Both the position numbers and the translations under genes were made by a program. Below, piece by piece: positions 1 through 64,000 of a DNA stretch of 64,000 nucleotides; positions within the stretch are counted from its first letter, which is position 1; each line of letters opens with the position of its first letter. Origin of the DNA: Candidatus Zhuqueibacterota bacterium. GTDB lineage: Bacteria > Zhuqueibacterota > Zhuqueibacteria > Thermofontimicrobiales > Thermofontimicrobiaceae. The stretch is from NCBI GenBank assembly GCA_049322915.1, contig JBMOPW010000001.1, positions 78,193 through 142,192 of the forward strand, given 5' to 3'. The notes under the pieces were generated by a model, which was not told the origin of the DNA, searched no databases, and saw nothing but the letters and a program-made list of their open reading frames with translations.

Positions 1-108
1 GAGGATTAAAAACCAGATGTATGTTAATCTTGCTTCGCTCAATGATGCCGATATTACCTGCTCCGAGGAAGAAAAACATCTTAACCACGATTTCTACAAG
101 ATGAAAGG

Positions 109-591
109 ATGACCAGGATGAAAAACAGAGCCAATCAAGGTAATCCTAAAATCCTGCAAATCCAGGTTAAGACGAAGGAGGAGCAAGATAAAATAACGCA
201 TAAGATTATCGGTTGTGCTATGGAAGTGCATAATACACTTGGCAATGGTTTTCAGGAAGTGATTTATCAGAGATGTTTGTCTATCGAATTGAACTATAAC
301 GGTATTGAACACCAAAGAGAAGTGGAAATGCCGATATTCTACAAAGGTCAGGAAGTAGGTTTGCGCAGAGCAGATTTTTTGGTAATGGGCGAAATAATGG
401 TAGAGTTAAAGGCAGTCATTAATCTTGAAGATGTTCATTTGGCGCAAGCAATGAACTATTTGGAAGCCTATAACCTGCCAACGGGTTTACTCATCAATTT
501 TGGAGCAAGAAGTTTGCAGTTTAAGCGGCTGTTCAATAAATCCTGGCAATCTAACAATCCTAAAAATCCCGGTTTAGACAATATGAAGTGA
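109..591 (+). CDS. GxxExxY family protein (PD-(D/E)XK nuclease-like)
   Basis: Motif LGNGFQEVIYQ, then RADFLV...VELKA and QAMNYL...GLLINFG. Both termini run into AATCC-rich repeats, so the true start is uncertain. Confidence 0.9.
   Translation: MTRMKNRANQGNPKILQIQVKTKEEQDKITHKIIGCAMEVHNTLGNGFQEVIYQRCLSIELNYNGIEHQREVEMPIFYKGQEVGLRRADFLVMGEIMVELKAVINLEDVHLAQAMNYLEAYNLPTGLLINFGARSLQFKRLFNKSWQSNNPKNPGLDNMK
133..579. repeat. Imperfect 41-bp direct repeats (133-173 and 539-579) flanking the GxxExxY core
   Basis: aatcaaggtaatcctaaaatcctgcaaatccaggttaagac vs aatcctggcaatctaacaatcctaaaaatcccggtttagac, 31/41 identical by hand alignment, with periodic AATC(C). Confidence 0.7.
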
Positions 592-662
592 GTTATAATT
601 CAAGCGAAAAAGCCACAATTAAAGTGATCGAATTCGACCCCTTTAAAATTTGAGATAAGTAC

Positions 663-1366
663 ATGGCAAAAAATATTAAAATAGAGGTTAAAGGTCAGTT
701 AATTACCATTGTAAAAATGGAGCAGGAAGATTTTATTTCGCTGACAGATATAGCCCGCTTCAAAGATGCAGAGTATACAGATGCTATTATCCAGAATTGG
801 ATGCGGAATCGAAATACGGTTGAGTTGTTGGGATTGTGGGAAACAATCCACAATCCTGATTTTAAACCCCTCGAATTCGAGGGGTTTAGAAAACAAGCTG
901 GTCTCAATAGCTTTGTGCTCACACTAAAACGATGGATTGAAACCACTCATGCCGTAGGGATTGTATCCAGGTCAGGAAGGTATGGCGGAACATTCGCGCA
1001 TAAAGACATTGCCTTTGAATTTGCTTCATGGATTTCGATCGAATTCAAACTTTATGTTATCAAGGAATTTCAGAGGCTTAAAGACGAAGAGAATGACCGA
1101 TTGAAACTCAACTGGAACCTGAATAGAACCCTTGCCAAAATCAATTATCGGATTCACACTGATGCCATAAAAGAAAATATTATCCCCGAAAATCTGAGCA
1201 TAGAGCAAATCAATCAGATTTATGCCAACGACGCAGATGTTTTAAATGTGGCATTGTTCGGCAAAACGCCTAACAATGGCGGGACGAAAATCCCGATATC
1301 GAAGGAAATATCAGAGACTATTCAACGCTAAATCTGGAGTTTTCGCATGAACCAGCAAAATTATGA
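663..1366 (+). pseudogene. KilA-N domain DNA-binding protein, frameshifted near 1272 and truncated
   Basis: KilA-N motifs (ISLTDIA, NWMRNRNT, GRYGGTFAHKDIAFEFASWIS). The ORF stops at 1331, but the family-like continuation QWRDENPDIEGNIRDY is in another frame from 1274 and stops at 1366. Confidence 0.75.
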
Positions 1367-3017
1367 AATTGAAATTCAGCATTCGACGGATTTAATTGAT
1401 CGGAAGTGGATAGACGTCAACATCCCGTGCAAGGCAGCCTGTCCGATTATGACCGATATTCCCGGCTATATTGGGGCGATCATGGCGGGCGACTATGAGC
1501 GGGCCTATGCCATCAATCGAATGGATAATGTGCTGCCCGGCGTGCTGGGGCGAGTGTGTCACCGGCCGTGCGAAAAAGCGTGCCGGCATGGCTGGGATGG
1601 CCTGGGCGATCCGGTCTCCATCTGTTTTCTGAAACGGTCAGCAGCGGATTTCGGACGCCAGCCGGTTCCGTCCGACATTGTTAAAAATGGCAAGCGCGTG
1701 TGCGTCGTTGGCGCTGGGCCTTCGGGCCTGACAGCCGCCAATGATCTGGCATTGCGCGGCTACCAGGTGACGGTGCTGGAGCAATTCGACCAGCCGGGCG
1801 GTATGCTGCGATACGGCATTCCCCAATTCCGTCTGCCCTACGAGATTGTCGCGGACGATGTCAAATCCATTACTGACCTGGGAGTGGAGATTCGAACCAA
1901 TACCCGAATACAGACGGTCGCCGATTTCGAGCAGCTTCGCGACCAGTACGATGCGGTCATCCTGGCCGGCGGCTGCATGCTTCCCAATACCATCGCCATT
2001 GACGGCGCCGGGGCCTCCGGGTTTTACTGGGGACTCGATTTCATGATGATGAGCAATCGCGAACAGTTCCACCATCCGCTCGAAAAGGTCGTTGTGGTCG
2101 GTGGTGGTTTTACAGCGGTGGACTGCACCCGAATGGCTTATCGGCTTGGAGCCAGGAAAATCACCATTGCATTTCGCCGCACCAAAGACGATATGAGCGC
2201 CGGCGCACACGAGCTTGTGGCCATGGAAGCCGAGGGAATTGATTTTTCGTTTCTGGTGTCACCGGTCGATGTGGTGTTGGAAAATGGTCGTGTCGCTGGC
2301 CTGAGATTGATTCGCACAGCAATACAGCCGGATGGCAAATTGGCCGAGATACCCGGTTCAGAATTTGTTATGGAAGCGGATACAGTTATCCTCGCCATCG
2401 GTCAAAAGGAAGAGAAGCAATTGCTGGAATCGGATCCGGAAAAATATCCCAATTTTTTCACAGCCGGCGATTTTCGGCGCGGCGCATCCACGGTGATTGA
2501 GGCGGCTGCGGACGGGCGAAAAACTGCCCGCGAAGTCCATCGGAAATTGTCCGGTATCAGCGTGTACCAGGACGTGGTTCACATCGAGGAGGTGAAGGAT
2601 ACCGGCCGCAAGCGCGACTTCGATTTTATCGCGCGGCAGCCCATGGATGAAATTCCGGTGAATGAGCGCAGGGAAAAGAATCGCGAGGTGGAGACCGGAT
2701 TCAGCCAGGAAAAATCGCTGGTCGAAGCGCGCCGCTGCTATTTGTGTCATTACAATTTTCAGATCGATATCGCGCGATGCATCTACTGTCTGGCCTGCAT
2801 CGATGTGATGCCGGTGGACTGCATCAAGATGGCCAAAGATATCATCATTCACGACGATGGCAGTCTGACCTACGTGGAGACGAAAAAATGGAGCGAAGTT
2901 CAGGCGATTACCATCGACAACGACAAATGCATTCGCTGCGGCAACTGCTATCGGGCGTGCCCGGTCGATTGCATCTCCATCTCCAAATACAGCCTGGAAG
3001 TTGTCGAAAAGCGGTAA
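1347..3017 (+). CDS. GltD/DsrL-like FAD/NAD(P)H oxidoreductase with N-terminal Fe-S region and C-terminal ferredoxin domain
   Basis: CKAACP...GRVCHRPCEKACR; VVGAGPSG; GGMLRYGIPQFRLP; VVGGGFTAVD; C-terminal RCYLC, CIYCLAC and CIRCGNCYRACP. Confidence 0.88.
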   Translation: MNQQNYEIEIQHSTDLIDRKWIDVNIPCKAACPIMTDIPGYIGAIMAGDYERAYAINRMDNVLPGVLGRVCHRPCEKACRHGWDGLGDPVSICFLKRSAADFGRQPVPSDIVKNGKRVCVVGAGPSGLTAANDLALRGYQVTVLEQFDQPGGMLRYGIPQFRLPYEIVADDVKSITDLGVEIRTNTRIQTVADFEQLRDQYDAVILAGGCMLPNTIAIDGAGASGFYWGLDFMMMSNREQFHHPLEKVVVVGGGFTAVDCTRMAYRLGARKITIAFRRTKDDMSAGAHELVAMEAEGIDFSFLVSPVDVVLENGRVAGLRLIRTAIQPDGKLAEIPGSEFVMEADTVILAIGQKEEKQLLESDPEKYPNFFTAGDFRRGASTVIEAAADGRKTAREVHRKLSGISVYQDVVHIEEVKDTGRKRDFDFIARQPMDEIPVNERREKNREVETGFSQEKSLVEARRCYLCHYNFQIDIARCIYCLACIDVMPVDCIKMAKDIIIHDDGSLTYVETKKWSEVQAITIDNDKCIRCGNCYRACPVDCISISKYSLEVVEKR

Positions 3018-3281
3018 ATTCATATCGCATCTAAGTCTCCAGGATTCATAGAAATGAAATTTGCAGGTTGTGATCCTGATTTTTGTGAAGCAATAAAAAT
3101 AAGTGGGCTAATGCTCAAAGAAGAAAAATCAATACCAGTAAATACTCAGTTCACGTATTCCTGAAGCCGCCTGTTAGCTGGCGGGTTGATTTTGAACACC
3201 AGGATAAATCATGGTGTTGGTACAATGTTGAACCAGCGCCATGCTTCAGCATGGTGATCGCAGATGCGCATTAAAGAATTC

Positions 3282-3299
3282 AGCCGCTTCAGCGGCTGC
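3282..3299. repeat. REP-like short palindrome
   Basis: cagccgc-ttca-gcggctg hairpin in an intergenic region, with a similar ccatgc-ttca-gcatgg just upstream. Confidence 0.4.
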
Positions 3300-3375
3300 C
3301 ATGAATTCAACCAATTGAACACCTGAGTTGTTATCAATACCATTATTTTTTTTTATGTTGACGCTTTGTTTCTTC

Positions 3376-3536
3376 CCTGAATTATTCATGAACTTGCTCA
3401 GAATTTGAGTCAACATTCAGACTTTCAACTATCTAAAAACTAAGCTATTTTGAAACTCAGTTTCTGGACGTTTATTCTAAAAAGAGCACCATTCAGGTTA
3501 GCCAGCCTCCTCTAAAAATACTATGAATAATGCAGG
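3376..3536. mobile_element. 161-bp MITE / non-autonomous IS derivative
   Basis: Terminal inverted repeats cctgaattattcat (3376-3389) and atgaataatgcagg (3523-3536), 13/14 match. A 4-bp direct repeat CTTC flanks both sides (3372-3375, 3537-3540). No transposase ORF. Confidence 0.75.
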
Positions 3537-3605
3537 CTTCAAGCCTTCGCGGTAAATAAAAAAGAGAGAAATTAAAAGTACACCTCGAATCTATTGGAGG
3601 TAACA

Positions 3606-4607
3606 ATGAAATATCTGATAATCGGTGCGGGCATCGCCGGGGTCACTGCGGCTGAGACCATCCGGGCAAGAGAAGCTCATGCCGAGATCGTGGTCATCGG
3701 GGACGAACAGTATTTTCCATACAATCGCTTTTTATTGACCGACTACCTGTGCGGGAAGGTGACGGACGAGGAGCTGTTCTTTGCCCCAATCGATTTTTTT
3801 CAGCAGCGGGACATCAAATTCCGCAAGGGTGAATTTGTGAAGAGCATTCAGCCGGAGGCAAAGGCAGTCAAGCTGTTCCACAATGAAGTGGTGGAATATG
3901 ACAAACTGCTCATTGCCACCGGCGGAAGCCCGGCCATGGGGCCGGTGTTGAGCAAATTTCAGAAATTCATCCAGCGGTATTACTCGCTCCAGGATGTTCT
4001 GGTGTTGAAAAAGCGACTGGCAGGAGTCGAAACCTGCATCGTTTCCGGGCAGCGCCTGAGCACCCTGGATCTGATGTGCGGCATGTGCAACCTGGGCAAA
4101 AAAGTCACCTACATCACCAAAGATGAAAAGGCCAATTTCCCCCAGATTGGGAATCAGTTGAAGGAGGGGATTCATGAATTTTTGCTCGAAAAAGGCGTTG
4201 ACATAGTCTGCGAAGACCGCGTCATTTCCGTGGCAAAGGCGGGCAACCGCTATCGCGTGGATACCTTTCAGCGGCGGGAATTGACTGCGGACATTGTCTT
4301 TGCCTGGGATTATTATAAGCCGGCGATTGACATCATCGAAGGGACGAACATTGAAAAGAAGCTGGGGATTCTGGTCGATGAGTATTTGCGCACCTCTGTC
4401 GCTGATATTTACGCTGCCGGCGATTGTGTCGAAGTATATCATCCGGGGATCAAAGATTACTGGATCAATTTTGGCTGGCCCAATGCCCGCGAGCAGGGCG
4501 AAATTGCCGGCAAGAATATGACCGGCCAGCGCGTGGAATATCGGGTTCACGATACTATCATTTTCAATCTATTGGGCAAATCGCTCGAAGCGCGTTGGTG
4601 GGAATGA
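3606..4607 (+). CDS. FAD-dependent pyridine nucleotide-disulfide oxidoreductase (NirB-N / rubredoxin reductase-like)
   Basis: IIGAGIAG, YDKLLIATG, TSVADIYAAGDC. RBS GGAGG before ATG 3606. The second (NAD) Rossmann motif is degenerate. Confidence 0.85.
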   Translation: MKYLIIGAGIAGVTAAETIRAREAHAEIVVIGDEQYFPYNRFLLTDYLCGKVTDEELFFAPIDFFQQRDIKFRKGEFVKSIQPEAKAVKLFHNEVVEYDKLLIATGGSPAMGPVLSKFQKFIQRYYSLQDVLVLKKRLAGVETCIVSGQRLSTLDLMCGMCNLGKKVTYITKDEKANFPQIGNQLKEGIHEFLLEKGVDIVCEDRVISVAKAGNRYRVDTFQRRELTADIVFAWDYYKPAIDIIEGTNIEKKLGILVDEYLRTSVADIYAAGDCVEVYHPGIKDYWINFGWPNAREQGEIAGKNMTGQRVEYRVHDTIIFNLLGKSLEARWWE

Positions 4608-4648
4608 AAGCGCGACAGGTTCAAGAATCGTAAAATTGGGAAAAAAGT

Positions 4649-6406
4649 ATGACGTATAAAGAATTAAGCATTCGTTTCTGCGGCGTTGCCGGGGACGGCA
4701 TTGTAGCTTCGGGGAAAATTTTAGGCGGTACCTGCGCCAGTATTGGTCTGCACGTGATGGTGAACGACATTTACAGCGCGGAAATTCGCGGTCTGGGCAA
4801 GTCGACGACCACCATTCGGTTCTCCGGTTCCAAAGTCACCAGCATGGGCGATGGCATCGACCTGCTCATCGGATTGGCGCCAAAGGAATCGATTTCGGAA
4901 TTGAAGGATGTGAAAATCGGCGGCTCGGTGATATACGACAGCAGTTCCCCTTCCGATGTGAAGGAAGCCGAAAGCCTTGCGGCGCATATTCCGCCGGACA
5001 GAAATGGTTACGGCGTGCCGCTGAAACGACTGGCCAATGAGGCATCCGGTTCCAATCGGGGCCGAAACATCGTAGCCATGGGTTCTGCCTGTTACCTTTA
5101 CTCATTGCCGCCCCAAATTTTTCATACCTACATTCAAAAGACGTTCGGAAAGAAAGGCGAGAAAGTCGTCGAGACAAATATCAAAGCGTTCAATCTGGGC
5201 TATGACTATTGCAAAGAAACCTATCCCATCAATTTTGAATTTGAATTGATAAAGGAGCAGCCTGCCAAGCGTCTGATCAACGGGAACGAGGCGTTGGCTG
5301 CGGGCGCTTTGGATTGCGGCTTGAAATTTTTCGCCGGGTATCCCATCACGCCCGCGACGAAAATTATGGAGATCGCTGCCAAAGAATTGCCCAAACTGGA
5401 CGGCTGGACCATTCAGACAGAGGACGAAATTGCCGCCATTTCAGCGATTGTCGGCGCGGCTTATGCCGGCCGGCGGGCCATGACAGCCACGTCCGGGCCG
5501 GGACTTGCGCTGATGAGCGAAATGCTGAACCTGGCCGTCATGGCCGAAATTGGCGTGGTGATTGTCGATGTGCAGCGCGGCGGTCCCTCGACCGGGCTTC
5601 CGACCAAAGTGGAACAGGGCGATTTGAATATCGCATTGTTCGGCGGCGCCAGCGATTCCCCGCGCGTGGTGATGGCGCCATCAAACTCCGAAGAATGCTA
5701 CACCGGTATTCAATTGGCGTTCGACATCGCGGAGAAATACCAGACGCCGGTCATCTTCTTGAGCGATTTATTCCTGGGTCAGCGCCTGGAAACGGCTGAG
5801 TTCGAGGCAAAAATCGACCATGACCGCTGCACGCGCAAACGGCCTACAGCCGATCAAATGAAAAATTATTTCCGCTACCAGATCACAGAGGACGGCGTTT
5901 CCCCGCTCCTCGTTCCCGGCGAGCCCGGCGGGTATTACACCATCACCGGGTTGGAGCACACCACAAAAGGAAATCCCAATTACGAGTCCGATGTGCACAG
6001 CGAAATGACAAAGAAGCGATTCCGAAAATTCGATGCGATGAAAGTCGATCTGCCGCCGGCAGATGTGATCGGCGATGCGGACGCCGAGATTGGCATTGCG
6101 ACGTGGGGCTCGACGTTGGGCGCCATTCTGGAAGGAATGAACCTTGCGCGGGACAAGGGCGTAAAATCAAAGTTGATAAAATCGATTATGATTCATCCGC
6201 AACACGAGCAATCGTTCGCCGAGTTTTTTGCCTCGTGCAAAAAGGTGATTGTTCCGGAGATGAATTTCCAGGGACAGTATGCAGCGCTGCTCAAATCGCG
6301 ATATGGCATCAAGCCGATTGAAATGCATATCCCATCTGTGGATCCGGTGAGTCCGGCAAAAATTGCACAAAAAATAATGGAGGCGCATGATGAACTCGCT
6401 CAGTAA
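4649..6406 (+). CDS. korA: 2-oxoacid:ferredoxin oxidoreductase subunit alpha (gamma-alpha fusion)
   Basis: GVAGDG, YSAEIRG, FFAGYPITPAT, EDEIAA, TATSGPG, DVQRGGPSTGLPT. Substrate specificity cannot be read from the sequence. Confidence 0.92.
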   Translation: MTYKELSIRFCGVAGDGIVASGKILGGTCASIGLHVMVNDIYSAEIRGLGKSTTTIRFSGSKVTSMGDGIDLLIGLAPKESISELKDVKIGGSVIYDSSSPSDVKEAESLAAHIPPDRNGYGVPLKRLANEASGSNRGRNIVAMGSACYLYSLPPQIFHTYIQKTFGKKGEKVVETNIKAFNLGYDYCKETYPINFEFELIKEQPAKRLINGNEALAAGALDCGLKFFAGYPITPATKIMEIAAKELPKLDGWTIQTEDEIAAISAIVGAAYAGRRAMTATSGPGLALMSEMLNLAVMAEIGVVIVDVQRGGPSTGLPTKVEQGDLNIALFGGASDSPRVVMAPSNSEECYTGIQLAFDIAEKYQTPVIFLSDLFLGQRLETAEFEAKIDHDRCTRKRPTADQMKNYFRYQITEDGVSPLLVPGEPGGYYTITGLEHTTKGNPNYESDVHSEMTKKRFRKFDAMKVDLPPADVIGDADAEIGIATWGSTLGAILEGMNLARDKGVKSKLIKSIMIHPQHEQSFAEFFASCKKVIVPEMNFQGQYAALLKSRYGIKPIEMHIPSVDPVSPAKIAQKIMEAHDELAQ

Positions 6407-7250
6407 ACGCTCCGTGATTGAGGGATTGCAGCGGGCCAAAGACATCAAATCGGTGGAGTGGCGGGATAACCTGCCCACGTGGTGTCCTGGCTGCGGTCAT
6501 TTCACCGCGCTGAACGGATTGTACGAAGCGGCTGAATCGCTGAAAATACCAGCGCAAAATTTTGTCGTCGTCTCCGGCATTGGCTGCTCCGGCAGATTCC
6601 CATTTTTTGTGAACGGATTCGGATTTCATGCGTTGCACGGCCGCGCAGTTCCGGTGGCGACCGGCGTTAAAATCGCCAATCCGGAACTCGAAGTGGTCAT
6701 CGTTGGCGGCGATGGCGATGGCGTTGGCATCGGCGGGGGACATTTCCCGCACGCGGCGCGTAATAATTTCGATATGACGTATCTTCTATTGGATAACAGC
6801 ATTTACGGACTGACCAAAGGACAGATTTCACCCACATCGCCGGTGGGAATGATCAGCGCGACTTCGCCCTACGGGAATATCGCGCGTCCGCTGAATCCGA
6901 CGACGTTAGCGCTCTCCTACGGCGCAACCTTCATCGCCCGGGTCTTTTCGCGGGACAGACATCTTGTCTCCGAAATTATTACCAAAGCGATACAGCATAA
7001 AGGATTTTCGTTCGTACATGATCTTTCGCCGTGCGTCGAATTCAATAAACTGGTCACCTACAAAAGCTGGAAAGAGGTGGTTCAACCGCTGCCCGAGGAC
7101 TATGCACCCAACGATCACGCGTTGGCGTTGAAGTACGCGGAAAGCACCGATCCAATTTATACCGGCATTTTTTATGAAGAACATATCCCCACATTTGAAG
7201 ACCACGTTGCCGAGCTGAAGGAAAAGTTTCGGGCCAAACAGGGGGCATGA
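6387..7250 (+). CDS. korB: 2-oxoacid:ferredoxin oxidoreductase subunit beta (TPP-binding)
   Basis: TWCPGCG, SGIGCS, HGRA, GGDGD, DNSIYGLTKGQISPT, SPC. Confidence 0.93.
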   Translation: MMNSLSKRSVIEGLQRAKDIKSVEWRDNLPTWCPGCGHFTALNGLYEAAESLKIPAQNFVVVSGIGCSGRFPFFVNGFGFHALHGRAVPVATGVKIANPELEVVIVGGDGDGVGIGGGHFPHAARNNFDMTYLLLDNSIYGLTKGQISPTSPVGMISATSPYGNIARPLNPTTLALSYGATFIARVFSRDRHLVSEIITKAIQHKGFSFVHDLSPCVEFNKLVTYKSWKEVVQPLPEDYAPNDHALALKYAESTDPIYTGIFYEEHIPTFEDHVAELKEKFRAKQGA

Positions 7251-7386
7251 TGGGGAGGAATGAATTTCGCAGAGAGAAACACGACAGGTCGGCTGAAAGG
7301 GCGTTCGCGCCGGAGTTACGGTAAATCGTCAGATTTGAGAACCAAATCATTGCGGCTGAGATCAGGGTGTTGACCCTGAATTAAAG

Positions 7387-7406
7387 TTAAATCAATTATC
7401 ATTTAA
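7387..7406. promoter_or_regulatory. Candidate Fur/PerR-type operator
   Basis: AT-rich dyad ttaaatcaattatcatttaa. The reverse strand reads AATGATAATTGATTT, similar to the Fur box. It sits directly before the RBS of the first ferritin-like gene. Confidence 0.4.
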
Positions 7407-7421
7407 CCGCGGAGGATCTGT

Positions 7422-7946
7422 ATGTCCAACCGAACAAGCGACACAATGAAAATTTTAAAAACTGCCATCGAAATTGAGGATAATGGCATCCTGACTTTTT
7501 TAAATTATGCGCGTCAGACGAAAGATGCCGCCGGGAAAAACATGTTCATTCGGTTGGCGCTGGACGAGCATGAGCACCGTCGAATTCTGGAGAAACAATT
7601 GAATCAGTTGCAGGATGGGAAACCGTGGCAGTCCATACAAATTCCCAAATCGGAGATCGAGAAGGTCGCTCCCAAAATACGTGAGAAGCAACAACACACG
7701 CGCGGCGAGGCCGGTCTTCAGGAAATTGATGCCTTGAAGACAGCGCTGGATCTGGAACGCAATGCAGTGAAATATTTTACTGATCAGGCAGCGCTTATCA
7801 ACGAGCCGGAAGCCAGGGAGTTATTCATCCGTCTGGCGCAATGGGAAGAAGCCCATTTTGATATCATTCAGGCGGAACTGGATTCCATTCAGGGGAACGG
7901 ATTCTGGTTTGGGATTCCTGAATTTCAAATGGACGGAAAATTCTAA
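7422..7946 (+). CDS. Ferritin-like (rubrerythrin di-iron domain) protein 1
   Basis: Two E...ExxH modules (AIEIE...DEHEH; ALDLE...WEEAH). No rubredoxin domain. Confidence 0.88.
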   Translation: MSNRTSDTMKILKTAIEIEDNGILTFLNYARQTKDAAGKNMFIRLALDEHEHRRILEKQLNQLQDGKPWQSIQIPKSEIEKVAPKIREKQQHTRGEAGLQEIDALKTALDLERNAVKYFTDQAALINEPEARELFIRLAQWEEAHFDIIQAELDSIQGNGFWFGIPEFQMDGKF

Positions 7947-8020
7947 ATGCTATCTACCATGTGATTCGCATGGTATTTAAATGTCTTGTGAACTTTGTGA
8001 CGAGTCAAAGGAGGGTCGAA

Positions 8021-8518
8021 ATGGCCGAAAAAAATATTGGATTACTGCAAGCAATTGACATCGCTCTGGACGCTGAGAAAAAAGCGCTCACATTCTATTC
8101 GGATGCAGTGAAAAAAACATCCAATCAACGTGGCAAAAACTTACTGCAGCAACTTTCACAATTCGAGCAAATCCATTACGATAAGCTCGCTGAGTTGAAA
8201 GAATCTCTGAACAACAATGGGAAATTTATCAAGTATCAGGGGACGGAGTTCAAACCGTTTGACGCCCGGGCGTATGTCGGCGGGCCGGGCAAAATTGAGG
8301 ATAATAAGGCGGATGTCCTGGATATTCTCACGCTGGCAATTGATGCCGAGAGCGAGGCGCACGAGCATTATAAGAATATGTCGGAAAAGACCGACGACCG
8401 CGATGGCAAAGCCATGTTCGAGAAACTGGCTGAAGAAGAAACTATGCACCGCCGCATTCTGAGCGACGAGTATTACAGCATGAGCAACATGGGCGGCGTC
8501 TGGTCGTGGGGCGATTGA
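8021..8518 (+). CDS. Ferritin-like (rubrerythrin di-iron domain) protein 2
   Basis: ALDAEKKALTFY...FEQIH; AIDAESEAHEHY...EETMH. RBS GGAGG before ATG 8021. Confidence 0.88.
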   Translation: MAEKNIGLLQAIDIALDAEKKALTFYSDAVKKTSNQRGKNLLQQLSQFEQIHYDKLAELKESLNNNGKFIKYQGTEFKPFDARAYVGGPGKIEDNKADVLDILTLAIDAESEAHEHYKNMSEKTDDRDGKAMFEKLAEEETMHRRILSDEYYSMSNMGGVWSWGD

Positions 8519-8706
8519 GTTCGCCGCGTGAAATCGCTGCAATCATCAGGACAGGGATCGATGCACTGGCGACAGGATAGCCGGCGCACCAGCGACCCGG
8601 GCCTGATAGCGACAAAGCGTTGATGACGAGAGATGGCGTTTCGGAGACACGCGAAAATGCGCTTCTCTCTTGCATTGTTTAACCTGAATAAACGGAGAAA
8701 TTGATA

Positions 8707-9168
8707 ATGGAACAGACATTGACTATTGAGCAAGCGATCAAAGTTGCCATTGATGCTGAAATCCGAGCCTACGCGCTTTACTCGAGTACCAGTAAAAAGG
8801 TCGCCGGCGCCGGGACAAAAAAAATATTGCTGGAATTGGCGGAGCAGGAATTGGGGCATCGAAAGATATTGGAGAATGTGCTTGCCGGAAAAGACTATGG
8901 CGTACTGGGTCAGAAGGTCGAAAAGCATACTCGCGGCATTGAGGAATTTCTCGAAGCGTCGGAGCTGTCCAAAAATGCAACGTCCCAGGATGTCATGATT
9001 TTCGCCATGAAGGAAGAAGAAAAGGCATTCAATTTTTATTCGAGTTTGAAACGGCATTTTGGCGGCACAGAACTGGAATCGCTATTCGATGGACTGGCTG
9101 CGGAAGAACGCGGGCATAAAATTAAGCTTGAAGATGAATACGAAGAACATTTTATGAAAGAGAACTGA
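8707..9168 (+). CDS. Ferritin-like (rubrerythrin di-iron domain) protein 3
   Basis: AIDAEIRAYALY...QELGH; AMKEEEKAFNFY...EERGH. Confidence 0.88.
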   Translation: MEQTLTIEQAIKVAIDAEIRAYALYSSTSKKVAGAGTKKILLELAEQELGHRKILENVLAGKDYGVLGQKVEKHTRGIEEFLEASELSKNATSQDVMIFAMKEEEKAFNFYSSLKRHFGGTELESLFDGLAAEERGHKIKLEDEYEEHFMKEN

Positions 9169-10211
9169 TGGAGGCGAGCAGGAATCGTGCGGGTATCTGG
9201 TGGCAGGCATTTCGGTTTCATTTTGTACCGCCCAGTTTTTTGCCGGCAATTCTTGGCAGTTTCGTCGCATGGGCAGCCACGGGTGAATTTTCCCTGTGGT
9301 ACTACGCTATAACAGTCCTGGGCGTGACATTGAACCACATTGCGCTGAACATGACGGACGATTACTTTGATTATCTCCATTCCGTGGACCGCGCGAAGGA
9401 TCGGGAAAAAAATCCCTATTCCGGCGGTAGCGGCACGCTCACCGGCGGTTTAATTACCCCGCAGCAACTTCATCGGGTGTTCATCACGTTTTATATCATC
9501 ACCATTGCACTGGGCCTCTACCTGTCGATATCGCGAGGCTGGCTGGTTTTCGCATTTGGCGCATTTGGCATGGGATGCGCCTATTTTTATACAGCGCCTC
9601 CCATTCGCTACGGCTATCGAGGATGGGGCGAGTTCTCGCAACTCATCAATTTCAGCGTGACAATTGGCATGGGCGCTTATTTTGTTCAGACGCTCACTCT
9701 TTCCACGGATGCGCTCTGGGTGCTGCTGCCGCTCGGGTTCATGATGTTCGCCATGATTACCATCAATGAAATTCCTGACGAGGAAGACGATCGCAGCAGT
9801 GGCAAGCGGAATCTGGTGGTCCGGTTTGGCATTAAAACAGCGGTCTGGCTTTATGGCGCCAGCATGGCAATCGCTTTTCTCATCATTCTGTTAGCGCCAT
9901 GGCTGAGCGCCGCAACTCTTTGGATCTATATCAGTTTTGTCACCCTGCCCTGGTTTGTGAAGGCGTTCCGTATCCTGTATCGAAATTACACCGATCCGGT
10001 CCGAATGTCCCCGGCAAACATGCTGACAATTCGGGTGCATAACATGGTCGGCATTTTGCTCATTGTCGCGTATCTCGCGCAGGGCATTTCCCGCTGGGGC
10101 AGCAATTCCCTGGTTTGGGGCGCACTGATCATTCTGTTCCTGCTGTACCTGCCAGTTGGATTGACGATTTTTTTCAATGTGCTTCTCATTAAACCCGGTG
10201 AAAAGAAATGA
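9168..10211 (+). CDS. UbiA-superfamily prenyltransferase, MenA-like
   Basis: NMTDDYFD, YSGGSG, YTAPPIRYGYRGWGE, NEIPDEEDDRSSGKRNL; multiple transmembrane segments. Confidence 0.85.
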   Translation: MEASRNRAGIWWQAFRFHFVPPSFLPAILGSFVAWAATGEFSLWYYAITVLGVTLNHIALNMTDDYFDYLHSVDRAKDREKNPYSGGSGTLTGGLITPQQLHRVFITFYIITIALGLYLSISRGWLVFAFGAFGMGCAYFYTAPPIRYGYRGWGEFSQLINFSVTIGMGAYFVQTLTLSTDALWVLLPLGFMMFAMITINEIPDEEDDRSSGKRNLVVRFGIKTAVWLYGASMAIAFLIILLAPWLSAATLWIYISFVTLPWFVKAFRILYRNYTDPVRMSPANMLTIRVHNMVGILLIVAYLAQGISRWGSNSLVWGALIILFLLYLPVGLTIFFNVLLIKPGEKK

Positions 10212-10426
10212 AAAGTGACGCTCCGGGAGTCGGCCCCAAGTGCGTCGATGCGACATCCGCGTCGCTGCACATCTCGCCGTCGAATTTGCTCCATTCGGTC
10301 GGCGGATTGGCTTCGACACCAAATGAATGAATTGCACCGAAGCGCCACATTCAACAAACAAAGTGACAGCAGGGATTTAAACGGTTTTTCCCGATGAATC
10401 TGAACCTATTTTTGGAGGAACGAATT

Positions 10427-11131
10427 TTGGAAATAAGTAAGCACGCTCTGGCGGAGAATAGTGGAAAAGAAGGCAAGCCTTCGTATGTAGTCGTGAATGG
10501 AAAAGTCTATGACGTCACGAAGAGCAAAATGTGGAAGAATGGATTGCACATGAATCGACATCACGCCGGCCAGGATCTGTCCGAGGCTCTGGGCGCCGCT
10601 CCCCATGGCGCAGAGGTTCTGGATCGATACCCCGAGATTGGCGTGTTGCAGTCGCAGCCGCAGGATGAAGTGAAACCACCGCTGCCAGCCTGGCTGAATA
10701 AATTTTTTGAGACATATCCATTTTTCAAGCGCCACCCGCATCCGATGGTCGTGCATTTTCCCATGACATTTTTCATCACCGCCACGATCTTTCTGCTCTG
10801 GTATCACCTCATCAGTCAGGAACAGTCGTTGCTGGATGGGGTGAAATACATGCACATTCTGGGCACGCTGTCCCTGCCGTTTGCGCTGATAACCGGATGG
10901 CTGTCCTGGAAAGTGAATTACATGGGCAAGCCCATCGGGAACATCACCCGAAAGATTATTTTTTCACTGATCGTATTGATCTTCGATGTGGTTGTCCTGG
11001 TATCCGTGATTCAGAATCCGACCGTGCTGGCCAGTCCACAGGGCGCGGAAATCGCGCTGCCTGTCATGGTGTTGCTGTATCTTCCGATCATATCCTATAT
11101 TGGCCAGCAGGGCGGCGACCTGGTTTATTAG
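10427..11131 (+). CDS. Cytochrome b5-like heme domain fused to a DUF2231-like membrane domain
   Basis: YVVVNGKVYDVT...W..G.H...HHAGQDL...APHG, then HPHPMVVHFP and four hydrophobic segments. TTG start after GGAGG (the ORF extends to 10394). Confidence 0.85.
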   Translation: MEISKHALAENSGKEGKPSYVVVNGKVYDVTKSKMWKNGLHMNRHHAGQDLSEALGAAPHGAEVLDRYPEIGVLQSQPQDEVKPPLPAWLNKFFETYPFFKRHPHPMVVHFPMTFFITATIFLLWYHLISQEQSLLDGVKYMHILGTLSLPFALITGWLSWKVNYMGKPIGNITRKIIFSLIVLIFDVVVLVSVIQNPTVLASPQGAEIALPVMVLLYLPIISYIGQQGGDLVY

Positions 11132-11304
11132 TCGAATGGGCTGTGTGATGGCGAATCCGGCCATCAGCAAAAGGCTGCCAAGCAGGCTGACCGACAAAAA
11201 CCTGATTCATCACAGGGCTGATGCTCGACATGTTCAAAGGCCGGTTTGCTCTGTCATGGGATGAGTTTTCAACGTCACAGGACAATGGTGAGCAACGCCC
11301 ACTT

Positions 11305-13206
11305 TCAATCATTTTTCATGAAGGATTTGGGGACAATCGGCTGTTTGCCCAGGGCAATGGCGTCATAATTTTCCAGCCTGAGCCGCGAGAATGGGACGAA
11401 ATTTTCAGGCGAGTAAACCCGGCTGAAATAGCTGAGCGCCGGGTTTACAGTGCCGCCAAATCCGTCAAAATATTCGATGTTGTAATTGACGCCATTGGTG
11501 CTCCCCTGAGTGGACCAATAGCGCAGCCCGGTCGTATCGCCAACCGCATTCGTCGTCCAATCGATGAAAATCACAGAATGGCCTGAACCAGTGGTTCGCC
11601 ATAGCTGCACATAATCGCCCTTTTTCACGTCCTTGAATTGCGCGATATTTTCGCCAAGACCAAATTGGCGCAGAGCAATGCCCGGGCCATCGCCCCAGGT
11701 GCTCTGCACAAACCAGAGGTGAATGAAATATCGCACATCGGCCGCAGTCATTCCATTGATATCCTCGCTCCTGTTCAGATCACGATTGAGTTGCAGCATG
11801 GCTCTGAAAAAATCCTCGAATGTCAAACCACAACAGTAACAACTCCTGCTACCGTCCGGGTTCGCTCTGGCGATGCGTTCATTTTTGTAGTACAAATCGC
11901 GGGTGACGCCGGTGTAGGTGTCGAGCCAGGCATAGGGATGCGTCCCATCGCGGGGATACTCTTCCAAAATATCGACGCCATAGCCGTTCATGTCAATCTG
12001 AATTGGTTCGCGGATGATCCAATAGACGGAGTCCGGCACTGCGATGGCGCGATTGTCCATTAGTTCAAAAAAGATTGAGCCTTCGAACAGGGATGCCGGA
12101 ACGCCGTTGATTTTTTGATTATCATAGGCGAGGCCGCCGGGCAACGGGCTGATCAGCGTGAAGCGCGCCAGTCCGGACGCGTTTTCAGCCAGGACATAAT
12201 CGCTGTATGGCAGTCCGAGATAGCCGCGCCGCAGCTTTGATTTTTGCAGTCCCAGACGCGGACTCAGATTGAAATGCGCCACAAAGTAGCTTACATTGAA
12301 ATCATCGATTTCGCGGATGGCGATGTAGACCGGCGATTCGCTGACATCCGAATAGTGAATGGCCACCAGGCTATCCGGCGTGAAGTCCCAGGCAACGGAA
12401 GCGTTGGTGGAAAAAATCTCAATGGGCTGCTCGAAATAGATCTGAACCGTGTCGGCAATGGATTCCCCGCTCATCAGATTTAATGTATCGGCCGGAATGC
12501 GGACAAACGGGTAGACGCGTATTTTGATCGTCCCCAGATCGAACGCTGGCAGCGATGGATCGATTTGTACGATCAGGGTGGTATCGCGGATATCGCGGTC
12601 GGTTATTTGGACTTCAAAAGTCTCAAACGCCATTTTCGGCAGCGTCAGATACCTGCTCTGCTGCGCTGAAATTGGAGACAATGGCGATGTTCCCATGTAA
12701 CACATTTTTCTGATTTTCGTGAGCCCTGAAAATTTCAGCCGATAAAAGTACAGTCCGGACTGGCATACCTGATCTGACGCGGACCGGCCATCCCAGACAA
12801 TGGCATGATGGCCCGGGGCGAGGAAATCATCCACGAGCGTGATGACGCGTTGACCCAGCACATTGAAAATTTCCAGCGTCACATGGCCGTTTCCTGCCAA
12901 CGAAAAAGAGATGGTCGTTTGGGGCGAGAAGGGATTGGGATAATTTTGATTGAGCTGAAACGACACCGGCGCAATTCCTTCATCAGCGATACCTGTGGGA
13001 AGATTGATTTGAAAAGCGCCATCTTCATCGCTGTAAGCGCTGGCGATGTATCGCTTTTCCGAGTACAGCGCGATTCGGACATGGTCGAGTTTTTCGGTGG
13101 TCCCGCGACCATTGATGAGTTTGCCCGAAACTGTCTGCGCCTCTGCCCGGGACGATGCGATAGAAATAATGAAAAGGAACGCTGTCAAAACAAGTCTGAA
13201 AATCAT
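11305..13206 (-). CDS. Secreted multidomain protein: internal FlgD-Ig/T9SS-like domain and C-terminal putative NlpC/P60-like (Cys-His) domain
   Basis: Signal peptide; QLNQNYPNPF...WDG...SGLYFYRL near the N-terminus; C-terminal YCCGLTF...KGDYVQLW....GHSVIF. Confidence 0.75.
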   Translation of the reverse strand: MIFRLVLTAFLFIISIASSRAEAQTVSGKLINGRGTTEKLDHVRIALYSEKRYIASAYSDEDGAFQINLPTGIADEGIAPVSFQLNQNYPNPFSPQTTISFSLAGNGHVTLEIFNVLGQRVITLVDDFLAPGHHAIVWDGRSASDQVCQSGLYFYRLKFSGLTKIRKMCYMGTSPLSPISAQQSRYLTLPKMAFETFEVQITDRDIRDTTLIVQIDPSLPAFDLGTIKIRVYPFVRIPADTLNLMSGESIADTVQIYFEQPIEIFSTNASVAWDFTPDSLVAIHYSDVSESPVYIAIREIDDFNVSYFVAHFNLSPRLGLQKSKLRRGYLGLPYSDYVLAENASGLARFTLISPLPGGLAYDNQKINGVPASLFEGSIFFELMDNRAIAVPDSVYWIIREPIQIDMNGYGVDILEEYPRDGTHPYAWLDTYTGVTRDLYYKNERIARANPDGSRSCYCCGLTFEDFFRAMLQLNRDLNRSEDINGMTAADVRYFIHLWFVQSTWGDGPGIALRQFGLGENIAQFKDVKKGDYVQLWRTTGSGHSVIFIDWTTNAVGDTTGLRYWSTQGSTNGVNYNIEYFDGFGGTVNPALSYFSRVYSPENFVPFSRLRLENYDAIALGKQPIVPKSFMKND

Positions 13207-13371
13207 GAAGTCTCCAATGTGTGAAATACGCGATCAATTTTTTGTAATTCTGATATGGAAAAGCCGGCAGCAAAAAAGCTATCGAACGTTGATGATCCTC
13301 CTGAAAAATGGCGGACGCTCCGCGCTGATCTGCGCGGCGCCCCATTTTTATTGTATCTACTCATGTTGGCT

Positions 13372-13627
13372 GGTTCAGCGTTCAGAGTTCAAGGTTAGAA
13401 TCATCTCATTATGTCTGCTCAGCCACAAAGTCTCAAAAGCGCGAAGAAAAAATAAAGATGAATTATCGATTCAGAAAAGCTGAACGTGGTTTAACAAAAT
13501 GAATTGCACAAAATAAGAACGAATAAAATGACATCTTCGTGTGACTTGGCGGCGAGACTACATGCCGGGATAGCGACGAAAATTCTCTTTAACCCTGAGC
13601 CGGGAACCTTTAAACCTGGAACCTGAA
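13372..13627. repeat. Nested imperfect palindromic repeat element
   Basis: Outer arms are 7-mer GTTCA(G/A) repeats (13372-13396) and AACC/GAACCT repeats (13591-13627). Inner arms are cagccacaaagtctcaaaagcgcgaag (13420-13446) and cttcgtgtgacttggcggc (13535-13553). Confidence 0.5.
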
Positions 13628-13831
13628 AGTTACTTTTTATTTTAGATGGTTGGAGAACTTAACAAATATTATCCAAAAATTCAAGCGGGAATTTCGATGT
13701 GTTTTGAAATAGCCCGAGACTGGCGTGGGCCAACCTGGCGCCCGAGTTGGTTACGCGCGAGTCAGATTCAATTAAAGAGAGCGGTTTTTACTGCCGATAT
13801 TTATTGACAGCAACAGGGACTTACGCCAAGA

Positions 13832-15145
13832 ATGAAAGAAGATGATATGAATCCTACCAGAATACCCCAGGCATCGCGACGCGTCTTTTCGCGATTGACA
13901 TTGTGCTTCGTTTTCGCGTGGATGGCCATGTGCCATTCGATGTTGCGAGCTCAGGATGAAAGGATTTTTCAACTCGATCATGCAAATTTTATGGCGCCGG
14001 ATAGCGGCGTCACGCGGCTGGAAATTTATTGCCAGTTCTCCAATGCAGATCTTCATTTTGTGAAAAATGATAGCGGTTACCTGGCGCGGATCGAATTGGT
14101 CGCGGTGCTGTATGATGAAAGCGGCGCCTTCATTGATGAAGCGAACATCAGCCAGCCGATTTTCGAATCGTTCTATTCGCTGACCACGGCAGAAACCGAG
14201 AAGAAGACGGTGCAGTTTCATTTCAATACCGCTCCCGGCCTGCATACATTGCATCTGCTGTTCACGGATCATGTGACCGGTTATTCATTCGAACATAAAG
14301 TTGAGATGGATGTGCGGGCATTTCCGGCGAATCAGTTTAGCCTGAGCGATATTGAAGTGGCGTCGAGCATTAAACTTGCCGGCTCCGATACGGCGTCAGC
14401 GAAGAACGGCAGGTTGATCGTGGCTCATCCCTCGAGAATTTTCGGGGATACATTTCTGAAAGCGAATTTTTATTTTGAAATTTATCATCTTGACTCTCAG
14501 CGCGGGGAAGAAGCTGTCTCGTTTGGGCTGGATTATTCAGTCGTGGATAAAAACAAGGTGACAGTGCAGAAGTTTTCGGATAGCTTTTTACCTACCGGAG
14601 AAGTGACTCCGCTTCATTTTGCTGTGGATGTGCAGAAGTATAAACCTGGAAAATACACGCTTGAAATTGAGGTCACGGAACATCAGTCCAAAAAGCGCGC
14701 AAAGGCCCAGACCGATTTCACCGTGGTAGCGTCTCCAAACGATTTGCCTCTGGCCCGGTACGACCGCGTGTTGAATGTGCTCAATCTGTATGTGAAAGAA
14801 AAAGCCCGCAAGTCAGAGCTGAATGAACCATCGGAAAAGTCGGTGCTGTCACTCAAAATGACCGGCGATACCGGGCGGCAGGATGAGCAGGATTTGCAAA
14901 TGCAATTCCATCAACGCGTCGCATACGCCAATCGAGCGTTCGCCACCATGAACAGGCCAGGCTGGAAAACCGACCGCGGTAAAATATACATTCAGTACGG
15001 ACAACCCGATCGCGTGAAAAAATTAGAGGGCAATTTTGGAGAGCGAATTGAACTGTGGGAGTATTTTCAGAAGGACATCAACTTCATGTTTGTGGACCAG
15101 CAAGGATTTGGAGACTATCTGCTGATACAGAACTCGCCGGAATAA
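13832..15145 (+). CDS. GWxTD domain-containing secreted protein
   Basis: RVAYANRAF...PGWKTDRGKIYIQYGQPD...ELWEY; N-terminal signal-like segment. Confidence 0.9.
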   Translation: MKEDDMNPTRIPQASRRVFSRLTLCFVFAWMAMCHSMLRAQDERIFQLDHANFMAPDSGVTRLEIYCQFSNADLHFVKNDSGYLARIELVAVLYDESGAFIDEANISQPIFESFYSLTTAETEKKTVQFHFNTAPGLHTLHLLFTDHVTGYSFEHKVEMDVRAFPANQFSLSDIEVASSIKLAGSDTASAKNGRLIVAHPSRIFGDTFLKANFYFEIYHLDSQRGEEAVSFGLDYSVVDKNKVTVQKFSDSFLPTGEVTPLHFAVDVQKYKPGKYTLEIEVTEHQSKKRAKAQTDFTVVASPNDLPLARYDRVLNVLNLYVKEKARKSELNEPSEKSVLSLKMTGDTGRQDEQDLQMQFHQRVAYANRAFATMNRPGWKTDRGKIYIQYGQPDRVKKLEGNFGERIELWEYFQKDINFMFVDQQGFGDYLLIQNSPE

Positions 15146-15190
15146 AATCGGCTGCAAACATGTTTCACACTGATTGATTTTTTAAACTTC

Positions 15191-15219
15191 ATCCCCGCGC
15201 ATCTGCGGGGATTTTTTTT
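15191..15219 (+). terminator. Intrinsic terminator
   Basis: atccccgc-gcatct-gcggggat followed by a T-run, downstream of the GWxTD gene. Confidence 0.8.
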
Positions 15220-15326
15220 ACAGTACAGTGAAAAAAAAGCGGAGAGTGATTCTTTCATTCCACAGAGCGCGCGTCGCGTAACTGCCGGTCGGGAATAAAA
15301 GTCACGTCGCGTCGGGAGATGGATGG

Positions 15327-17714
15327 CTATCGCAACAAAATCGATTTGACAGCAGCGCGAAATCGACCTGCCTCAACGCGACAGAAATAAATCCCCGAAG
15401 GGAGAGCGTTCCCCCTGCCATCCCGGCAATCCCAGTGCAGAGAATGGTTCCCCGCTTCGAAAACCGTATCGGCCAATCGGACAACCTCACGGCCAGTTAA
15501 GTCGAGAAGTGTCGCGGTGACATGGCTGCGATTTGACACGCTAAAATGAAACGTGGTGGCGGCATTGAATGGATTGGGGTAATTCTGAAATAGCGCAACA
15601 TCGGGTAGAACAGAGTCCTTCATCTGAGATGTGGACGTCGCATACGGCGGCGCTGGAGGCAGGTCGCTGAACGCGAGCGTCTTGCCACTGTCCGCGCGAC
15701 TGATGCCGAATGTGACATGGGATTCCTGATCAAGGTAAATCCAGCCCGCCTCAAACGGCGATAACTGAGCCGCCGGCGTATAGGATTCTCCGTTGGCATC
15801 CCACGCCTGAACAGCGCGCAAACTGCCTTCGGGTTGAGTCGTGATGCCGGCGATGGTGGTCGATTGGCCCGGCGCAGCAACCAGATGCCAGCCCGGGCTG
15901 AGGTGGCGCTGGTAGGAAAAAATTCTGTTGCCGGCGACCGTGATGGTCGCGGCCTCAGGCAGATTCAGCCAATAGCCGCGGCCAGGTTCCAGCGTTTCGG
16001 CGCGGGAATAGCCGGAGTCCTGCCAGGCATAAACGACGCTGCCTGCCGGGAACAGGCTTGTGGAGCGATTGTCAGCGGTCTCCACGGGCAGAGAAAATAA
16101 ATACCAGCCTGCTTCGGGCAAATTGCAGGCCAGCGTCAGCTCATCTTCGCCCGGCGTTGGGTATTGAAAATTCCGCCAGCACCGTCTGTCGTGCGAGGAT
16201 CGGCCCAGTGATAGATCGGCTGTCTGCTGGCCGAATTCAATCGCGTCGGAAATGTGTTGTTCGAGGAATATGCCCACAGCGCCGCCGCCGGCGTCGAGCA
16301 TAAAATTGGTGTGCAATGCGCCCTGCTCTTCCTGGCCATCGGCCCAAATCAGCAGCGAGCCGTGGCCGGCAATTGCCGTGTCCGGCAGCGCCCATTTTTC
16401 AGGATCGTTCAAATCATCAGTCAGATAGTAATACTTCAAATTCAGTCTGGAATCGCTCGGATTATAAATTTCGATCCAGCCGTCGAATTCACCGTATTCA
16501 TCGGCGTAGACGCTCCTGTTGTCCGCGAGGAATTCATTGATGTAAAGCCGTTCCGGCGTCAACTCGTTCAGGATGAATTCCGTCCTCAGACCGACAAATT
16601 CCCTGAGCCATTCATAGTGAAAATCAAATTCGGCATTGGTGCCGGCTTTGAACGTGTCCAGATAGGCATCAGCCTGAATAAACTGGAAGGCCGAATCGAT
16701 GGCCGGCAGTATGGCGCCTGTGTTGAACAGCGAATTGAGATTTTTAATCACGCTGGTTTTCATTCGGGCCTGTAGATGTGGGGTATCGTAAATCCGACGA
16801 AACAGCACGTTCTGTTTTCCCAGTGAAAGAGGATTGTCAATCACCATGTTGGGCAGCTCGCCGTGCCCGAAGGCGTAGTCATAGTCATAGGGAATGACCT
16901 CCCAGCGGTCAGTATCCGAGTCGTGGTACAGATAATAATTTTTCTGGTAGACGTCAAAATTTTCCACGATATGATTGACCGCGATCCACTCAACGTAGCG
17001 CTCCAGATCGAGCTTTGTTTCAATCAGAGCAGCGAATTCCTCGTCTGAGGCAAAGTTGATCCAGCCGACGAAATCGATGAAATCATCCCAGCTTTCGGAC
17101 TCATTGGTTTTTTTCTCATAGAGAGGCATATAATCCTCGGCGCTGTCGCCGCGCCAGGACAGAGTGCAGTCGTTCTCCCCGGCGGCTTTGTACAGATTGC
17201 CTCGTTCATCCATCGCGTGATCGTGGAGAAAGAATTCGTCGATATTTTCCACGTCCAGATACACGCCGAGAAAAACGCCATTCAACCGCAGGTGGACGAA
17301 GCGCGTGCGTGCGGCGTGCAGCCCGGCGACGTCCAGCAGTTGGTAGGAGAGAAATTCCCGCATCAATGATTTGTCACAGTATTCCGCTTTGAAATTCATC
17401 TTGTCGCGGCCGTGATAACGATTGGAAGACTTGAAATTGATTTTGTAGGATTTTTTAGGTGCATCCCGCGAGGTGAGCCCGCGGTATCGGATTCCCACAT
17501 TGGTGAAGCGGACACCTTCAATCACCACATCGGCCGGAACGTATTCATCGCTGAAAACGTCCTCGTTTAGCTTCGCCAGATTTTCGGGAGAGATGAACAT
17601 CTCGCAGACCGGCATATTTGTGGCTGGCTTCAGGGAATTCACGGAAGGACTGAATTGGCCGAAACTGACTACGGGGAGAGCAAGGAGCAGTGCGCGAAGG
17701 TACAGGCTTTTCAT
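15327..17714 (-). CDS. CotH kinase family protein with lamin-tail domain and C-terminal T9SS/FlgD-type domain
   Basis: GIRYRG..SR..PKKSYKI, NYYLY, IPYDYDYAFG; INEFLADN...DGWIEIYN; C-terminal QNYPNPFN...SGIYF. Confidence 0.88.
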   Translation of the reverse strand: MKSLYLRALLLALPVVSFGQFSPSVNSLKPATNMPVCEMFISPENLAKLNEDVFSDEYVPADVVIEGVRFTNVGIRYRGLTSRDAPKKSYKINFKSSNRYHGRDKMNFKAEYCDKSLMREFLSYQLLDVAGLHAARTRFVHLRLNGVFLGVYLDVENIDEFFLHDHAMDERGNLYKAAGENDCTLSWRGDSAEDYMPLYEKKTNESESWDDFIDFVGWINFASDEEFAALIETKLDLERYVEWIAVNHIVENFDVYQKNYYLYHDSDTDRWEVIPYDYDYAFGHGELPNMVIDNPLSLGKQNVLFRRIYDTPHLQARMKTSVIKNLNSLFNTGAILPAIDSAFQFIQADAYLDTFKAGTNAEFDFHYEWLREFVGLRTEFILNELTPERLYINEFLADNRSVYADEYGEFDGWIEIYNPSDSRLNLKYYYLTDDLNDPEKWALPDTAIAGHGSLLIWADGQEEQGALHTNFMLDAGGGAVGIFLEQHISDAIEFGQQTADLSLGRSSHDRRCWRNFQYPTPGEDELTLACNLPEAGWYLFSLPVETADNRSTSLFPAGSVVYAWQDSGYSRAETLEPGRGYWLNLPEAATITVAGNRIFSYQRHLSPGWHLVAAPGQSTTIAGITTQPEGSLRAVQAWDANGESYTPAAQLSPFEAGWIYLDQESHVTFGISRADSGKTLAFSDLPPAPPYATSTSQMKDSVLPDVALFQNYPNPFNAATTFHFSVSNRSHVTATLLDLTGREVVRLADTVFEAGNHSLHWDCRDGRGNALPSGIYFCRVEAGRFRAAVKSILLR

Positions 17715-17744
17715 GTTCGGCAGACCTCAAAGGATCGATCGGTT

Positions 17745-20015
17745 TTATTTAATGCGGCTGAGCGCATCAAGTCGCTCGCGGGCTTTTTGAATGTATTCCA
17801 GGGCGCTTTTGTGCTCCGGATCGATTTTCAAAATACTCGTCCATGTGGTGATCGCTGCATCATATTCGCCTTCGGCGTAGCTGAGCATGCCTAGGTTGAA
17901 CAACTCTTCCATCTTGTTTTGAAGCTCTTCGGTGCAGCGTTTGATGGATTCGCCGGCGGTTTTATTGCCGGGGTCGCGTTCGAGTACCTGTCGAAATGTC
18001 AAGCGGGCGTTGATGAAGTCCCCTTTTTCAAAATATTCCAGAGCGCGTTTTTCAAGATTATCGACGCGGATATTGGCCAGCACCGCCCGCTGCAAGTTCT
18101 GGGAGTCCGCATGTTTTGGAGCAAGCGACAACGCGAGGTTGCACTCTTCGAGCGCGCGGTCCCATTCATTCTGATTGGTGAAATTGAGCGCGCGTTGATA
18201 ATGCTGATTGGCCAGGGAGTCCAGCTTCTGCCGTGCGGCCTGGAGCAAACTCTTGGACGGTTGATGATCCGGCTTTATTGCAAGTATCTCGGAGAAGAGC
18301 GCCATGGCGGTTTGGTACTCATTGCGGTCATAGGCGCGTCTGGCCTTCTGGAATTTGTTATCGATGAACGCGGCGATATAATTGCTCAGATAGTCCATTT
18401 TCTCTCTGGCGTACTCATGGGTTTTATCGATATCGAGTATCCTGCGATAACAATTATAGGCGTTGACGTACTGGTTGGCGTTGTTGTAATAATAGGCATC
18501 GCGCAGAAGCTTTTTTATGGTATCCCGATTTTGCTCTATCTCGCCATCAATCCGCTCGACGAAGCGCTGCGCTTCTGCATGCCTCGGATTTATCATCAGC
18601 GCTTTTTCGAATTCCTCCCTGGCGCGATTCAGGTTTTTTTGATTGTAGTAGCCAAGCCCGCGCAGGTAATATTCGTTGGAAGTGAACGAGTAAATGCTGT
18701 CAATTTTGGCCAGATAGGTCAAGGCTGCGCGGTTGTTCCTGTCGACAAGAATAATTTTGTTGAAGACCATTTCGGCCCGGTTGAAGTTATTCTCCGCGTA
18801 ATAGCTTTTACCCCGATCGGCAAGCTGGTCCAGATACTTGCCCAGCTTGGCTTTCAGCGACTTCAATCGTTTTAATGCATGGGAGTTGGATTTGTCGATC
18901 TCGAGAATTTGCTGATAGGCGATGAACGCGTTGATGTACCACCGCTTCTTTTCGAAACTCAGACCGCTGGCAAAGAGCGAATCAATTTTGGATTGCTCCG
19001 AATCGACTCGCGCCTCCAGGACATTCGTGATGTAGTGAACCCGTTCATCGTCCGGCTGGTATGCGATGGATTTCTGATACGCGTCCAGTGCGCCGGTGAA
19101 GTCTTTATTTTTGATCTTCTGCGAGCCAAGCTGCTTATATTTTTGCGCCAGGGATTGTTCATCATCCGATAAATTAATGAGCAGGCTGATTGAAAATTTT
19201 TGCTCGGGAATCTCATAGCTCACGTCGGTCTGGAAGTGGCCGAAGTGGAGAGAACCGCCCAGCGCGACCTGTCCGCCGTCGAAATTCTTGATCCCACAGT
19301 ACAATTTCACCGCATGATGAATGTCGAATTGGACGCCGGTGTGGTTGGTGTATTCGTGGTGCGAGATGTGATAGGCAAAATGAAGTATCGGTGATTGCAG
19401 AATGGGTTTGAAAGCGGCGGCCATTCGGATCACGTAATCATTCACGTTATTCTGAATGGGCAGGTTATGGACAGCCAGACCAAAGCTCAGTTTATTCTTC
19501 ATGTTATCGGATGTGAACCAGGTCCAGACAGAATTGTCGCTGGATTTCTTTGCTGTGTGATCGGGGAACGACCGAAAGAAGAAACCAAAACCGAAACTTG
19601 AAAATACCTCATTTTCGTGCGTCTTGCCGAGATTGACATTCGCGCCCACGGAGAAAGTCTGGTTGATACGGTAACCCAGGGCGAATGAACCTAAATTATA
19701 GTTCATATCCGGGCTGCCGTACTGGCAAAGATTGAGTCCAATGGCGAAGGAAGGAGGCAGAAATTTAGTTACCCCGGTGAAATTGAATTGGGACTGCGGA
19801 TTGACATTCACTTGCAATCGATCCGAAGTGATAAATGCAATGCCGGCTGGATTCCAGTAACTGGCGGACGGGTCCATTGGAAACGCCACGCTCGAACCGC
19901 CCAGTCCAATCGAATGAGCGCCAGGCACAAAGGTGGAATAATTGTTTTGGCTCAGGCCTGGCGTCGAAATGCAAATGAGTGATGTTAAAATCAGTATTGG
20001 TACAAAATTTTTCAT
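17745..20015 (-). CDS. PorV/FadL-like beta-barrel N-terminal domain fused to a long TPR array
   Basis: Signal peptide from MKNFVPIL (ATG 20015); GAHSIGLGG...DPSASYWNPAG; the C-terminal half is tandem TPR-like helices. Confidence 0.8.
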   Translation of the reverse strand: MKNFVPILILTSLICISTPGLSQNNYSTFVPGAHSIGLGGSSVAFPMDPSASYWNPAGIAFITSDRLQVNVNPQSQFNFTGVTKFLPPSFAIGLNLCQYGSPDMNYNLGSFALGYRINQTFSVGANVNLGKTHENEVFSSFGFGFFFRSFPDHTAKKSSDNSVWTWFTSDNMKNKLSFGLAVHNLPIQNNVNDYVIRMAAAFKPILQSPILHFAYHISHHEYTNHTGVQFDIHHAVKLYCGIKNFDGGQVALGGSLHFGHFQTDVSYEIPEQKFSISLLINLSDDEQSLAQKYKQLGSQKIKNKDFTGALDAYQKSIAYQPDDERVHYITNVLEARVDSEQSKIDSLFASGLSFEKKRWYINAFIAYQQILEIDKSNSHALKRLKSLKAKLGKYLDQLADRGKSYYAENNFNRAEMVFNKIILVDRNNRAALTYLAKIDSIYSFTSNEYYLRGLGYYNQKNLNRAREEFEKALMINPRHAEAQRFVERIDGEIEQNRDTIKKLLRDAYYYNNANQYVNAYNCYRRILDIDKTHEYAREKMDYLSNYIAAFIDNKFQKARRAYDRNEYQTAMALFSEILAIKPDHQPSKSLLQAARQKLDSLANQHYQRALNFTNQNEWDRALEECNLALSLAPKHADSQNLQRAVLANIRVDNLEKRALEYFEKGDFINARLTFRQVLERDPGNKTAGESIKRCTEELQNKMEELFNLGMLSYAEGEYDAAITTWTSILKIDPEHKSALEYIQKARERLDALSRIK

Positions 20016-20032
20016 GAGATAGCCGGGAATGA

Positions 20033-21592
20033 TTACATGATAAAATCCCTGTGGTGATTGATTTCGCATATTTCAACTGGCTCAGTTCTGCCTTTGATGG
20101 GGATGTAGCCTAATTTGACCGCTGGGTAATAGCGCTTAATCAAAGGGTACAGGCTTGTCGATGTGATAATTTGTCCCGGTCTGGCAACGTCACAAAATCG
20201 CGATGCCAAATTTACAACATCCCCCACCACCGTATAGTCCATTCGATCTTTGGATCCAATATTTCCTAACACAGCATGGCCGATATTGATGCCAATGCCA
20301 ACTGTCAGAATTTCCATGCCATCCTTCACCCGCTCGAAATTCAGGCGTTCAATTTCGCTCTGGATAGTCACTGCGGTTTTCAATAAATTGAATTGCTTGT
20401 TCGCGCCTTCGAAAATGCCCATGATCTGATCGCCCATGAATTTATCCACTGCGCCGAAATTTTCTTCCACAATTCTCGCCTGCAAATCGAGGTAAATATT
20501 GATGACACGAACCACCGTTTCCGGCTTATGCCGCTGGGAGAACGCCGCAAAATCGCGGACATCGGAGAACAGCACTGCAACTTCATACAGTTCAGTGGGC
20601 GTTGTGCGCTGATTGCTGACGACATTCTTTTTAATCATCTGCCGGGTCATCGGCGACACGAACTTTTGCATGTGCAATTTCTCTTTCAATTGCATGGTCA
20701 TGTTGTTGAATTCCTGCGCCAATTGTCCCAGCTCATCGCGCGAGTTTACGGAAATTTTAACATCCAGATTGCCTTCGCTGATTTGCCGGGCGCCATTGGA
20801 CAGCGCATGAATTTGCTGAACCATTCGCTGTGTCACAAAGTAAATGCCCAGAATGGAAATCATCGTTACCAGCAGGGCAATGGTATAGACAATTTTTTGG
20901 GCTTCCCGCAACGGGGTGAGCAGTACATCTTTGGAAAAGCCAATGCCGGTGACGCCCAGGAAGATGGTCGACGTTTCCCTGTCTGCCTTTATCGTTTCCA
21001 GGATGGGGTGAAAATATTCGAAATGAGTGGCAGTCTCCCGGACAAGACCCTGCTTCAGGCTGAGAATCTGCTTTCGCTCTTTGGGATTGATGAAATCCTG
21101 CCCTGCCAGCGTGAGCTTCAAATCGGTGTGCGCGATGCATTCCCCGTGTCGGTTGATGACCCAGGCGTAATCCAGGCCCTTGATATTCTGGCTCTTCAAC
21201 CGCAGAACCGATTCCTTAATTTTGTTTAATTCTGAAGTATCCAGTTCGCCTAACAGCAGATTCTCTTTGATGTCATAGGATAAATACTGAACCGATAACT
21301 TGTTGATTTCATCAAGCTTGGTTTTCAGCAGCCGATTTTCAGTCTGCTGGAAAATAATGGTGATAACGACGATGACAAAGATGACGATCAATCCGATGAT
21401 GATGCTGAGCTTGCGTTTAATTGGGAAGGAAATGAACAGGCCTTTGGCCTTATTCCAGATCATTTGAAAAAATGACGCCAAATTCTCAACCCCTTTTCTC
21501 ACCAGAGAGATGAAACCATTGGTGAAGCTCTGTGCATATCGAAGATTCAGAACCGGGGCTGATTTTTGTAGTTTTTTCGAATGAGTGACCAT
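20033..21592 (-). CDS. Membrane class III adenylate/guanylate cyclase with HAMP domain
   Basis: Two transmembrane helices; HAMP (DELGQLAQEFNNM); VLFSDVRDF, DKFMGD, DYTVVGDVVNLASR. Confidence 0.92.
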   Translation of the reverse strand: MVTHSKKLQKSAPVLNLRYAQSFTNGFISLVRKGVENLASFFQMIWNKAKGLFISFPIKRKLSIIIGLIVIFVIVVITIIFQQTENRLLKTKLDEINKLSVQYLSYDIKENLLLGELDTSELNKIKESVLRLKSQNIKGLDYAWVINRHGECIAHTDLKLTLAGQDFINPKERKQILSLKQGLVRETATHFEYFHPILETIKADRETSTIFLGVTGIGFSKDVLLTPLREAQKIVYTIALLVTMISILGIYFVTQRMVQQIHALSNGARQISEGNLDVKISVNSRDELGQLAQEFNNMTMQLKEKLHMQKFVSPMTRQMIKKNVVSNQRTTPTELYEVAVLFSDVRDFAAFSQRHKPETVVRVINIYLDLQARIVEENFGAVDKFMGDQIMGIFEGANKQFNLLKTAVTIQSEIERLNFERVKDGMEILTVGIGINIGHAVLGNIGSKDRMDYTVVGDVVNLASRFCDVARPGQIITSTSLYPLIKRYYPAVKLGYIPIKGRTEPVEICEINHHRDFIM

Positions 21593-21698
21593 TCAGGAAA
21601 GTCGACCTCCCTCTCGCGATAATCGTTTGCTATGAATTGTCTAATTTTTTCAATGCTGCCCCCCGGTAGAACTGCGCTACGTATCAACTCCGGTTTGA

Positions 21699-21968
21699 TT
21701 ATTCAATGATTTCAATATCCAATTCCTGCATCTGCTTCGGATGCGTTTCTCTCTCTGAATACGTACTGAAATAATGAAGAAGCCAGGCCAGCAGGATGAC
21801 GATGAGCGCCATGCCCAGGATCGAACGACCTTTGGGTCGTGTGTAGCTCCTGAGCTTTCGGAACGACAATCGGCGCTTCGGATCATCATCAATTTTTTCA
21901 GGCTGATAGAACCTCGGCGCAAACTCAAATTTTCTTATTTTCGGCTGTTTGAAAAACATTTCGATCAC
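21699..21968 (-). CDS. Small single-pass membrane hypothetical protein
   Basis: FFKQPKIRKFEFAPRFY...one transmembrane helix; tightly packed within the operon. Confidence 0.65.
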   Translation of the reverse strand: MIEMFFKQPKIRKFEFAPRFYQPEKIDDDPKRRLSFRKLRSYTRPKGRSILGMALIVILLAWLLHYFSTYSERETHPKQMQELDIEIIE

Positions 21969-21971
21969 TAT

Positions 21972-23525
21972 TTAATTTGAACTTTTTTGATGACGGGAGA
22001 AATTCGCTAACCGTTCGCACACCTGGTCTTGAATCAAATTCGCGAGAGAAGTGGGCACGGTGAAATTATTGGCAATCATGGAAAAAGCCAATTCCTCTCC
22101 GTCCGCTGTGGTGACGAATCCCGACAGTGAGCGCGTATGTCCGACAAAGCCGGTTTTCGCGCGAACATTTCCCTCGGCCGCTGTTTGTTTCAAACGATTT
22201 TTCAATGAACCGTCCACGCCGGCAACGGGCAGGGAATTGTAAAAATACTCGCCATGAGGATGTTTGCGCATGTACTTCAGCAGCTTCACTATCTGCATGG
22301 GCGTTACCATATTTAGCCGCGACAGTCCTGATCCGTCGTACATTAAAAATTCGTCGGGACTAATACCGGCTTCGGCGAGAAATTCTTTCACGACATCGAT
22401 CCCGCATTTCGCGCTCCCGCATTCCTTGAAATATGCAGCCAGCGTTCGAAGCAACAACTCCGCATAGAGATTCTGACTGACCTTGTTAATGGTCGTGATG
22501 ATCGCGTGCAGCGGTACCGATGAAACCTGAAACAGCAGGTTTTCCGAAATGGCCAGGTACTCGTAATCGGGAATATCGTCGATATCCCGGCATTCGCCAG
22601 TCAGGGCAATCCCCCGGTCCGTCAGGATTTTTGCGAATGCTGTGATGGTGAATAGCGTGGGATTTTCAACGGAAAACCAGTTTTTCTGCACTGATGAATT
22701 GAGCGCAATTGCACCGGTCATTACAACATCATTCGTGCCGGGTTTTCGGAGGAATGAAATGTCCTGTTCCAGTCCCGGGCGCACGGTTGCAACGCGATTG
22801 GTGATTCGGGCGAAATCCGTATCCGGAACAAGCTGATATTTGGCAGCATCCCCGGGATTAATCCCGGGCAGAAAAAGCACATCGATGCAATTGTCGTTGA
22901 ACGAAAGGGCGCTGATCTGGGCTGCGTACCAGTCCGATTGGTAATCCCAGGCCCATCCTTCGCCCATGATTTCATCATCAAAATAATTATCATCGCCAAT
23001 GATTTGGCCTTCAATTCGGGTGATTCCGTGAGAGCGCAAGGAATCCGCCCACATTTCCAGGGGACGAGTCACGTGGCCATCGTAATACCGTCCTGAAATG
23101 GATGGGTCGCCCGAGCCCCGGATAATAACATCGCCGTGAAGCGCACCCGTCGAATCGATGGAACCATTGATGTAAAATTTTGTGGCGTAGGTGTAGTCCG
23201 GTCCCAATTTCGCCAAAGTCGCCGCAGTCGTGAAGAGCTTCATATTGGATGCCGGGATGAAATTTTTATGGGCATTGCGTTGATAGATGTATTCACTATT
23301 TTTCAGGGACTGAATTACAACGCCCCAGTGCGCATTGGCAAACTGCGGTTCATTGAAAAAAGCGTCCAGGTCATTTCTCAAAATGTCGATTTGGGATGAG
23401 TTTTTCCGAATGTGCGTCAGGTTCGAACAAGTCGTAATGCTCAATAATGCAATGCTGAAAAAGAAAAAACAAATCACCGATTTAAATTTCAAAACTCCTC
23501 CTCTGATTCGGGTGAAAACTACCAT
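21972..23525 (-). CDS. dacB: D-alanyl-D-alanine carboxypeptidase/endopeptidase (PBP4, peptidase S13)
   Basis: PASNMK (SxxK), SQN (SxN), AKTG (KTG), GSGDPS, DGSGLSR. The start may be TTG at 23492. Confidence 0.93.
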   Translation of the reverse strand: MVVFTRIRGGVLKFKSVICFFFFSIALLSITTCSNLTHIRKNSSQIDILRNDLDAFFNEPQFANAHWGVVIQSLKNSEYIYQRNAHKNFIPASNMKLFTTAATLAKLGPDYTYATKFYINGSIDSTGALHGDVIIRGSGDPSISGRYYDGHVTRPLEMWADSLRSHGITRIEGQIIGDDNYFDDEIMGEGWAWDYQSDWYAAQISALSFNDNCIDVLFLPGINPGDAAKYQLVPDTDFARITNRVATVRPGLEQDISFLRKPGTNDVVMTGAIALNSSVQKNWFSVENPTLFTITAFAKILTDRGIALTGECRDIDDIPDYEYLAISENLLFQVSSVPLHAIITTINKVSQNLYAELLLRTLAAYFKECGSAKCGIDVVKEFLAEAGISPDEFLMYDGSGLSRLNMVTPMQIVKLLKYMRKHPHGEYFYNSLPVAGVDGSLKNRLKQTAAEGNVRAKTGFVGHTRSLSGFVTTADGEELAFSMIANNFTVPTSLANLIQDQVCERLANFSRHQKSSN

Positions 23526-24544
23526 CCCATATCCACAAGCGGCTCCGCGCCAATACCGTACTTGTCCGGAAGCGTGAACTGACCGTTCGCGAATGTAACT
23601 CCGGCGAATGGATCATTCTTCAGCAAAAGCGCGCCGTCCAGATCGATGTAATCGAACAACGGCGCAATGTGCGCAGCCGCAGTGATGGCCAGCGAGCTTT
23701 CGATGAAGCAGCCTAACATGGTGGATAAATGAAACCGCCTGGCTGTTTTCGCCATGTTCACTGCTTCGTGGACGCCGCCGCATTTCATCAGTTTGATGTT
23801 GATCCCATCAAATGCCTCAGCCAATGGTTCAATGTCCCCACTTCGTTTGACGCTTTCATCGGCGAACAGCGGCAGATTCACCCGCTCTCTGATCCATGCC
23901 GTATTTGCAATTTCATCCGCTGGAAGGGGCTGCTCGATAAGCTCTACATTTTGCGTTTCCAGCCAGTTGATCTTTTCGACAGCTTCCTCTTTTGTCCAGC
24001 CCTCGTTGGCATCGATTCTCAACTTTTTGTCCGTGATTGATCGAATCGCTTTGATGATCTCGTAATCCTCGCGCGTGCCTAATTTTACTTTGAGTATCGG
24101 ATAATCTTTCGCTGCAATGACCTTTGCTTTTATCACATCGAGATTGTCGATACCAATCGTGAATGATGTCGTGAGAGATCGGTCGTTTTTAATTCCGAAT
24201 AACTCCCGAATGGAGACCATTTTTCTCTTCGCGACCAAATCCAGCAATGCCAATTCAATGCCGGTTTTTGCAGCAAAATTACCGGGGATCGCTTCCCCAA
24301 TCTGATCCATCATCAATTGAATCGATGCCTGAAAGTGTTGCAACATCGGGATCGCCGTTTCCAGAACCCGGCGGATGGAAGCTGTATTTTCGTGATAAAA
24401 ATAGGACGGAGCGGCCTCGCCGTATCCCACGTAATCGTCGGACTGGATTCGGACAAAGGTATTCTCAACGGATTTCTTCGAACTATTCGCCACAGCAAAA
24501 GTGTGATTCAATGTAAGTTGCCGGGTCACGAATGTCAGGTTCAT
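23519..24544 (-). CDS. L-Ala-D/L-Glu dipeptide epimerase (enolase superfamily)
   Basis: GYGEAAP, KVKLG, DANEGW, IEQP, ADES, NIKLMKCGG, DLDG. Confidence 0.9.
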   Translation of the reverse strand: MNLTFVTRQLTLNHTFAVANSSKKSVENTFVRIQSDDYVGYGEAAPSYFYHENTASIRRVLETAIPMLQHFQASIQLMMDQIGEAIPGNFAAKTGIELALLDLVAKRKMVSIRELFGIKNDRSLTTSFTIGIDNLDVIKAKVIAAKDYPILKVKLGTREDYEIIKAIRSITDKKLRIDANEGWTKEEAVEKINWLETQNVELIEQPLPADEIANTAWIRERVNLPLFADESVKRSGDIEPLAEAFDGINIKLMKCGGVHEAVNMAKTARRFHLSTMLGCFIESSLAITAAAHIAPLFDYIDLDGALLLKNDPFAGVTFANGQFTLPDKYGIGAEPLVDMGW

Positions 24545-24590
24545 TTAAATAGCTTTCGATTGGAATAAATAATAGAGAAGCGTGAATGTT

Positions 24591-24619
24591 AAAATAATTA
24601 AATTGAATCTAATAGTCAA
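24591..24619 (-). promoter_or_regulatory. Sigma70-type promoter of the epimerase-dacB operon
   Basis: Minus strand reads TTGACT-17 nt-TATTTT, about 45 nt upstream of the start codon. Confidence 0.5.
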
Positions 24620-24705
24620 GAATTTTTTAACCCTATCTGAATAATTAACTTTCATGTTTCAAAAAATATCAACTTGATAAAAATTAAATTATTAATGGAT
24701 TTTAC

Positions 24706-25051
24706 GCCCGGCAGATATCAGGCGGGGACGCATGTGTCACCTGCATCCATCCAGGCTCGGTGTGAACCGAAGTTTAGCCTTGATTATTAGTGTGGAAAGT
24801 GGTATAATACGAAAATTTGATCGGCTGTCCAGCGGTTTCATCACTGCTGCATCAATAACGAAAATAGGGTGGACGCAGATCGTTGCCTGCGAAGGCATCT
24901 GCGAATTCACTAAGATAGTGCAGGAGAATCGGATTGAAATAATTTACTGTGAACAATCGTGCAAATGTGAACTGTCAGGCAGGATATAAATCAGGATGAA
25001 GACCTGCGCTCGTTGGATAAAGCGCCCCGTGCGAAATGACGGTCAGGTTTT
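24706..25051 (+). ncRNA. Candidate large structured RNA upstream of mazG (no family recognised)
   Basis: Nested helices found by hand (24706-14/24972-80; 24729-40/24959-69; 24741-52/24867-78), GNRA-capped hairpins, and G-U pairs consistent with the + strand. Confidence 0.45.
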
Positions 25052-25100
25052 ATTGGACGATAATCACTGAGAATGAAAGGCAATTTTAAGAGGAGTGACA

Positions 25101-25931
25101 ATGAAAGAGATTGAAGCGATAAAAAGTCAGTTTGAAAAATTGATACAGATAATGGCCCGTTTGCGCGCGGAGGATGGTTGTCCCTGGGATAGGGAACAGA
25201 CCTATGAGTCGTTGCGTCAGTATTTACTCGAGGAGACCTACGAGGTGCTGGAACTGATCGATGCCGGCCGTTATGATGATTTGAAATTTGAGTTGGGGGA
25301 CCTGTTGCTTCAAGTGATTTTTCAAAGCCAGATTGCGGAAGAGGAGGGGCGATTTTCAATTTATGATGTCCTGGAAATCATCAATCAAAAATTGATCCAT
25401 CGGCATTCCAATGTGTTTGGCGATGTGAAAATTAACAATGCCGAAGAACAGACTGTTAATTGGGAGAAAATGAAACGGAAGGAAAATGCCAATCGCTCGA
25501 CGATTGATGGGGTCCCTGACCAATTGCCGGCTTTGCTGCGGGCGTTTCGTACCCAGGCCAAGGCCGCTACAGTGGGTTTCGACTGGCAGACCATCGAGCC
25601 AATTTGGGAAAAATTCCGCGAGGAGACACAGGAATTGCATCGCGCTGTGAAAGACGGTGGACAACGCGACATTGAAATGGAATTTGGAGATATGCTATTT
25701 ACAATGGTCAATCTGTCTCGATTTCTCAAAGTAAATCCTGAGGATGCTCTGCGCCTGTCCATAGATAAATTTTCATCTCGCTTTCGTCAGCTTGAACGCA
25801 TCGCGCGAAGTGAAAACAAATCCCTCGATGAAATGACGCTTGAAGAAATGGACAAGATTTGGGATCAAATCAAAGCGGCGCATCAGACGTCAGCAGAAGC
25901 CCTGCCTGGAACCTGCGATGTAAATAATTAA
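25101..25931 (+). CDS. mazG: Nucleoside triphosphate pyrophosphohydrolase MazG
   Basis: GCPWDREQT, EETYEV, ELGDLLLQ, KLIHRH, GFDW, EFGD. Confidence 0.95.
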   Translation: MKEIEAIKSQFEKLIQIMARLRAEDGCPWDREQTYESLRQYLLEETYEVLELIDAGRYDDLKFELGDLLLQVIFQSQIAEEEGRFSIYDVLEIINQKLIHRHSNVFGDVKINNAEEQTVNWEKMKRKENANRSTIDGVPDQLPALLRAFRTQAKAATVGFDWQTIEPIWEKFREETQELHRAVKDGGQRDIEMEFGDMLFTMVNLSRFLKVNPEDALRLSIDKFSSRFRQLERIARSENKSLDEMTLEEMDKIWDQIKAAHQTSAEALPGTCDVNN

Positions 25932-26069
25932 TTATGCGTAATATTTATTAATCCACTTGAATTTTAGAATAAATCTATTATCTTAAGAATCAGGGTGAGA
26001 AAAATAAGAATCCGTTAGCCTGACAAGTCTACCTGTTCAGTCTGAGTCGCTATTCAGGCATGTATTTTT

Positions 26070-26230
26070 GCCTCAAAGGCACCAGGTCACGACGTTACAA
26101 GAAGTGTCCAACTTTTTATTCTTTCTTTTAATCCGAGAGTCAGTAATTTTTGTTAATGCAAACTTCAGCTTTTCAGAATCGATTATTTTAGATATTTCTT
26201 TTTCTTTGTGTCTTTGAGATTTTGTGGCTG
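26070..26230. repeat. Imperfect palindromic element, same family as the inner element at 13420
   Basis: The reverse complement of 26199-26230 matches 13420-13451 at 27/32. Left arm gcctcaaaggcaccagg starts at 26070. Confidence 0.55.
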
Positions 26231-26287
26231 AATAGTAACCAGTTTGAAAAAGTAACATATTGAATTATTGGTATTTTGGGGAGTAAT

Positions 26288-27649
26288 ATGCTATTCAGAC
26301 TATTAATTGTTGATGATGAAGAAGTCGTTAGAAAATCCCTGGCGCGAGTTCTCGCGTGTGAAGAATATTCCATTGAATTGGCTGAGTCAGGGCCTGCTGC
26401 TCTGGATAAAGTTAATGAAGAGCGCCCCGACCTGGTGCTTCTGGATATCAAAATGGAGGGATTGGACGGGGTTGAAGTCTTAAAAAAAATTAAGGAGAAA
26501 GATCCTGAGATAGTTGTCGTCATGGTTACCGGGTTTGCCAGTGTCCCTACAGCCATTGAGTCTATGAAAGCTGGCGCGTATGATTACATACAAAAACCAG
26601 TGAAGCCTCATGAACTGCGGAAAGTGGTCACTAACGCGTTGGAATCACTCCAGTTGAAAAAGGAAGTGGAAGAGCTGCGCCGCAGGCAAATGGAGAACAA
26701 TAAATTTGATAAAATTATTGGAAACAGTCAGGAACTTCAGCATGTGCTTTCACTGGTTCAGCGGTTTGCTCCTTCCAAAGCGACCATGCTGATAGAAGGA
26801 GAAAGCGGTACTGGCAAAGAGCTAATTGCGGAATATACCCATTACCTGAGTCCCCGATACGCTCGCCCTTTCATTGCGCTGAACTGTGGCGCTGTTCATA
26901 AAGACCTGCTTGAAAGTGAACTCTTTGGTTACGTGAAAGGCGCGTTTACCGGCGCCGCAGACCATGGCAAACCGGGATTGCTTGAGCAGGCGAATCATGG
27001 GACCATCTTTTTGGATGAAGTTGGTGAAATGCCCATGGATGCTCAGGTGAAATTTCTTCGCGTACTCGAAAATGGAGAATTTTATCACCTGGGTAGTCCG
27101 GAGTTGATTAAAGTGAACCTTCGCGTCATCGCTGCTACCAATGTCCCGCTGATACAACTAGTCGAGCGCGGTAAATTCCGCAAGGATTTGTACTACCGAT
27201 TGAATATTGCAAAAATTGAGCTTCCTGCCCTTCGCGACCGAAGGATGGATATCATCCCTCTTGCCAAATTTTTTATCGATCACTTCAATAAGGCATTTGG
27301 TAAAAGGATAAAGGGAATGTCCAATGAGGTGGAAGAAATTCTGCTGGCTTATCCCTGGCATGGAAATGTACGGGAATTGCGAAACATTATTGAAAGGGTA
27401 ATGCTCCTTGATCAGAAGGATATTATTTCCGTGGAGGATTTAGCGAGCGCTGGTGTTACGCACGTCGATAGTTATTTTAACATAATTGTAAAATTAAATA
27501 CAAATTCGAATGGCAACGTGCTGCATAAGACGATGCGAGATATTGTCGAAAAAGCTTTAAGCCTTTCAAAGGGAAATAAAACTCTTGCAGCGAAAAGACT
27601 TGGAGTTCCAAGAAGCACTTTACGACATTATTTACATCGAGTTAATTAG
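26288..27649 (+). CDS. Sigma54-dependent response regulator (REC-AAA+-HTH)
   Basis: REC domain, GESGTGKE, ESELFG, GAFTGA, FRKDLYYRL, WHGNVREL, Fis-type HTH. No adjacent kinase. Confidence 0.93.
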   Translation: MLFRLLIVDDEEVVRKSLARVLACEEYSIELAESGPAALDKVNEERPDLVLLDIKMEGLDGVEVLKKIKEKDPEIVVVMVTGFASVPTAIESMKAGAYDYIQKPVKPHELRKVVTNALESLQLKKEVEELRRRQMENNKFDKIIGNSQELQHVLSLVQRFAPSKATMLIEGESGTGKELIAEYTHYLSPRYARPFIALNCGAVHKDLLESELFGYVKGAFTGAADHGKPGLLEQANHGTIFLDEVGEMPMDAQVKFLRVLENGEFYHLGSPELIKVNLRVIAATNVPLIQLVERGKFRKDLYYRLNIAKIELPALRDRRMDIIPLAKFFIDHFNKAFGKRIKGMSNEVEEILLAYPWHGNVRELRNIIERVMLLDQKDIISVEDLASAGVTHVDSYFNIIVKLNTNSNGNVLHKTMRDIVEKALSLSKGNKTLAAKRLGVPRSTLRHYLHRVN

Positions 27650-27743
27650 AACCATCGAATGGCGAAATACAGCCAATTATTTCAGATAGAACAACATGAA
27701 TAAAAACATAAAGATAATTCTTTGGAGCCAAGTCACCAATATA

Positions 27744-27767
27744 AAAACGGCCATATATGGCCGTTTT
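27744..27767. promoter_or_regulatory. Perfect 24-bp palindrome, candidate activator (UAS) site
   Basis: aaaacggccatatatggccgtttt, about 130 bp upstream of a -24/-12 motif. Confidence 0.45.
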
Positions 27768-27893
27768 ATCTCTCTGGCAGAAAACGAATACGAAATTCCA
27801 ATTCCTGATCCGTGATGGGAATATCGATTTAAGTGGCGTAAAAACAGGCCTGGCCAGGTCTTCAAACGCAAATGCATTTAATAGTAATGATTA

Positions 27894-27910
27894 TTGGCAT
27901 GATTTTGGCA
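27894..27910 (+). promoter_or_regulatory. Sigma54 -24/-12 promoter
   Basis: TTGGCATGATTTTGGCA = GG-N10-GC, 50 nt upstream of the REC gene and downstream of a sigma54 activator gene. Confidence 0.6.
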
Positions 27911-27959
27911 ATGCATAGCTCAAATCCGAGACGAAGAGAAATGTTTGGGAGGGCATGCC

Positions 27960-28394
27960 ATGCAGTGCCAAAGGGATACTATTCTGTATTTAACCAGCAG
28001 AAGGAACGCTATTGATACGAATTTGTGCCAACACATTTTACATGCATCCTATCGGTTCTTGTGGGCGAGTTCCATAGATGATGCATGGATTAAGGCATCC
28101 TATCACGATGTAAAGCTTGTCTTGATCGATAGTAATCTGTATGGGATTAAAGGAATTGATGTTGCAAAAATATTAAAAAGAAATTATCCCGAGATAGGCA
28201 TTATCATATTAACGGCTTTTGAAGAATATTCACCGGACCTCATTAAACTTGATGAGGGAGTTCTATTCTTTCTGAAGCCCTATAATGCCGCGGAAGTTGT
28301 GAAGGCCATACGTTACTTGATTAAGAAACAACACACGTATAATTTCTCTCAATACGAGGTCCCAGTTTTGAGGCAATCCCTGAGCTTCAATTGA
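27960..28394 (+). CDS. Single-domain response regulator (atypical receiver)
   Basis: LVLIDSNL..IKG, IIILTA, FLKP. The N-terminal acidic pair is missing. Confidence 0.75.
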   Translation: MQCQRDTILYLTSRRNAIDTNLCQHILHASYRFLWASSIDDAWIKASYHDVKLVLIDSNLYGIKGIDVAKILKRNYPEIGIIILTAFEEYSPDLIKLDEGVLFFLKPYNAAEVVKAIRYLIKKQHTYNFSQYEVPVLRQSLSFN

Positions 28395-28684
28395 GATTCA
28401 CTGGTAAGGCCTTTGTCACTTTGCTTCCCTGAATCCTGACTTCACCTTCGATTGGTTAATTTACTCTATTTGACCAATCGCTTTCTTTTTCTGATAATCT
28501 ATTGTGAATATTTTGTCATATATACTAATTTACCTGCAAAATTAGTTGACAACATAAAAAAAGACTTTTTAAAATAAAAAAATAATTATTATTAAATCAA
28601 CTTAATAAACGACTTCAAATTGCTTTATTGAATTTTATTGCTATATTATAGTGACCCAGACAGTTTAACCAAGAGAGGTGACTT

Positions 28685-28957
28685 ATGGTTAAAAAAATTT
28701 TGGCCACTATAATATGCATGCTGTTTGTTCTCAGTTTTCTAAACGTTTCGTTCGCTAAAAATTATCTGTCTCCCAGTTCAGCCTTTGAAAACGCGAAGTT
28801 AAAGCTCGGTGATGTCGTTGAAAAAGGTTACCAACGTATTATTTCTTTCGGAATACAGGGCGATTGGTCGGTATTAATAAATGGTATGGATCCATTACCG
28901 GATCCTCCCATGCCGCCGCCTCCTCCGCCTCCTCCGCCGAAACAGGGCGGCAATTAG
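28685..28957 (+). CDS. Small secreted protein with a C-terminal poly-proline tract
   Basis: Signal peptide ending VSFA; C-terminus DPLPDPPM-P9-KQGGN; RBS GAGGTG; promoter-like TTGCTT-16-TATATT upstream. Confidence 0.7.
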   Translation: MVKKILATIICMLFVLSFLNVSFAKNYLSPSSAFENAKLKLGDVVEKGYQRIISFGIQGDWSVLINGMDPLPDPPMPPPPPPPPPKQGGN

Positions 28958-29002
28958 TCGTATTTTTTGTGAATCGGGAACATAAACTGTCTGGGAATCT
29001 TT

Positions 29003-30073
29003 ATGTTAGTAAAAAGGAATACGCTCTTTTCATTAATTATTAATGCCTGGTTCATTTTCAATTTATTCCTCATTGTTATATCCAATTTTCCTCATTGGCC
29101 GATCCCTACAACATCTTGGCTGAATCATTCCCTTTACTTTTTATTATTCTTACTGACAACGACAGTTGCAATTAAGGAAAAGAATGCTCGTGAGATATTC
29201 ATCCTCTTATCCATTTTGTTTCTGCTCTTTGCTGCAGGAATTTTTCATTCGTTCACAGGAAACAATTATCTGTTTGGCGATGATTACTTCGTCTACTATC
29301 TTCTGACGTATAAAAAAGTGGGCTTTTCATTTTTGGTCTTGCTCATCATCACCCAGATTTTACTGCGGTATATTCAAAAAGGGCAGTCAAAATATTTTGT
29401 CCTGGGACAATCACTTCTGGTCAGCGCCGTCGTTACGTACATTCTTTTCCGAAATTTTTTACTCGACCGAAATTATCTGCTCTATGAAAATGTCGGATTG
29501 AAGTCGTTGTATTTCCATGTGTTGATCATCAATGTCATCTTGTTCCTTTTAATAGGGGTATATTGTTTTTTACGGTATCGACTAAAAAGGCCGAATGGGG
29601 AAACATTAGGTCTATTCATAGCAGCTTTCTTTTTATATGTGGTGATTGAAATAGGGGATTCGTATCTTTCTTTTTTGGGCAAGAAAAATTTTAATGTGAG
29701 TCAATTGGTTTTAATCGTAAATTTGCTCATCTTTGTTGTGGTGATGCTGAGGAAGCTTATTCATTTGTATTCCCCATTCGGCAATTACTATGAAAGGCTT
29801 ATACTGGCAAAACTAAATTTAATGAATGTCCCTGCAACTGGAGTTCATGAGGCGAATCGGAGTTTGATGACGACAACGGCCAAATACATTTTGAGAATGA
29901 ATTATGTTTCGCCCATCAAACTGTTTTTTATTTCTCTCATTCCCAATATGTTGTATCTGCCGCTGTACATGAAAATTACTATTTTCATGATCCTGTTTTG
30001 CATGGCGACATTCATTGCCTTCTATCAGGCGTTGTACAGAAGCAGGATACGCCATAGAGGATATCTTCAATAA
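29003..30073 (+). CDS. Polytopic membrane protein of unknown function
   Basis: About 9-10 hydrophobic segments; AT-rich; 45 nt downstream of the poly-Pro gene. Confidence 0.75.
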   Translation: MLVKRNTLFSLIINAWFIFNLFLIVISNFPHWPIPTTSWLNHSLYFLLFLLTTTVAIKEKNAREIFILLSILFLLFAAGIFHSFTGNNYLFGDDYFVYYLLTYKKVGFSFLVLLIITQILLRYIQKGQSKYFVLGQSLLVSAVVTYILFRNFLLDRNYLLYENVGLKSLYFHVLIINVILFLLIGVYCFLRYRLKRPNGETLGLFIAAFFLYVVIEIGDSYLSFLGKKNFNVSQLVLIVNLLIFVVVMLRKLIHLYSPFGNYYERLILAKLNLMNVPATGVHEANRSLMTTTAKYILRMNYVSPIKLFFISLIPNMLYLPLYMKITIFMILFCMATFIAFYQALYRSRIRHRGYLQ

Positions 30074-30110
30074 TTCGCCGGGCACTTTTTCAGTTATTTG
30101 GCGCAATATG

Positions 30111-30147
30111 AACCCTTGTTAAGGCCTGACCTTAAAAGGGTTTTTTT
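30111..30147 (+). terminator. Intrinsic terminator
   Basis: aaccctt-g-ttaagg-cctga-ccttaa-aagggtt followed by a T-run. Confidence 0.75.
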
Positions 30148-30314
30148 GTTCTTGCGAACACCATATTCAGTTCGCTGCTGGTGTGGATGTTGGTCGGCTA
30201 TGCTAAAAAATTTTACTGGATTGTTTTGTTAAAAATTATTACATTGTTCGGCCGATTTTCCCGCTTGCGGGAATTCGGGGACTAACACATCGTTCATTAA
30301 TATTGGAGATTAGA

Positions 30315-31748
30315 ATGGACCAACAGATTCGCGACGTTTTTAAAACGGCTCATGAACAAAATGTTGAGATGGTTGATTTGAAATTCTGTGATTTATTTGG
30401 TCGATGGCATCACATCACGATTCCCATTAGTCAGTTCGATGAAACTGTATTCACGCGTGGAATAGCATTTGATGGATCGAGCGTACCAGGTTTCAAAAAG
30501 CTGGAAGCCGGCGATATGGTGCTCATTCCTGATGTGAATTCACTGCTGTTTGATAAATTCTGGCATCAAAAAACGATGAGTTTCATTTGTTCCGCTTACG
30601 AAGCCGACACTATGGAATTGTTTAAAAATGATCCGCGCAATATTGCATTTCGCGCTGAGCAGTTCCTGAAGCAGACCGGAATTGCGGACGTGAGTTATTG
30701 GAGTCCTGAATTTGAATTTTATATTTTCGATAATATAACGTATGTGAACGATATTAATCTGGCAGCCTATCAGGTCGATTCGGAGGAGGCTGACTGGAAT
30801 ACCGGCTATGATGAAGCGCAAAACCTGGGGCACAAGATCCCTCGCCAGGGTGGCTATCATGCCATTCCGCCTCTCGATAATTTGTACAATCTGCGGGCAG
30901 AGATGGTGAAGCAAATCGAGCAGTGCTGCATTCCGGTTCGGTATCATCATCACGAAGTCGGCGGGCCGGGGCAATCGGAGATCGAAATCCATCATCATCC
31001 ACTGCTGCGCGCAGGGGATGTGACAATGACGATCAAATATATCATTCGAATGGTGGCTAAGGAGAATCGGAAAACCGTGACGTTCATGCCCAAGCCGTTA
31101 TACAATGAAGCGGGAAGTGGCATGCATTTTCACATCAAATTGGAGAAACAGGGACAGCCTGTGTTTTATGACGCCAATGGTTATGCCGGGCTGAGTCAGA
31201 CTGCGCTCTATTTCATCGGCGGTATTTTGAAACATGGGCCGGCGTTGCTGGCGTTCACCAATCCGAGCACGAATTCATACAAACGTCTGGTCCCGGGATT
31301 CGAAGCGCCGGTCAAAGCCATTTTCGGTTTGGCCAACCGCAGCGCAGCGATTCGCATTCCCAAATATGCCAATACGCCGGAGACAAAGCGGTTCGAATTC
31401 CGCCCCTCCGATGCTACCTGCAATGTTTACCTGGCGCTGTCGGCGCTGTTGATGGCCGGCATCGATGGTGTAAAAAAGAAAATTGATCCGACTAAAGAGG
31501 GATTCGGACCCTATGATATCAACGTGTTCAATTTGCCGAAGCAGGACCAGGATAAAATTAAATCGCTGCCGACTTCGTTGAAAGAGGCGATGGACTGCCT
31601 TCAAAATGACCATGAGTTCCTGCTGGATGGAGCGATTTTTTCACCTCAGCTCATTGAAACATGGGTTGATCATAAGCTGAAACACGAATTTAACGAAGTG
31701 CGAAACAGGCCTCATCCCTACGAAATGAGTTTGTATTACGATCTATGA
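30315..31748 (+). CDS. glnA: Glutamine synthetase type I
   Basis: FDGSS, HHHEVG..GQSEI, TFMPKP...GSGMHFH, NSYKRLVPGFEAP, NRSAAIRIP. Confidence 0.96.
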   Translation: MDQQIRDVFKTAHEQNVEMVDLKFCDLFGRWHHITIPISQFDETVFTRGIAFDGSSVPGFKKLEAGDMVLIPDVNSLLFDKFWHQKTMSFICSAYEADTMELFKNDPRNIAFRAEQFLKQTGIADVSYWSPEFEFYIFDNITYVNDINLAAYQVDSEEADWNTGYDEAQNLGHKIPRQGGYHAIPPLDNLYNLRAEMVKQIEQCCIPVRYHHHEVGGPGQSEIEIHHHPLLRAGDVTMTIKYIIRMVAKENRKTVTFMPKPLYNEAGSGMHFHIKLEKQGQPVFYDANGYAGLSQTALYFIGGILKHGPALLAFTNPSTNSYKRLVPGFEAPVKAIFGLANRSAAIRIPKYANTPETKRFEFRPSDATCNVYLALSALLMAGIDGVKKKIDPTKEGFGPYDINVFNLPKQDQDKIKSLPTSLKEAMDCLQNDHEFLLDGAIFSPQLIETWVDHKLKHEFNEVRNRPHPYEMSLYYDL

Positions 31749-31865
31749 TGAATCGATGTGCGACAGGGATCGTTGGCGATGACTGGGAAAAGATTGAATC
31801 GAAAAGTTACATCAATGCCGACCAGTCTCTGTCGATGCAATTTTTAACAGGTGCAATACAGGGGC

Positions 31866-32528
31866 ATGACTGATAATAACACGACATTTCAGGTATTTAC
31901 AGACTTCGATGGGACCGTTGCGCTGAATGATGTGGGGGATAAATTTTTTGAACGGTTCATCGGCCCTGACTGGATAATCGCCAATGAAAATTACAAGGCA
32001 GGGAAAATTACATCGAAACTGTACCTCATCGAGCAGTGCCAATTGGCTCGCGTTACCAGACAACAAATGACCGAGTTCAGCGATGAGCAACAGATCGATC
32101 CCCATTTCCAGTATCTCGTTGATTTCTGCCGGAATAAAAACTACCCCATCACAGTATTGAGCGATGGACTTGATTTTTACATCCAGCGCATTCTTGATAA
32201 TTTTGGGTTGAGCGATTTGGCCATCCGTTCGAATCATGTCAAATTTTTAGACGGCAATCGTATTGCCGTGGAGTTCCCCTATTTTGAATACGGCTGCCAG
32301 GCTTGCGCCAATTGCAAAGGGTACCATATTCGGAATATCCCTGGCAATGGAACCAGGACAGTTCAAATCGGGGATGGGCTCTCGGATCGCTGCGGGGCAG
32401 TTGAAGCGGATTTCATTTTCGCCAAAAATGATCTGGTCGAATTCTGTAAAAAGCATGATCTCAGTTATTTTGAATATTCGAATTTCAATGATATTCTGTT
32501 AAAATTAAAAACCCTCGACACTGAATAG
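31866..32528 (+). CDS. MtnX-like HAD-IB phosphatase
   Basis: DFDGT, VLSDG, C..CANCK, IGDGLSD. Confidence 0.88.
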   Translation: MTDNNTTFQVFTDFDGTVALNDVGDKFFERFIGPDWIIANENYKAGKITSKLYLIEQCQLARVTRQQMTEFSDEQQIDPHFQYLVDFCRNKNYPITVLSDGLDFYIQRILDNFGLSDLAIRSNHVKFLDGNRIAVEFPYFEYGCQACANCKGYHIRNIPGNGTRTVQIGDGLSDRCGAVEADFIFAKNDLVEFCKKHDLSYFEYSNFNDILLKLKTLDTE

Positions 32529-32543
32529 ACCGGTGCACGCGAC

Positions 32544-33878
32544 GTGGATTTGTTTGAACAAGAAAAACGATCGGCATCGAACTCGGCGGCGCGGCCATTG
32601 GCCGAGCGAATGCGACCGCAGCGGCTGGATCAATTCATCGGACAGCAGCATCTGGTGGCGCCGGGAAAGGTACTTCGCGAAGCCATTGAGCAGGACCGAC
32701 TGGTATCCATGATTTTCTGGGGGCCGCCCGGCGTTGGCAAAACGACGCTGGCGCGGATCATTGCCGGGGAGACGAAATCCGAGTTCTTCTCCATCAGCGC
32801 CGTCACTTCGGGCGTGGGCGATGTTCGAAAGATCATTGAGAAGGCGGGATTCAACCGGGATCAACTGGGCCGGCGAACGATTCTTTTCATCGATGAAATT
32901 CACCGGTTCAATAAAGCGCAGCAAGATGCGCTGCTGCACTGCGTGGAGGACGGGACAATTTTGCTCATCGGTGCGACGACAGAGAATCCATCGTTCGAGG
33001 TTATTTCTCCGCTGCTGTCCCGATGCCGTGTGTACACGCTGAAAAATTTCAGCGATGATGAAGTCCGAAAAATTGTTCAACGGGCCATGGAAACGGATCC
33101 TGTGTTGCAGGAGATGAATGTCCGCGCGGACGTGGACACAATGGACACAATTGTCCGGCAGGCTGGCGGAGACGCGCGAATTGCATTGAATGCGCTGGAA
33201 CTGGCAGCGCAACTTGCAATCCAGGATTCAGGCGGGCTGCGGCGTATCACCAAAGACCTGATGGCGGAAGTCCTGCAACGACGCATGCAAATTTACGACA
33301 AAAAAGGGGACTTCCACTACGACGTCATTTCAGCGTTCATCAAGAGCATTCGAGGCAGCGATCCGGACGCCGCGGTCTACTGGCTGGCGCACATGCTGGA
33401 AGGCGGCGAGGATCCCAAATTCATCGCGCGACGGATGATCATTGCAGCTTCGGAGGACATTGGCAATGCGCATCCACAGGCGCTGGTGATTGCCACCACA
33501 GCGTTCACCGCTGTCGATTATGTGGGTATGCCGGAAGCCCGGATTATCTTATCCCAGGCTGCGACCTATTTGGCCTCAGTCCCCAAAAGCAACGCGGCGT
33601 ATCTGGCCATTGAGGCGGCATCCAAGGATGTGAAAAATTCGCCACCAGAGCCAGTTCCGCTTCATCTCCGAAATGCTCCGACGCAATTGATGAAACAACA
33701 GGGCCACGGTGAGGGTTACCAATATCCGCATGACTTCCCGGCTCATTTTGTTGAAGCGCAGTATCTCCCCGAAAACAAAAAATCTGCTATTTACTATCAT
33801 CCAACCGGGCAGGGTTTCGAAAAGTCGCTCGCCGAGAGGCTGAATCAATTGTGGAAGAGGCGGCGCCACTCCGAATGA
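32544..33878 (+). CDS. rarA: Replication-associated recombination protein A (MgsA/RarA)
   Basis: PLAERMRP, WGPPGVGKTT, DEIHRFNKAQQD, SAFIKSIRGSDPDAA, VPLHLRNAPT. Confidence 0.96.
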   Translation: MDLFEQEKRSASNSAARPLAERMRPQRLDQFIGQQHLVAPGKVLREAIEQDRLVSMIFWGPPGVGKTTLARIIAGETKSEFFSISAVTSGVGDVRKIIEKAGFNRDQLGRRTILFIDEIHRFNKAQQDALLHCVEDGTILLIGATTENPSFEVISPLLSRCRVYTLKNFSDDEVRKIVQRAMETDPVLQEMNVRADVDTMDTIVRQAGGDARIALNALELAAQLAIQDSGGLRRITKDLMAEVLQRRMQIYDKKGDFHYDVISAFIKSIRGSDPDAAVYWLAHMLEGGEDPKFIARRMIIAASEDIGNAHPQALVIATTAFTAVDYVGMPEARIILSQAATYLASVPKSNAAYLAIEAASKDVKNSPPEPVPLHLRNAPTQLMKQQGHGEGYQYPHDFPAHFVEAQYLPENKKSAIYYHPTGQGFEKSLAERLNQLWKRRRHSE

Positions 33879-34011
33879 CACCCGGGGAACTTTGTTTTCA
33901 GCCGCGGGTAAAATGGACAGCCTTCAGTTTTAAAGGGGACATACCCTGTAATTTCTTCAACTTGAACAACAAAATATTTTCAACAGACATGAATAACTGA
34001 ATCTGGCAGCA

Positions 34012-36723
34012 ATGAACATTCGATTCCCTTTATCAATATTTTGCCTTTCCATTATTTCACTGACCATGCCAGGGCGCGCCTGTTCCGTTGAAATAATCCA
34101 GGACAGCACTCGGCAACAACAGGAGCAATTACAACAAAAGTTATCCGCCGTGTCGCTGCCGGATAGCGCTGCTGTTGTCGATTCTTTGTCCGGCCAGATC
34201 GATTCCGTAAAAACGCCGCCGCAGTCCTCAGTAGGCTTGGATACCATCCTGAAATACAATGCTCAGAGCATCGATGTCAGCGTCAAAGAGAATAAAATTT
34301 ACCTCGTCGGCAAAGCCGATGTGTTGTATAAGGCCATGCATTTGACGGCTGAAAAAATAACCGTGGACTGGACCAAAAATACGCTCACCGCTGAAGGGGT
34401 TCCGGACACCGTCTGGACGAAATCGGAAAACCGGAGCGATTCGGTCATGACTGTCCGCTGGCGAGGCCTGCCAGTATTGGCCGATGCCGGCGATGTGATG
34501 AATGGTTTCAGAATGACCTATAATTTCGATACCGAGAAAGGCATCGTCGAAAAGGGGAGAACTGAATTTGAGGGCGGCTATTATTCAGGGCAGAGCATCA
34601 AAAAGGTCGGCCGGGACGTGATCAATTTTTCCAATGGGTATTTCACATCCTGCGATAAAGACGAGGACCCGCATTATCATTTCCGAAGCCGGCGCATCAA
34701 GGTGCTGATCGGGGACAAGGTGATTGCCAAACCTGTCATTTTATATTTCGGCCATATGCCGGTGGCGGCCCTGCCATTTGCTGTTTTCCCCAACAAGAAA
34801 GGGCGGCATTCCGGAGTGATTGTACCCACTTACGGGGAGAGTTCCTACGAAGGTCGATTCATTCGGGGATTAGGCTACTATTGGGCGCCCAACGACTATT
34901 TCGATACCAGCATGAAAGTGGACTATTTCGACCGCAGCGGCTGGATTCTCCGCGGCGATCTGAATTATGCCTTGCGATATGTTTTGAACGGGCGCGTCTC
35001 CGGTTCGTTCACGCGAAAGGATTTCATCAGCGGCCAGAAACAGCGGCGATGGGATGTAGTTGTCAGTCATCAGCACACCATTGATCCGACCATGCGGTTC
35101 ACTGTCAGCGGCAGCTTTGTCAGCGATGATAAATTTTATAAAGATTTCAGTTCTAACATCAACACAAGGCTGAACCGAAATATTCGCTCCGATGCGACAT
35201 TTTCGAAAAACTGGACCGAGCAACGACTTTCGCTCAGCGCTAATGTATCTCAGGAACGGGATATCGAGACCGGAAAAATTTACCAGGTTCTGCCCCAGGT
35301 TCGACTTAGCATGTCGCAACGGGCGCTATTCAAAAAGACCGATAAACGCGCTAATTCGATGGCGTTGTCCTCTTCAAAAAAAAGTGATGAAAAAAATCCC
35401 TGGTATGAGTCCATCTATTTCTCGTACAGCACGAACATCTATAATAGCGTCACCAGAGGCGGCGGCGATCCGGAGCGGTCGACCCGGTATTTGAATCACA
35501 GTGCAAGTTTGAGCATGAATTCGCCGCAGAAATTTTTCGGCTGGCTGACCATGGGACAGTCCTTCAGTTACCAGGATCGATGGTATGATCGCTACCGGAA
35601 AAATCGTTTTGATGCAGCGACCAATTCGGTCGTCTCGGATACACTTCAGGGATTCGCCTCCAAACGAACATTCTCCTACAATGTGAACGCGACGACCAAT
35701 ATTTATGGAATGTTCGCACCGCGAATCGGCAGGGTTCAGGCGATTCGTCATGTCATTACGCCCAATGTCAGCTTCCAGTACCAACCAAATTTTTCGGACA
35801 CCCAATGGGGCTATGTCGATGTCTTCACGGATACCAGCGGGAATGTCGTAAAAGCGTCCCGATTTCTCGATTCGGTTCCCGGTTCCACTCAGAAAAGCAT
35901 GTCCTTCAGCATCCGGAACTTGTTTCAGATGAAAATGATGGACGGGGAGAAAGAAAAAAAGTTCGACCTGTTCACATTGAATTTCAGCTCCGGGTATGAC
36001 TTTGAGGAGGATTCATTGCGGTTCAGCGATGTGAGTTCATCGTTCCGTTCCACGATCGCCAGAAAATTGAATATCGACTTGTCTGCCAATCACAGTTTCT
36101 ACAAATACGATACGACGTTGAATCGTACGGTGGACCAGTATGTTATTCAAGATTGGAAGAGGGGGAAATTTCTGCGGCTGAACAATCTTCGACTTTCGGC
36201 TTCGATTCAATTCCAGGGTTCCAGGAAGACGGATCCGAATAAAAAGAAAGAGGCAGGGGAGGAGCAGGTTTTTATCGATGAGGCCAGCGGGCAGGTCGTG
36301 TCAGAACAGGAATACTACGATCGCATGTACGAGCCGGGTGGCAACCGCTTCGAGGTGAATGAGGGGTTCTCCGGGCTGGATATTCCCTGGCGCATGTCCC
36401 TGGCGTTCAGCTATTCGCTGAGTAAATACAATCCGGAAAGTCCGACCAAGAATTACTATCTGGATATCACCGGTATGGAAGCGCAACTCACGAAAAACTG
36501 GAAAATCAGTTATACCGCGCATTATGATTTGCAGACAAAACAAGTGGTGAATCATGCGTTCACAATTTACCGGGATTTGCATTGCTGGGAAGCGCGGCTC
36601 ACGTGGCGTCCATCGGGGATCGGAGGCAATTCGTACTACCTGCGCATTAATGTGAAAGCACCGCAGTTGCGCGATTTGAAATACGAACAACGCGGTGGCA
36701 GAAGCAGTGTCTTGAGGTATTAA
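34012..36723 (+). CDS. lptD: Putative LPS-assembly protein LptD
   Basis: Signal peptide; FTSCD...PHYHF; SGVIVPTYG; GLGYYW; beta-rich barrel; C-terminal RDLHCWE...LRDLK. Confidence 0.88.
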   Translation: MNIRFPLSIFCLSIISLTMPGRACSVEIIQDSTRQQQEQLQQKLSAVSLPDSAAVVDSLSGQIDSVKTPPQSSVGLDTILKYNAQSIDVSVKENKIYLVGKADVLYKAMHLTAEKITVDWTKNTLTAEGVPDTVWTKSENRSDSVMTVRWRGLPVLADAGDVMNGFRMTYNFDTEKGIVEKGRTEFEGGYYSGQSIKKVGRDVINFSNGYFTSCDKDEDPHYHFRSRRIKVLIGDKVIAKPVILYFGHMPVAALPFAVFPNKKGRHSGVIVPTYGESSYEGRFIRGLGYYWAPNDYFDTSMKVDYFDRSGWILRGDLNYALRYVLNGRVSGSFTRKDFISGQKQRRWDVVVSHQHTIDPTMRFTVSGSFVSDDKFYKDFSSNINTRLNRNIRSDATFSKNWTEQRLSLSANVSQERDIETGKIYQVLPQVRLSMSQRALFKKTDKRANSMALSSSKKSDEKNPWYESIYFSYSTNIYNSVTRGGGDPERSTRYLNHSASLSMNSPQKFFGWLTMGQSFSYQDRWYDRYRKNRFDAATNSVVSDTLQGFASKRTFSYNVNATTNIYGMFAPRIGRVQAIRHVITPNVSFQYQPNFSDTQWGYVDVFTDTSGNVVKASRFLDSVPGSTQKSMSFSIRNLFQMKMMDGEKEKKFDLFTLNFSSGYDFEEDSLRFSDVSSSFRSTIARKLNIDLSANHSFYKYDTTLNRTVDQYVIQDWKRGKFLRLNNLRLSASIQFQGSRKTDPNKKKEAGEEQVFIDEASGQVVSEQEYYDRMYEPGGNRFEVNEGFSGLDIPWRMSLAFSYSLSKYNPESPTKNYYLDITGMEAQLTKNWKISYTAHYDLQTKQVVNHAFTIYRDLHCWEARLTWRPSGIGGNSYYLRINVKAPQLRDLKYEQRGGRSSVLRY

Positions 36724-36769
36724 CCGCCGGGCTTTTCATGCTGCCCTGCGGTTTCAGCGGCTCGTTGCA

Positions 36770-38209
36770 TTATTTAAATTTACTCATCCATCGGCCCCGT
36801 TCATCTTCCGGGCTGAATACAACCTTTACTTTTTTCTTCGTTTCCGGCGCCGGGGGTGGCACATTCCCAAGCAGCTTTTCTTCTTCGACGACCTTAATCG
36901 TGTTTTCAATATCAAAATTTTTATCCAGCAACTGGTCAAATCCGGCCGTAATCACTGTGTGCTGGTGCGATTCGAGGATGTTATTCAGCAGATCATTCAG
37001 CGGCTGGAAATTGAAATCCTGGGGCTTGCCCTGTTCCATGTAATTTCGAATGTGCTGCTCGGCAGACGTCAATGCATTGAATACAGATTCGTCCGGGGTC
37101 TGATTGTATGAAAGTCGTTCTTTTGCAAGTTTATCCAGCAGCGTTAAACTCGGCTGGACATCTTTCACGTGAAAGCAATTGGCGGCATCGCGGAGTCCGC
37201 TGCACGACTCTTTAATGCGCATGATCGCTTCGCCCGGGGATTGCTCGTCTTTAACTTTTTGCAACGATTGCTTCAGAAAGTCGAGATTTTCGATGGTCTC
37301 TTCCCTGAAGATGTCATTAAAAACCTGTTCTATCTCCTTTGCCTGACTTTCCCGTTGGCTTTTTTTTTGAGCCAATTGCGACAGATCAACATCGATGAGA
37401 TGATTTGCCGGGCTGTCTGTTTGAACGGCGACCGGCGCTGTTTCCATCGCTTCCTCTGGCGATTCCGCGACCGCCGGCTCAGGAGTTTCGGAAAGAACTG
37501 GTTCCTGGTTCTGCATCGGCTCGGGAGCCTGACTCACCAGCTTTTTGTGATTCTCAATTTCCTCCACCAATTTCATGAGCGAATCCAGTTCTTTAATTTC
37601 GAACTGCGGAGGCTGTTTGATTTCCTGCGGCGGGATGGTGGCTGGAATGATGTCGTCATCTGAAGTATCATCAGCTAAAAATTCCAGTTCGGCGAATTCG
37701 GCTGGCAAGGGTGGCGTCTTTTCGCTGGCCGGAGGTTTCGGCTCGTCGGCTGATTGAATGGGCGTCTTGTCGGGCATGATCTCCACAGCCTGTGACGGAT
37801 GCATAGTTTGCGTGATCTCGCGAATGAGTTTTTCTTCTTCAACGTCGTTATCGATTCGCACCATCTGTCGGATGGCTTTCAAAGCGATGTGAACCCGAAG
37901 TCCAATATCTTCGGGCATCGAATTCTGCTCATGAGTGAAATTTGCCATGGCCGAAGCCAGATTAAATGCCAGTGATTCAATACCGGGATAGCCGTACACC
38001 ATAGCCAGATCTTCCATGTTCTCGGCGCATTCCAGAATAGCGCCCACCATAGCGCCATCCAGTTCCTGAACATTTTGTTCCGGTATCAACTGCTCGATAC
38101 TTTTTAAATTGCTCTCAATTTCCTCAAGGCAGTAGGCGTTGAATTCTCTCCGTTGAGTTTCGGTTTTCCCATCACGATCGTTCATATTCATCATCCGACT
38201 CATTTTCAT
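36770..38209 (-). CDS. Hypothetical protein with two degenerate Hpt/CheA-P1-like domains and an acidic Pro-rich linker
   Basis: YCLEEIESNL...ECAENMEDLAMVYG and IFREETIENL...ESCSGLRDAANCFH follow the P1 pattern F..E..E.L...(H)TLKG.A...G. Confidence 0.75.
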   Translation of the reverse strand: MKMSRMMNMNDRDGKTETQRREFNAYCLEEIESNLKSIEQLIPEQNVQELDGAMVGAILECAENMEDLAMVYGYPGIESLAFNLASAMANFTHEQNSMPEDIGLRVHIALKAIRQMVRIDNDVEEEKLIREITQTMHPSQAVEIMPDKTPIQSADEPKPPASEKTPPLPAEFAELEFLADDTSDDDIIPATIPPQEIKQPPQFEIKELDSLMKLVEEIENHKKLVSQAPEPMQNQEPVLSETPEPAVAESPEEAMETAPVAVQTDSPANHLIDVDLSQLAQKKSQRESQAKEIEQVFNDIFREETIENLDFLKQSLQKVKDEQSPGEAIMRIKESCSGLRDAANCFHVKDVQPSLTLLDKLAKERLSYNQTPDESVFNALTSAEQHIRNYMEQGKPQDFNFQPLNDLLNNILESHQHTVITAGFDQLLDKNFDIENTIKVVEEEKLLGNVPPPAPETKKKVKVVFSPEDERGRWMSKFK

Positions 38210-38306
38210 TTTATTCTAATTCACTCCATGTTACATCACCATAGGTGGAACACAGCTCCAGCCATAAATATTTCTCGACGAAAACCATTTTCGATGAGCC
38301 ATGATT

Positions 38307-38657
38307 TCATGCAAATTTGCTACGAAACATAAAATAGACCGCTCCTACCAGACAGAGTCCGGCCCACAGGTAATCCAGCTTGAGCGGTTCTTTCAGATAG
38401 AAAACTGAGAAAGGCACAAATACAGATAGTGTGATCACTTCCTGGATTATTTTTAACTGGCCAACTGTAAGCATTCCATAACCAATCCGATTGGCCGGCA
38501 CCTGAAGCAAATACTCCAGCAGCGCAATCCCCCAACTGACAATCGCCGCGATGATCCACGGTTTATTGTTCAATTCTTTGAGATGAGCGTACCAGGCAAA
38601 TGTCATGAAAAAATTACTACAAATCAAGAGCGATACAGAGATCAAAATAGGATTCAT
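38307..38657 (-). CDS. Small DMT-superfamily membrane protein
   Basis: SNFFMTFAWYAHLK, SWGIA..EY..QVPANRIG, QLKIIQEVITL. Confidence 0.9.
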   Translation of the reverse strand: MNPILISVSLLICSNFFMTFAWYAHLKELNNKPWIIAAIVSWGIALLEYLLQVPANRIGYGMLTVGQLKIIQEVITLSVFVPFSVFYLKEPLKLDYLWAGLCLVGAVYFMFRSKFA

Positions 38658-38706
38658 ATTCGATTTCAGGCGCCAATAGTTTTATCGTCAGTTTTGTGTG
38701 ATAACC

Positions 38707-40452
38707 TTAATTTAAATCCATTCTTAATTTCGTCTTCAGGTCCTCCTGTTCAATATGCAATTCGTCCTTCATACCTTCTGCAGCATTCGGTTGAAACAGA
38801 TTCTTCAGACTAAGCTTATTTTTTTTTAGCGAACCATTACGCTGATGGTCAATCAGAAGGGTCAATTTTTCAATGATGTACTGAGCGTCGGACAGCGCAT
38901 TGTTGTCATTGACCAGCATGCCCGCCAGGATCGATGGAATATTATGAAAGTGAGGCATAAAATCTTCAGTAACGATCACTTTCTTCAGCAAAATTTCTTC
39001 GAATAGTCCACCGATGAACATTGCGAACTCTTCGATTTTATCATGCGAATAGAGCTGCGCTGAATTTTGAAGAGCAATACAGGCATTCTTGATGTTGCGG
39101 AATAGCTTGGGATCCTGATTCATCAGATTAATATGATTCAGTGATTCCTTCAGGATATTCAAGTCGCCGGCTATCTCTTCCGAAAACATCTGGTCGAACA
39201 CCCGATGAGCCGATTGCTTTGGCTTTTCCTGCTCTCTGGGTTCCTCATCACGAATCACCTTCCTGTCATTGCCGGATTTTTCCTCTTTTTGAAGTATCAT
39301 TTCCGGGGCCGGTTTGACAATCTTATCTTCCTTCACCGGGGTGACGAATGTTTTGCTTTCCTTGATATCGAAAAAAGGGTTGGCATCCACCTTTTTTTTC
39401 TCCATCGGCGCTGGTTGCGGTTTTGCTGTTCGTAATTCCCCAGCCGGACCTTTGGCTTTTGTGCCGGTCGCAATGAGCAGGACGCGAATTTTATCCTCCA
39501 TGCCCGGATCAATGCGCGCGCCCCAGATAATGCGGGCGTTGGGATCCAGCTTCTCTGCAATGGATATCATCACGCTGCGGGCCTCGCGGATTGACATGGA
39601 TTCGTTGCCTGTGATATTGATTAACGCACTTTGCGCGCCGGTTATATCCACATCGAGCAGGGGATTATCGATCGCTTTAGCGACGGCGTCCTGAGCTTTG
39701 TTTTCTGTATTGCTTTCGCCAATCCCAATCATCGCTGTATCGCCATCCTTCATGATCGATTTGACGTCCGCGAAATCGAGGTTCACCAGACCTTTCTCAG
39801 TGACCAGTTCGGTAATGCCTTTCACGGCATTGGTTAAAATTTCATCGGCGACTTTGAACGCGGCATTCAGCGGCAGGTCCGGAACCATATCCAGCAACCG
39901 GTCATTCTGGACGACAATGACGGTGTCAGAATGTTCCCGCAGTTTGGCTAAACCGGCCTTTGCATTTTCGCGGCGCATCACACCCTCTTCGGTGAAGGGC
40001 AGCGTGATGACAGAAATTGTGAGCGCATTCAAACTGCGCGCAATTTCCGCGACGACGGGCGCAGAACCGGTACCTGTCCCTCCGCCGAGACCGCACGTGA
40101 TGAATACCATGTCGCAACCTTCCAGCAGTTCGCGAATCTCCGCCTCGTTCTCCCGTGCTGCGCTTTCACCAATTTGAGGATTACTGCCCGCGCCCAATCC
40201 GTTCGAAAGGTTTTTTCCGATGAGGATTTTATGTTCAGCCTTTGTGAACAGCAGATCCTGGGCGTCTGTATTGACCGCTACAGTTTCTACCCCTTTAATA
40301 CCGACTTCGGTCAACCGAGTAATCGTATTATTTCCCGCGCCGCCCGCACCAATCACCTTGATTTTCGTGCGATGCGTTTTGAGTAAACTTTCCAGTTCTT
40401 CATCTTTTGTTTTCAAAGTGAACTCCTTTGTGGATATTTTCTCCCTCGACAT
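38707..40452 (-). CDS. ftsZ: FtsZ (archaeal FtsZ1-like core) fused to a C-terminal Hpt-like domain
   Basis: GAGGAGNN, NTDAQ, GLGAG.NP, GGGTGTG, PF..EG..R, T7 loop GLVNLDFADV; linker at aa ~331-417; Hpt-like helical domain at aa ~418-513. Confidence 0.95.
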   Translation of the reverse strand: MSREKISTKEFTLKTKDEELESLLKTHRTKIKVIGAGGAGNNTITRLTEVGIKGVETVAVNTDAQDLLFTKAEHKILIGKNLSNGLGAGSNPQIGESAARENEAEIRELLEGCDMVFITCGLGGGTGTGSAPVVAEIARSLNALTISVITLPFTEEGVMRRENAKAGLAKLREHSDTVIVVQNDRLLDMVPDLPLNAAFKVADEILTNAVKGITELVTEKGLVNLDFADVKSIMKDGDTAMIGIGESNTENKAQDAVAKAIDNPLLDVDITGAQSALINITGNESMSIREARSVMISIAEKLDPNARIIWGARIDPGMEDKIRVLLIATGTKAKGPAGELRTAKPQPAPMEKKKVDANPFFDIKESKTFVTPVKEDKIVKPAPEMILQKEEKSGNDRKVIRDEEPREQEKPKQSAHRVFDQMFSEEIAGDLNILKESLNHINLMNQDPKLFRNIKNACIALQNSAQLYSHDKIEEFAMFIGGLFEEILLKKVIVTEDFMPHFHNIPSILAGMLVNDNNALSDAQYIIEKLTLLIDHQRNGSLKKNKLSLKNLFQPNAAEGMKDELHIEQEDLKTKLRMDLN

Positions 40453-40557
40453 TGTTATTTTCCTTCAATTAGCAGTAAAACTGCACTTTATATTACCCGC
40501 ACCATATCAGGTTTGGAGAAACTAATTTAGTGAAATGGCTGAGGAAATCAGCATCGA

Positions 40558-42342
40558 TCAGATTTTTGATGACCTCACTCCCGGCGAACCAAACGTCGTA
40601 TTGAAATATTCTTTCAGTGTTGTCAGTATGGAAATGAAGTGGACCTTGTGTTCCGCATTATTGCGGTCAAAAATCTTAAGCAGCGTCATTCCGCTTTCCA
40701 TGCTCTCCAGGATATTTCCCGGCAATTTGATGTTTCGCTTGTTGGTCTGAAAACAAATGGATTCCATCAACTCCGGCAAGAACGCCATTTTCTCAAGTCC
40801 AAATTTCTGAGCCAATTGATTCAGAGACGCGCTGGCCAATTCAATATCCTCCAGTGATGCTTGATATTTTTTACCCTGGGTCAATTGAGCCAGGGCATTC
40901 AGAATGATCTTGTGGTACAAACTGGCTTCCTTATGGAAGCGATCCAGTGGATTCCTGACTGACTCATCGATTGGTTTCTCGTCAGATTTTTCAGCATCGG
41001 ACTGGCCTGCCTCAATTGTGTCTCCTGCTCCGGTGTGAATCACCTCGGCTGAGGCGATTTCGTCATGACTCGTTTTCTGAATGAACGGTTTTGCCGGGGG
41101 AATGATTTCCTGTAATAGAATCAATAATTCTTCATCTTCCTCCCCGGGTAACTTAAATTCCAATAGGTCCTTATCAATAATATCGTCATCTTCTGGAACA
41201 ATTGGAGTCACAGGCGTAACTTTATTGACTTTTTCTTTATTATCGATCTCCGCGGGAACCGGCGCCACCGACTCCGATGGTGACAATTTCTCTGCATCCG
41301 GAATCGCCTGTTCCTTTTTGGAAATCAGTTCCTGAGTTTCTTTTTCAAGAGGGGCAATCAACACATTCGAACCAGCGTGTGACAGATAACTATCGAATTT
41401 TTGTAGCTGGTCCTCGATATGCTCGACGTGCTGATGATGGAAGACCATTTTTTCAATAGTGGTTTTCGCATCGAAAATTAATCGAATGGCCTCCTGGTCT
41501 GGGGTTTGGTTCGCTTCGAGATTTTTTTTCACAATCTTCACCGCGCGATCCGCAATTGCTTCGATCTCGTCATGTCCGTGATACATGGAGACTTCTTTGA
41601 TATTATGGAAGCTTTCGAAACACATTTTTAAATCGGACCGATGCGTGAGAAACCAGGATGGCTGCGATGTCATCCTGGACAGTGGTTTGAGCAGCTCGAA
41701 AATCTCTTCTTCGAAAAATCCCTGAAGAATATTGTTGTTTAATACTGCGTTGTTTTTACGCGCTGGTGCGACTGTACTTTCTGGTTGACTTTGCGGATCG
41801 ATTTTGGCCGCTGACTCTGCTTTGACCGTGGACCGATAGACTTTCAATTGAGGGGCCGCTGATGGCACACTGTCCGTGTCTTTGGTGGCTGATTTTCGGA
41901 GCATCGAGCGCAAATTAGTTTTGATATTCAGATATTTTTCCAAAGTCGCCCTATCGTTGGCTTCTGTCCCTACAATCCGCACTAATTTCGACATGAAAAA
42001 CTGGGCATAATTTTTAATCGCCTCTTTCAATTGCGATTGATCCAGGCTTTTCAAGTCCAATTTTAGAAGATGGTTTTCGAGATCCGAGTACAACGTGGAG
42101 AAGCTCTGAATCTGAGTGATTTCTTTCAACTCAAGCGCCGGCTGCGGGGACTCAACCAGATAGTGAATGAAATTGGAAATGACGCGAAAAGAGGCCTCAT
42201 CAATGGTTTTCAATTCCAGGGTCTTGTTTTGCAAAAAGCTTGACACACAAAAGTAGAAGTAGCTCTTGGGATGAAAAAACCGATTTATTAATTCCAGATA
42301 GAAGTGGTTCAATGTCTCAAATTTAGTCTGCATACAAACCAA
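40558..42342 (-). CDS. Hypothetical protein with two Hpt/CheA-P1-like domains (the first retains His)
   Basis: FFEEEIFELL...ESFHNIKEVSMYHG and RFHKEASLY...LASASLNQLAQKFG. The start may be ATG 42333. Confidence 0.75.
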   Translation of the reverse strand: MVCMQTKFETLNHFYLELINRFFHPKSYFYFCVSSFLQNKTLELKTIDEASFRVISNFIHYLVESPQPALELKEITQIQSFSTLYSDLENHLLKLDLKSLDQSQLKEAIKNYAQFFMSKLVRIVGTEANDRATLEKYLNIKTNLRSMLRKSATKDTDSVPSAAPQLKVYRSTVKAESAAKIDPQSQPESTVAPARKNNAVLNNNILQGFFEEEIFELLKPLSRMTSQPSWFLTHRSDLKMCFESFHNIKEVSMYHGHDEIEAIADRAVKIVKKNLEANQTPDQEAIRLIFDAKTTIEKMVFHHQHVEHIEDQLQKFDSYLSHAGSNVLIAPLEKETQELISKKEQAIPDAEKLSPSESVAPVPAEIDNKEKVNKVTPVTPIVPEDDDIIDKDLLEFKLPGEEDEELLILLQEIIPPAKPFIQKTSHDEIASAEVIHTGAGDTIEAGQSDAEKSDEKPIDESVRNPLDRFHKEASLYHKIILNALAQLTQGKKYQASLEDIELASASLNQLAQKFGLEKMAFLPELMESICFQTNKRNIKLPGNILESMESGMTLLKIFDRNNAEHKVHFISILTTLKEYFNTTFGSPGVRSSKI

Positions 42343-42429
42343 TACCGAGTAATGACGTGGAGAAACCTGATAGTGTGTGTTTTTTCATTGGGCAAAAAGT
42401 CAAATGTTCAGCTTTGAATTTTTTTTTAG

Positions 42430-42930
42430 CCGGATAATTCCCTGGATAATACTCAGGCAACGCAGCGAAAGGCTGGATTGCCGGTCTCGTGTACACAGGC
42501 TCAATCCTTATTTAGCGTAATTTCAGCTTTGCGCTAACGGTTACAGTGATGAGGGTTTATTTGTGGCCGATGTTTCGAATGATGATGCCCACATCGCTGC
42601 GGAGAATTCCAGGTATCCATGGCTCCATTGACCGACTTATTCAAACAGCGACGCGCGGAGTTCACTGTCATTTCTGTTCAGTCGGTGCAATTCAGACGGG
42701 CAAAGCGGAGACCGTTATCAGAAAATGGAAGATGTGCTAAAGATGGTCAACCCTGGCGGCAATGCAGTCTTAATTTATCTGGGGAATCGCCGCCGAAGCC
42801 CTCGGAAATGCCCCGGATGACCCATTGCCCGTCTGCATCTCGGACGTTCCGTGAAAGGCCATTTGGTCGAAGCGTTGCCGGTCGCGTTTCAGATGCGATT
42901 GGCACACGTATCGTTTCAATGAGCGAACGG
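42430..42930 (+). ncRNA. Candidate large (~500 nt) structured RNA inside the FtsZ-Hpt locus
   Basis: 600-bp gap with no convincing ORF and many helices, including a perfect 11-bp pair (42693-703/42825-35). G-U pairs favour the + strand. Confidence 0.45.
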
Positions 42931-42941
42931 AGTGATCAGTG

Positions 42942-43658
42942 CTACAAGATGGCAACTTGTTGTTGAAATTTTTCATAAAGCTTCAGCACGGCCGGGACGT
43001 AGCTGCGCGTTTCTTCCCACAGCAAGGCCCAGTCGGTCTTATTGTTGCGGTTCTTCAACCACAGCGCCGCGCGTTTTTCGCCTCCATTATAAGCTGCCAG
43101 CCCGCCGTCGATTTCATAAAGGTGAATTAAATTAGACAGATAGCGGCAACCCATTCGAATGTTCAGGATCGGATTGAATAAAATCTCCTCCGGCGTTGTC
43201 CATTCAATGCCTTCCTGAATTGCCAGCAGTTCGCCGGTTTTTGGCATGATCTGCATCAGACCCAACGCACCAACAGGCGAGACAACATCTTTTCGCCAGG
43301 TCAGTGCGCTCTCATGGGTGATGGTCGCGCAAATGAGATCGACGTTGAGATTGTCGTATTTCAGGCTCATCTTAAAAATCTCATCGGCGATTTCATATTT
43401 CTCATCCGGAGTGATCGTTCGATTGTACTGGTCAATTATTTTAATAATTCTCTGGATTTTATATTGCCGAACACTCTCGATGTTCAATGCATTTTGCACA
43501 GACGCCAGGTGATTTTCAATGAAAGCCATTTGCTTCGTTGTATCTTCTGTAGAAGTAAGCTTGTGAGAAAAACTAACGGTTGAAATGAATACCGCAAATA
43601 TCAAAGTAATTAATAACATGGATTTTAATGAACTCAACCCTCTTTTGTCTCGCTTCAT
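42942..43658 (-). CDS. Lytic transglycosylase (SLT domain) with N-terminal membrane anchor/signal
   Basis: THES (catalytic Glu), GALGLMQIMP, NI.MG.RYL, AAYNGG, ETRSYV. GGAGG precedes ATG 43658. Confidence 0.92.
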   Translation of the reverse strand: MKRDKRGLSSLKSMLLITLIFAVFISTVSFSHKLTSTEDTTKQMAFIENHLASVQNALNIESVRQYKIQRIIKIIDQYNRTITPDEKYEIADEIFKMSLKYDNLNVDLICATITHESALTWRKDVVSPVGALGLMQIMPKTGELLAIQEGIEWTTPEEILFNPILNIRMGCRYLSNLIHLYEIDGGLAAYNGGEKRAALWLKNRNNKTDWALLWEETRSYVPAVLKLYEKFQQQVAIL

Positions 43659-44062
43659 CCTGACAACCTCCCACATTCGTAATAGACTTAATGTTGACAT
43701 GTGCTTGTTCTGGTGGACACCCCACCTTTTTTCAGTTACAAATTACTACCAGCCGTTCGAATTGATTTCTACGATAACAGAAAATGTTTTCACTGGAAGT
43801 CTATGTAACAAATATAGAGCCAAACTAATCGAAATGAATTTGTTGTTCACCCTCAGTCGGATTCTCTAAACGTGATTCTCCTATTTTAATCTGTTATAAT
43901 AAAAAAAGTTATCGGCCAAGATGAAACTGATCAAAACGGGCGATAACTCTATACCAATGAAATGCGATGTAAATGCGTTGTTTTTCGATAGAAAGAATAT
44001 AGTGATTTGAAAACGAGTTATGAGGTTTTTAGTTTTGTTAAATTAATGAAATTAATAAGATG

Positions 44063-44881
44063 CTATTGAAAACTCTCGGCCATCACCATCTCTTTTTTGG
44101 CTAATGATGATTCACTTGTCCCGTTCTGATTCAATAATTCAGTCGCAAGTTCCATGTAGCTATTAGCGCCTTTGCATGTTTTATCAATCAACAACACTGG
44201 TTTGCCGAAATAGGGCACTTCTGCAAGCCGAACATTGCGGGGAATGATAGTTTCAAAGACAAGGCCTTTGAGCGTATATTTGATTTTATCCATGACGCGC
44301 CGGGAAAGATTGTTTCGCAGATCGACCATGGTGAGTAGAAATCCCCGATATTGTAATGAGGGATTGTAATCGTTTTTAACCATTCGGGTGAGCTTTAGTA
44401 ATTTCCCCAGAGATTTCAGCGCGTAAAATTCGCACTGGATGGGAACGATGATTGAATCCGAAGCCACCAGAGAATTAAAGGTCAGCTTGCCCAATGACGG
44501 TGGGCAATCCATTACGATGAAATCGTACCTGGTCTTTAGTTTGCTCAAGGGAGATTTTAAAAATGACGTGCGGTCCTGGTGGATCTGTTCGAGTTTGTCT
44601 TCATCTTCAGCCCAGAAATTCGAAGGGATGAAATCGAAATTGTCCATAAGAGTGGGATGGATAATTTCGTCGAGCTCTTTCGATCCGGTGATCAATTCAT
44701 AGACGCCAGCTTTGATATCATATTTCCCATAGCCAAAACTTGTTGCAACATGTCCCTGCGGATCCAGGTCAATGAGCAACGTCTTATGGCCCAATGCAGT
44801 GAGACTGGCGCAGAGGTTTACAGCGGTCGTTGTTTTGCCAACTCCCCCTTTTTGGCTAACGATTGAAATAATCTCGCTCAT
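44063..44881 (-). CDS. parA: ParA/Soj family ATPase (no adjacent parB)
   Basis: QKGGVGKTTT, DLDPQG, DCPPSLG, PIQCEFYAL, IPRNVRLAE. Confidence 0.93.
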   Translation of the reverse strand: MSEIISIVSQKGGVGKTTTAVNLCASLTALGHKTLLIDLDPQGHVATSFGYGKYDIKAGVYELITGSKELDEIIHPTLMDNFDFIPSNFWAEDEDKLEQIHQDRTSFLKSPLSKLKTRYDFIVMDCPPSLGKLTFNSLVASDSIIVPIQCEFYALKSLGKLLKLTRMVKNDYNPSLQYRGFLLTMVDLRNNLSRRVMDKIKYTLKGLVFETIIPRNVRLAEVPYFGKPVLLIDKTCKGANSYMELATELLNQNGTSESSLAKKEMVMAESFQ

Positions 44882-44897
44882 ACATAGTCCCTGAAAC

Positions 44898-45593
44898 TTA
44901 AATAAATTTTCCAATATTCTGAGAACTGTATTTTTTCAGCAGCGTTCTCCAACCGCTATGAATGGTTTTTCGGATTGGAGTCTCTGAAAGGGTTGTATCG
45001 TAATAGCCATCGTTCCATTTGAGCACATTTGATAGTGCCTTCTCGCCTTCTAGCGTCCCGACCTGGGCATGGATTATTTCACCCGCCCTGAAGTGAATTA
45101 CACCATTCTCTGTACCGTTTGAAATACTCAAATTACCATTGAATTTTTTCTGGCAATTCCGGATGATGATGTCCGCCAGATTCAATTCGACCAGTCGACT
45201 CTTATAGTTATCGGTAGATTTCTGGACAGCTTGATGGATTATTTTTTTCAATTCGGCGATCTCGAATGGCTTTTCAATGAAGTAAACCGAATTTGGAAAT
45301 GCAAGTCTGTCTCTGAGCTCGATACTGTCCGAAGCTGTCATAATGATGACTTTCATTTGAGAATGATACTTTTTCACATAATCCAGAAGTATCAATCCGT
45401 CGATTCCTGGCATACGAATATCTGTTATGAGCAAATCCAGGGAGAAGCGCCTGATCACTTCAAGCGCTTCCTCCCCGGAATTGACACACATTATTTCGTA
45501 CTGCTCGTTCTCTTTCCTGAGACTTCGTGCTATACTCCACGTCAGATCCTCTTCATCATCCACGATGAGTATTCGTTTCGGATCGGAAGTCAT
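44898..45593 (-). CDS. Response regulator: REC plus DUF4388 (PATAN) domain
   Basis: ILIVDDE, TDIRMPGIDG, IIMTA, IEKPF, then LNLADII...GNLSI...GVIHFRAGEIIHA...GEKAL...W..G. Confidence 0.88.
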   Translation of the reverse strand: MTSDPKRILIVDDEEDLTWSIARSLRKENEQYEIMCVNSGEEALEVIRRFSLDLLITDIRMPGIDGLILLDYVKKYHSQMKVIIMTASDSIELRDRLAFPNSVYFIEKPFEIAELKKIIHQAVQKSTDNYKSRLVELNLADIIIRNCQKKFNGNLSISNGTENGVIHFRAGEIIHAQVGTLEGEKALSNVLKWNDGYYDTTLSETPIRKTIHSGWRTLLKKYSSQNIGKFI

Positions 45594-45654
45594 TGATGTT
45601 TCCCCTGTTAGATGCATGAACGATAATGTGTTAGTAGTACTTCAATGCCACCAG

Positions 45655-45671
45655 CGCAAAAAGTATGCCAG
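45655..45671 (-). promoter_or_regulatory. Sigma54 -24/-12 promoter for the REC-PATAN / parA unit
   Basis: Minus strand reads CTGGCATACTTTTTGCG = GG-N10-GC with TGGCA and TTGC, about 60 nt upstream of ATG 45593. Confidence 0.75.
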
Positions 45672-46073
45672 TGGACGGCGTCTTTCGGGCCAGGTGTCCA
45701 TTGATGAAAATTCAGACCGATGAGAGGAGATAGAATTTTAATTTTTAGTGAATTAGGGTGGTGATTATTCATTGGAAAATTTATCGTGTCTGGAAGAGGG
45801 CAACGCCTGTTTGCACAATTCGGTAATTACAAATTCCGACTGACCGATAATTGACCAAACTCGATTTGATTTAAGTCGGTGAGTACTTTGAATCGCTATC
45901 CATTTGTTTTATTGTGCTGAAATCATGTTTTGAGAAATCATTTATATGAATAACAAACAATTAGGCTGAAAATGGCAGGGGAGAAGGACAGCGACATCGC
46001 TGAACGTGTGGATATTCCGGGGCATGGAGCAGTGAGGCAATCAGCAATTACATCATTGAAAACGGGTGATAAA

Positions 46074-46129
46074 TAAAAACGACCGGACAGAAATGAACAA
46101 TGAATGCATTCATTTCAGTCCCGGTCGTT
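46074..46129 (-). terminator. Intrinsic terminator after the sigma54 activator gene
   Basis: Inverted repeat aacgaccgg...ccggtcgtt with a T-run on the minus strand. Confidence 0.6.
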
Positions 46130-46149
46130 GAAATTGTAATAGAAAAAAA

Positions 46150-47517
46150 TTAATTTATACCGTACTGTTTCAATTTTTCTCTGAGCGTCGAGCGAGAGAT
46201 ATTCAATACGCGCGCCGCTTTGGATTTATTGCCATCAAAGCGTTCGAGCACTTCGATAATGTGTTTTCGTTCGATGTCCTGAAGCGAGAGATTGTCATTG
46301 GACTGGGGGCTGGCCGGCACGACTTTTATCTCCTTGGGCTGAGAATTGTATAATTCCCGAGGCAGATGTTCAACGTCAATGATATTGGTGCTGCATAGAA
46401 TGGATGCCCGTTCCATTACGTTCTTGAGCTCGCGCACATTGCCGGGCCATTCATAATTCAACAGCAGGTTCTCCGCTTCCGGGGTAAACCCGGTGATGCG
46501 CTTCGAAAATTCTTCATTATAAAGCTCGACAAACAATTTGGCCATGGGAATGATATCGTCCATTCGCTCGCGGAGCAGGGGCAAGTTAATGACCATGACT
46601 TTCAGGCGATAATACAGATCTTCCCGAAACGATCCGTTGTCCACGCACTCTTTCAAATCCTGATTCGTGGCAGCGATGATGCGGACGTCGATTTTGATAT
46701 CGGAAGTCCCGCCGATTCTGCGAAAGCTCTGCGTTTCGAGCACCCGAAGCAGTTTCGGCTGGAGCGACAGTTTCATGCTGGAGATTTCATCCAAAAAAAG
46801 CGTGCCTCCATGGGCTAATTCAAACACGCCTTTCTTCACATTCTTGGCGTCAGTGAACGCGCCTTTTTCATAGCCGAATAATTCACTCTCCATGAGATTT
46901 TCCGGGATGGCGCTGCAATTGATGGGTATTATCGGCTTCGTGGCTCTGGCGCTCCAGTTGTGGATAGCCTTGGCCACCAATTCCTTACCAGTGCCGCTTT
47001 CGCCCTGAATAAGAACCGATGTCTTGGGAGTCTTTGCCACCATTTTGATCATATCTTTCACAACTTTGATCTTGTTGCTTTTACCGAAAATGGCTGTATC
47101 CGGGTAGCGCTTCCGCTCGGCTAATTTTAATTGAGAAACTTCGCGTTTCAATTCATTGATTTTCAATGTCTTTTGTGTGACCAGCCGAAGCTCGTTGTGA
47201 TCGCAAGGCTTCATGAGATAGTCGTACGCGCCTTTTCTCATGGCATCAACTGCGGAAAGGACTGTGCCATGAGCCGTCATCATAATGATGATCAAATCCG
47301 GATCGATGTCCAGCGCTTGGGTGAGCACTTCCATCCCGTCCATTTTGGGCAAGCGAATATCCAGCAACACAAGATCGAATATTTCTTGTTTCAATAATTC
47401 AAGCGCCGCCTCACCGGAGCTTGCAGTGCTTACTTCGTAGCCTTCCTTTTGAAGACACTTTGAATAACCTAATGTTAAATCTTCCTCATCATCAACTATG
47501 AGAATACGCTCGTTCAT
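46150..47517 (-). CDS. Sigma54-dependent response regulator (AtoC/NtrC family)
   Basis: REC domain, GESGTGKE, ESELFG, GAFTDA, FREDLYYRL, WPGNVREL, HTH. Confidence 0.94.
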   Translation of the reverse strand: MNERILIVDDEEDLTLGYSKCLQKEGYEVSTASSGEAALELLKQEIFDLVLLDIRLPKMDGMEVLTQALDIDPDLIIIMMTAHGTVLSAVDAMRKGAYDYLMKPCDHNELRLVTQKTLKINELKREVSQLKLAERKRYPDTAIFGKSNKIKVVKDMIKMVAKTPKTSVLIQGESGTGKELVAKAIHNWSARATKPIIPINCSAIPENLMESELFGYEKGAFTDAKNVKKGVFELAHGGTLFLDEISSMKLSLQPKLLRVLETQSFRRIGGTSDIKIDVRIIAATNQDLKECVDNGSFREDLYYRLKVMVINLPLLRERMDDIIPMAKLFVELYNEEFSKRITGFTPEAENLLLNYEWPGNVRELKNVMERASILCSTNIIDVEHLPRELYNSQPKEIKVVPASPQSNDNLSLQDIERKHIIEVLERFDGNKSKAARVLNISRSTLREKLKQYGIN

Positions 47518-47523
47518 TAATAC

Positions 47524-49590
47524 CTACTCCTCCGTTGGTAAGAGCAACGTAAACGTTGTCCCTTTTTCCATGATACTGTCAACGCGAATTTCACCTTTAT
47601 GTTCTTCTACTATCCTATAGACAATCGAAAGCCCAAGTCCGGTTCCTTGCGGTTTGAGTGTGAAAAATGGATCAAATATTTTTCCCAAATCGTCAGGTTT
47701 GATCCCGGCCCCGGTGTCGCGAACCGTCACTTCGACGTAACGTGATTCCCTGTTCAAATTAGAGAATCCCTTTTTCCGACGATCTCTCGCGTAAATGATG
47801 GTTTCAACCGTTCGTGCTTTCAGCTCCAATCGGCCACCGTGTGGCATTGCTTCAATTGCATTCAAAAACAGATTGATAAACACCTGTTGAATCTGCTGAT
47901 AATCCACAAACACCTTCATGAGATTCGATTGAAATTCTTTGGTGTAGGTGATTTTATTCTTTTTGATGCGATCGTCCAGCAGAATATTGACTTCCTGAAT
48001 GATGTCCTCCAGTTTTTGGAGCTTGCGAATCGGCTGTCGTGGCCGCGCATAGGAAAAGAGTGTGCGAAGAAGCTCATCAAGACGATCGACTTGCCGGACA
48101 ATTCGCATCAGATATTCCTGGCGCGGGTCGCTTTTTTCAATTTCTTCTTCGAGGGTCTGGGCCATAGTCTTGATGCCGGCAAGGGGATTCCTCACCTCGT
48201 GCGCAATGCCGGATGCCAATACGCCCATGGAGGCCAGGCGATCCATCCGCACAACCTCCATCTGCATTTGCTTGATCTGTGAAATATCCCGGAATGAGAT
48301 GATGGTGCCGACTTTCAGGTTATGATTATCAATGCGCGGTGTGATGGTAAATCCCACAAAGACCTTCGTCTTATCTTTTCGGGTCAATTCAATTTCTCGG
48401 TTGAGCAGCGATTGATCCTGCGAAATACTATCCGGCAACAGTTTCCGGCTCAGTTCCCCCAAAATCTCATCCAGATTTTTTCCCACTATTTCTTCGGCTT
48501 TGTAACCCAGCACCTCCTCAGCGCCGTTGTTGAACGATGTTATTTTGCGTTCCAGGTCAATGGTCAGCAGGCCGGCGCCCATACTCTGGATGATACTCTC
48601 ATTGAAATTCTTCAACTCCGTGATTTCTTGCTCCAGCTCTTTGCGCTGGGTAATATCGCGGGCAATTCCAACCACACCCATCACTTCGCCCTTTTCAAAG
48701 ATGGGGTTGATGTTCATCGACAAAAACAGGGGAATACCGGTCTGGCAAATCAGACGAATTTCGAAAATCCGCGCTTTCCCTTTTAATGTCAGATTGAAGT
48801 TGTTGCGCGCCTCCACGCGATCTTCCGGGGCAACCAGATCGAAAAAGCTGCGGCCAATCCAATCCTCCCTGGCAAATCCGGCAAGCGTAATCAGCCGGCG
48901 ATTGATGAAAATGAAATCACCTTTCAGATTCAATGTGTAAATTAAATCGTTGGCATTCTCAATGAGGTCCTGGTACTTGTATTCGGTGCGCCGAATTTTC
49001 TGTTCCAGCTCTTTATTTTTCTGCCGAACCTGGTGAAGTATGAACACATTGTCGATGACATTCATCAACTCCCGATGCCCGAACGGTTTGACAAGAAACG
49101 AAGACAATCCCATTTCAAACAGCGCTGTGCGATCAATATTGTACTCGGTCTGGGCGGTAATCATGATCACCGGTGTGTCTGAAAGATGCTTGTACCGCTG
49201 ACTGGTGACGAGCCGTTGAAATACTTCTGCCCCGCTCATTGACGGCATCATGTAATCGAGCAAAATCAGATCTGGCTTGTAATTGAGAATGAAGTCCAGG
49301 CCTTCCTGTCCATTGGAAGCGTAAAAGAAATTGTACCCGGCCGAAACGATGATCTTTCTTCCGATTTCCACCATGTCCGGATCGTCATCGACCAGCAAAA
49401 TTGATTTTTTGTTGGTCGCTTTCAAACTGACAGTTGCATGGGTGATAGCCTGGCTGCTTCGGTAAATGTGGTCGCTGATTAAATTTTCCAGGTCCTTGAT
49501 GCTTTTCTTGTCTTTGATGGTAAACAGTTCCTTGGATTTATGCTTGACCGGCAGTAAATCCCCATCATTTGTTTTATCATTGTTCACCAT
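47524..49590 (-). CDS. Cytoplasmic hybrid histidine kinase (REC-PAS-PAS-HisKA-HATPase)
   Basis: LLVDDD..DYMMP..KPF; two PAS domains; AHEVRNPL; NAIEA; DTGAGI; FDPFF; GTGLGL. Confidence 0.93.
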   Translation of the reverse strand: MVNNDKTNDGDLLPVKHKSKELFTIKDKKSIKDLENLISDHIYRSSQAITHATVSLKATNKKSILLVDDDPDMVEIGRKIIVSAGYNFFYASNGQEGLDFILNYKPDLILLDYMMPSMSGAEVFQRLVTSQRYKHLSDTPVIMITAQTEYNIDRTALFEMGLSSFLVKPFGHRELMNVIDNVFILHQVRQKNKELEQKIRRTEYKYQDLIENANDLIYTLNLKGDFIFINRRLITLAGFAREDWIGRSFFDLVAPEDRVEARNNFNLTLKGKARIFEIRLICQTGIPLFLSMNINPIFEKGEVMGVVGIARDITQRKELEQEITELKNFNESIIQSMGAGLLTIDLERKITSFNNGAEEVLGYKAEEIVGKNLDEILGELSRKLLPDSISQDQSLLNREIELTRKDKTKVFVGFTITPRIDNHNLKVGTIISFRDISQIKQMQMEVVRMDRLASMGVLASGIAHEVRNPLAGIKTMAQTLEEEIEKSDPRQEYLMRIVRQVDRLDELLRTLFSYARPRQPIRKLQKLEDIIQEVNILLDDRIKKNKITYTKEFQSNLMKVFVDYQQIQQVFINLFLNAIEAMPHGGRLELKARTVETIIYARDRRKKGFSNLNRESRYVEVTVRDTGAGIKPDDLGKIFDPFFTLKPQGTGLGLSIVYRIVEEHKGEIRVDSIMEKGTTFTLLLPTEE

Positions 49591-49814
49591 GACATTATAC
49601 TCTAACTTAGGACAAAAAAGTTATCGCGCGTTTTTTCACACGCATTGTTTGATTCCTCAACAATGAATGAAGTGCGCTACCATTCAACCATCAGCCATCC
49701 TGGGGATGGCCTTATATTTAGCTTTTTCCACTAAGGAACCGCGCAGGCAATTCCTGTGTATAGTAAGTCCGATTCAGTTTAATTCTGCGAAGCCAGTGAA
49801 AGCGGGCATTTGCC

Positions 49815-51317
49815 TCATTCGATGATGTCCACTTCCTCAAAAGATTTCGAATATTCATTTTGAATTTCCCGTTCGCTTGGCTTGGGAATCGAAAAGGAAA
49901 ATCTTGAGCCTTTATTCAACTCGCTCTCCACCCAGATGGCGCCATCATGCAACTCAACGATTTCTTTGACCAGGGATAATCCCAATCCCGAGCCGGTGAC
50001 ATCCTGGATGTTTTCGTTGTCCGTAACGCGGTAAAATTTATTAAAAATTTTATCGATCGATTTTTGTCCGATTCCATACCCCTGATCGATGACGCTCACC
50101 ACCTGCTCCCGGGCGTTATCTTCCACAGATATTATAATTTTCTTCCCATCAGGACTGTATTTGACGGCGTTGGAGAAAAGGTTTAGTACCACCTCGCCCA
50201 TCATTTCCTGGTCGACCCACACTGTCGACAGATCCTCCGGAATTTCGATTTGCAGATCCATCCCTTTCTGCTCCGCCAGGTACATGTTCATTTCGAGGAT
50301 GTTCTCAATGACATGCTTCATATTCACATAGGTTTTATTGACCTGGCTTTTGCCTGATTCGATCCGTGAAATGTCTAAAAATTTATTGATGAGATCGCCC
50401 AAACGATTGGATTCTTTGAGAATGATTTCGGCATACTCTTTGGACTGGTCCTGGGATACGCCCGAATCCAACAGCAGTTCACTGAACCCGGCTATGGACG
50501 TGAGAGGCGAGCGCAATTCATGGGCGACCATAGAGACCAGATCCGTTTTCATTTTGTCAATTTCTTTTTCCTTGGTAACGTCTCTGAATACGGTCACAAT
50601 GCCGATCAACTCATGCTTGGTGTTGATGACCTGAGCTGCCTTTGCCTGAAGCACGATCGATTTTTTTCTGTCCGCCGGCTTAATTTCAATTTCGACTGAT
50701 GCATTCTCCTGGTCGTTTCCGTTGATCACATCATTTATCAGCGAGAGCAATTTCTGTTCATAAATCAGTTTCTCGATAGGCTGATCGATCACTTCCATTT
50801 CGGTCAGGCCAAACCAGGATTCTGCAATGGAGTTCAACACGAGGATTTTGTGGTTCGGATCAGTGACAATGACGCCGTCGGCAATGTTCTTTAATATAGT
50901 TTCCGTTTTATTTTTCTCGGTGATAATTTTATTGAGATTCATCTCGTTCAACCGACGCAGTTCCGTCGTCATGAAATTGAAAATCCTGGCCAGTCTTCCT
51001 AATTCATCATCGGAACTGCTTTTCACTTTATGCGTAAAATTGCCCCGCGCAATTTCTGTGGCGCTGCGGGTGAATTGGCGGATTGGCTCGTTGATTCGCT
51101 TGGAAAATGAAAGCGCACTCAGCGCCGCCAGAATGATAGTGAGTAAAATGAGAGAAGCGCAAAACAGAACGGTTGAATTCTGTTGAATCAGCGCGGCGTG
51201 AGCGCTTGTCTTCAGAAAGAAGACTAAACAGATTATCAGGGGGAAAAGCGAAATACCCAATAAGACAAAAAATAATTTTCTGGATAAAGATTGTTTCTCT
51301 AAAATTTTGAGTGGCAT
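49815..51317 (-). CDS. Membrane histidine kinase (2TM-HAMP-PAS-HisKA-HATPase)
   Basis: DELGRLARIFNFM; PAS; AHELRSPLT; NAVKYS; DQGYGI; GSGLGL. Confidence 0.93.
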   Translation of the reverse strand: MPLKILEKQSLSRKLFFVLLGISLFPLIICLVFFLKTSAHAALIQQNSTVLFCASLILLTIILAALSALSFSKRINEPIRQFTRSATEIARGNFTHKVKSSSDDELGRLARIFNFMTTELRRLNEMNLNKIITEKNKTETILKNIADGVIVTDPNHKILVLNSIAESWFGLTEMEVIDQPIEKLIYEQKLLSLINDVINGNDQENASVEIEIKPADRKKSIVLQAKAAQVINTKHELIGIVTVFRDVTKEKEIDKMKTDLVSMVAHELRSPLTSIAGFSELLLDSGVSQDQSKEYAEIILKESNRLGDLINKFLDISRIESGKSQVNKTYVNMKHVIENILEMNMYLAEQKGMDLQIEIPEDLSTVWVDQEMMGEVVLNLFSNAVKYSPDGKKIIISVEDNAREQVVSVIDQGYGIGQKSIDKIFNKFYRVTDNENIQDVTGSGLGLSLVKEIVELHDGAIWVESELNKGSRFSFSIPKPSEREIQNEYSKSFEEVDIIE

Positions 51318-51342
51318 GGCATGATTCCTTGTCAGCAGAAAA

Positions 51343-52293
51343 TTATTCTAATACAACCTGGTTGCGCCCATTTTTCTTCGCTCGATAAAGCCGTTTATCC
51401 GCCACGGTCACCAGAGTGTCCGGCATGGTTGCGTCTTCGGGAAACGTCGCAACGCCCATGCTGATGGTTAATTTCCCGTTGGGTTGGGTGTCTTCAAAGT
51501 TAAATCTATGCTGTCCAATTAGATTTCTAATTTTATCAGCGACAATTCCGGCGGCGTCCTTTCGGGTTTCGACGAGAATTAATGCAAATTCTTCGCCGCC
51601 GTATCGAGCAGCCACATCAATTTTCCGAATATTGCTATGCAACAGGGACGCGATTTTCTTCAACACCAGGTCCCCGGCCGGATGGCCATGTGTATCATTA
51701 TAATTCTTGAAATAATCGATATCGATCATAGCAATGGAGACATCGATGTTATGCCTTTTGGCCCGGGTGATTTCGTGGAATAGCTGTTCTTTGAAATAGC
51801 GGTAATTGTACAGCCCGGTCAGCCCATCTGTGATGGCCAATTGCCTGAGTTTTTCCTGGGCAAGTTCCAATTCTTTTATTTTTAATTCCAGTTCATCGTG
51901 CAGGTGCTTGATACGAAGCAGCGATTTGACCCGCGCCAATAGCTCCAGTTTATTGAAAGGCTTGCACAGGAAATCATCCGCTCCGGATTCAATGCCTTTC
52001 AGCTTGTCCTCCAGTTCATTCAGGGCTGTCACCATGATGACCGGAATAAACCTGGTTTTGTCGCTATTTTTCATGCGGCGGCAAACCTGATAGCCGTTCA
52101 TTTTCGGCATCATAATGTCGAGCAGAATTAGATCTGGAGATTCCTCTTCTACTCGTTGTAAAGCTTCAACTCCATCTTGCGCTAAAATAACTTTGTAACC
52201 TGCTGCCTCGAGATATGTTTTCTGTAATTTCCTATTCAGAGGTATATCATCGACAACCAACACAGTTGAGCGCTCAGGACTCTTGTTAATCAT
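51343..52293 (-). CDS. REC-GGDEF diguanylate cyclase (PleD/WspR-like)
   Basis: REC domain; DGLTGLYN; DIDYFK.YND..GH..GD; I-site RKID; RYGGEEF. Confidence 0.94.
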   Translation of the reverse strand: MINKSPERSTVLVVDDIPLNRKLQKTYLEAAGYKVILAQDGVEALQRVEEESPDLILLDIMMPKMNGYQVCRRMKNSDKTRFIPVIMVTALNELEDKLKGIESGADDFLCKPFNKLELLARVKSLLRIKHLHDELELKIKELELAQEKLRQLAITDGLTGLYNYRYFKEQLFHEITRAKRHNIDVSIAMIDIDYFKNYNDTHGHPAGDLVLKKIASLLHSNIRKIDVAARYGGEEFALILVETRKDAAGIVADKIRNLIGQHRFNFEDTQPNGKLTISMGVATFPEDATMPDTLVTVADKRLYRAKKNGRNQVVLE

Positions 52294-52384
52294 ACGGTTC
52301 AGATCTCCTGGTCGTTGTCAGTCAAAGATGACTATCATTTATAATATTGTATCAGAGTCGTTGAACAATATTATATCCAGTCCG

Positions 52385-53836
52385 CTAACTATGATCAAAA
52401 TTGTAACGGATGTTCGGCTGTTTTACAGCTTTTGCCTCATCCAGGCGGGAAACAGGTGTGGAATGAGGTGCGGTCATTATTATGTCAGGATTTTCCTCCA
52501 CTTCATTGGCAATTTGAATCAAACAGTCAGCGAACCTATCCAGTGTTTCGCGGGACTCGGTTTCCGTTGGCTCAATCATCATCGCTTCGCGAACAATAAG
52601 AGGAAAATAGATTGTCGGTGCATGAAAACCAAAATCCAATAGTCGCTTGGCCATATCCAGTGTGGAGATACCTTTTTCTTTTTGCTCGATGCCCGATAAA
52701 ACAAACTCGTGCATGGCCGGCCCTGAATATGGAAGCTGGAAATGATTTTCTAAACGTTTCATTAAATAATTGGCATTGATAATTGCGTTTTCACTTAATC
52801 GTTTTAAACCCCGACCACCCAACATCCTGATATATGCGTACGCACGTATCATGACACCAAAATTTCCATAAAAAGCATGGACCTTCCCAATTGACTTTGG
52901 TAAATTTTCATTAAAACTATAGTAATCATCTTTTTTAGTAATGCGCGGAATCGGTAAGAAGTCGACTAATTTTTTGGAAACCCCGACCGGACCGGAGCCT
53001 GGTCCTCCACCGCCATGAGGGCTGGAAAATGTTTTGTGCAAATTGAAATGCAGTACATCCACTCCCACATCGCCCGGTCGTATGATTCCCAACAATGCGT
53101 TCAAATTAGCGCCGTCCATGTAAAGCAAAGCGCCGGCATCGTGAATCATTTTATCGATCTGTTTCAACTGAGTTTCAAAAAGTCCAAGCGTGTTGGGATT
53201 GGTCAGCATGAGCGCTGCTGTGTGTTCGTCGACCTTGCTGGCGAGGTCATTTAGATCCACCAGGCCTTTTTCATTCGAATGGACTTTGATGGCGTTGTAC
53301 CCTGAGATTGTGACGCTGGCTGGGTTAGTGCCATGGGCCGAGTCGGGAATGAGCACGTTCTTGCGCGGATTCCCAAGGTTTTCGTGATAGGCTCTGATGA
53401 GCATTAATCCCACCAACTCGCCATGGGCGCCGGCAGCGGGTTGCAGCGTGACCTGTTTCAGCCCTGAAATTTCGCATAAAAATTGCTCTAATTCATACAT
53501 GAGCGCCATGGCGCCCTGTGTCAGTCGGGCGGTTTGCATGGGATGCACATTTTTCAAACAGGAGCTATTAGCGATATTTTCATTGATCTTGGGATTGTAT
53601 TTCATGGTGCAGGAACCGAGCGGATAAAACCCTTTATCCACATGATGGTTGAGCGTGGAAAGGGCGACAAAATGCCGTATCACGTCATTTTCGCTGACCT
53701 GGGGGAGGCGGGCTGCCGTACTTCTCAAATATTTTTCTGGAATTAATTCATTGGCTTTTTTTGCCGGAACCTGCAAACGAGGGAGAGAATAACCTTTTCT
53801 ATTTTCGATACTTTTAGAAAACAACGAGCTTGCCAT
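52385..53836 (-). CDS. gcvPB: Glycine dehydrogenase (decarboxylating) subunit 2
   Basis: [53 protein letters not shown]. Confidence 0.96.
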
Positions 53837-54530
53837 GCGATCACTCCTAAATATAATCGTTGAGATTGCTCACACATTTTTCAAATAATTTTTTCGTGTT
53901 GTTTACTAATAAATCATATCTTAAGTCATTTTTTAAAAATACGATATAATTTATAAATTGTCAAGCATTTTTTATAAAAACATTATTAAAGTAAAGTAAC
54001 ATAAATTGGTGCGTATTGAACGCTCGAACAATATGATGAGTTCAATCGACCTCAAACTTAAACAAGGAATGATCTCCGGTCGACCAAGTCGATGAACTTC
54101 CCTGCATGAGTTTTGGGATAACGCATGAAACGCATTTGAAAATTTTTTTGAACAAGATCCATTTGAATAATTTGTCCGGGTATATTGCAGATGATGCCAT
54201 CCTGTTCGCCGGCTTCGTCCGCGATAATGCGGCCAAGTTACGGATTCGGCGAAGCGCATTGGTGAGTAGCATGACATGTTCAAGTCAATTTATCAAATGT
54301 CAATAAGTTGAATCATAGCGTTCTGCGTAAATTCTGTCGATTCAAGGGTGGCAGAATTTATTGTATTTTTAACTTGCATTCTAATGAAAAACGCTCTATA
54401 TTTATCCCGCTATTCAAAACAGGGATATCTTAAATGGCAGGTTGATAAAGCAGCTTTTTCAATTTCTTTCGGTTACTTCGAGTTTTAGATCGGCAGCGAG
54501 ATGAACAACACACGTAGGAGGAACCTGATT

Positions 54531-54869
54531 ATGAGCATTGAAAATTACAGTGGATTACATTCGGTGGCCGTCGATAATGAAACAAACACCTCGCATCACG
54601 TGTCGGATGCAGATATGATTTCCCTGGAATCGGTCGTTTCAATTCTGGTCAAAAAAGGAATTTGCACTCGTGAAGAACTGTTAGCGCTTGAAGAAGAAAT
54701 TCGTCACGAGCGGATTGAACAGCCGCAGCTGAAGTACATGAATATTCAAAATGTGTATGACCGGGGACGCTTTCCCGGGCTGAAGCGATCGATGAGCAAA
54801 TACCGTTGGTCGCGCCGACTGGGCACCCTTTTGTTCGGTTGGAAATGGAAAAAAGTGAAGAAAAATTAG
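54531..54869 (+). CDS. Small hypothetical protein with a basic, Trp-rich C-terminus
   Basis: Strong RBS AGGAGG; ILVKKGICTREEL motif; followed by a terminator. Confidence 0.7.
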   Translation: MSIENYSGLHSVAVDNETNTSHHVSDADMISLESVVSILVKKGICTREELLALEEEIRHERIEQPQLKYMNIQNVYDRGRFPGLKRSMSKYRWSRRLGTLLFGWKWKKVKKN

Positions 54870-54910
54870 GCGCTCAGGTCCATGCAATGTCTGTCTTTAA
54901 CATAGATCGC

Positions 54911-54952
54911 AAAGGTTTCTGCTTGCACGATTGGGGAGCAGGAGCCTTTTTT
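54911..54952 (+). terminator. Intrinsic terminator
   Basis: aaaggtttctgctt...gagcaggagccttt followed by a T-run. Confidence 0.6.
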
Positions 54953-55033
54953 GTTTCATTGGGCGGAACTTAACTGTCGGGAATTTCGTGAAAAAGGCAA
55001 TTTATTATTAGCCACCAATTCGAGAACAGGATT

Positions 55034-55801
55034 ATGAAAATATTTAAAATCTCCTCATTAGCGCTCGTTGTTTTTTGGACTTTGGCCGGACTTGTCACTG
55101 CACAAGAACTGCCGAAACCAGTGGGGTTTGTAAACGATTTTGCCAATGTTATTCCCCAATCGGCGCAGCAGGACATGACTTCCATTTGCCAGGAACTGAA
55201 GCAGAAGACAGGGGCTGAAATTGCAGTCGTCACCATGACGTCCATTAGAGATGAGGACTATCGCGATTATGCCAATCGTCTGTTCTCCGAATGGAAAATC
55301 GGCGAACGGGGCAAGGATAATGGCGTGCTTGTTTTCAATGCGGTGAATGAGCGGAAGATCTGGATCGAAGTAGGATACGGCCTTGAGGAAGCGCTGCCCG
55401 ATGGACTTGCTGGTGAAATTCGGGATCGCTATTTTATCCCCCATCTGAAAAAAGGCGATTATGGCAGCGCTCATTTGACCGGGACGACGGCGATAGCCTC
55501 CGTGATTGCGAAGTATTACGGCGTCAGTCTTAATGGTGAAATGAATGTCCCTGATTCTGGAGGCGCCTCCGGCAAACGCGTTTCCAAGTTTCCGAAATTG
55601 TTTGGGCTGTTATTTTTCATTTTTCTGATCATCGTGACGCGCGGACGAATAATCCCCTGGTTGCTGTTAGGTTCTATGATGGGCGGTGGAAGCCGACGTT
55701 CCGGACACTGGGGAGGATCCAGCGGCGGTGGTTTTGGCGGAGGGTTCGGTGGCTTCGGCGGTGGAATGAGCGGCGGCGGCGGCGCTGGCGGAAGTTATTG
55801 A
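55034..55801 (+). CDS. TPM domain (YgcG-like) membrane protein with Gly-rich tail
   Basis: VNDFANVI, WKIG..GKDNGVL, IEVGYGLE..LPD; transmembrane helix; GGFGGFGGG.SGGGGAG. Confidence 0.92.
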   Translation: MKIFKISSLALVVFWTLAGLVTAQELPKPVGFVNDFANVIPQSAQQDMTSICQELKQKTGAEIAVVTMTSIRDEDYRDYANRLFSEWKIGERGKDNGVLVFNAVNERKIWIEVGYGLEEALPDGLAGEIRDRYFIPHLKKGDYGSAHLTGTTAIASVIAKYYGVSLNGEMNVPDSGGASGKRVSKFPKLFGLLFFIFLIIVTRGRIIPWLLLGSMMGGGSRRSGHWGGSSGGGFGGGFGGFGGGMSGGGGAGGSY

Positions 55802-55963
55802 AAAAAAGGTTGCGCCGATCAAAGATACTGTGAAAGCAATGCATTCGTCTGTGTATAGCCGGGCCTGAGCCCATCGTATCGTCGGCTAATATGTGCGACA
55901 TCGGGTTATGGCCTGGTTTTTCGATTACGTAAATTGGTTGAATTAAAATTCAGGAGTACATAC

Positions 55964-56689
55964 ATGGCAAAAATTCCAAAACGCCCTGAAGACATATTTC
56001 AGGAATTCTCAAATGATGTCCGTGATGTATTTGGAGGCGATGTGGAGTCGATCATCCTGTACGGCAGCGCCGCCCGCGGTGAATATGTCTATCGGCGATC
56101 CGATATCAATTTTCTCGTGGTGTTGACTGAATCGGGGATGACTCAATTGAACAAAGCCCATGCCCTGGTTCACCGCTGGGCAAAACGCAAGGTGAGCACA
56201 CCGCTGATTCTCACAAGGCGCTACATCGAATCAGCGCTGGACAGCTACCCCATTGAATTATTAACGATGAAACAATATCATCGGCTGGTTTTTGGGAGAG
56301 ACGTCCTGAACGAGATCGAGGTGGCGGCTGAGCATCTTCGGTTGCAATGCGAACGAGAGATGAGAGGAAAGCTGCTCCACATGCGCGAGCAATATCTGGA
56401 GACAAACGGAAAGCCCGTACCTATCAAAAACCTGATTCGGATAACCGTGCCGGCGTTCGTTTCCATCTTTTCAGCGCTGCTCTTCCTGAAAGGCCAGGAT
56501 AACACCGGCTCGAAACAACAAATTTTTGACAAGACAGCCGAATTGTTTGAGCTTGACAAAAACGTGTTCGACAATGTGTTATTGGTCTGGGGCAATTCCA
56601 AAAAAATGAAGCACGATGAGTTGAATTCGCTGATGCAACAATACGTCGAACAGATTCGTAAGTTGACCAACATCGTCGACACGCTGTAG
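55964..56689 (+). CDS. Nucleotidyltransferase-fold protein
   Basis: IILYGSAARGEY....SDINFLVVL; DSYPIE; LRLQCERE. Confidence 0.85.
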   Translation: MAKIPKRPEDIFQEFSNDVRDVFGGDVESIILYGSAARGEYVYRRSDINFLVVLTESGMTQLNKAHALVHRWAKRKVSTPLILTRRYIESALDSYPIELLTMKQYHRLVFGRDVLNEIEVAAEHLRLQCEREMRGKLLHMREQYLETNGKPVPIKNLIRITVPAFVSIFSALLFLKGQDNTGSKQQIFDKTAELFELDKNVFDNVLLVWGNSKKMKHDELNSLMQQYVEQIRKLTNIVDTL

Positions 56690-56850
56690 GTGAATAAGAA
56701 CGGATCGAATCGGGGTCTCCCTGGAGAGCGTAATTTCATCCGTCAAATTTTTAAGAAGTCTGAGTCATTGTTAACACGATAATTTTAATCATGCCGAGGG
56801 TGGATGCTCTCTGGCACAATTACAACATGTCTGCTATAGGAGGAACACAA

Positions 56851-57432
56851 ATGAGTAAAGGTATGACGATATTTCTGATTATTCTGGCGGTGATCGTCGT
56901 TGGCGTTATTATGGCTGCGCTTTCAGTGAAAAATATGTATAACAGCCTCGTCGTGATGGATGAGGATGTCAATAAAGCATGGGCTCAGGTGGAAAACGTC
57001 TTGCAGCGTCGCTATGACCTGATTCCCAATCTGGTCGAAACAGTGAAGGGATATGCCAGTCACGAAAAAGAGGTGTTGACCGAAGTGACAAAAGCCCGCG
57101 CCAGCGTTGGCGGAGCAACCACTCCCAGCGAAATGATGAAGGCAAATAATGAGCTTTCCAGCGCATTGTCCCGGTTGCTGGTGGTTGTGGAAAGCTATCC
57201 GGATTTGAAAGCGAACGAGAATTTCATCCGCTTGCAGGATGAACTCGCTGGCACCGAAAATCGGATTGCAGTGGAACGAAAACGTTACAACGATACAGTG
57301 GGCGTCTTCAACCAGCGCATTCGCCGCTTCCCGACAAATATCATTGCCGGCATGTTCAATTTAGTCAAGCGGGATTATTTTGAAGCGCCGGAAGCTGCCA
57401 AAGAAGCACCAAAAGTGGATTTCAGCAAGTAA
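56851..57432 (+). CDS. lemA: LemA family protein
   Basis: N-terminal transmembrane helix; QRRYDLIPNLVETVKGY; YPDLKA; TENRI..ER.RYN. Confidence 0.95.
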   Translation: MSKGMTIFLIILAVIVVGVIMAALSVKNMYNSLVVMDEDVNKAWAQVENVLQRRYDLIPNLVETVKGYASHEKEVLTEVTKARASVGGATTPSEMMKANNELSSALSRLLVVVESYPDLKANENFIRLQDELAGTENRIAVERKRYNDTVGVFNQRIRRFPTNIIAGMFNLVKRDYFEAPEAAKEAPKVDFSK

Positions 57433-57660
57433 GAATTCCTGTATAAATGATTTTCCAAGACAAATGGATCTGGCGGATTTTTCAATCGACATCGATATTT
57501 GAAAAATCCGTCCTGATCCAATCGAGTGGTTCATGAGTCCTTTTCCCAATTCAATCTGTAAACAGAGGCGTCCGTGAAGATGAAAATAAACGGGGAAAGC
57601 GGTTGTGACCGATGAATTTCAGGACTGGTCACGGGTTTCAAATTCATTGTTGAAAATATA

Positions 57661-58527
57661 ATGAATAAAAAAAATCTTCTCTTCATTTCCCTGATGTCTT
57701 TTCTGCTTTTTCAATGCAGCGTTCAACGGCTGGCAGTCCGCTCCATGTCTGGAATTTTGCAGGACAATCTGACGGCTCTCTACGAAGAGACAGACCTGGT
57801 TCTTGCGGAACAGGCCATTACTTCTGATTTGAAGCTCCTCGAAGGACTGATAAAATCCGATCCGGAAAATGAACATTTGTTGTTGATGGCCTGCCAGGGA
57901 TTTTCGGCCTATGCTATGGGATTTGTGGAAGATACTGATCCGGTCCGCGCTCAGCGATTGTACCTGCGCGGCAAAAACTACGGCTTGAAAATTCTCAGTA
58001 AACACAGCCGGATTCAGGACGCGCTGACAGGGCCGATTGAAAAATTCCAATCCGTGGTCACGAAATTTTCCAAAAACGAACTCCCGGCGCTTTTCTGGAC
58101 GGCCAATAGCTGGGGCAGTTACATCAATCTGAACATGGATAATCCAGGCGCGCTGGTCGATCTGCCCCGTGTTCAGCTTTTAATGAACCGCGTGATTGAA
58201 TTGGATGAATCGTATTACTTCGGCTCGGCTCATTTGTTTTTCGCCACGCTTTATGCAGTGCGTCCGCCGATTTTAGGCGGCGATTTGAAGAAAGCCGCCC
58301 ATCATTTCGACGTGTGTTTCAAGTATGCTGATGAAAAATTTCTATTGCCGTATGCGTATTACGCGAAATATTATTTGACGCGCCAGTTTGAGCAGGAGCA
58401 ATTCCGAAACACGCTGAACAAGGTACTAGAAGCGCCGGAGGACATTTTGCCCGGCCAGCAATTGCCCAATGCCATTGCGAAACAGAAAGCGAAGCAATTG
58501 TTAGCAAGGGAAACGGAATTTTTTTAA
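57661..58527 (+). CDS. tatT: TRAP transporter TatT component (lipoprotein)
   Basis: Lipoprotein-like signal ending in Cys; ETDLVLA; LYLRGKNYG; ALFWTA..W; PPILGG; lies upstream of dctPQM. Confidence 0.85.
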   Translation: MNKKNLLFISLMSFLLFQCSVQRLAVRSMSGILQDNLTALYEETDLVLAEQAITSDLKLLEGLIKSDPENEHLLLMACQGFSAYAMGFVEDTDPVRAQRLYLRGKNYGLKILSKHSRIQDALTGPIEKFQSVVTKFSKNELPALFWTANSWGSYINLNMDNPGALVDLPRVQLLMNRVIELDESYYFGSAHLFFATLYAVRPPILGGDLKKAAHHFDVCFKYADEKFLLPYAYYAKYYLTRQFEQEQFRNTLNKVLEAPEDILPGQQLPNAIAKQKAKQLLARETEFF

Positions 58528-58577
58528 AAATGGTTGGCCTATTCGCGGTCAGAAAATGCATGGCAGAGGAGCCAGTC

Positions 58578-59501
58578 ATGCCCGAATACCCGGACATAAC
58601 AATTTACATTGAACGAATGCATGCGCTTGTGATGGGACAGCCATTGCAGGACATCCGGCTGGCCAGTCCGTTTTTCCTGCGCACGTTCGATCCGCCCATC
58701 GATTCGCTGAAAGGTGCCATCCTGCGGGACATTGAACGACTGGGGAAGCGCATCATCTTCGTCTTTGACGATGAACGATTTTTGGTGCTCCACCTGATGA
58801 TTGCCGGCCGCCTGAAATGGGCCGGGATCGGGATGAAAATCCCGGCCAGAATCGGTTTGGCGGCGCTGGATTTTCCCAACGGGGCGCTGCTGCTCACCGA
58901 AGCCGGCACCAAAAAACAGGCGTCGCTGTACTTCGTGAAGAACAGGTTCAATGTGGATGCCTTTGACCGGGGCGGACTGGAAATTTTCGATGCGAGCCTG
59001 GGCCAATTCAAAGCAAGGCTGCAAAGCGAAAACCATACGCTGAAACGCTCCCTCACGGATCCGACGCTGTTCAGCGGCATCGGCAATGCCTATTCCGACG
59101 AAATTCTGCACCGCGCCAGGCTTTCGCCCATACTGCTTACCGAAAAACTGACGGACGATCAGATCGAAAAACTGTACCTCGCAGTCAGACAAACGCTGCA
59201 GGAGTGGACCGATAAATTGCGCGCGGAAGCCGGCATCGGATTCCCGGAACATGTGACCGCGTTTCGGGAGGATATGAAAGTGCACGGCCGCTACGGCAAG
59301 CCCTGCCCGGACTGCGGCACGCCGGTGCAGCGAATTCGCTATGCCGCCAATGAAACCAATTATTGTCCGACGTGCCAGACCAATGGCATTCTATTAGCCG
59401 ATCGATCGCTGTCGCGATTATTGAAAAAGGACTGGCCCAGATCCCTTGAGGAACTGGAAGAGAAGAAAAATGTGAACCAGTCCCTGCGACACCATGACTG
59501 A
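58578..59501 (+). CDS. mutM: Fpg/Nei family DNA glycosylase
   Basis: N-terminal MPEYPD; RLGKR; HLMIAGR; H2TH SGIGNAYSDE; zinc finger CPDC...CPTCQ. Confidence 0.92.
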   Translation: MPEYPDITIYIERMHALVMGQPLQDIRLASPFFLRTFDPPIDSLKGAILRDIERLGKRIIFVFDDERFLVLHLMIAGRLKWAGIGMKIPARIGLAALDFPNGALLLTEAGTKKQASLYFVKNRFNVDAFDRGGLEIFDASLGQFKARLQSENHTLKRSLTDPTLFSGIGNAYSDEILHRARLSPILLTEKLTDDQIEKLYLAVRQTLQEWTDKLRAEAGIGFPEHVTAFREDMKVHGRYGKPCPDCGTPVQRIRYAANETNYCPTCQTNGILLADRSLSRLLKKDWPRSLEELEEKKNVNQSLRHHD

Positions 59502-59527
59502 GTCTAACCTGTAGTGTGGAGTTCTCC

Positions 59528-60535
59528 ATGAGAAGATATATCGCGTTTCTATTCGTTTTTACTTTGTTGAGTTCCCTGGCTCATGCCCAGAAATACCAGA
59601 TCAAATTCGCCAGCCTCGCCCCGGATGGATCAACCTGGATGAAGGTGATGCGCGAACTGGATCAGGCCATTCGGGAGAAGACCAATAACGAAGTCGGATT
59701 CAAACTTTACCCGGGCGGCGTTGCCGGCGATGAAAAGGATGTGCTGCGGAAGATCCGGCTGGGGCAATTGCACAGCGCAGGATTCACCGGCGTTGGCCTC
59801 GGCGAAATATATCCGGCAGTGCGCATTCTGGACTCTCCGTTCCTGGGCCGCAATTACGAGGAGGTTGATTATATTGCCAATCTTTTCTATGACAAATTCG
59901 CTGCCGGATTTGAGAAGAACGGATACATCTTATTGGGCTGGGCCGACGTTGGATTTGTTTACATTTTCACCAATACCCCGGTGCATTCTCTGGACGATAT
60001 GAAGCGCGTTAAAATGTGGATGTGGGAAGGCGATCCTGTTGCCGAAGCGACATTCAAAGCCATGGGCGTCAATCCAATTCCGCTTTCGGTGATCGATGTG
60101 ATGATGGCTTTGCAGACCAAAATGGTCGATGGCGTGTACATTTCTCCTATGGCCATGATCGCGCTGCAATGGTTCACTCAGGTGAAATACATGATGGAAG
60201 TGCCGCTTACGAACGCGGCCGGCGCGGTGCTCATTTCGAAGCGCATGTTTGATTCCATGCCCCAATCCTACCAGACGCTGGTGAAAGAGACGTCCCGGGG
60301 GTATTTCAAAACATTGCTGGATTTAAGCCGCAAAGAAAACATCGAGTCGATAAAGACACTGAAAGCAAACGGCATCCAGATGGTGCCTCCGCCGCCGGAG
60401 GAACAGATGAATTTCTTCTACGAAAAAGGAAGACAAGCGAGACGCCTCATGGTCGGCGCGTTGTATCCATTGGAATTGGTCGATGATGTGGAAAAAGCGC
60501 TGGCGGACTTTCGCAGCCAGAGCAATCGGCCGTGA
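59528..60535 (+). CDS. dctP: TRAP substrate-binding protein DctP (TatP type)
   Basis: IKFASLAPDGSTW, YPGGVAGDE, KIRLGQL, KMWMWEGDP. Confidence 0.92.
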   Translation: MRRYIAFLFVFTLLSSLAHAQKYQIKFASLAPDGSTWMKVMRELDQAIREKTNNEVGFKLYPGGVAGDEKDVLRKIRLGQLHSAGFTGVGLGEIYPAVRILDSPFLGRNYEEVDYIANLFYDKFAAGFEKNGYILLGWADVGFVYIFTNTPVHSLDDMKRVKMWMWEGDPVAEATFKAMGVNPIPLSVIDVMMALQTKMVDGVYISPMAMIALQWFTQVKYMMEVPLTNAAGAVLISKRMFDSMPQSYQTLVKETSRGYFKTLLDLSRKENIESIKTLKANGIQMVPPPPEEQMNFFYEKGRQARRLMVGALYPLELVDDVEKALADFRSQSNRP

Positions 60536-60714
60536 GGTTACAGACCAATTGACAGAAAATTTAACATGATGACAGGCGACTTGCGGACTGCCGGGATGCC
60601 AGGCGAGTTTTTGAACTGACGGTTGATTCCTGTGACGACCCCGGTTTCGGACCTGCAATGATTCAGTCAGCTTCAACACAAATTTCAGGCAAACAACTGA
60701 AACAGCGACGACAG

Positions 60715-61218
60715 ATGAAATATATCCAAATCCTCAATAGATCCTTAGCGTTCATCGAAAAGAGTTTTCTCATTTTCATTCTCACTTCTATGATTATATT
60801 GGCCTTTGTGCAGGTGTTGCTGAGGAATTTTTTCTCGACATCGTTGCTCTGGGGCGATACGCTGCTGCGGCATCTTGTCCTGTGGGTTGGATTTTTGGGG
60901 GCGTCTCTGGCGGCGAAAGAGAATAAGCATATCAGTATCGATGTGCTCTCCCGGTTATTACCGGCGATGTGGAAGCGCGTGGTCGGTGTGGCGGTCAATT
61001 TTTCCTCGGCCGTCGTTTGCTATTTCCTGATGCGCGCGGCAATGACGTTCGTTCAGTTCGAGAAACAAGGCGGGGCCACGCTCATCCCCCATGTCCCGAT
61101 CTGGTTTTTTCAGTCCATCATCATCATCGGCTTCGGTCTGTTGATGTTCCGTTTTGGCATCAATGCGGTCGAGACCATGGTTTCGGCCGGCAAATCAGCC
61201 GGGGAGGCCAGGTCATGA
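60715..61218 (+). CDS. dctQ: TRAP small permease
   Basis: Four transmembrane helices; QVLLRN; LWVGFLGASLA....HISID. Confidence 0.92.
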   Translation: MKYIQILNRSLAFIEKSFLIFILTSMIILAFVQVLLRNFFSTSLLWGDTLLRHLVLWVGFLGASLAAKENKHISIDVLSRLLPAMWKRVVGVAVNFSSAVVCYFLMRAAMTFVQFEKQGGATLIPHVPIWFFQSIIIIGFGLLMFRFGINAVETMVSAGKSAGEARS

Positions 61219-62492
61219 TGGCGATGATTTGGGGTGTTCTGCTCATTCTGTTGGCTCTGTTCGGCGCGCCGCTGTTTGTCATTCTCGGCGCGATTGCGCT
61301 ATTGGCGTTCCATTCGCTGGGCATCGATACGTCCGCTGTCATTGTCGAACTATATCGAATCACCAGCGCGCCTACCTTGCTGGCTATCCCGTTATTCACA
61401 TTTGCCGGCTATGTCCTGGCTGACAGCAACACACCCAAGCGGCTGGTGAATCTCTCGCGGGCACTGGTCGGCTGGTTGCCCGGCGGGCAGGCCATCGTGG
61501 CTCTGGTCACCTGCGCTTTTTTTACTGCATTTACCGGCGCATCCGGCGTGACCATTGTGGCGCTGGGCGGACTGCTGTATCCTATTCTTCGCAGCGAAGG
61601 CTACCCTGAAAAATTTTCACTGGGACTGCTCACCTCCTCCGGGAGCCTGGGGCTGTTGTTCCCGCCGAGCCTGCCGATTATCCTTTACGGATTCATTGCC
61701 AAAGTCAATATTGATCAATTATTTTTAGCCGGAATTCTGCCGGGCACCTTGCTAATAGTCCTGCTTTCGGTGTACAGCGTCAATCGCGGCACGGCTGCCT
61801 CCATCGTTCGAATTCCGTTTAGCTGGAAAAATCTATATCGCGCCACGCGGGACGCAATCTGGGAAATCCCGCTGCCATTCATAATCGTCGGCGGAATTTA
61901 TGCCGGCTTTTTTACAGCAACTGAAGCAGCGGCAGTCACGGCATTCTACGTTATTTTCATCGAGGTTTTCATCTATCGGGATTTGAAATTATTCAAAGAC
62001 ATCCCCCGAATTATGAAAGAGAGCATGCTGCTTGTGGGCGGCATCATCGTCATTCTTGGCGCGGCCATGGGATTGACCAATTATCTCATCGATGAACAGG
62101 TGCCGATGAAAATACTGGATTTCATGCAAACTTTCGTTCATAGTAAATTCATTTTCCTCATCATATTAAATATCCTCCTGCTCATCGTCGGTTGCCTCAT
62201 GGATATGTTCTCTGCAATCATCGTGGTCGTTCCGCTGATTGTCCCCATTGCCTTGCAGTACGGCGTCGACCCGGTGCATCTTGGCGTGATCTTTCTGACC
62301 AATCTGGAAATCGGCTATTCGACTCCCCCTGTGGGATTGAATCTCTTCATCTCCAGCTTTCGATTCAATAAGCCGGTCGTGCAACTGTATCTGGCCTCGC
62401 TGCCGTTCATCGCGATTCTGTTTGTTGCCCTGATGCTGATCACCTATCTGCCTGACCTCAGCCTGTGGCTGGTTCATCTATTTTCCCAATAA
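61215..62492 (+). CDS. dctM: TRAP large permease
   Basis: LLAIPLF, FTGASG, LGLLFPPS, DPVHLG, TPPVGLNLF. GGAGG precedes ATG 61215. Confidence 0.94.
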   Translation: MMAMIWGVLLILLALFGAPLFVILGAIALLAFHSLGIDTSAVIVELYRITSAPTLLAIPLFTFAGYVLADSNTPKRLVNLSRALVGWLPGGQAIVALVTCAFFTAFTGASGVTIVALGGLLYPILRSEGYPEKFSLGLLTSSGSLGLLFPPSLPIILYGFIAKVNIDQLFLAGILPGTLLIVLLSVYSVNRGTAASIVRIPFSWKNLYRATRDAIWEIPLPFIIVGGIYAGFFTATEAAAVTAFYVIFIEVFIYRDLKLFKDIPRIMKESMLLVGGIIVILGAAMGLTNYLIDEQVPMKILDFMQTFVHSKFIFLIILNILLLIVGCLMDMFSAIIVVVPLIVPIALQYGVDPVHLGVIFLTNLEIGYSTPPVGLNLFISSFRFNKPVVQLYLASLPFIAILFVALMLITYLPDLSLWLVHLFSQ

Positions 62493-62846
62493 TGCAACGC
62501 CTCTCATCCTTCTGAACTCCACTTTCACGCGCTAATTCGTAGCTGTTCTTTGTTGGGGCTTTCACACAGGCCTCGGCGCGAATGGCCCTGCTGCGATGTC
62601 AGCATCATTGGGATAATTCTAATCACCCGGCGCTCTTTTCCCCAATCCGCAACAGGTTCCCGGCTCCTCATGGCGATATAGTTCGAGACTATGGATATCG
62701 TTCCATAGAATCTATTTCTCACCTATGACTGCAAATCCCCAATTCACTGACAGAAAACAGAATGTCCTGCAGGGTGTGCCGTTCTTTTTCTTTTAAAATT
62801 AGCATGATACAGCGTTACAATTCTTCAGCAATGCGGTTCGTGCGAC

Positions 62847-62862
62847 AGGCATGGAATTTGTA
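62847..62862 (+). promoter_or_regulatory. Possible variant sigma54 promoter upstream of the pilin-like gene
   Basis: AGGCATGGAATTTGTA = GG-N10-GT (non-consensus -12). Confidence 0.3.
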
Positions 62863-63030
62863 TTCTCCCAGTGGCGACAAATTCAGTGGAAGCATCGTCG
62901 ATAATCATAAATTTTTATTTCGAATCTTAAAAGAAAACTCACGTTTATCAAGGAGGTGATGACGCTCTCAAAGTTTCTGTTGAGTAATTCATAATTCAAA
63001 AACGAAGGTAAAACGAAATGGAGGATCTAA

Positions 63031-63462
63031 ATGGGACAACAACAATTATTGCTCATCGTACTCGGAATTGTCATAGTCGGTATTGCTATCGCAGTTGGGG
63101 TGACCCAATTTAAGAGCAGTGCAGTGGAATCGAACCGGCAGAATGTCATTAGTGATTTGCTGAACTATTCGGCCAAAGCGCAGCGATATTATAAAACGCC
63201 GACTGCGTTGGCTGGCGGCGGGCAGAATTTTAATGGATTCTTCCTCGCAGCAGTTGACACGGGCAATGCCAATGGCAGCTATAGCGTCACTGCAACAGCG
63301 CCAAGCGGCACAGCGTACGTCGCCGGTGCGGTTACTGCGATTTCAGCGTCTGCCACGACGATTTACATTGTCGGCTGTGGGAAAGAACAGAATGCAAGCA
63401 ATTACGTCAAAGCCTATGCAACTGTTACCGCGGACAATATTACCACGACAATTTTGAACTGA
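63031..63462 (+). CDS. Pilin-like protein with MG-QQQLLL N-terminus
   Basis: RBS GGAGG; hydrophobic N-terminal helix continuing into an amphipathic helix; small Ala/Thr/Gly-rich globular part; followed by a pilC-like gene. Confidence 0.7.
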   Translation: MGQQQLLLIVLGIVIVGIAIAVGVTQFKSSAVESNRQNVISDLLNYSAKAQRYYKTPTALAGGGQNFNGFFLAAVDTGNANGSYSVTATAPSGTAYVAGAVTAISASATTIYIVGCGKEQNASNYVKAYATVTADNITTTILN

Positions 63463-63758
63463 TGTCACCTGGAATATTGCTGCCAGGCATCTGGTAAAAA
63501 AAATGGCAAGGGGGAGGGGTAACAATATAATCCATAGTAACAATATCACAACGTAAAATCTTTGGGTTGAATCATGCTGCCGACACGCATTGTGTCTCCA
63601 GGTATCGATTGGATAAGCTACCCCTGGGCTGTTCACGTAATATTTCGAATGACTGCCCCGGGGTTTTTTATTGAAAACCAGAAAGTAATGTCCGAGCGAA
63701 TCAGGCTCGTCGTCCCTATAGCGACTGGAACTGTTCATAAAAGGATACTCATTGGCCT

Positions 63759-64000
63759 ATGTCTGAATTTCGATTTGAAGGGAATGCCGTCAGAGGCAAT
63801 CGGGTGCAGGGAATTATCGCTGCGGAAAATTTTCAAACGGCGAAGAAGAAAATTCAGAAAATCGCCGAGGTGAAGAATATCCGGGTTCAACGCATCCAGA
63901 AAAAGAAAACATACATCTTCAAAATCCAGAAGAAAGATGACAGGCCCATGAGCGGCGAGCAGAAAGGTTTTACCAAAGAAGAGGTAAAGCGCGCGCTTGA
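63759..64000 (+). CDS. 5' part of a PilC/GspF-family platform protein (runs off the window)
   Basis: Not in the ORF track. Hand translation gives MSEFRFEGNAVRGNRVQGIIAAENFQTAKKKIQKIAEVKNIRVQRIQKKKTYIFKIQKKDDRPMSGEQKGFTKEEVKRAL, which resembles the PilC N-terminal pattern (F.Y.....G....G...A). Confidence 0.6.
   Translation, partial: MSEFRFEGNAVRGNRVQGIIAAENFQTAKKKIQKIAEVKNIRVQRIQKKKTYIFKIQKKDDRPMSGEQKGFTKEEVKRAL

Follow-up and report, generated by a model that had tools for sequence, protein, structure and literature searches.

MipZ, PomXYZ and MinCDE are systems in which a ParA-family protein positions FtsZ. Additional FtsZ paralogues are also known, among them FtsZm of magnetotactic bacteria. 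Bacteria with two ftsZ genes are described as few, with the extra copy located outside the dcw cluster (PMC9871819). On the signalling side, FimL of Pseudomonas aeruginosa (Chp/type IV pilus) is described as containing two Hpt-like domains, akin to the N-terminal part of a CheA-type kinase, in which a Gln replaces the His and canonical phosphotransfer is unlikely (PMC3019171). Its reported role is that of a scaffold, with the receiver protein PilG and the hub FimV as partners (PMC10519157, citing Inclan 2016).

In a genome of the phylum KSB1, elements reminiscent of these systems are encoded side by side. Eleven co-oriented ORFs, all on the minus strand, occupy positions 36770-52293 of the window (the whole 64,000-nt stretch of DNA that was analysed), and each gene and domain named in an earlier, sequence-only reading is confirmed, as is its guess of KSB1. 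The features are as follows.

51343..52293, minus strand: REC-GGDEF response regulator, probable diguanylate cyclase, gene 1 of the regulatory block (Pfam Response_reg 1.5e-32, GGDEF 2.5e-48)
49815..51317, minus strand: HK1, membrane histidine kinase, two hydrophobic segments-HAMP-PAS-HisKA-HATPase (Pfam)
47524..49590, minus strand: HK2, cytoplasmic kinase with an N-terminal receiver, REC-PAS-PAS-HisKA-HATPase (Pfam)
46150..47517, minus strand: NtrC-type sigma54 activator, REC-Sigma54_activat (AAA+)-HTH_8 (Pfam Sigma54_activat 2e-70)
46069..46129, minus strand: intrinsic-terminator-like hairpin and U-tract, directly 3' of the activator gene (RNA fold)
45656..45670, minus strand: sigma54-type -24/-12 promoter motif TGGCATACTTTTTGC, 38 nt 5' of the REC-PATAN start codon
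44898..45617, minus strand: REC-PATAN (REC-DUF4388) response regulator, gene 1 of the structural block (Pfam Response_reg 9.8e-24, DUF4388 1.6e-8)
44063..44914, minus strand: ParA/Soj-like ATPase (Pfam AAA_31 1.4e-52, CbiA, MipZ)
42942..43700, minus strand: SLT lytic transglycosylase, membrane-anchored (Pfam SLT 1.3e-19)
40558..42342, minus strand: protein A, proposed scaffold (P1-like HMM; no Pfam match)
38707..40452, minus strand: FtsZx, second FtsZ paralogue (Pfam Tubulin and FtsZ_C, followed by ~240 more residues; TIGR00065 6.2e-126)
38307..38657, minus strand: DMT gene (Pfam DMT_6)
36770..38209, minus strand: protein B (P1-like HMM; no Pfam match)

The GcvP gene upstream is also syntenic and has no obvious link to these genes.

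Two FtsZ matches are present in the genome: FtsZx and a canonical 413-aa FtsZ, which is encoded in a dcw cluster on another contig, adjoining FtsW, FtsQ and FtsA, and is 48% identical to FtsZx. The FtsZx polypeptide comprises a GTPase core (~aa 1-345), a disordered linker, a His-less P1-like domain (aa 416-540, window 38833-39207) and a conserved C-terminal tail. The G-box and the T7 loop (NxDF[AS]D) are intact in 24 of 24 FtsZx proteins, which suggests that these proteins are competent GTPases. The canonical FtsZ carries the classic C-terminal peptide; an (E/D)(L/I/V)P(T/A)(F/Y)xR ending is matched by 17 of 21 canonical sequences, the other four being variants, and this peptide is found at the end of no FtsZx. 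In a quick maximum-likelihood tree with a single outgroup, a long branch (SH-aLRT 100) splits all 21 FtsZx rows from the 21 canonical rows, and E. coli FtsZ falls with the latter. Two Tubulin-family matches are general in genomes that contain the FtsZx C-domain, and mostly one is found in families f10, f11 and f12. Both this phylum-wide pairing and the FtsZ pair within the genome itself support the proposal of a dedicated second FtsZ.

Pfam returns no match in protein A, protein B or the FtsZ extension. A profile of this extension, however, matches CheA P1 domains in the PDB (E 2.4e-9 to 4.4e-8), and the AF2 model of the FtsZx C-domain is a five-helix bundle (pLDDT >94 over residues 11-130) for which the top 10 Foldseek matches are all CheA P1 or CheA-P1-derived designs (TM by target up to 0.80). 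The same profile locates two copies of the domain in protein A and two in protein B. In protein A, an N-terminal helical domain and a short conserved acidic helix (LPGEDDEEL) accompany P1-like domains at ~aa 194-322 and 457-581 (HMM matches at aa 211-305 and 478-556), and the AF2 domains have CheA P1 as their best Foldseek matches. Protein B consists of P1-like domains at aa 21-122 and 295-414 with a long acidic/proline-rich linker between them; the second is matched by the P1-like HMM with an E of 6.5e-14, and BLASTP relates the protein to the FtsZx C-domain (E 1e-4). Conservation of the P1-like domains is concentrated on helices 1 and 2. Based on these profile and fold matches to CheA P1, the "Hpt" label originally given to the domains is valid at the superfamily level.

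Alignment columns show a conserved acceptor His in none of the five domain types. The corresponding position is occupied by I/N/V/M/S/T/K/E in the FtsZx C-domain, A/S/F/Y/E/N/Q in the C-terminal domain of protein A, and E/Q/R/T and S/G/A/R/T in the N- and C-terminal domains of protein B, respectively. In the middle domain of protein A, H occurs in the window only, as part of a His-x-x-Lys at the canonical site, and L/E/Y/Q/W/N/A/K occur elsewhere; a genome of the same genus has Leu in place of that His. At E <= 1, the Pfam Hpt model finds no domain in the cluster and three ordinary Hpt domains elsewhere in the genome. The missing acceptor His in all five types and the lack of detection by Pfam Hpt therefore leave a phosphorelay unsupported, and the initial suggestion that these domains relay phosphate is not upheld. 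Judged by their sequences, the P1-like domains of FtsZx, A and B are pseudo-Hpt modules.

To place this locus in context, 24 FtsZx loci were inspected, with the promoter motif judged at 19 of them. To our knowledge, no KSB1 member has been cultured. Within the phylum, the FtsZx C-domain was detected in 89 of 167 genomes, which represent 62 of 100 genera. Many KSB1 genomes besides this one repeat the gene order, which is therefore more than chance. Order and orientation are kept across families in which FtsZx is only 36-54% identical. Three forms of the locus are observed. The full form contains REC-PATAN, ParA, SLT, A, FtsZx and sometimes B; the minimal form, seen at five loci, consists of REC and FtsZx and is devoid of ParA, SLT, A and B; and the solo form, seen at two f15 loci, has FtsZx alone (732-782 aa), located among glycosyltransferase, TPR and heparinase genes with no partners. 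The idea of a conserved multi-gene module is borne out by this comparison: in nine families (f1, f2, f3, f5, f7, f8, f14, f17 and f18), FtsZ-Hpt homologues have retained REC(-PATAN), ParA, SLT and tandem-Hpt genes next to them, where a lack of such neighbours would have spoken against the idea, but ParA, SLT, PATAN, A and B are not obligatory, as the five minimal and two f15 loci illustrate. The DMT gene, which had been counted as a member, is found at one of the 24 loci, that of the window; it is clearly a local insertion and does not belong to the system.

Among the partners, the REC part is the one most constantly linked to FtsZx. Orthologues occur at 21 of 24 loci, among them each of the five minimal loci, with residues D20, D21, D66 and K116 conserved and a common DDEEDLTWS segment that the minimal loci share. 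The PATAN domain (DUF4388, 35.1 bits against a cut-off of 25) is attached to REC at most full loci and at none of the five minimal loci. ParA (15/24 loci; missing in two f1 loci) has a deviant Walker A motif, KGGVGKT, and its true start is likely Met12; a second paralogue, 45% identical, is encoded elsewhere in the genome. SLT (16/24; missing in one f14 locus) has one N-terminal hydrophobic segment within aa 21-48 and a "THES" motif, identified by visual inspection. Proteins A and B are present at 17 and 11 of the 24 loci, respectively. Because ParA, SLT, A and B are missing from the minimal loci, and ParA and SLT are also missing elsewhere, the function of FtsZx does not depend on placement or wall cutting.

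In the regulatory block, HK1 has two N-terminal hydrophobic stretches within aa 10-75 and is conserved in other loci. HK2 has no hydrophobic segment; its homologues are 44-90% identical in loci with the full regulator block and 33-34% identical in f18 loci, and none is present in loci L044, L046 and L047. The activator, present at 19 of 24 loci, carries GAFTDA, a variant of the GAFTGA loop. The hairpin that follows it has a folding energy of -25.7 kcal/mol (z -4.93; 0 of 200 shuffles equally stable), precedes UUUUUAUUU, and went undetected by a simple scan because its loop is long. The promoter motif of the window reads TGGCAT-N5-TTGC. Over the whole window, such motifs are not enriched (4 found vs 5.1 expected). 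At the equivalent site, 16 of 19 loci have TGG[CT]A[CT]-N5-[TC]TGC, mostly 50-79 nt 5' of the start codon, and three lack it, one of which has a near variant. This recurrence of a -24/-12 motif 5' of the first structural gene substantiates the claim of sigma54 control. In the window, intergenic gaps of 362 and 599 nt within the structural block make its transcription as a single unit uncertain. The REC-GGDEF protein has GGEEF at aa 232 and RKID (RxxD) at aa 223, and a homologue occupies the equivalent position in most loci; this adjacent gene, with its GGEEF and RxxD site, is the sole basis on which c-di-GMP may be proposed to control the module.

On balance, we favour a KSB1-wide accessory FtsZ system that is induced by a dedicated two-component/sigma54 circuit and uses pseudo-Hpt domains as docking scaffolds. 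HK1 and HK2 would phosphorylate the activator, which would fire the sigma54 promoter and lead to production of REC(-PATAN), ParA, SLT, A, FtsZx and B. By analogy with FimL, which binds the receiver PilG, the pseudo-Hpt domains may serve as docking surfaces with no phosphate transfer, and their likeliest ligand would be the REC protein of the cluster itself. If REC docks in this way, the state of the kinases would also control the site of FtsZx polymerisation, or whether it takes place at all. At full loci, A and B may cross-link or anchor the filament, ParA may place it, and the membrane-anchored SLT may create a local opening in the wall. Under particular conditions, the cell would divide in an alternative or modified way or change its shape.

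A rather unlikely alternative is that FtsZx co-assembles or competes with the housekeeping FtsZ and, upon a stress or differentiation signal from the kinases, poisons or retunes the Z-ring because it lacks the membrane-anchoring C-terminal peptide, with the pseudo-Hpt proteins and REC setting the dose. The core identity of 48%, the retention of every polymerisation and GTPase motif, the loss of the classic peptide, and the sufficiency of REC and FtsZx in the minimal loci are in agreement with such a role. Precedents are the PATAN-REC protein PatA of Anabaena, described as contacting division factors and destabilising the division complex (PMC7380572), and the division tuning proposed for truncated FtsZ paralogues in Hyphomicrobiales (PMC13732431). 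A simple brake, however, would have no need for ParA, SLT and two scaffolds, yet these are kept in nine families, and the long branch between the FtsZx and canonical clans suggests separate polymers rather than co-polymers, although it is not decisive. Less probable still is a regulator of a polar hub or surface apparatus, not of division, with FtsZx, ParA and SLT building or placing a local structure in the envelope, for example a pole, a stalk or a site of secretion or adhesion. REC-PATAN and FimL-like scaffolds are typically parts of chemosensory systems that direct type IV pili, PATAN response regulators are described as contacting the type IV pilus motor of Synechocystis (preprint 10.1101/2021.06.11.447907), and PATAN accompanies most full loci and no minimal one. 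The N-terminal domain of protein A is nearest to FimL_2nd clusters with protein-language-model (Atlas) scores of 0.86-0.88, below the level of more than a lead, as scores <0.9 are often chance; the second-best NCBIfam match of SLT, a flagellar-assembly transglycosylase, is far under the cut-off. Against this role, the 24 loci showed no genes for pili, flagella or secretion.

A genuine phosphorelay, in which phosphate passes among the four receiver domains by way of the Hpt-like domains in A, B and FtsZx, perhaps through a non-canonical acceptor, is very improbable. Homology to CheA P1, the His-x-x-Lys of protein A in the window, and the presence of two kinases and four receiver domains are set against the variable acceptor column and the silent Pfam Hpt model described above. 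That the genes are unrelated and syntenic in close relatives by happenstance is hardly credible: the large intergenic gaps, the inserted DMT gene and the equally syntenic GcvP gene would fit, but order and orientation persist at low FtsZx identity, three cluster genes share a domain otherwise foreign to FtsZ, and the sigma54 motif is conserved.

No published description of an FtsZx module of the favoured, accessory kind was found in the literature. A second FtsZ in KSB1 that is fused to a His-less signalling domain and has its own sensor-controlled switch suggests a signal-gated cytoskeleton, not yet described. The locus shares with NtrB/NtrC regulation its kinases, its REC-AAA+-HTH activator and its -24/-12 promoter; it differs in that it encodes two kinases and a total of four receiver domains, of which one belongs to a GGDEF cyclase, and in that the target genes are cytoskeletal rather than metabolic. 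REC and PATAN (DUF4388) share one protein as in PatA-type regulators. In PatA, PATAN comes first, whereas here REC precedes PATAN and the minimal loci have REC without PATAN. As in the MipZ, PomXYZ and MinCDE systems, an FtsZ is accompanied by a ParA/MinD-type ATPase whose Walker A motif is deviant, and ParA may act directly on FtsZx; in contrast, no MinC/MinE, PomX/PomY or ParB-like partner is recognised, and 9 of 24 loci have no ParA. Like archaeal FtsZ1/FtsZ2 and the truncated Hyphomicrobiales FtsZ, FtsZx is an additional copy outside dcw with an altered C-terminus, which suggests subfunctionalisation, but it is extended, not truncated, and neither a signalling-domain fusion nor dedicated pseudo-Hpt partners were found reported in the literature for other extra FtsZ paralogues. 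Relative to CheA P1 and Hpt domains, the five-helix fold, detectable profile homology and conservation on the first two helices are shared, whereas a conserved acceptor His and an attached kinase core are lacking and the domains fall below Pfam Hpt detection. Finally, protein A, protein B and the tail of FtsZx resemble FimL in being His-less and P1-like with a receiver gene nearby. No match to FimL was obtained at the sequence level beyond the protein-language-model lead, and the locus combines these domains with an FtsZ paralogue, ParA and SLT rather than with pili, FimV or an adenylate cyclase, one P1-like domain being fused to FtsZ itself.

Eleven co-oriented open reading frames, all on the minus strand, occupy positions 36770-52293 of the window, and nine of the gene labels assigned in the sequence-only reading are borne out by Pfam domains.

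Genes of the locus and the LptD flank (window coordinates; domain names from Pfam)
51343-52293, minus strand: REC-GGDEF protein (Response_reg, GGDEF), with GGEEF motif and RxxD site
49815-51317, minus strand: membrane kinase HK1 (HAMP-PAS-HisKA-HATPase), with two N-terminal hydrophobic segments
47524-49590, minus strand: cytoplasmic REC-kinase HK2 (REC-PAS-PAS-HisKA-HATPase)
46150-47517, minus strand: activator (REC-Sigma54_activat-HTH_8)
44898-45617, minus strand: REC-PATAN protein (Response_reg, DUF4388)
44063-44914, minus strand: ParA-like protein (AAA_31, CbiA)
42942-43700, minus strand: SLT protein (SLT), with one N-terminal hydrophobic segment
40558-42342, minus strand: protein A, no Pfam or NCBIfam match
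38707-40452, minus strand: FtsZ, here FtsZx (Tubulin, FtsZ_C), followed by about 240 more residues
38307-38657, minus strand: DMT protein (DMT_6)
36770-38209, minus strand: protein B, no Pfam or NCBIfam match
34012-36723, opposite strand: flanking LptD gene

The ParA-like protein has a deviant Walker A motif (KGGVGKT) and scores of 178.6 bits to AAA_31 and 87.6 bits to CbiA, which places it in the ParA/MinD group. In the REC-PATAN protein, residues 141-227 match DUF4388, the PATAN domain, above the gathering score (35.1 bits against a cut-off of 25). The SLT domain scores 70.3 bits against a cut-off of 21.3, and its sequence contains THES, presumably the catalytic Glu-Ser motif of a family-1 lytic transglycosylase. 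Elsewhere in the same genome (G000:C32:156842-157609) lies another ParA/Soj paralogue, which shares 45% identity with the cluster ParA and is presumably the chromosomal copy. A DMT_6/DUF486 gene, for a membrane protein, separates FtsZx from protein B in the window only (1/24 FtsZx loci). It is missing even in the same-genus genome, where protein B starts 76 nt after FtsZx, and it looks like a recent insertion. The gap between the SLT and protein A genes spans 599 nt in the window (42343-42941); L034, the locus from the same genus, has 104 nt there. This stretch is unique within its own genome, and the 115-aa open reading frame on its opposite strand (42619-42966) has no Pfam match. No Rfam family reached the gathering score over 36500-52600. 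The REC-GGDEF gene is immediately preceded by a gene for the glycine-cleavage P-protein subunit (GcvP2_C, GDC-P; 52385-53836, minus strand). This adjacency is conserved in loci of families f1 and f3 and in all five loci of a minimal type (f20, f21, f23, f24 and f25), and a functional link is not obvious.

The genome of the window (6.25 Mb, 45 contigs) encodes two FtsZ proteins. One, of 413 residues, adjoins FtsW, FtsQ and FtsA in the dcw cluster on contig C11. The other, FtsZx, has 581 residues and lies outside a dcw setting, with protein A on one side and the DMT gene on the other. The cores of the two proteins are 48% identical, and FtsZx matches TIGR00065 at 420.5 bits (cut-off 295.2), PF00091 at 171.7 bits and PF12327 at 109 bits. 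For comparison, 24 FtsZx loci of the phylum KSB1 were inspected, comprising the window, 20 others and a further three; the fourth of this last batch was dropped as an ordinary FtsZ. The G-box GGGTGTG is present in 24/24 FtsZx proteins, as is the T7 synergy loop in the form NLDFAD or NLDFSD. The T7 loop NxDxxD is required for GTP hydrolysis in the FtsZ polymer. Housekeeping FtsZ also binds FtsA or ZipA through a conserved peptide at its C-terminus, D/E-I/L/V-P-x-F/Y-L-R. Canonical KSB1 FtsZ proteins end in (E/D)(L/I/V)P(T/A)(F/Y)LR(R/K)R (17/21 by pattern, variants in the other 4), and the classic peptide was not found at the ends of the 24 FtsZx proteins. In a quick maximum-likelihood tree of 43 rows, 21 FtsZx sequences fall on one side of a branch with an SH-aLRT value of 100, and E. 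coli FtsZ, the single outgroup, groups with the canonical side. FtsZx is thus a paralogue with intact GTPase motifs that has lost the classic tail. Tubulin-family matches occur in 165/167 genomes of the phylum; genomes with the C-domain of the window type generally have two, and those of families f10-f12 mostly have one. Two unpublished genomes enter these tallies, G162 for the C-domain and Tubulin-family counts and G158 for the Tubulin-family count, and no other claim uses them.

In 13/24 FtsZx proteins, including all five of the minimal type, the linker that joins the GTPase core to the C-terminal domain bears a conserved motif, (F/Y)D(I/V)(K/R)(E/D) (FtsZx residues 361-365, window about 39358-39372), which is found in 0/21 canonical FtsZ proteins. 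The possibility that this motif (FDIKE) is what remains of the classic peptide was rejected, because Pro and the aromatic residue are missing from it and only those 13 proteins have it. Beyond the C-terminal domain (window 38710-38770; also L042, L043, L044 and L046-L049), FtsZx tails end in two conserved peptide types, "...DLKTKLRMDLN" in f1 and f3 and a "...SNVxDAVKYFDKLF"-like sequence in f7, f8, f15 and f18; either type may bind a partner or the membrane. Minimal-type FtsZx proteins end directly after the C-terminal domain. Families f4, f17 (G002-G005), f22 and f26 have two Tubulin-family matches and none to a single-sequence C-domain query. In f22, a long open frame considered as an FtsZx candidate was rejected, since the protein there is an ordinary FtsZ of 410 residues.

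The FtsZx extension, although unmatched in Pfam and NCBIfam, belongs to the fold of the CheA P1 (Hpt) domain. A word-based search with residues 400-581 returned 24 clusters, every one an FtsZ fusion of 548-581 residues. When a profile (A2) was built from the C-terminal 172 residues of FtsZx from the window and 20 other loci (21 rows) and compared with PDB sequences, it retrieved CheA P1 domains with E values of 2.4e-9 to 8.7e-8 and a P1-derived designed protein at 1.2e-16. The AlphaFold2 model of the domain is a five-helix bundle with pLDDT above 94 over residues 11-130; a disordered stretch comes next, and a short helix closes the chain. The top ten Foldseek hits to this model are all CheA P1 structures or the P1-derived design; the highest TM-score by target is 0.80 (1i5n), and 8c5v_C superposes with an rmsd of 1.9 Å. 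An HMM of the domain also finds two copies each in proteins A and B and, likewise, in their homologues from other genomes. The AlphaFold2 model of protein A has two five-helix domains, a short helix and, at the N-terminus, a further helical domain; CheA P1 structures are again the best fold matches. Library-wide, A2 matched 4723 proteins at E <= 1e-3. Many of these are long and multi-domain, and proteins of 1000-2700 residues with several matched stretches dominate the set. The figure is one of raw profile matches, and counts of FtsZ fusions given here refer to the examined genomes.

Despite this fold, the phosphoacceptor is not conserved. His48 of CheA aligns with the residue after a conserved NAC, which is Ile459 in FtsZx, and this column varies within every one of the five domain types (61 domain instances). 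The sole His in the column occurs in protein A of the window and is replaced by Leu in the same-genus genome. Pfam Hpt (PF01627) gave no match to the cluster proteins at E <= 0.01, and NCBIfam gave nothing for the two scaffold proteins or the FtsZx tail. At E <= 10, the only match among six domain pieces was a sub-threshold Hpt hit in the middle domain of protein A (13.8 bits, cut-off 24.6). A six-frame scan of the genome with the Pfam Hpt model found three Hpt domains elsewhere and none in the cluster at E <= 1. The cluster P1-like domains are therefore pseudo-Hpt domains. The Hpt-like character proposed from sequence holds at the superfamily level, by profile, fold and HMM copies, and fails for the acceptor His and the PF01627 match; the proposed phosphorelay through these domains is not supported. 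The ordinary Hpt domains of this genome (G000:C4:58239-58890 and C44:140817-141236) reside in two tandem stand-alone genes (frames of 123 and 126 residues) and at the N-terminus of a 780-aa frame with an Hpt/P1 domain, probably CheA. Two further short elements were seen in the scaffold proteins: an acidic DDDII common to the disordered linkers of protein A (residues about 385-410, window about 41113-41190) and protein B (residues about 180-190), and, in protein A, a nearly invariant short helix, LPGE(D/E)DEEL.

Expression of the structural genes appears to be organized around sigma54. The activator has a Sigma54_activat domain (236.3 bits) with the loop GAFTDA, one change from the GAFTGA consensus. 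A stable hairpin followed by a U-tract lies 3' of its gene, and a candidate -24/-12 promoter motif, TGGCATACTTTTTGC, is located at 45656-45670, 38 nt before the REC-PATAN start. Across the whole window, sigma54-type motifs are not commoner than chance, and a simple sigma70/terminator scan was not better than shuffles. A search for RNA runs that contain the structural block gave none. The motif TGG[CT]A[CT]-N5-[TC]TGC is nevertheless present in the corresponding gap of 13/16 loci and of three further ones (16/19), 50-79 nt before the start codon in twelve of those 16; with equal base frequencies assumed, chance would give about 0.003 matches in a gap of 400 nt.

Sequence collections were scanned with patterns built from KSB1 sequences. 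In these scans a single C-domain sequence gave no related loci, and alignments narrower than the 21-row A2 gave matches, in records labelled as candidate division KSB1 metagenome-assembled genomes, "uncultured Cytophagia bacterium" (TPA), "bacterium" or "uncultured bacterium" and, once, "Calditrichota bacterium". Within the phylum, a single-sequence query finds the FtsZx C-domain in 89/167 genomes and 62/100 genera and gives no match in f4, f10, f11, f12, f22 and some small families. Gene content was assigned by BLASTP, tblastn and domain HMMs. A REC orthologue accompanies FtsZx in 21/24 loci and the activator in 19/24, followed by protein A (17/24), SLT (16/24), ParA (15/24) and protein B (11/24); because kin are not independent, these counts are descriptive and not a test. 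Three layouts are distinguished. The full layout, (regulators)-REC-PATAN-ParA-SLT-A-FtsZx-(B), is seen in f1, f2, f3, f5, f7, f8, f14, f17 and f18, with exceptions: two f1 loci lack ParA, the f14 locus lacks SLT, regulators were not found alongside the f8 locus, and in f18 a kinase and activator lie downstream. The minimal layout, GGDEF-HK1-HK2-activator-REC-FtsZx, is that of f20, f21, f23, f24 and f25. In the solo layout of f15, a longer FtsZx stands among unrelated genes. The f15 proteins (L046:5850-8048 and L047:11331-13679) have 732-782 residues and retain the P1-like domain; they are surrounded by genes for glycosyltransferase, TPR, heparinase and AMP-binding proteins, and the usual partners are all missing. 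An additional stand-alone receiver gene (about 130-139 residues) besides REC-PATAN is present at L042:10222-10617, L043:8572-8991 and L045:10248-10640. This gene lies immediately downstream of ParA, before SLT in f7 and before protein A in f14, where SLT is missing. Linkage of FtsZx to a receiver protein and to a kinase-activator-sigma54 promoter unit is conserved.

These features suggest how the parts might work together. HK1 and HK2 would drive the activator and the other receivers, and the pseudo-Hpt domains would dock proteins and not carry phosphate, their likeliest ligand being the REC protein of the cluster. REC orthologues share a DDEEDLTWS segment, including those of the minimal loci. 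A complex prediction of REC (residues 10-140) with the FtsZx P1-like domain, run without controls, scored 0.02 against a mark of 0.32 and weighs neither for nor against their binding. The REC protein carries PATAN only where ParA, SLT and protein A are present, which hints that PATAN may address these three partners. The cellular output may be an alternative mode of division, a brake acting on the normal ring, for which PatA offers a comparison (PMC7380572), or an envelope structure at a restricted site. A fuller proposal, which we put forward tentatively and judge rather unlikely, is that FtsZx is signal-gated: the phosphorylation state of REC, read directly by the pseudo-Hpt domains of FtsZx, A and B, would decide whether or where a second FtsZ polymer assembles. 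Together with ParA and the membrane-anchored SLT protein, this polymer would drive an inducible alternative division or cell differentiation across the uncultured phylum KSB1. If FtsZx is indeed signal-gated, the system would be a two-component system with a cytoskeletal filament as its output, beyond transcription.

No published description of the system was found under FtsZ in KSB1, FtsZ with Hpt domains, FtsZ paralogues or the FtsZ/PATAN/ParA/sigma-54 combination, in literature from which most subscription journals are absent. The searched passages of two surveys of FtsZ evolution make no mention of it, and two KSB1 genome papers (PMC9012183 and PMC11683472) were not among the FtsZ matches. 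The component parts are all of known kinds, and it is the fusion and the combination that are new. Dedicated division proteins are the usual controllers of bacterial FtsZ. The occurrence across a phylum of a second FtsZ with a degenerate CheA P1 domain in place of the membrane-anchor peptide points to two-component signalling wired directly onto a tubulin-like polymer. Accompanying this FtsZx are a receiver protein, pseudo-Hpt scaffolds, ParA, an enzyme that cuts the wall and a dedicated sigma54 switch. To our knowledge, KSB1 has no cultured member; FtsZx, REC, A and B are testable parts that are accessible by heterologous expression.

The closest comparison is with FimL. For homology to the FimL families (PF26379, PF27543), an Atlas feature search gave a lead at 0.86-0.88, below the 0.9 level. 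In FimL, both Hpt-like domains carry Gln in the acceptor position (PMC3019171), and the Hpt-like domains of this cluster likewise have no conserved His there. Interaction partners of FimL include the hub protein FimV and PilG, a receiver (PMC10519157, PMC12632253). By analogy with this precedent, the pseudo-Hpt domains of FtsZx, A and B may serve as docking modules; besides FimL, they would then be another, independent case of dead Hpt domains put to use for docking.
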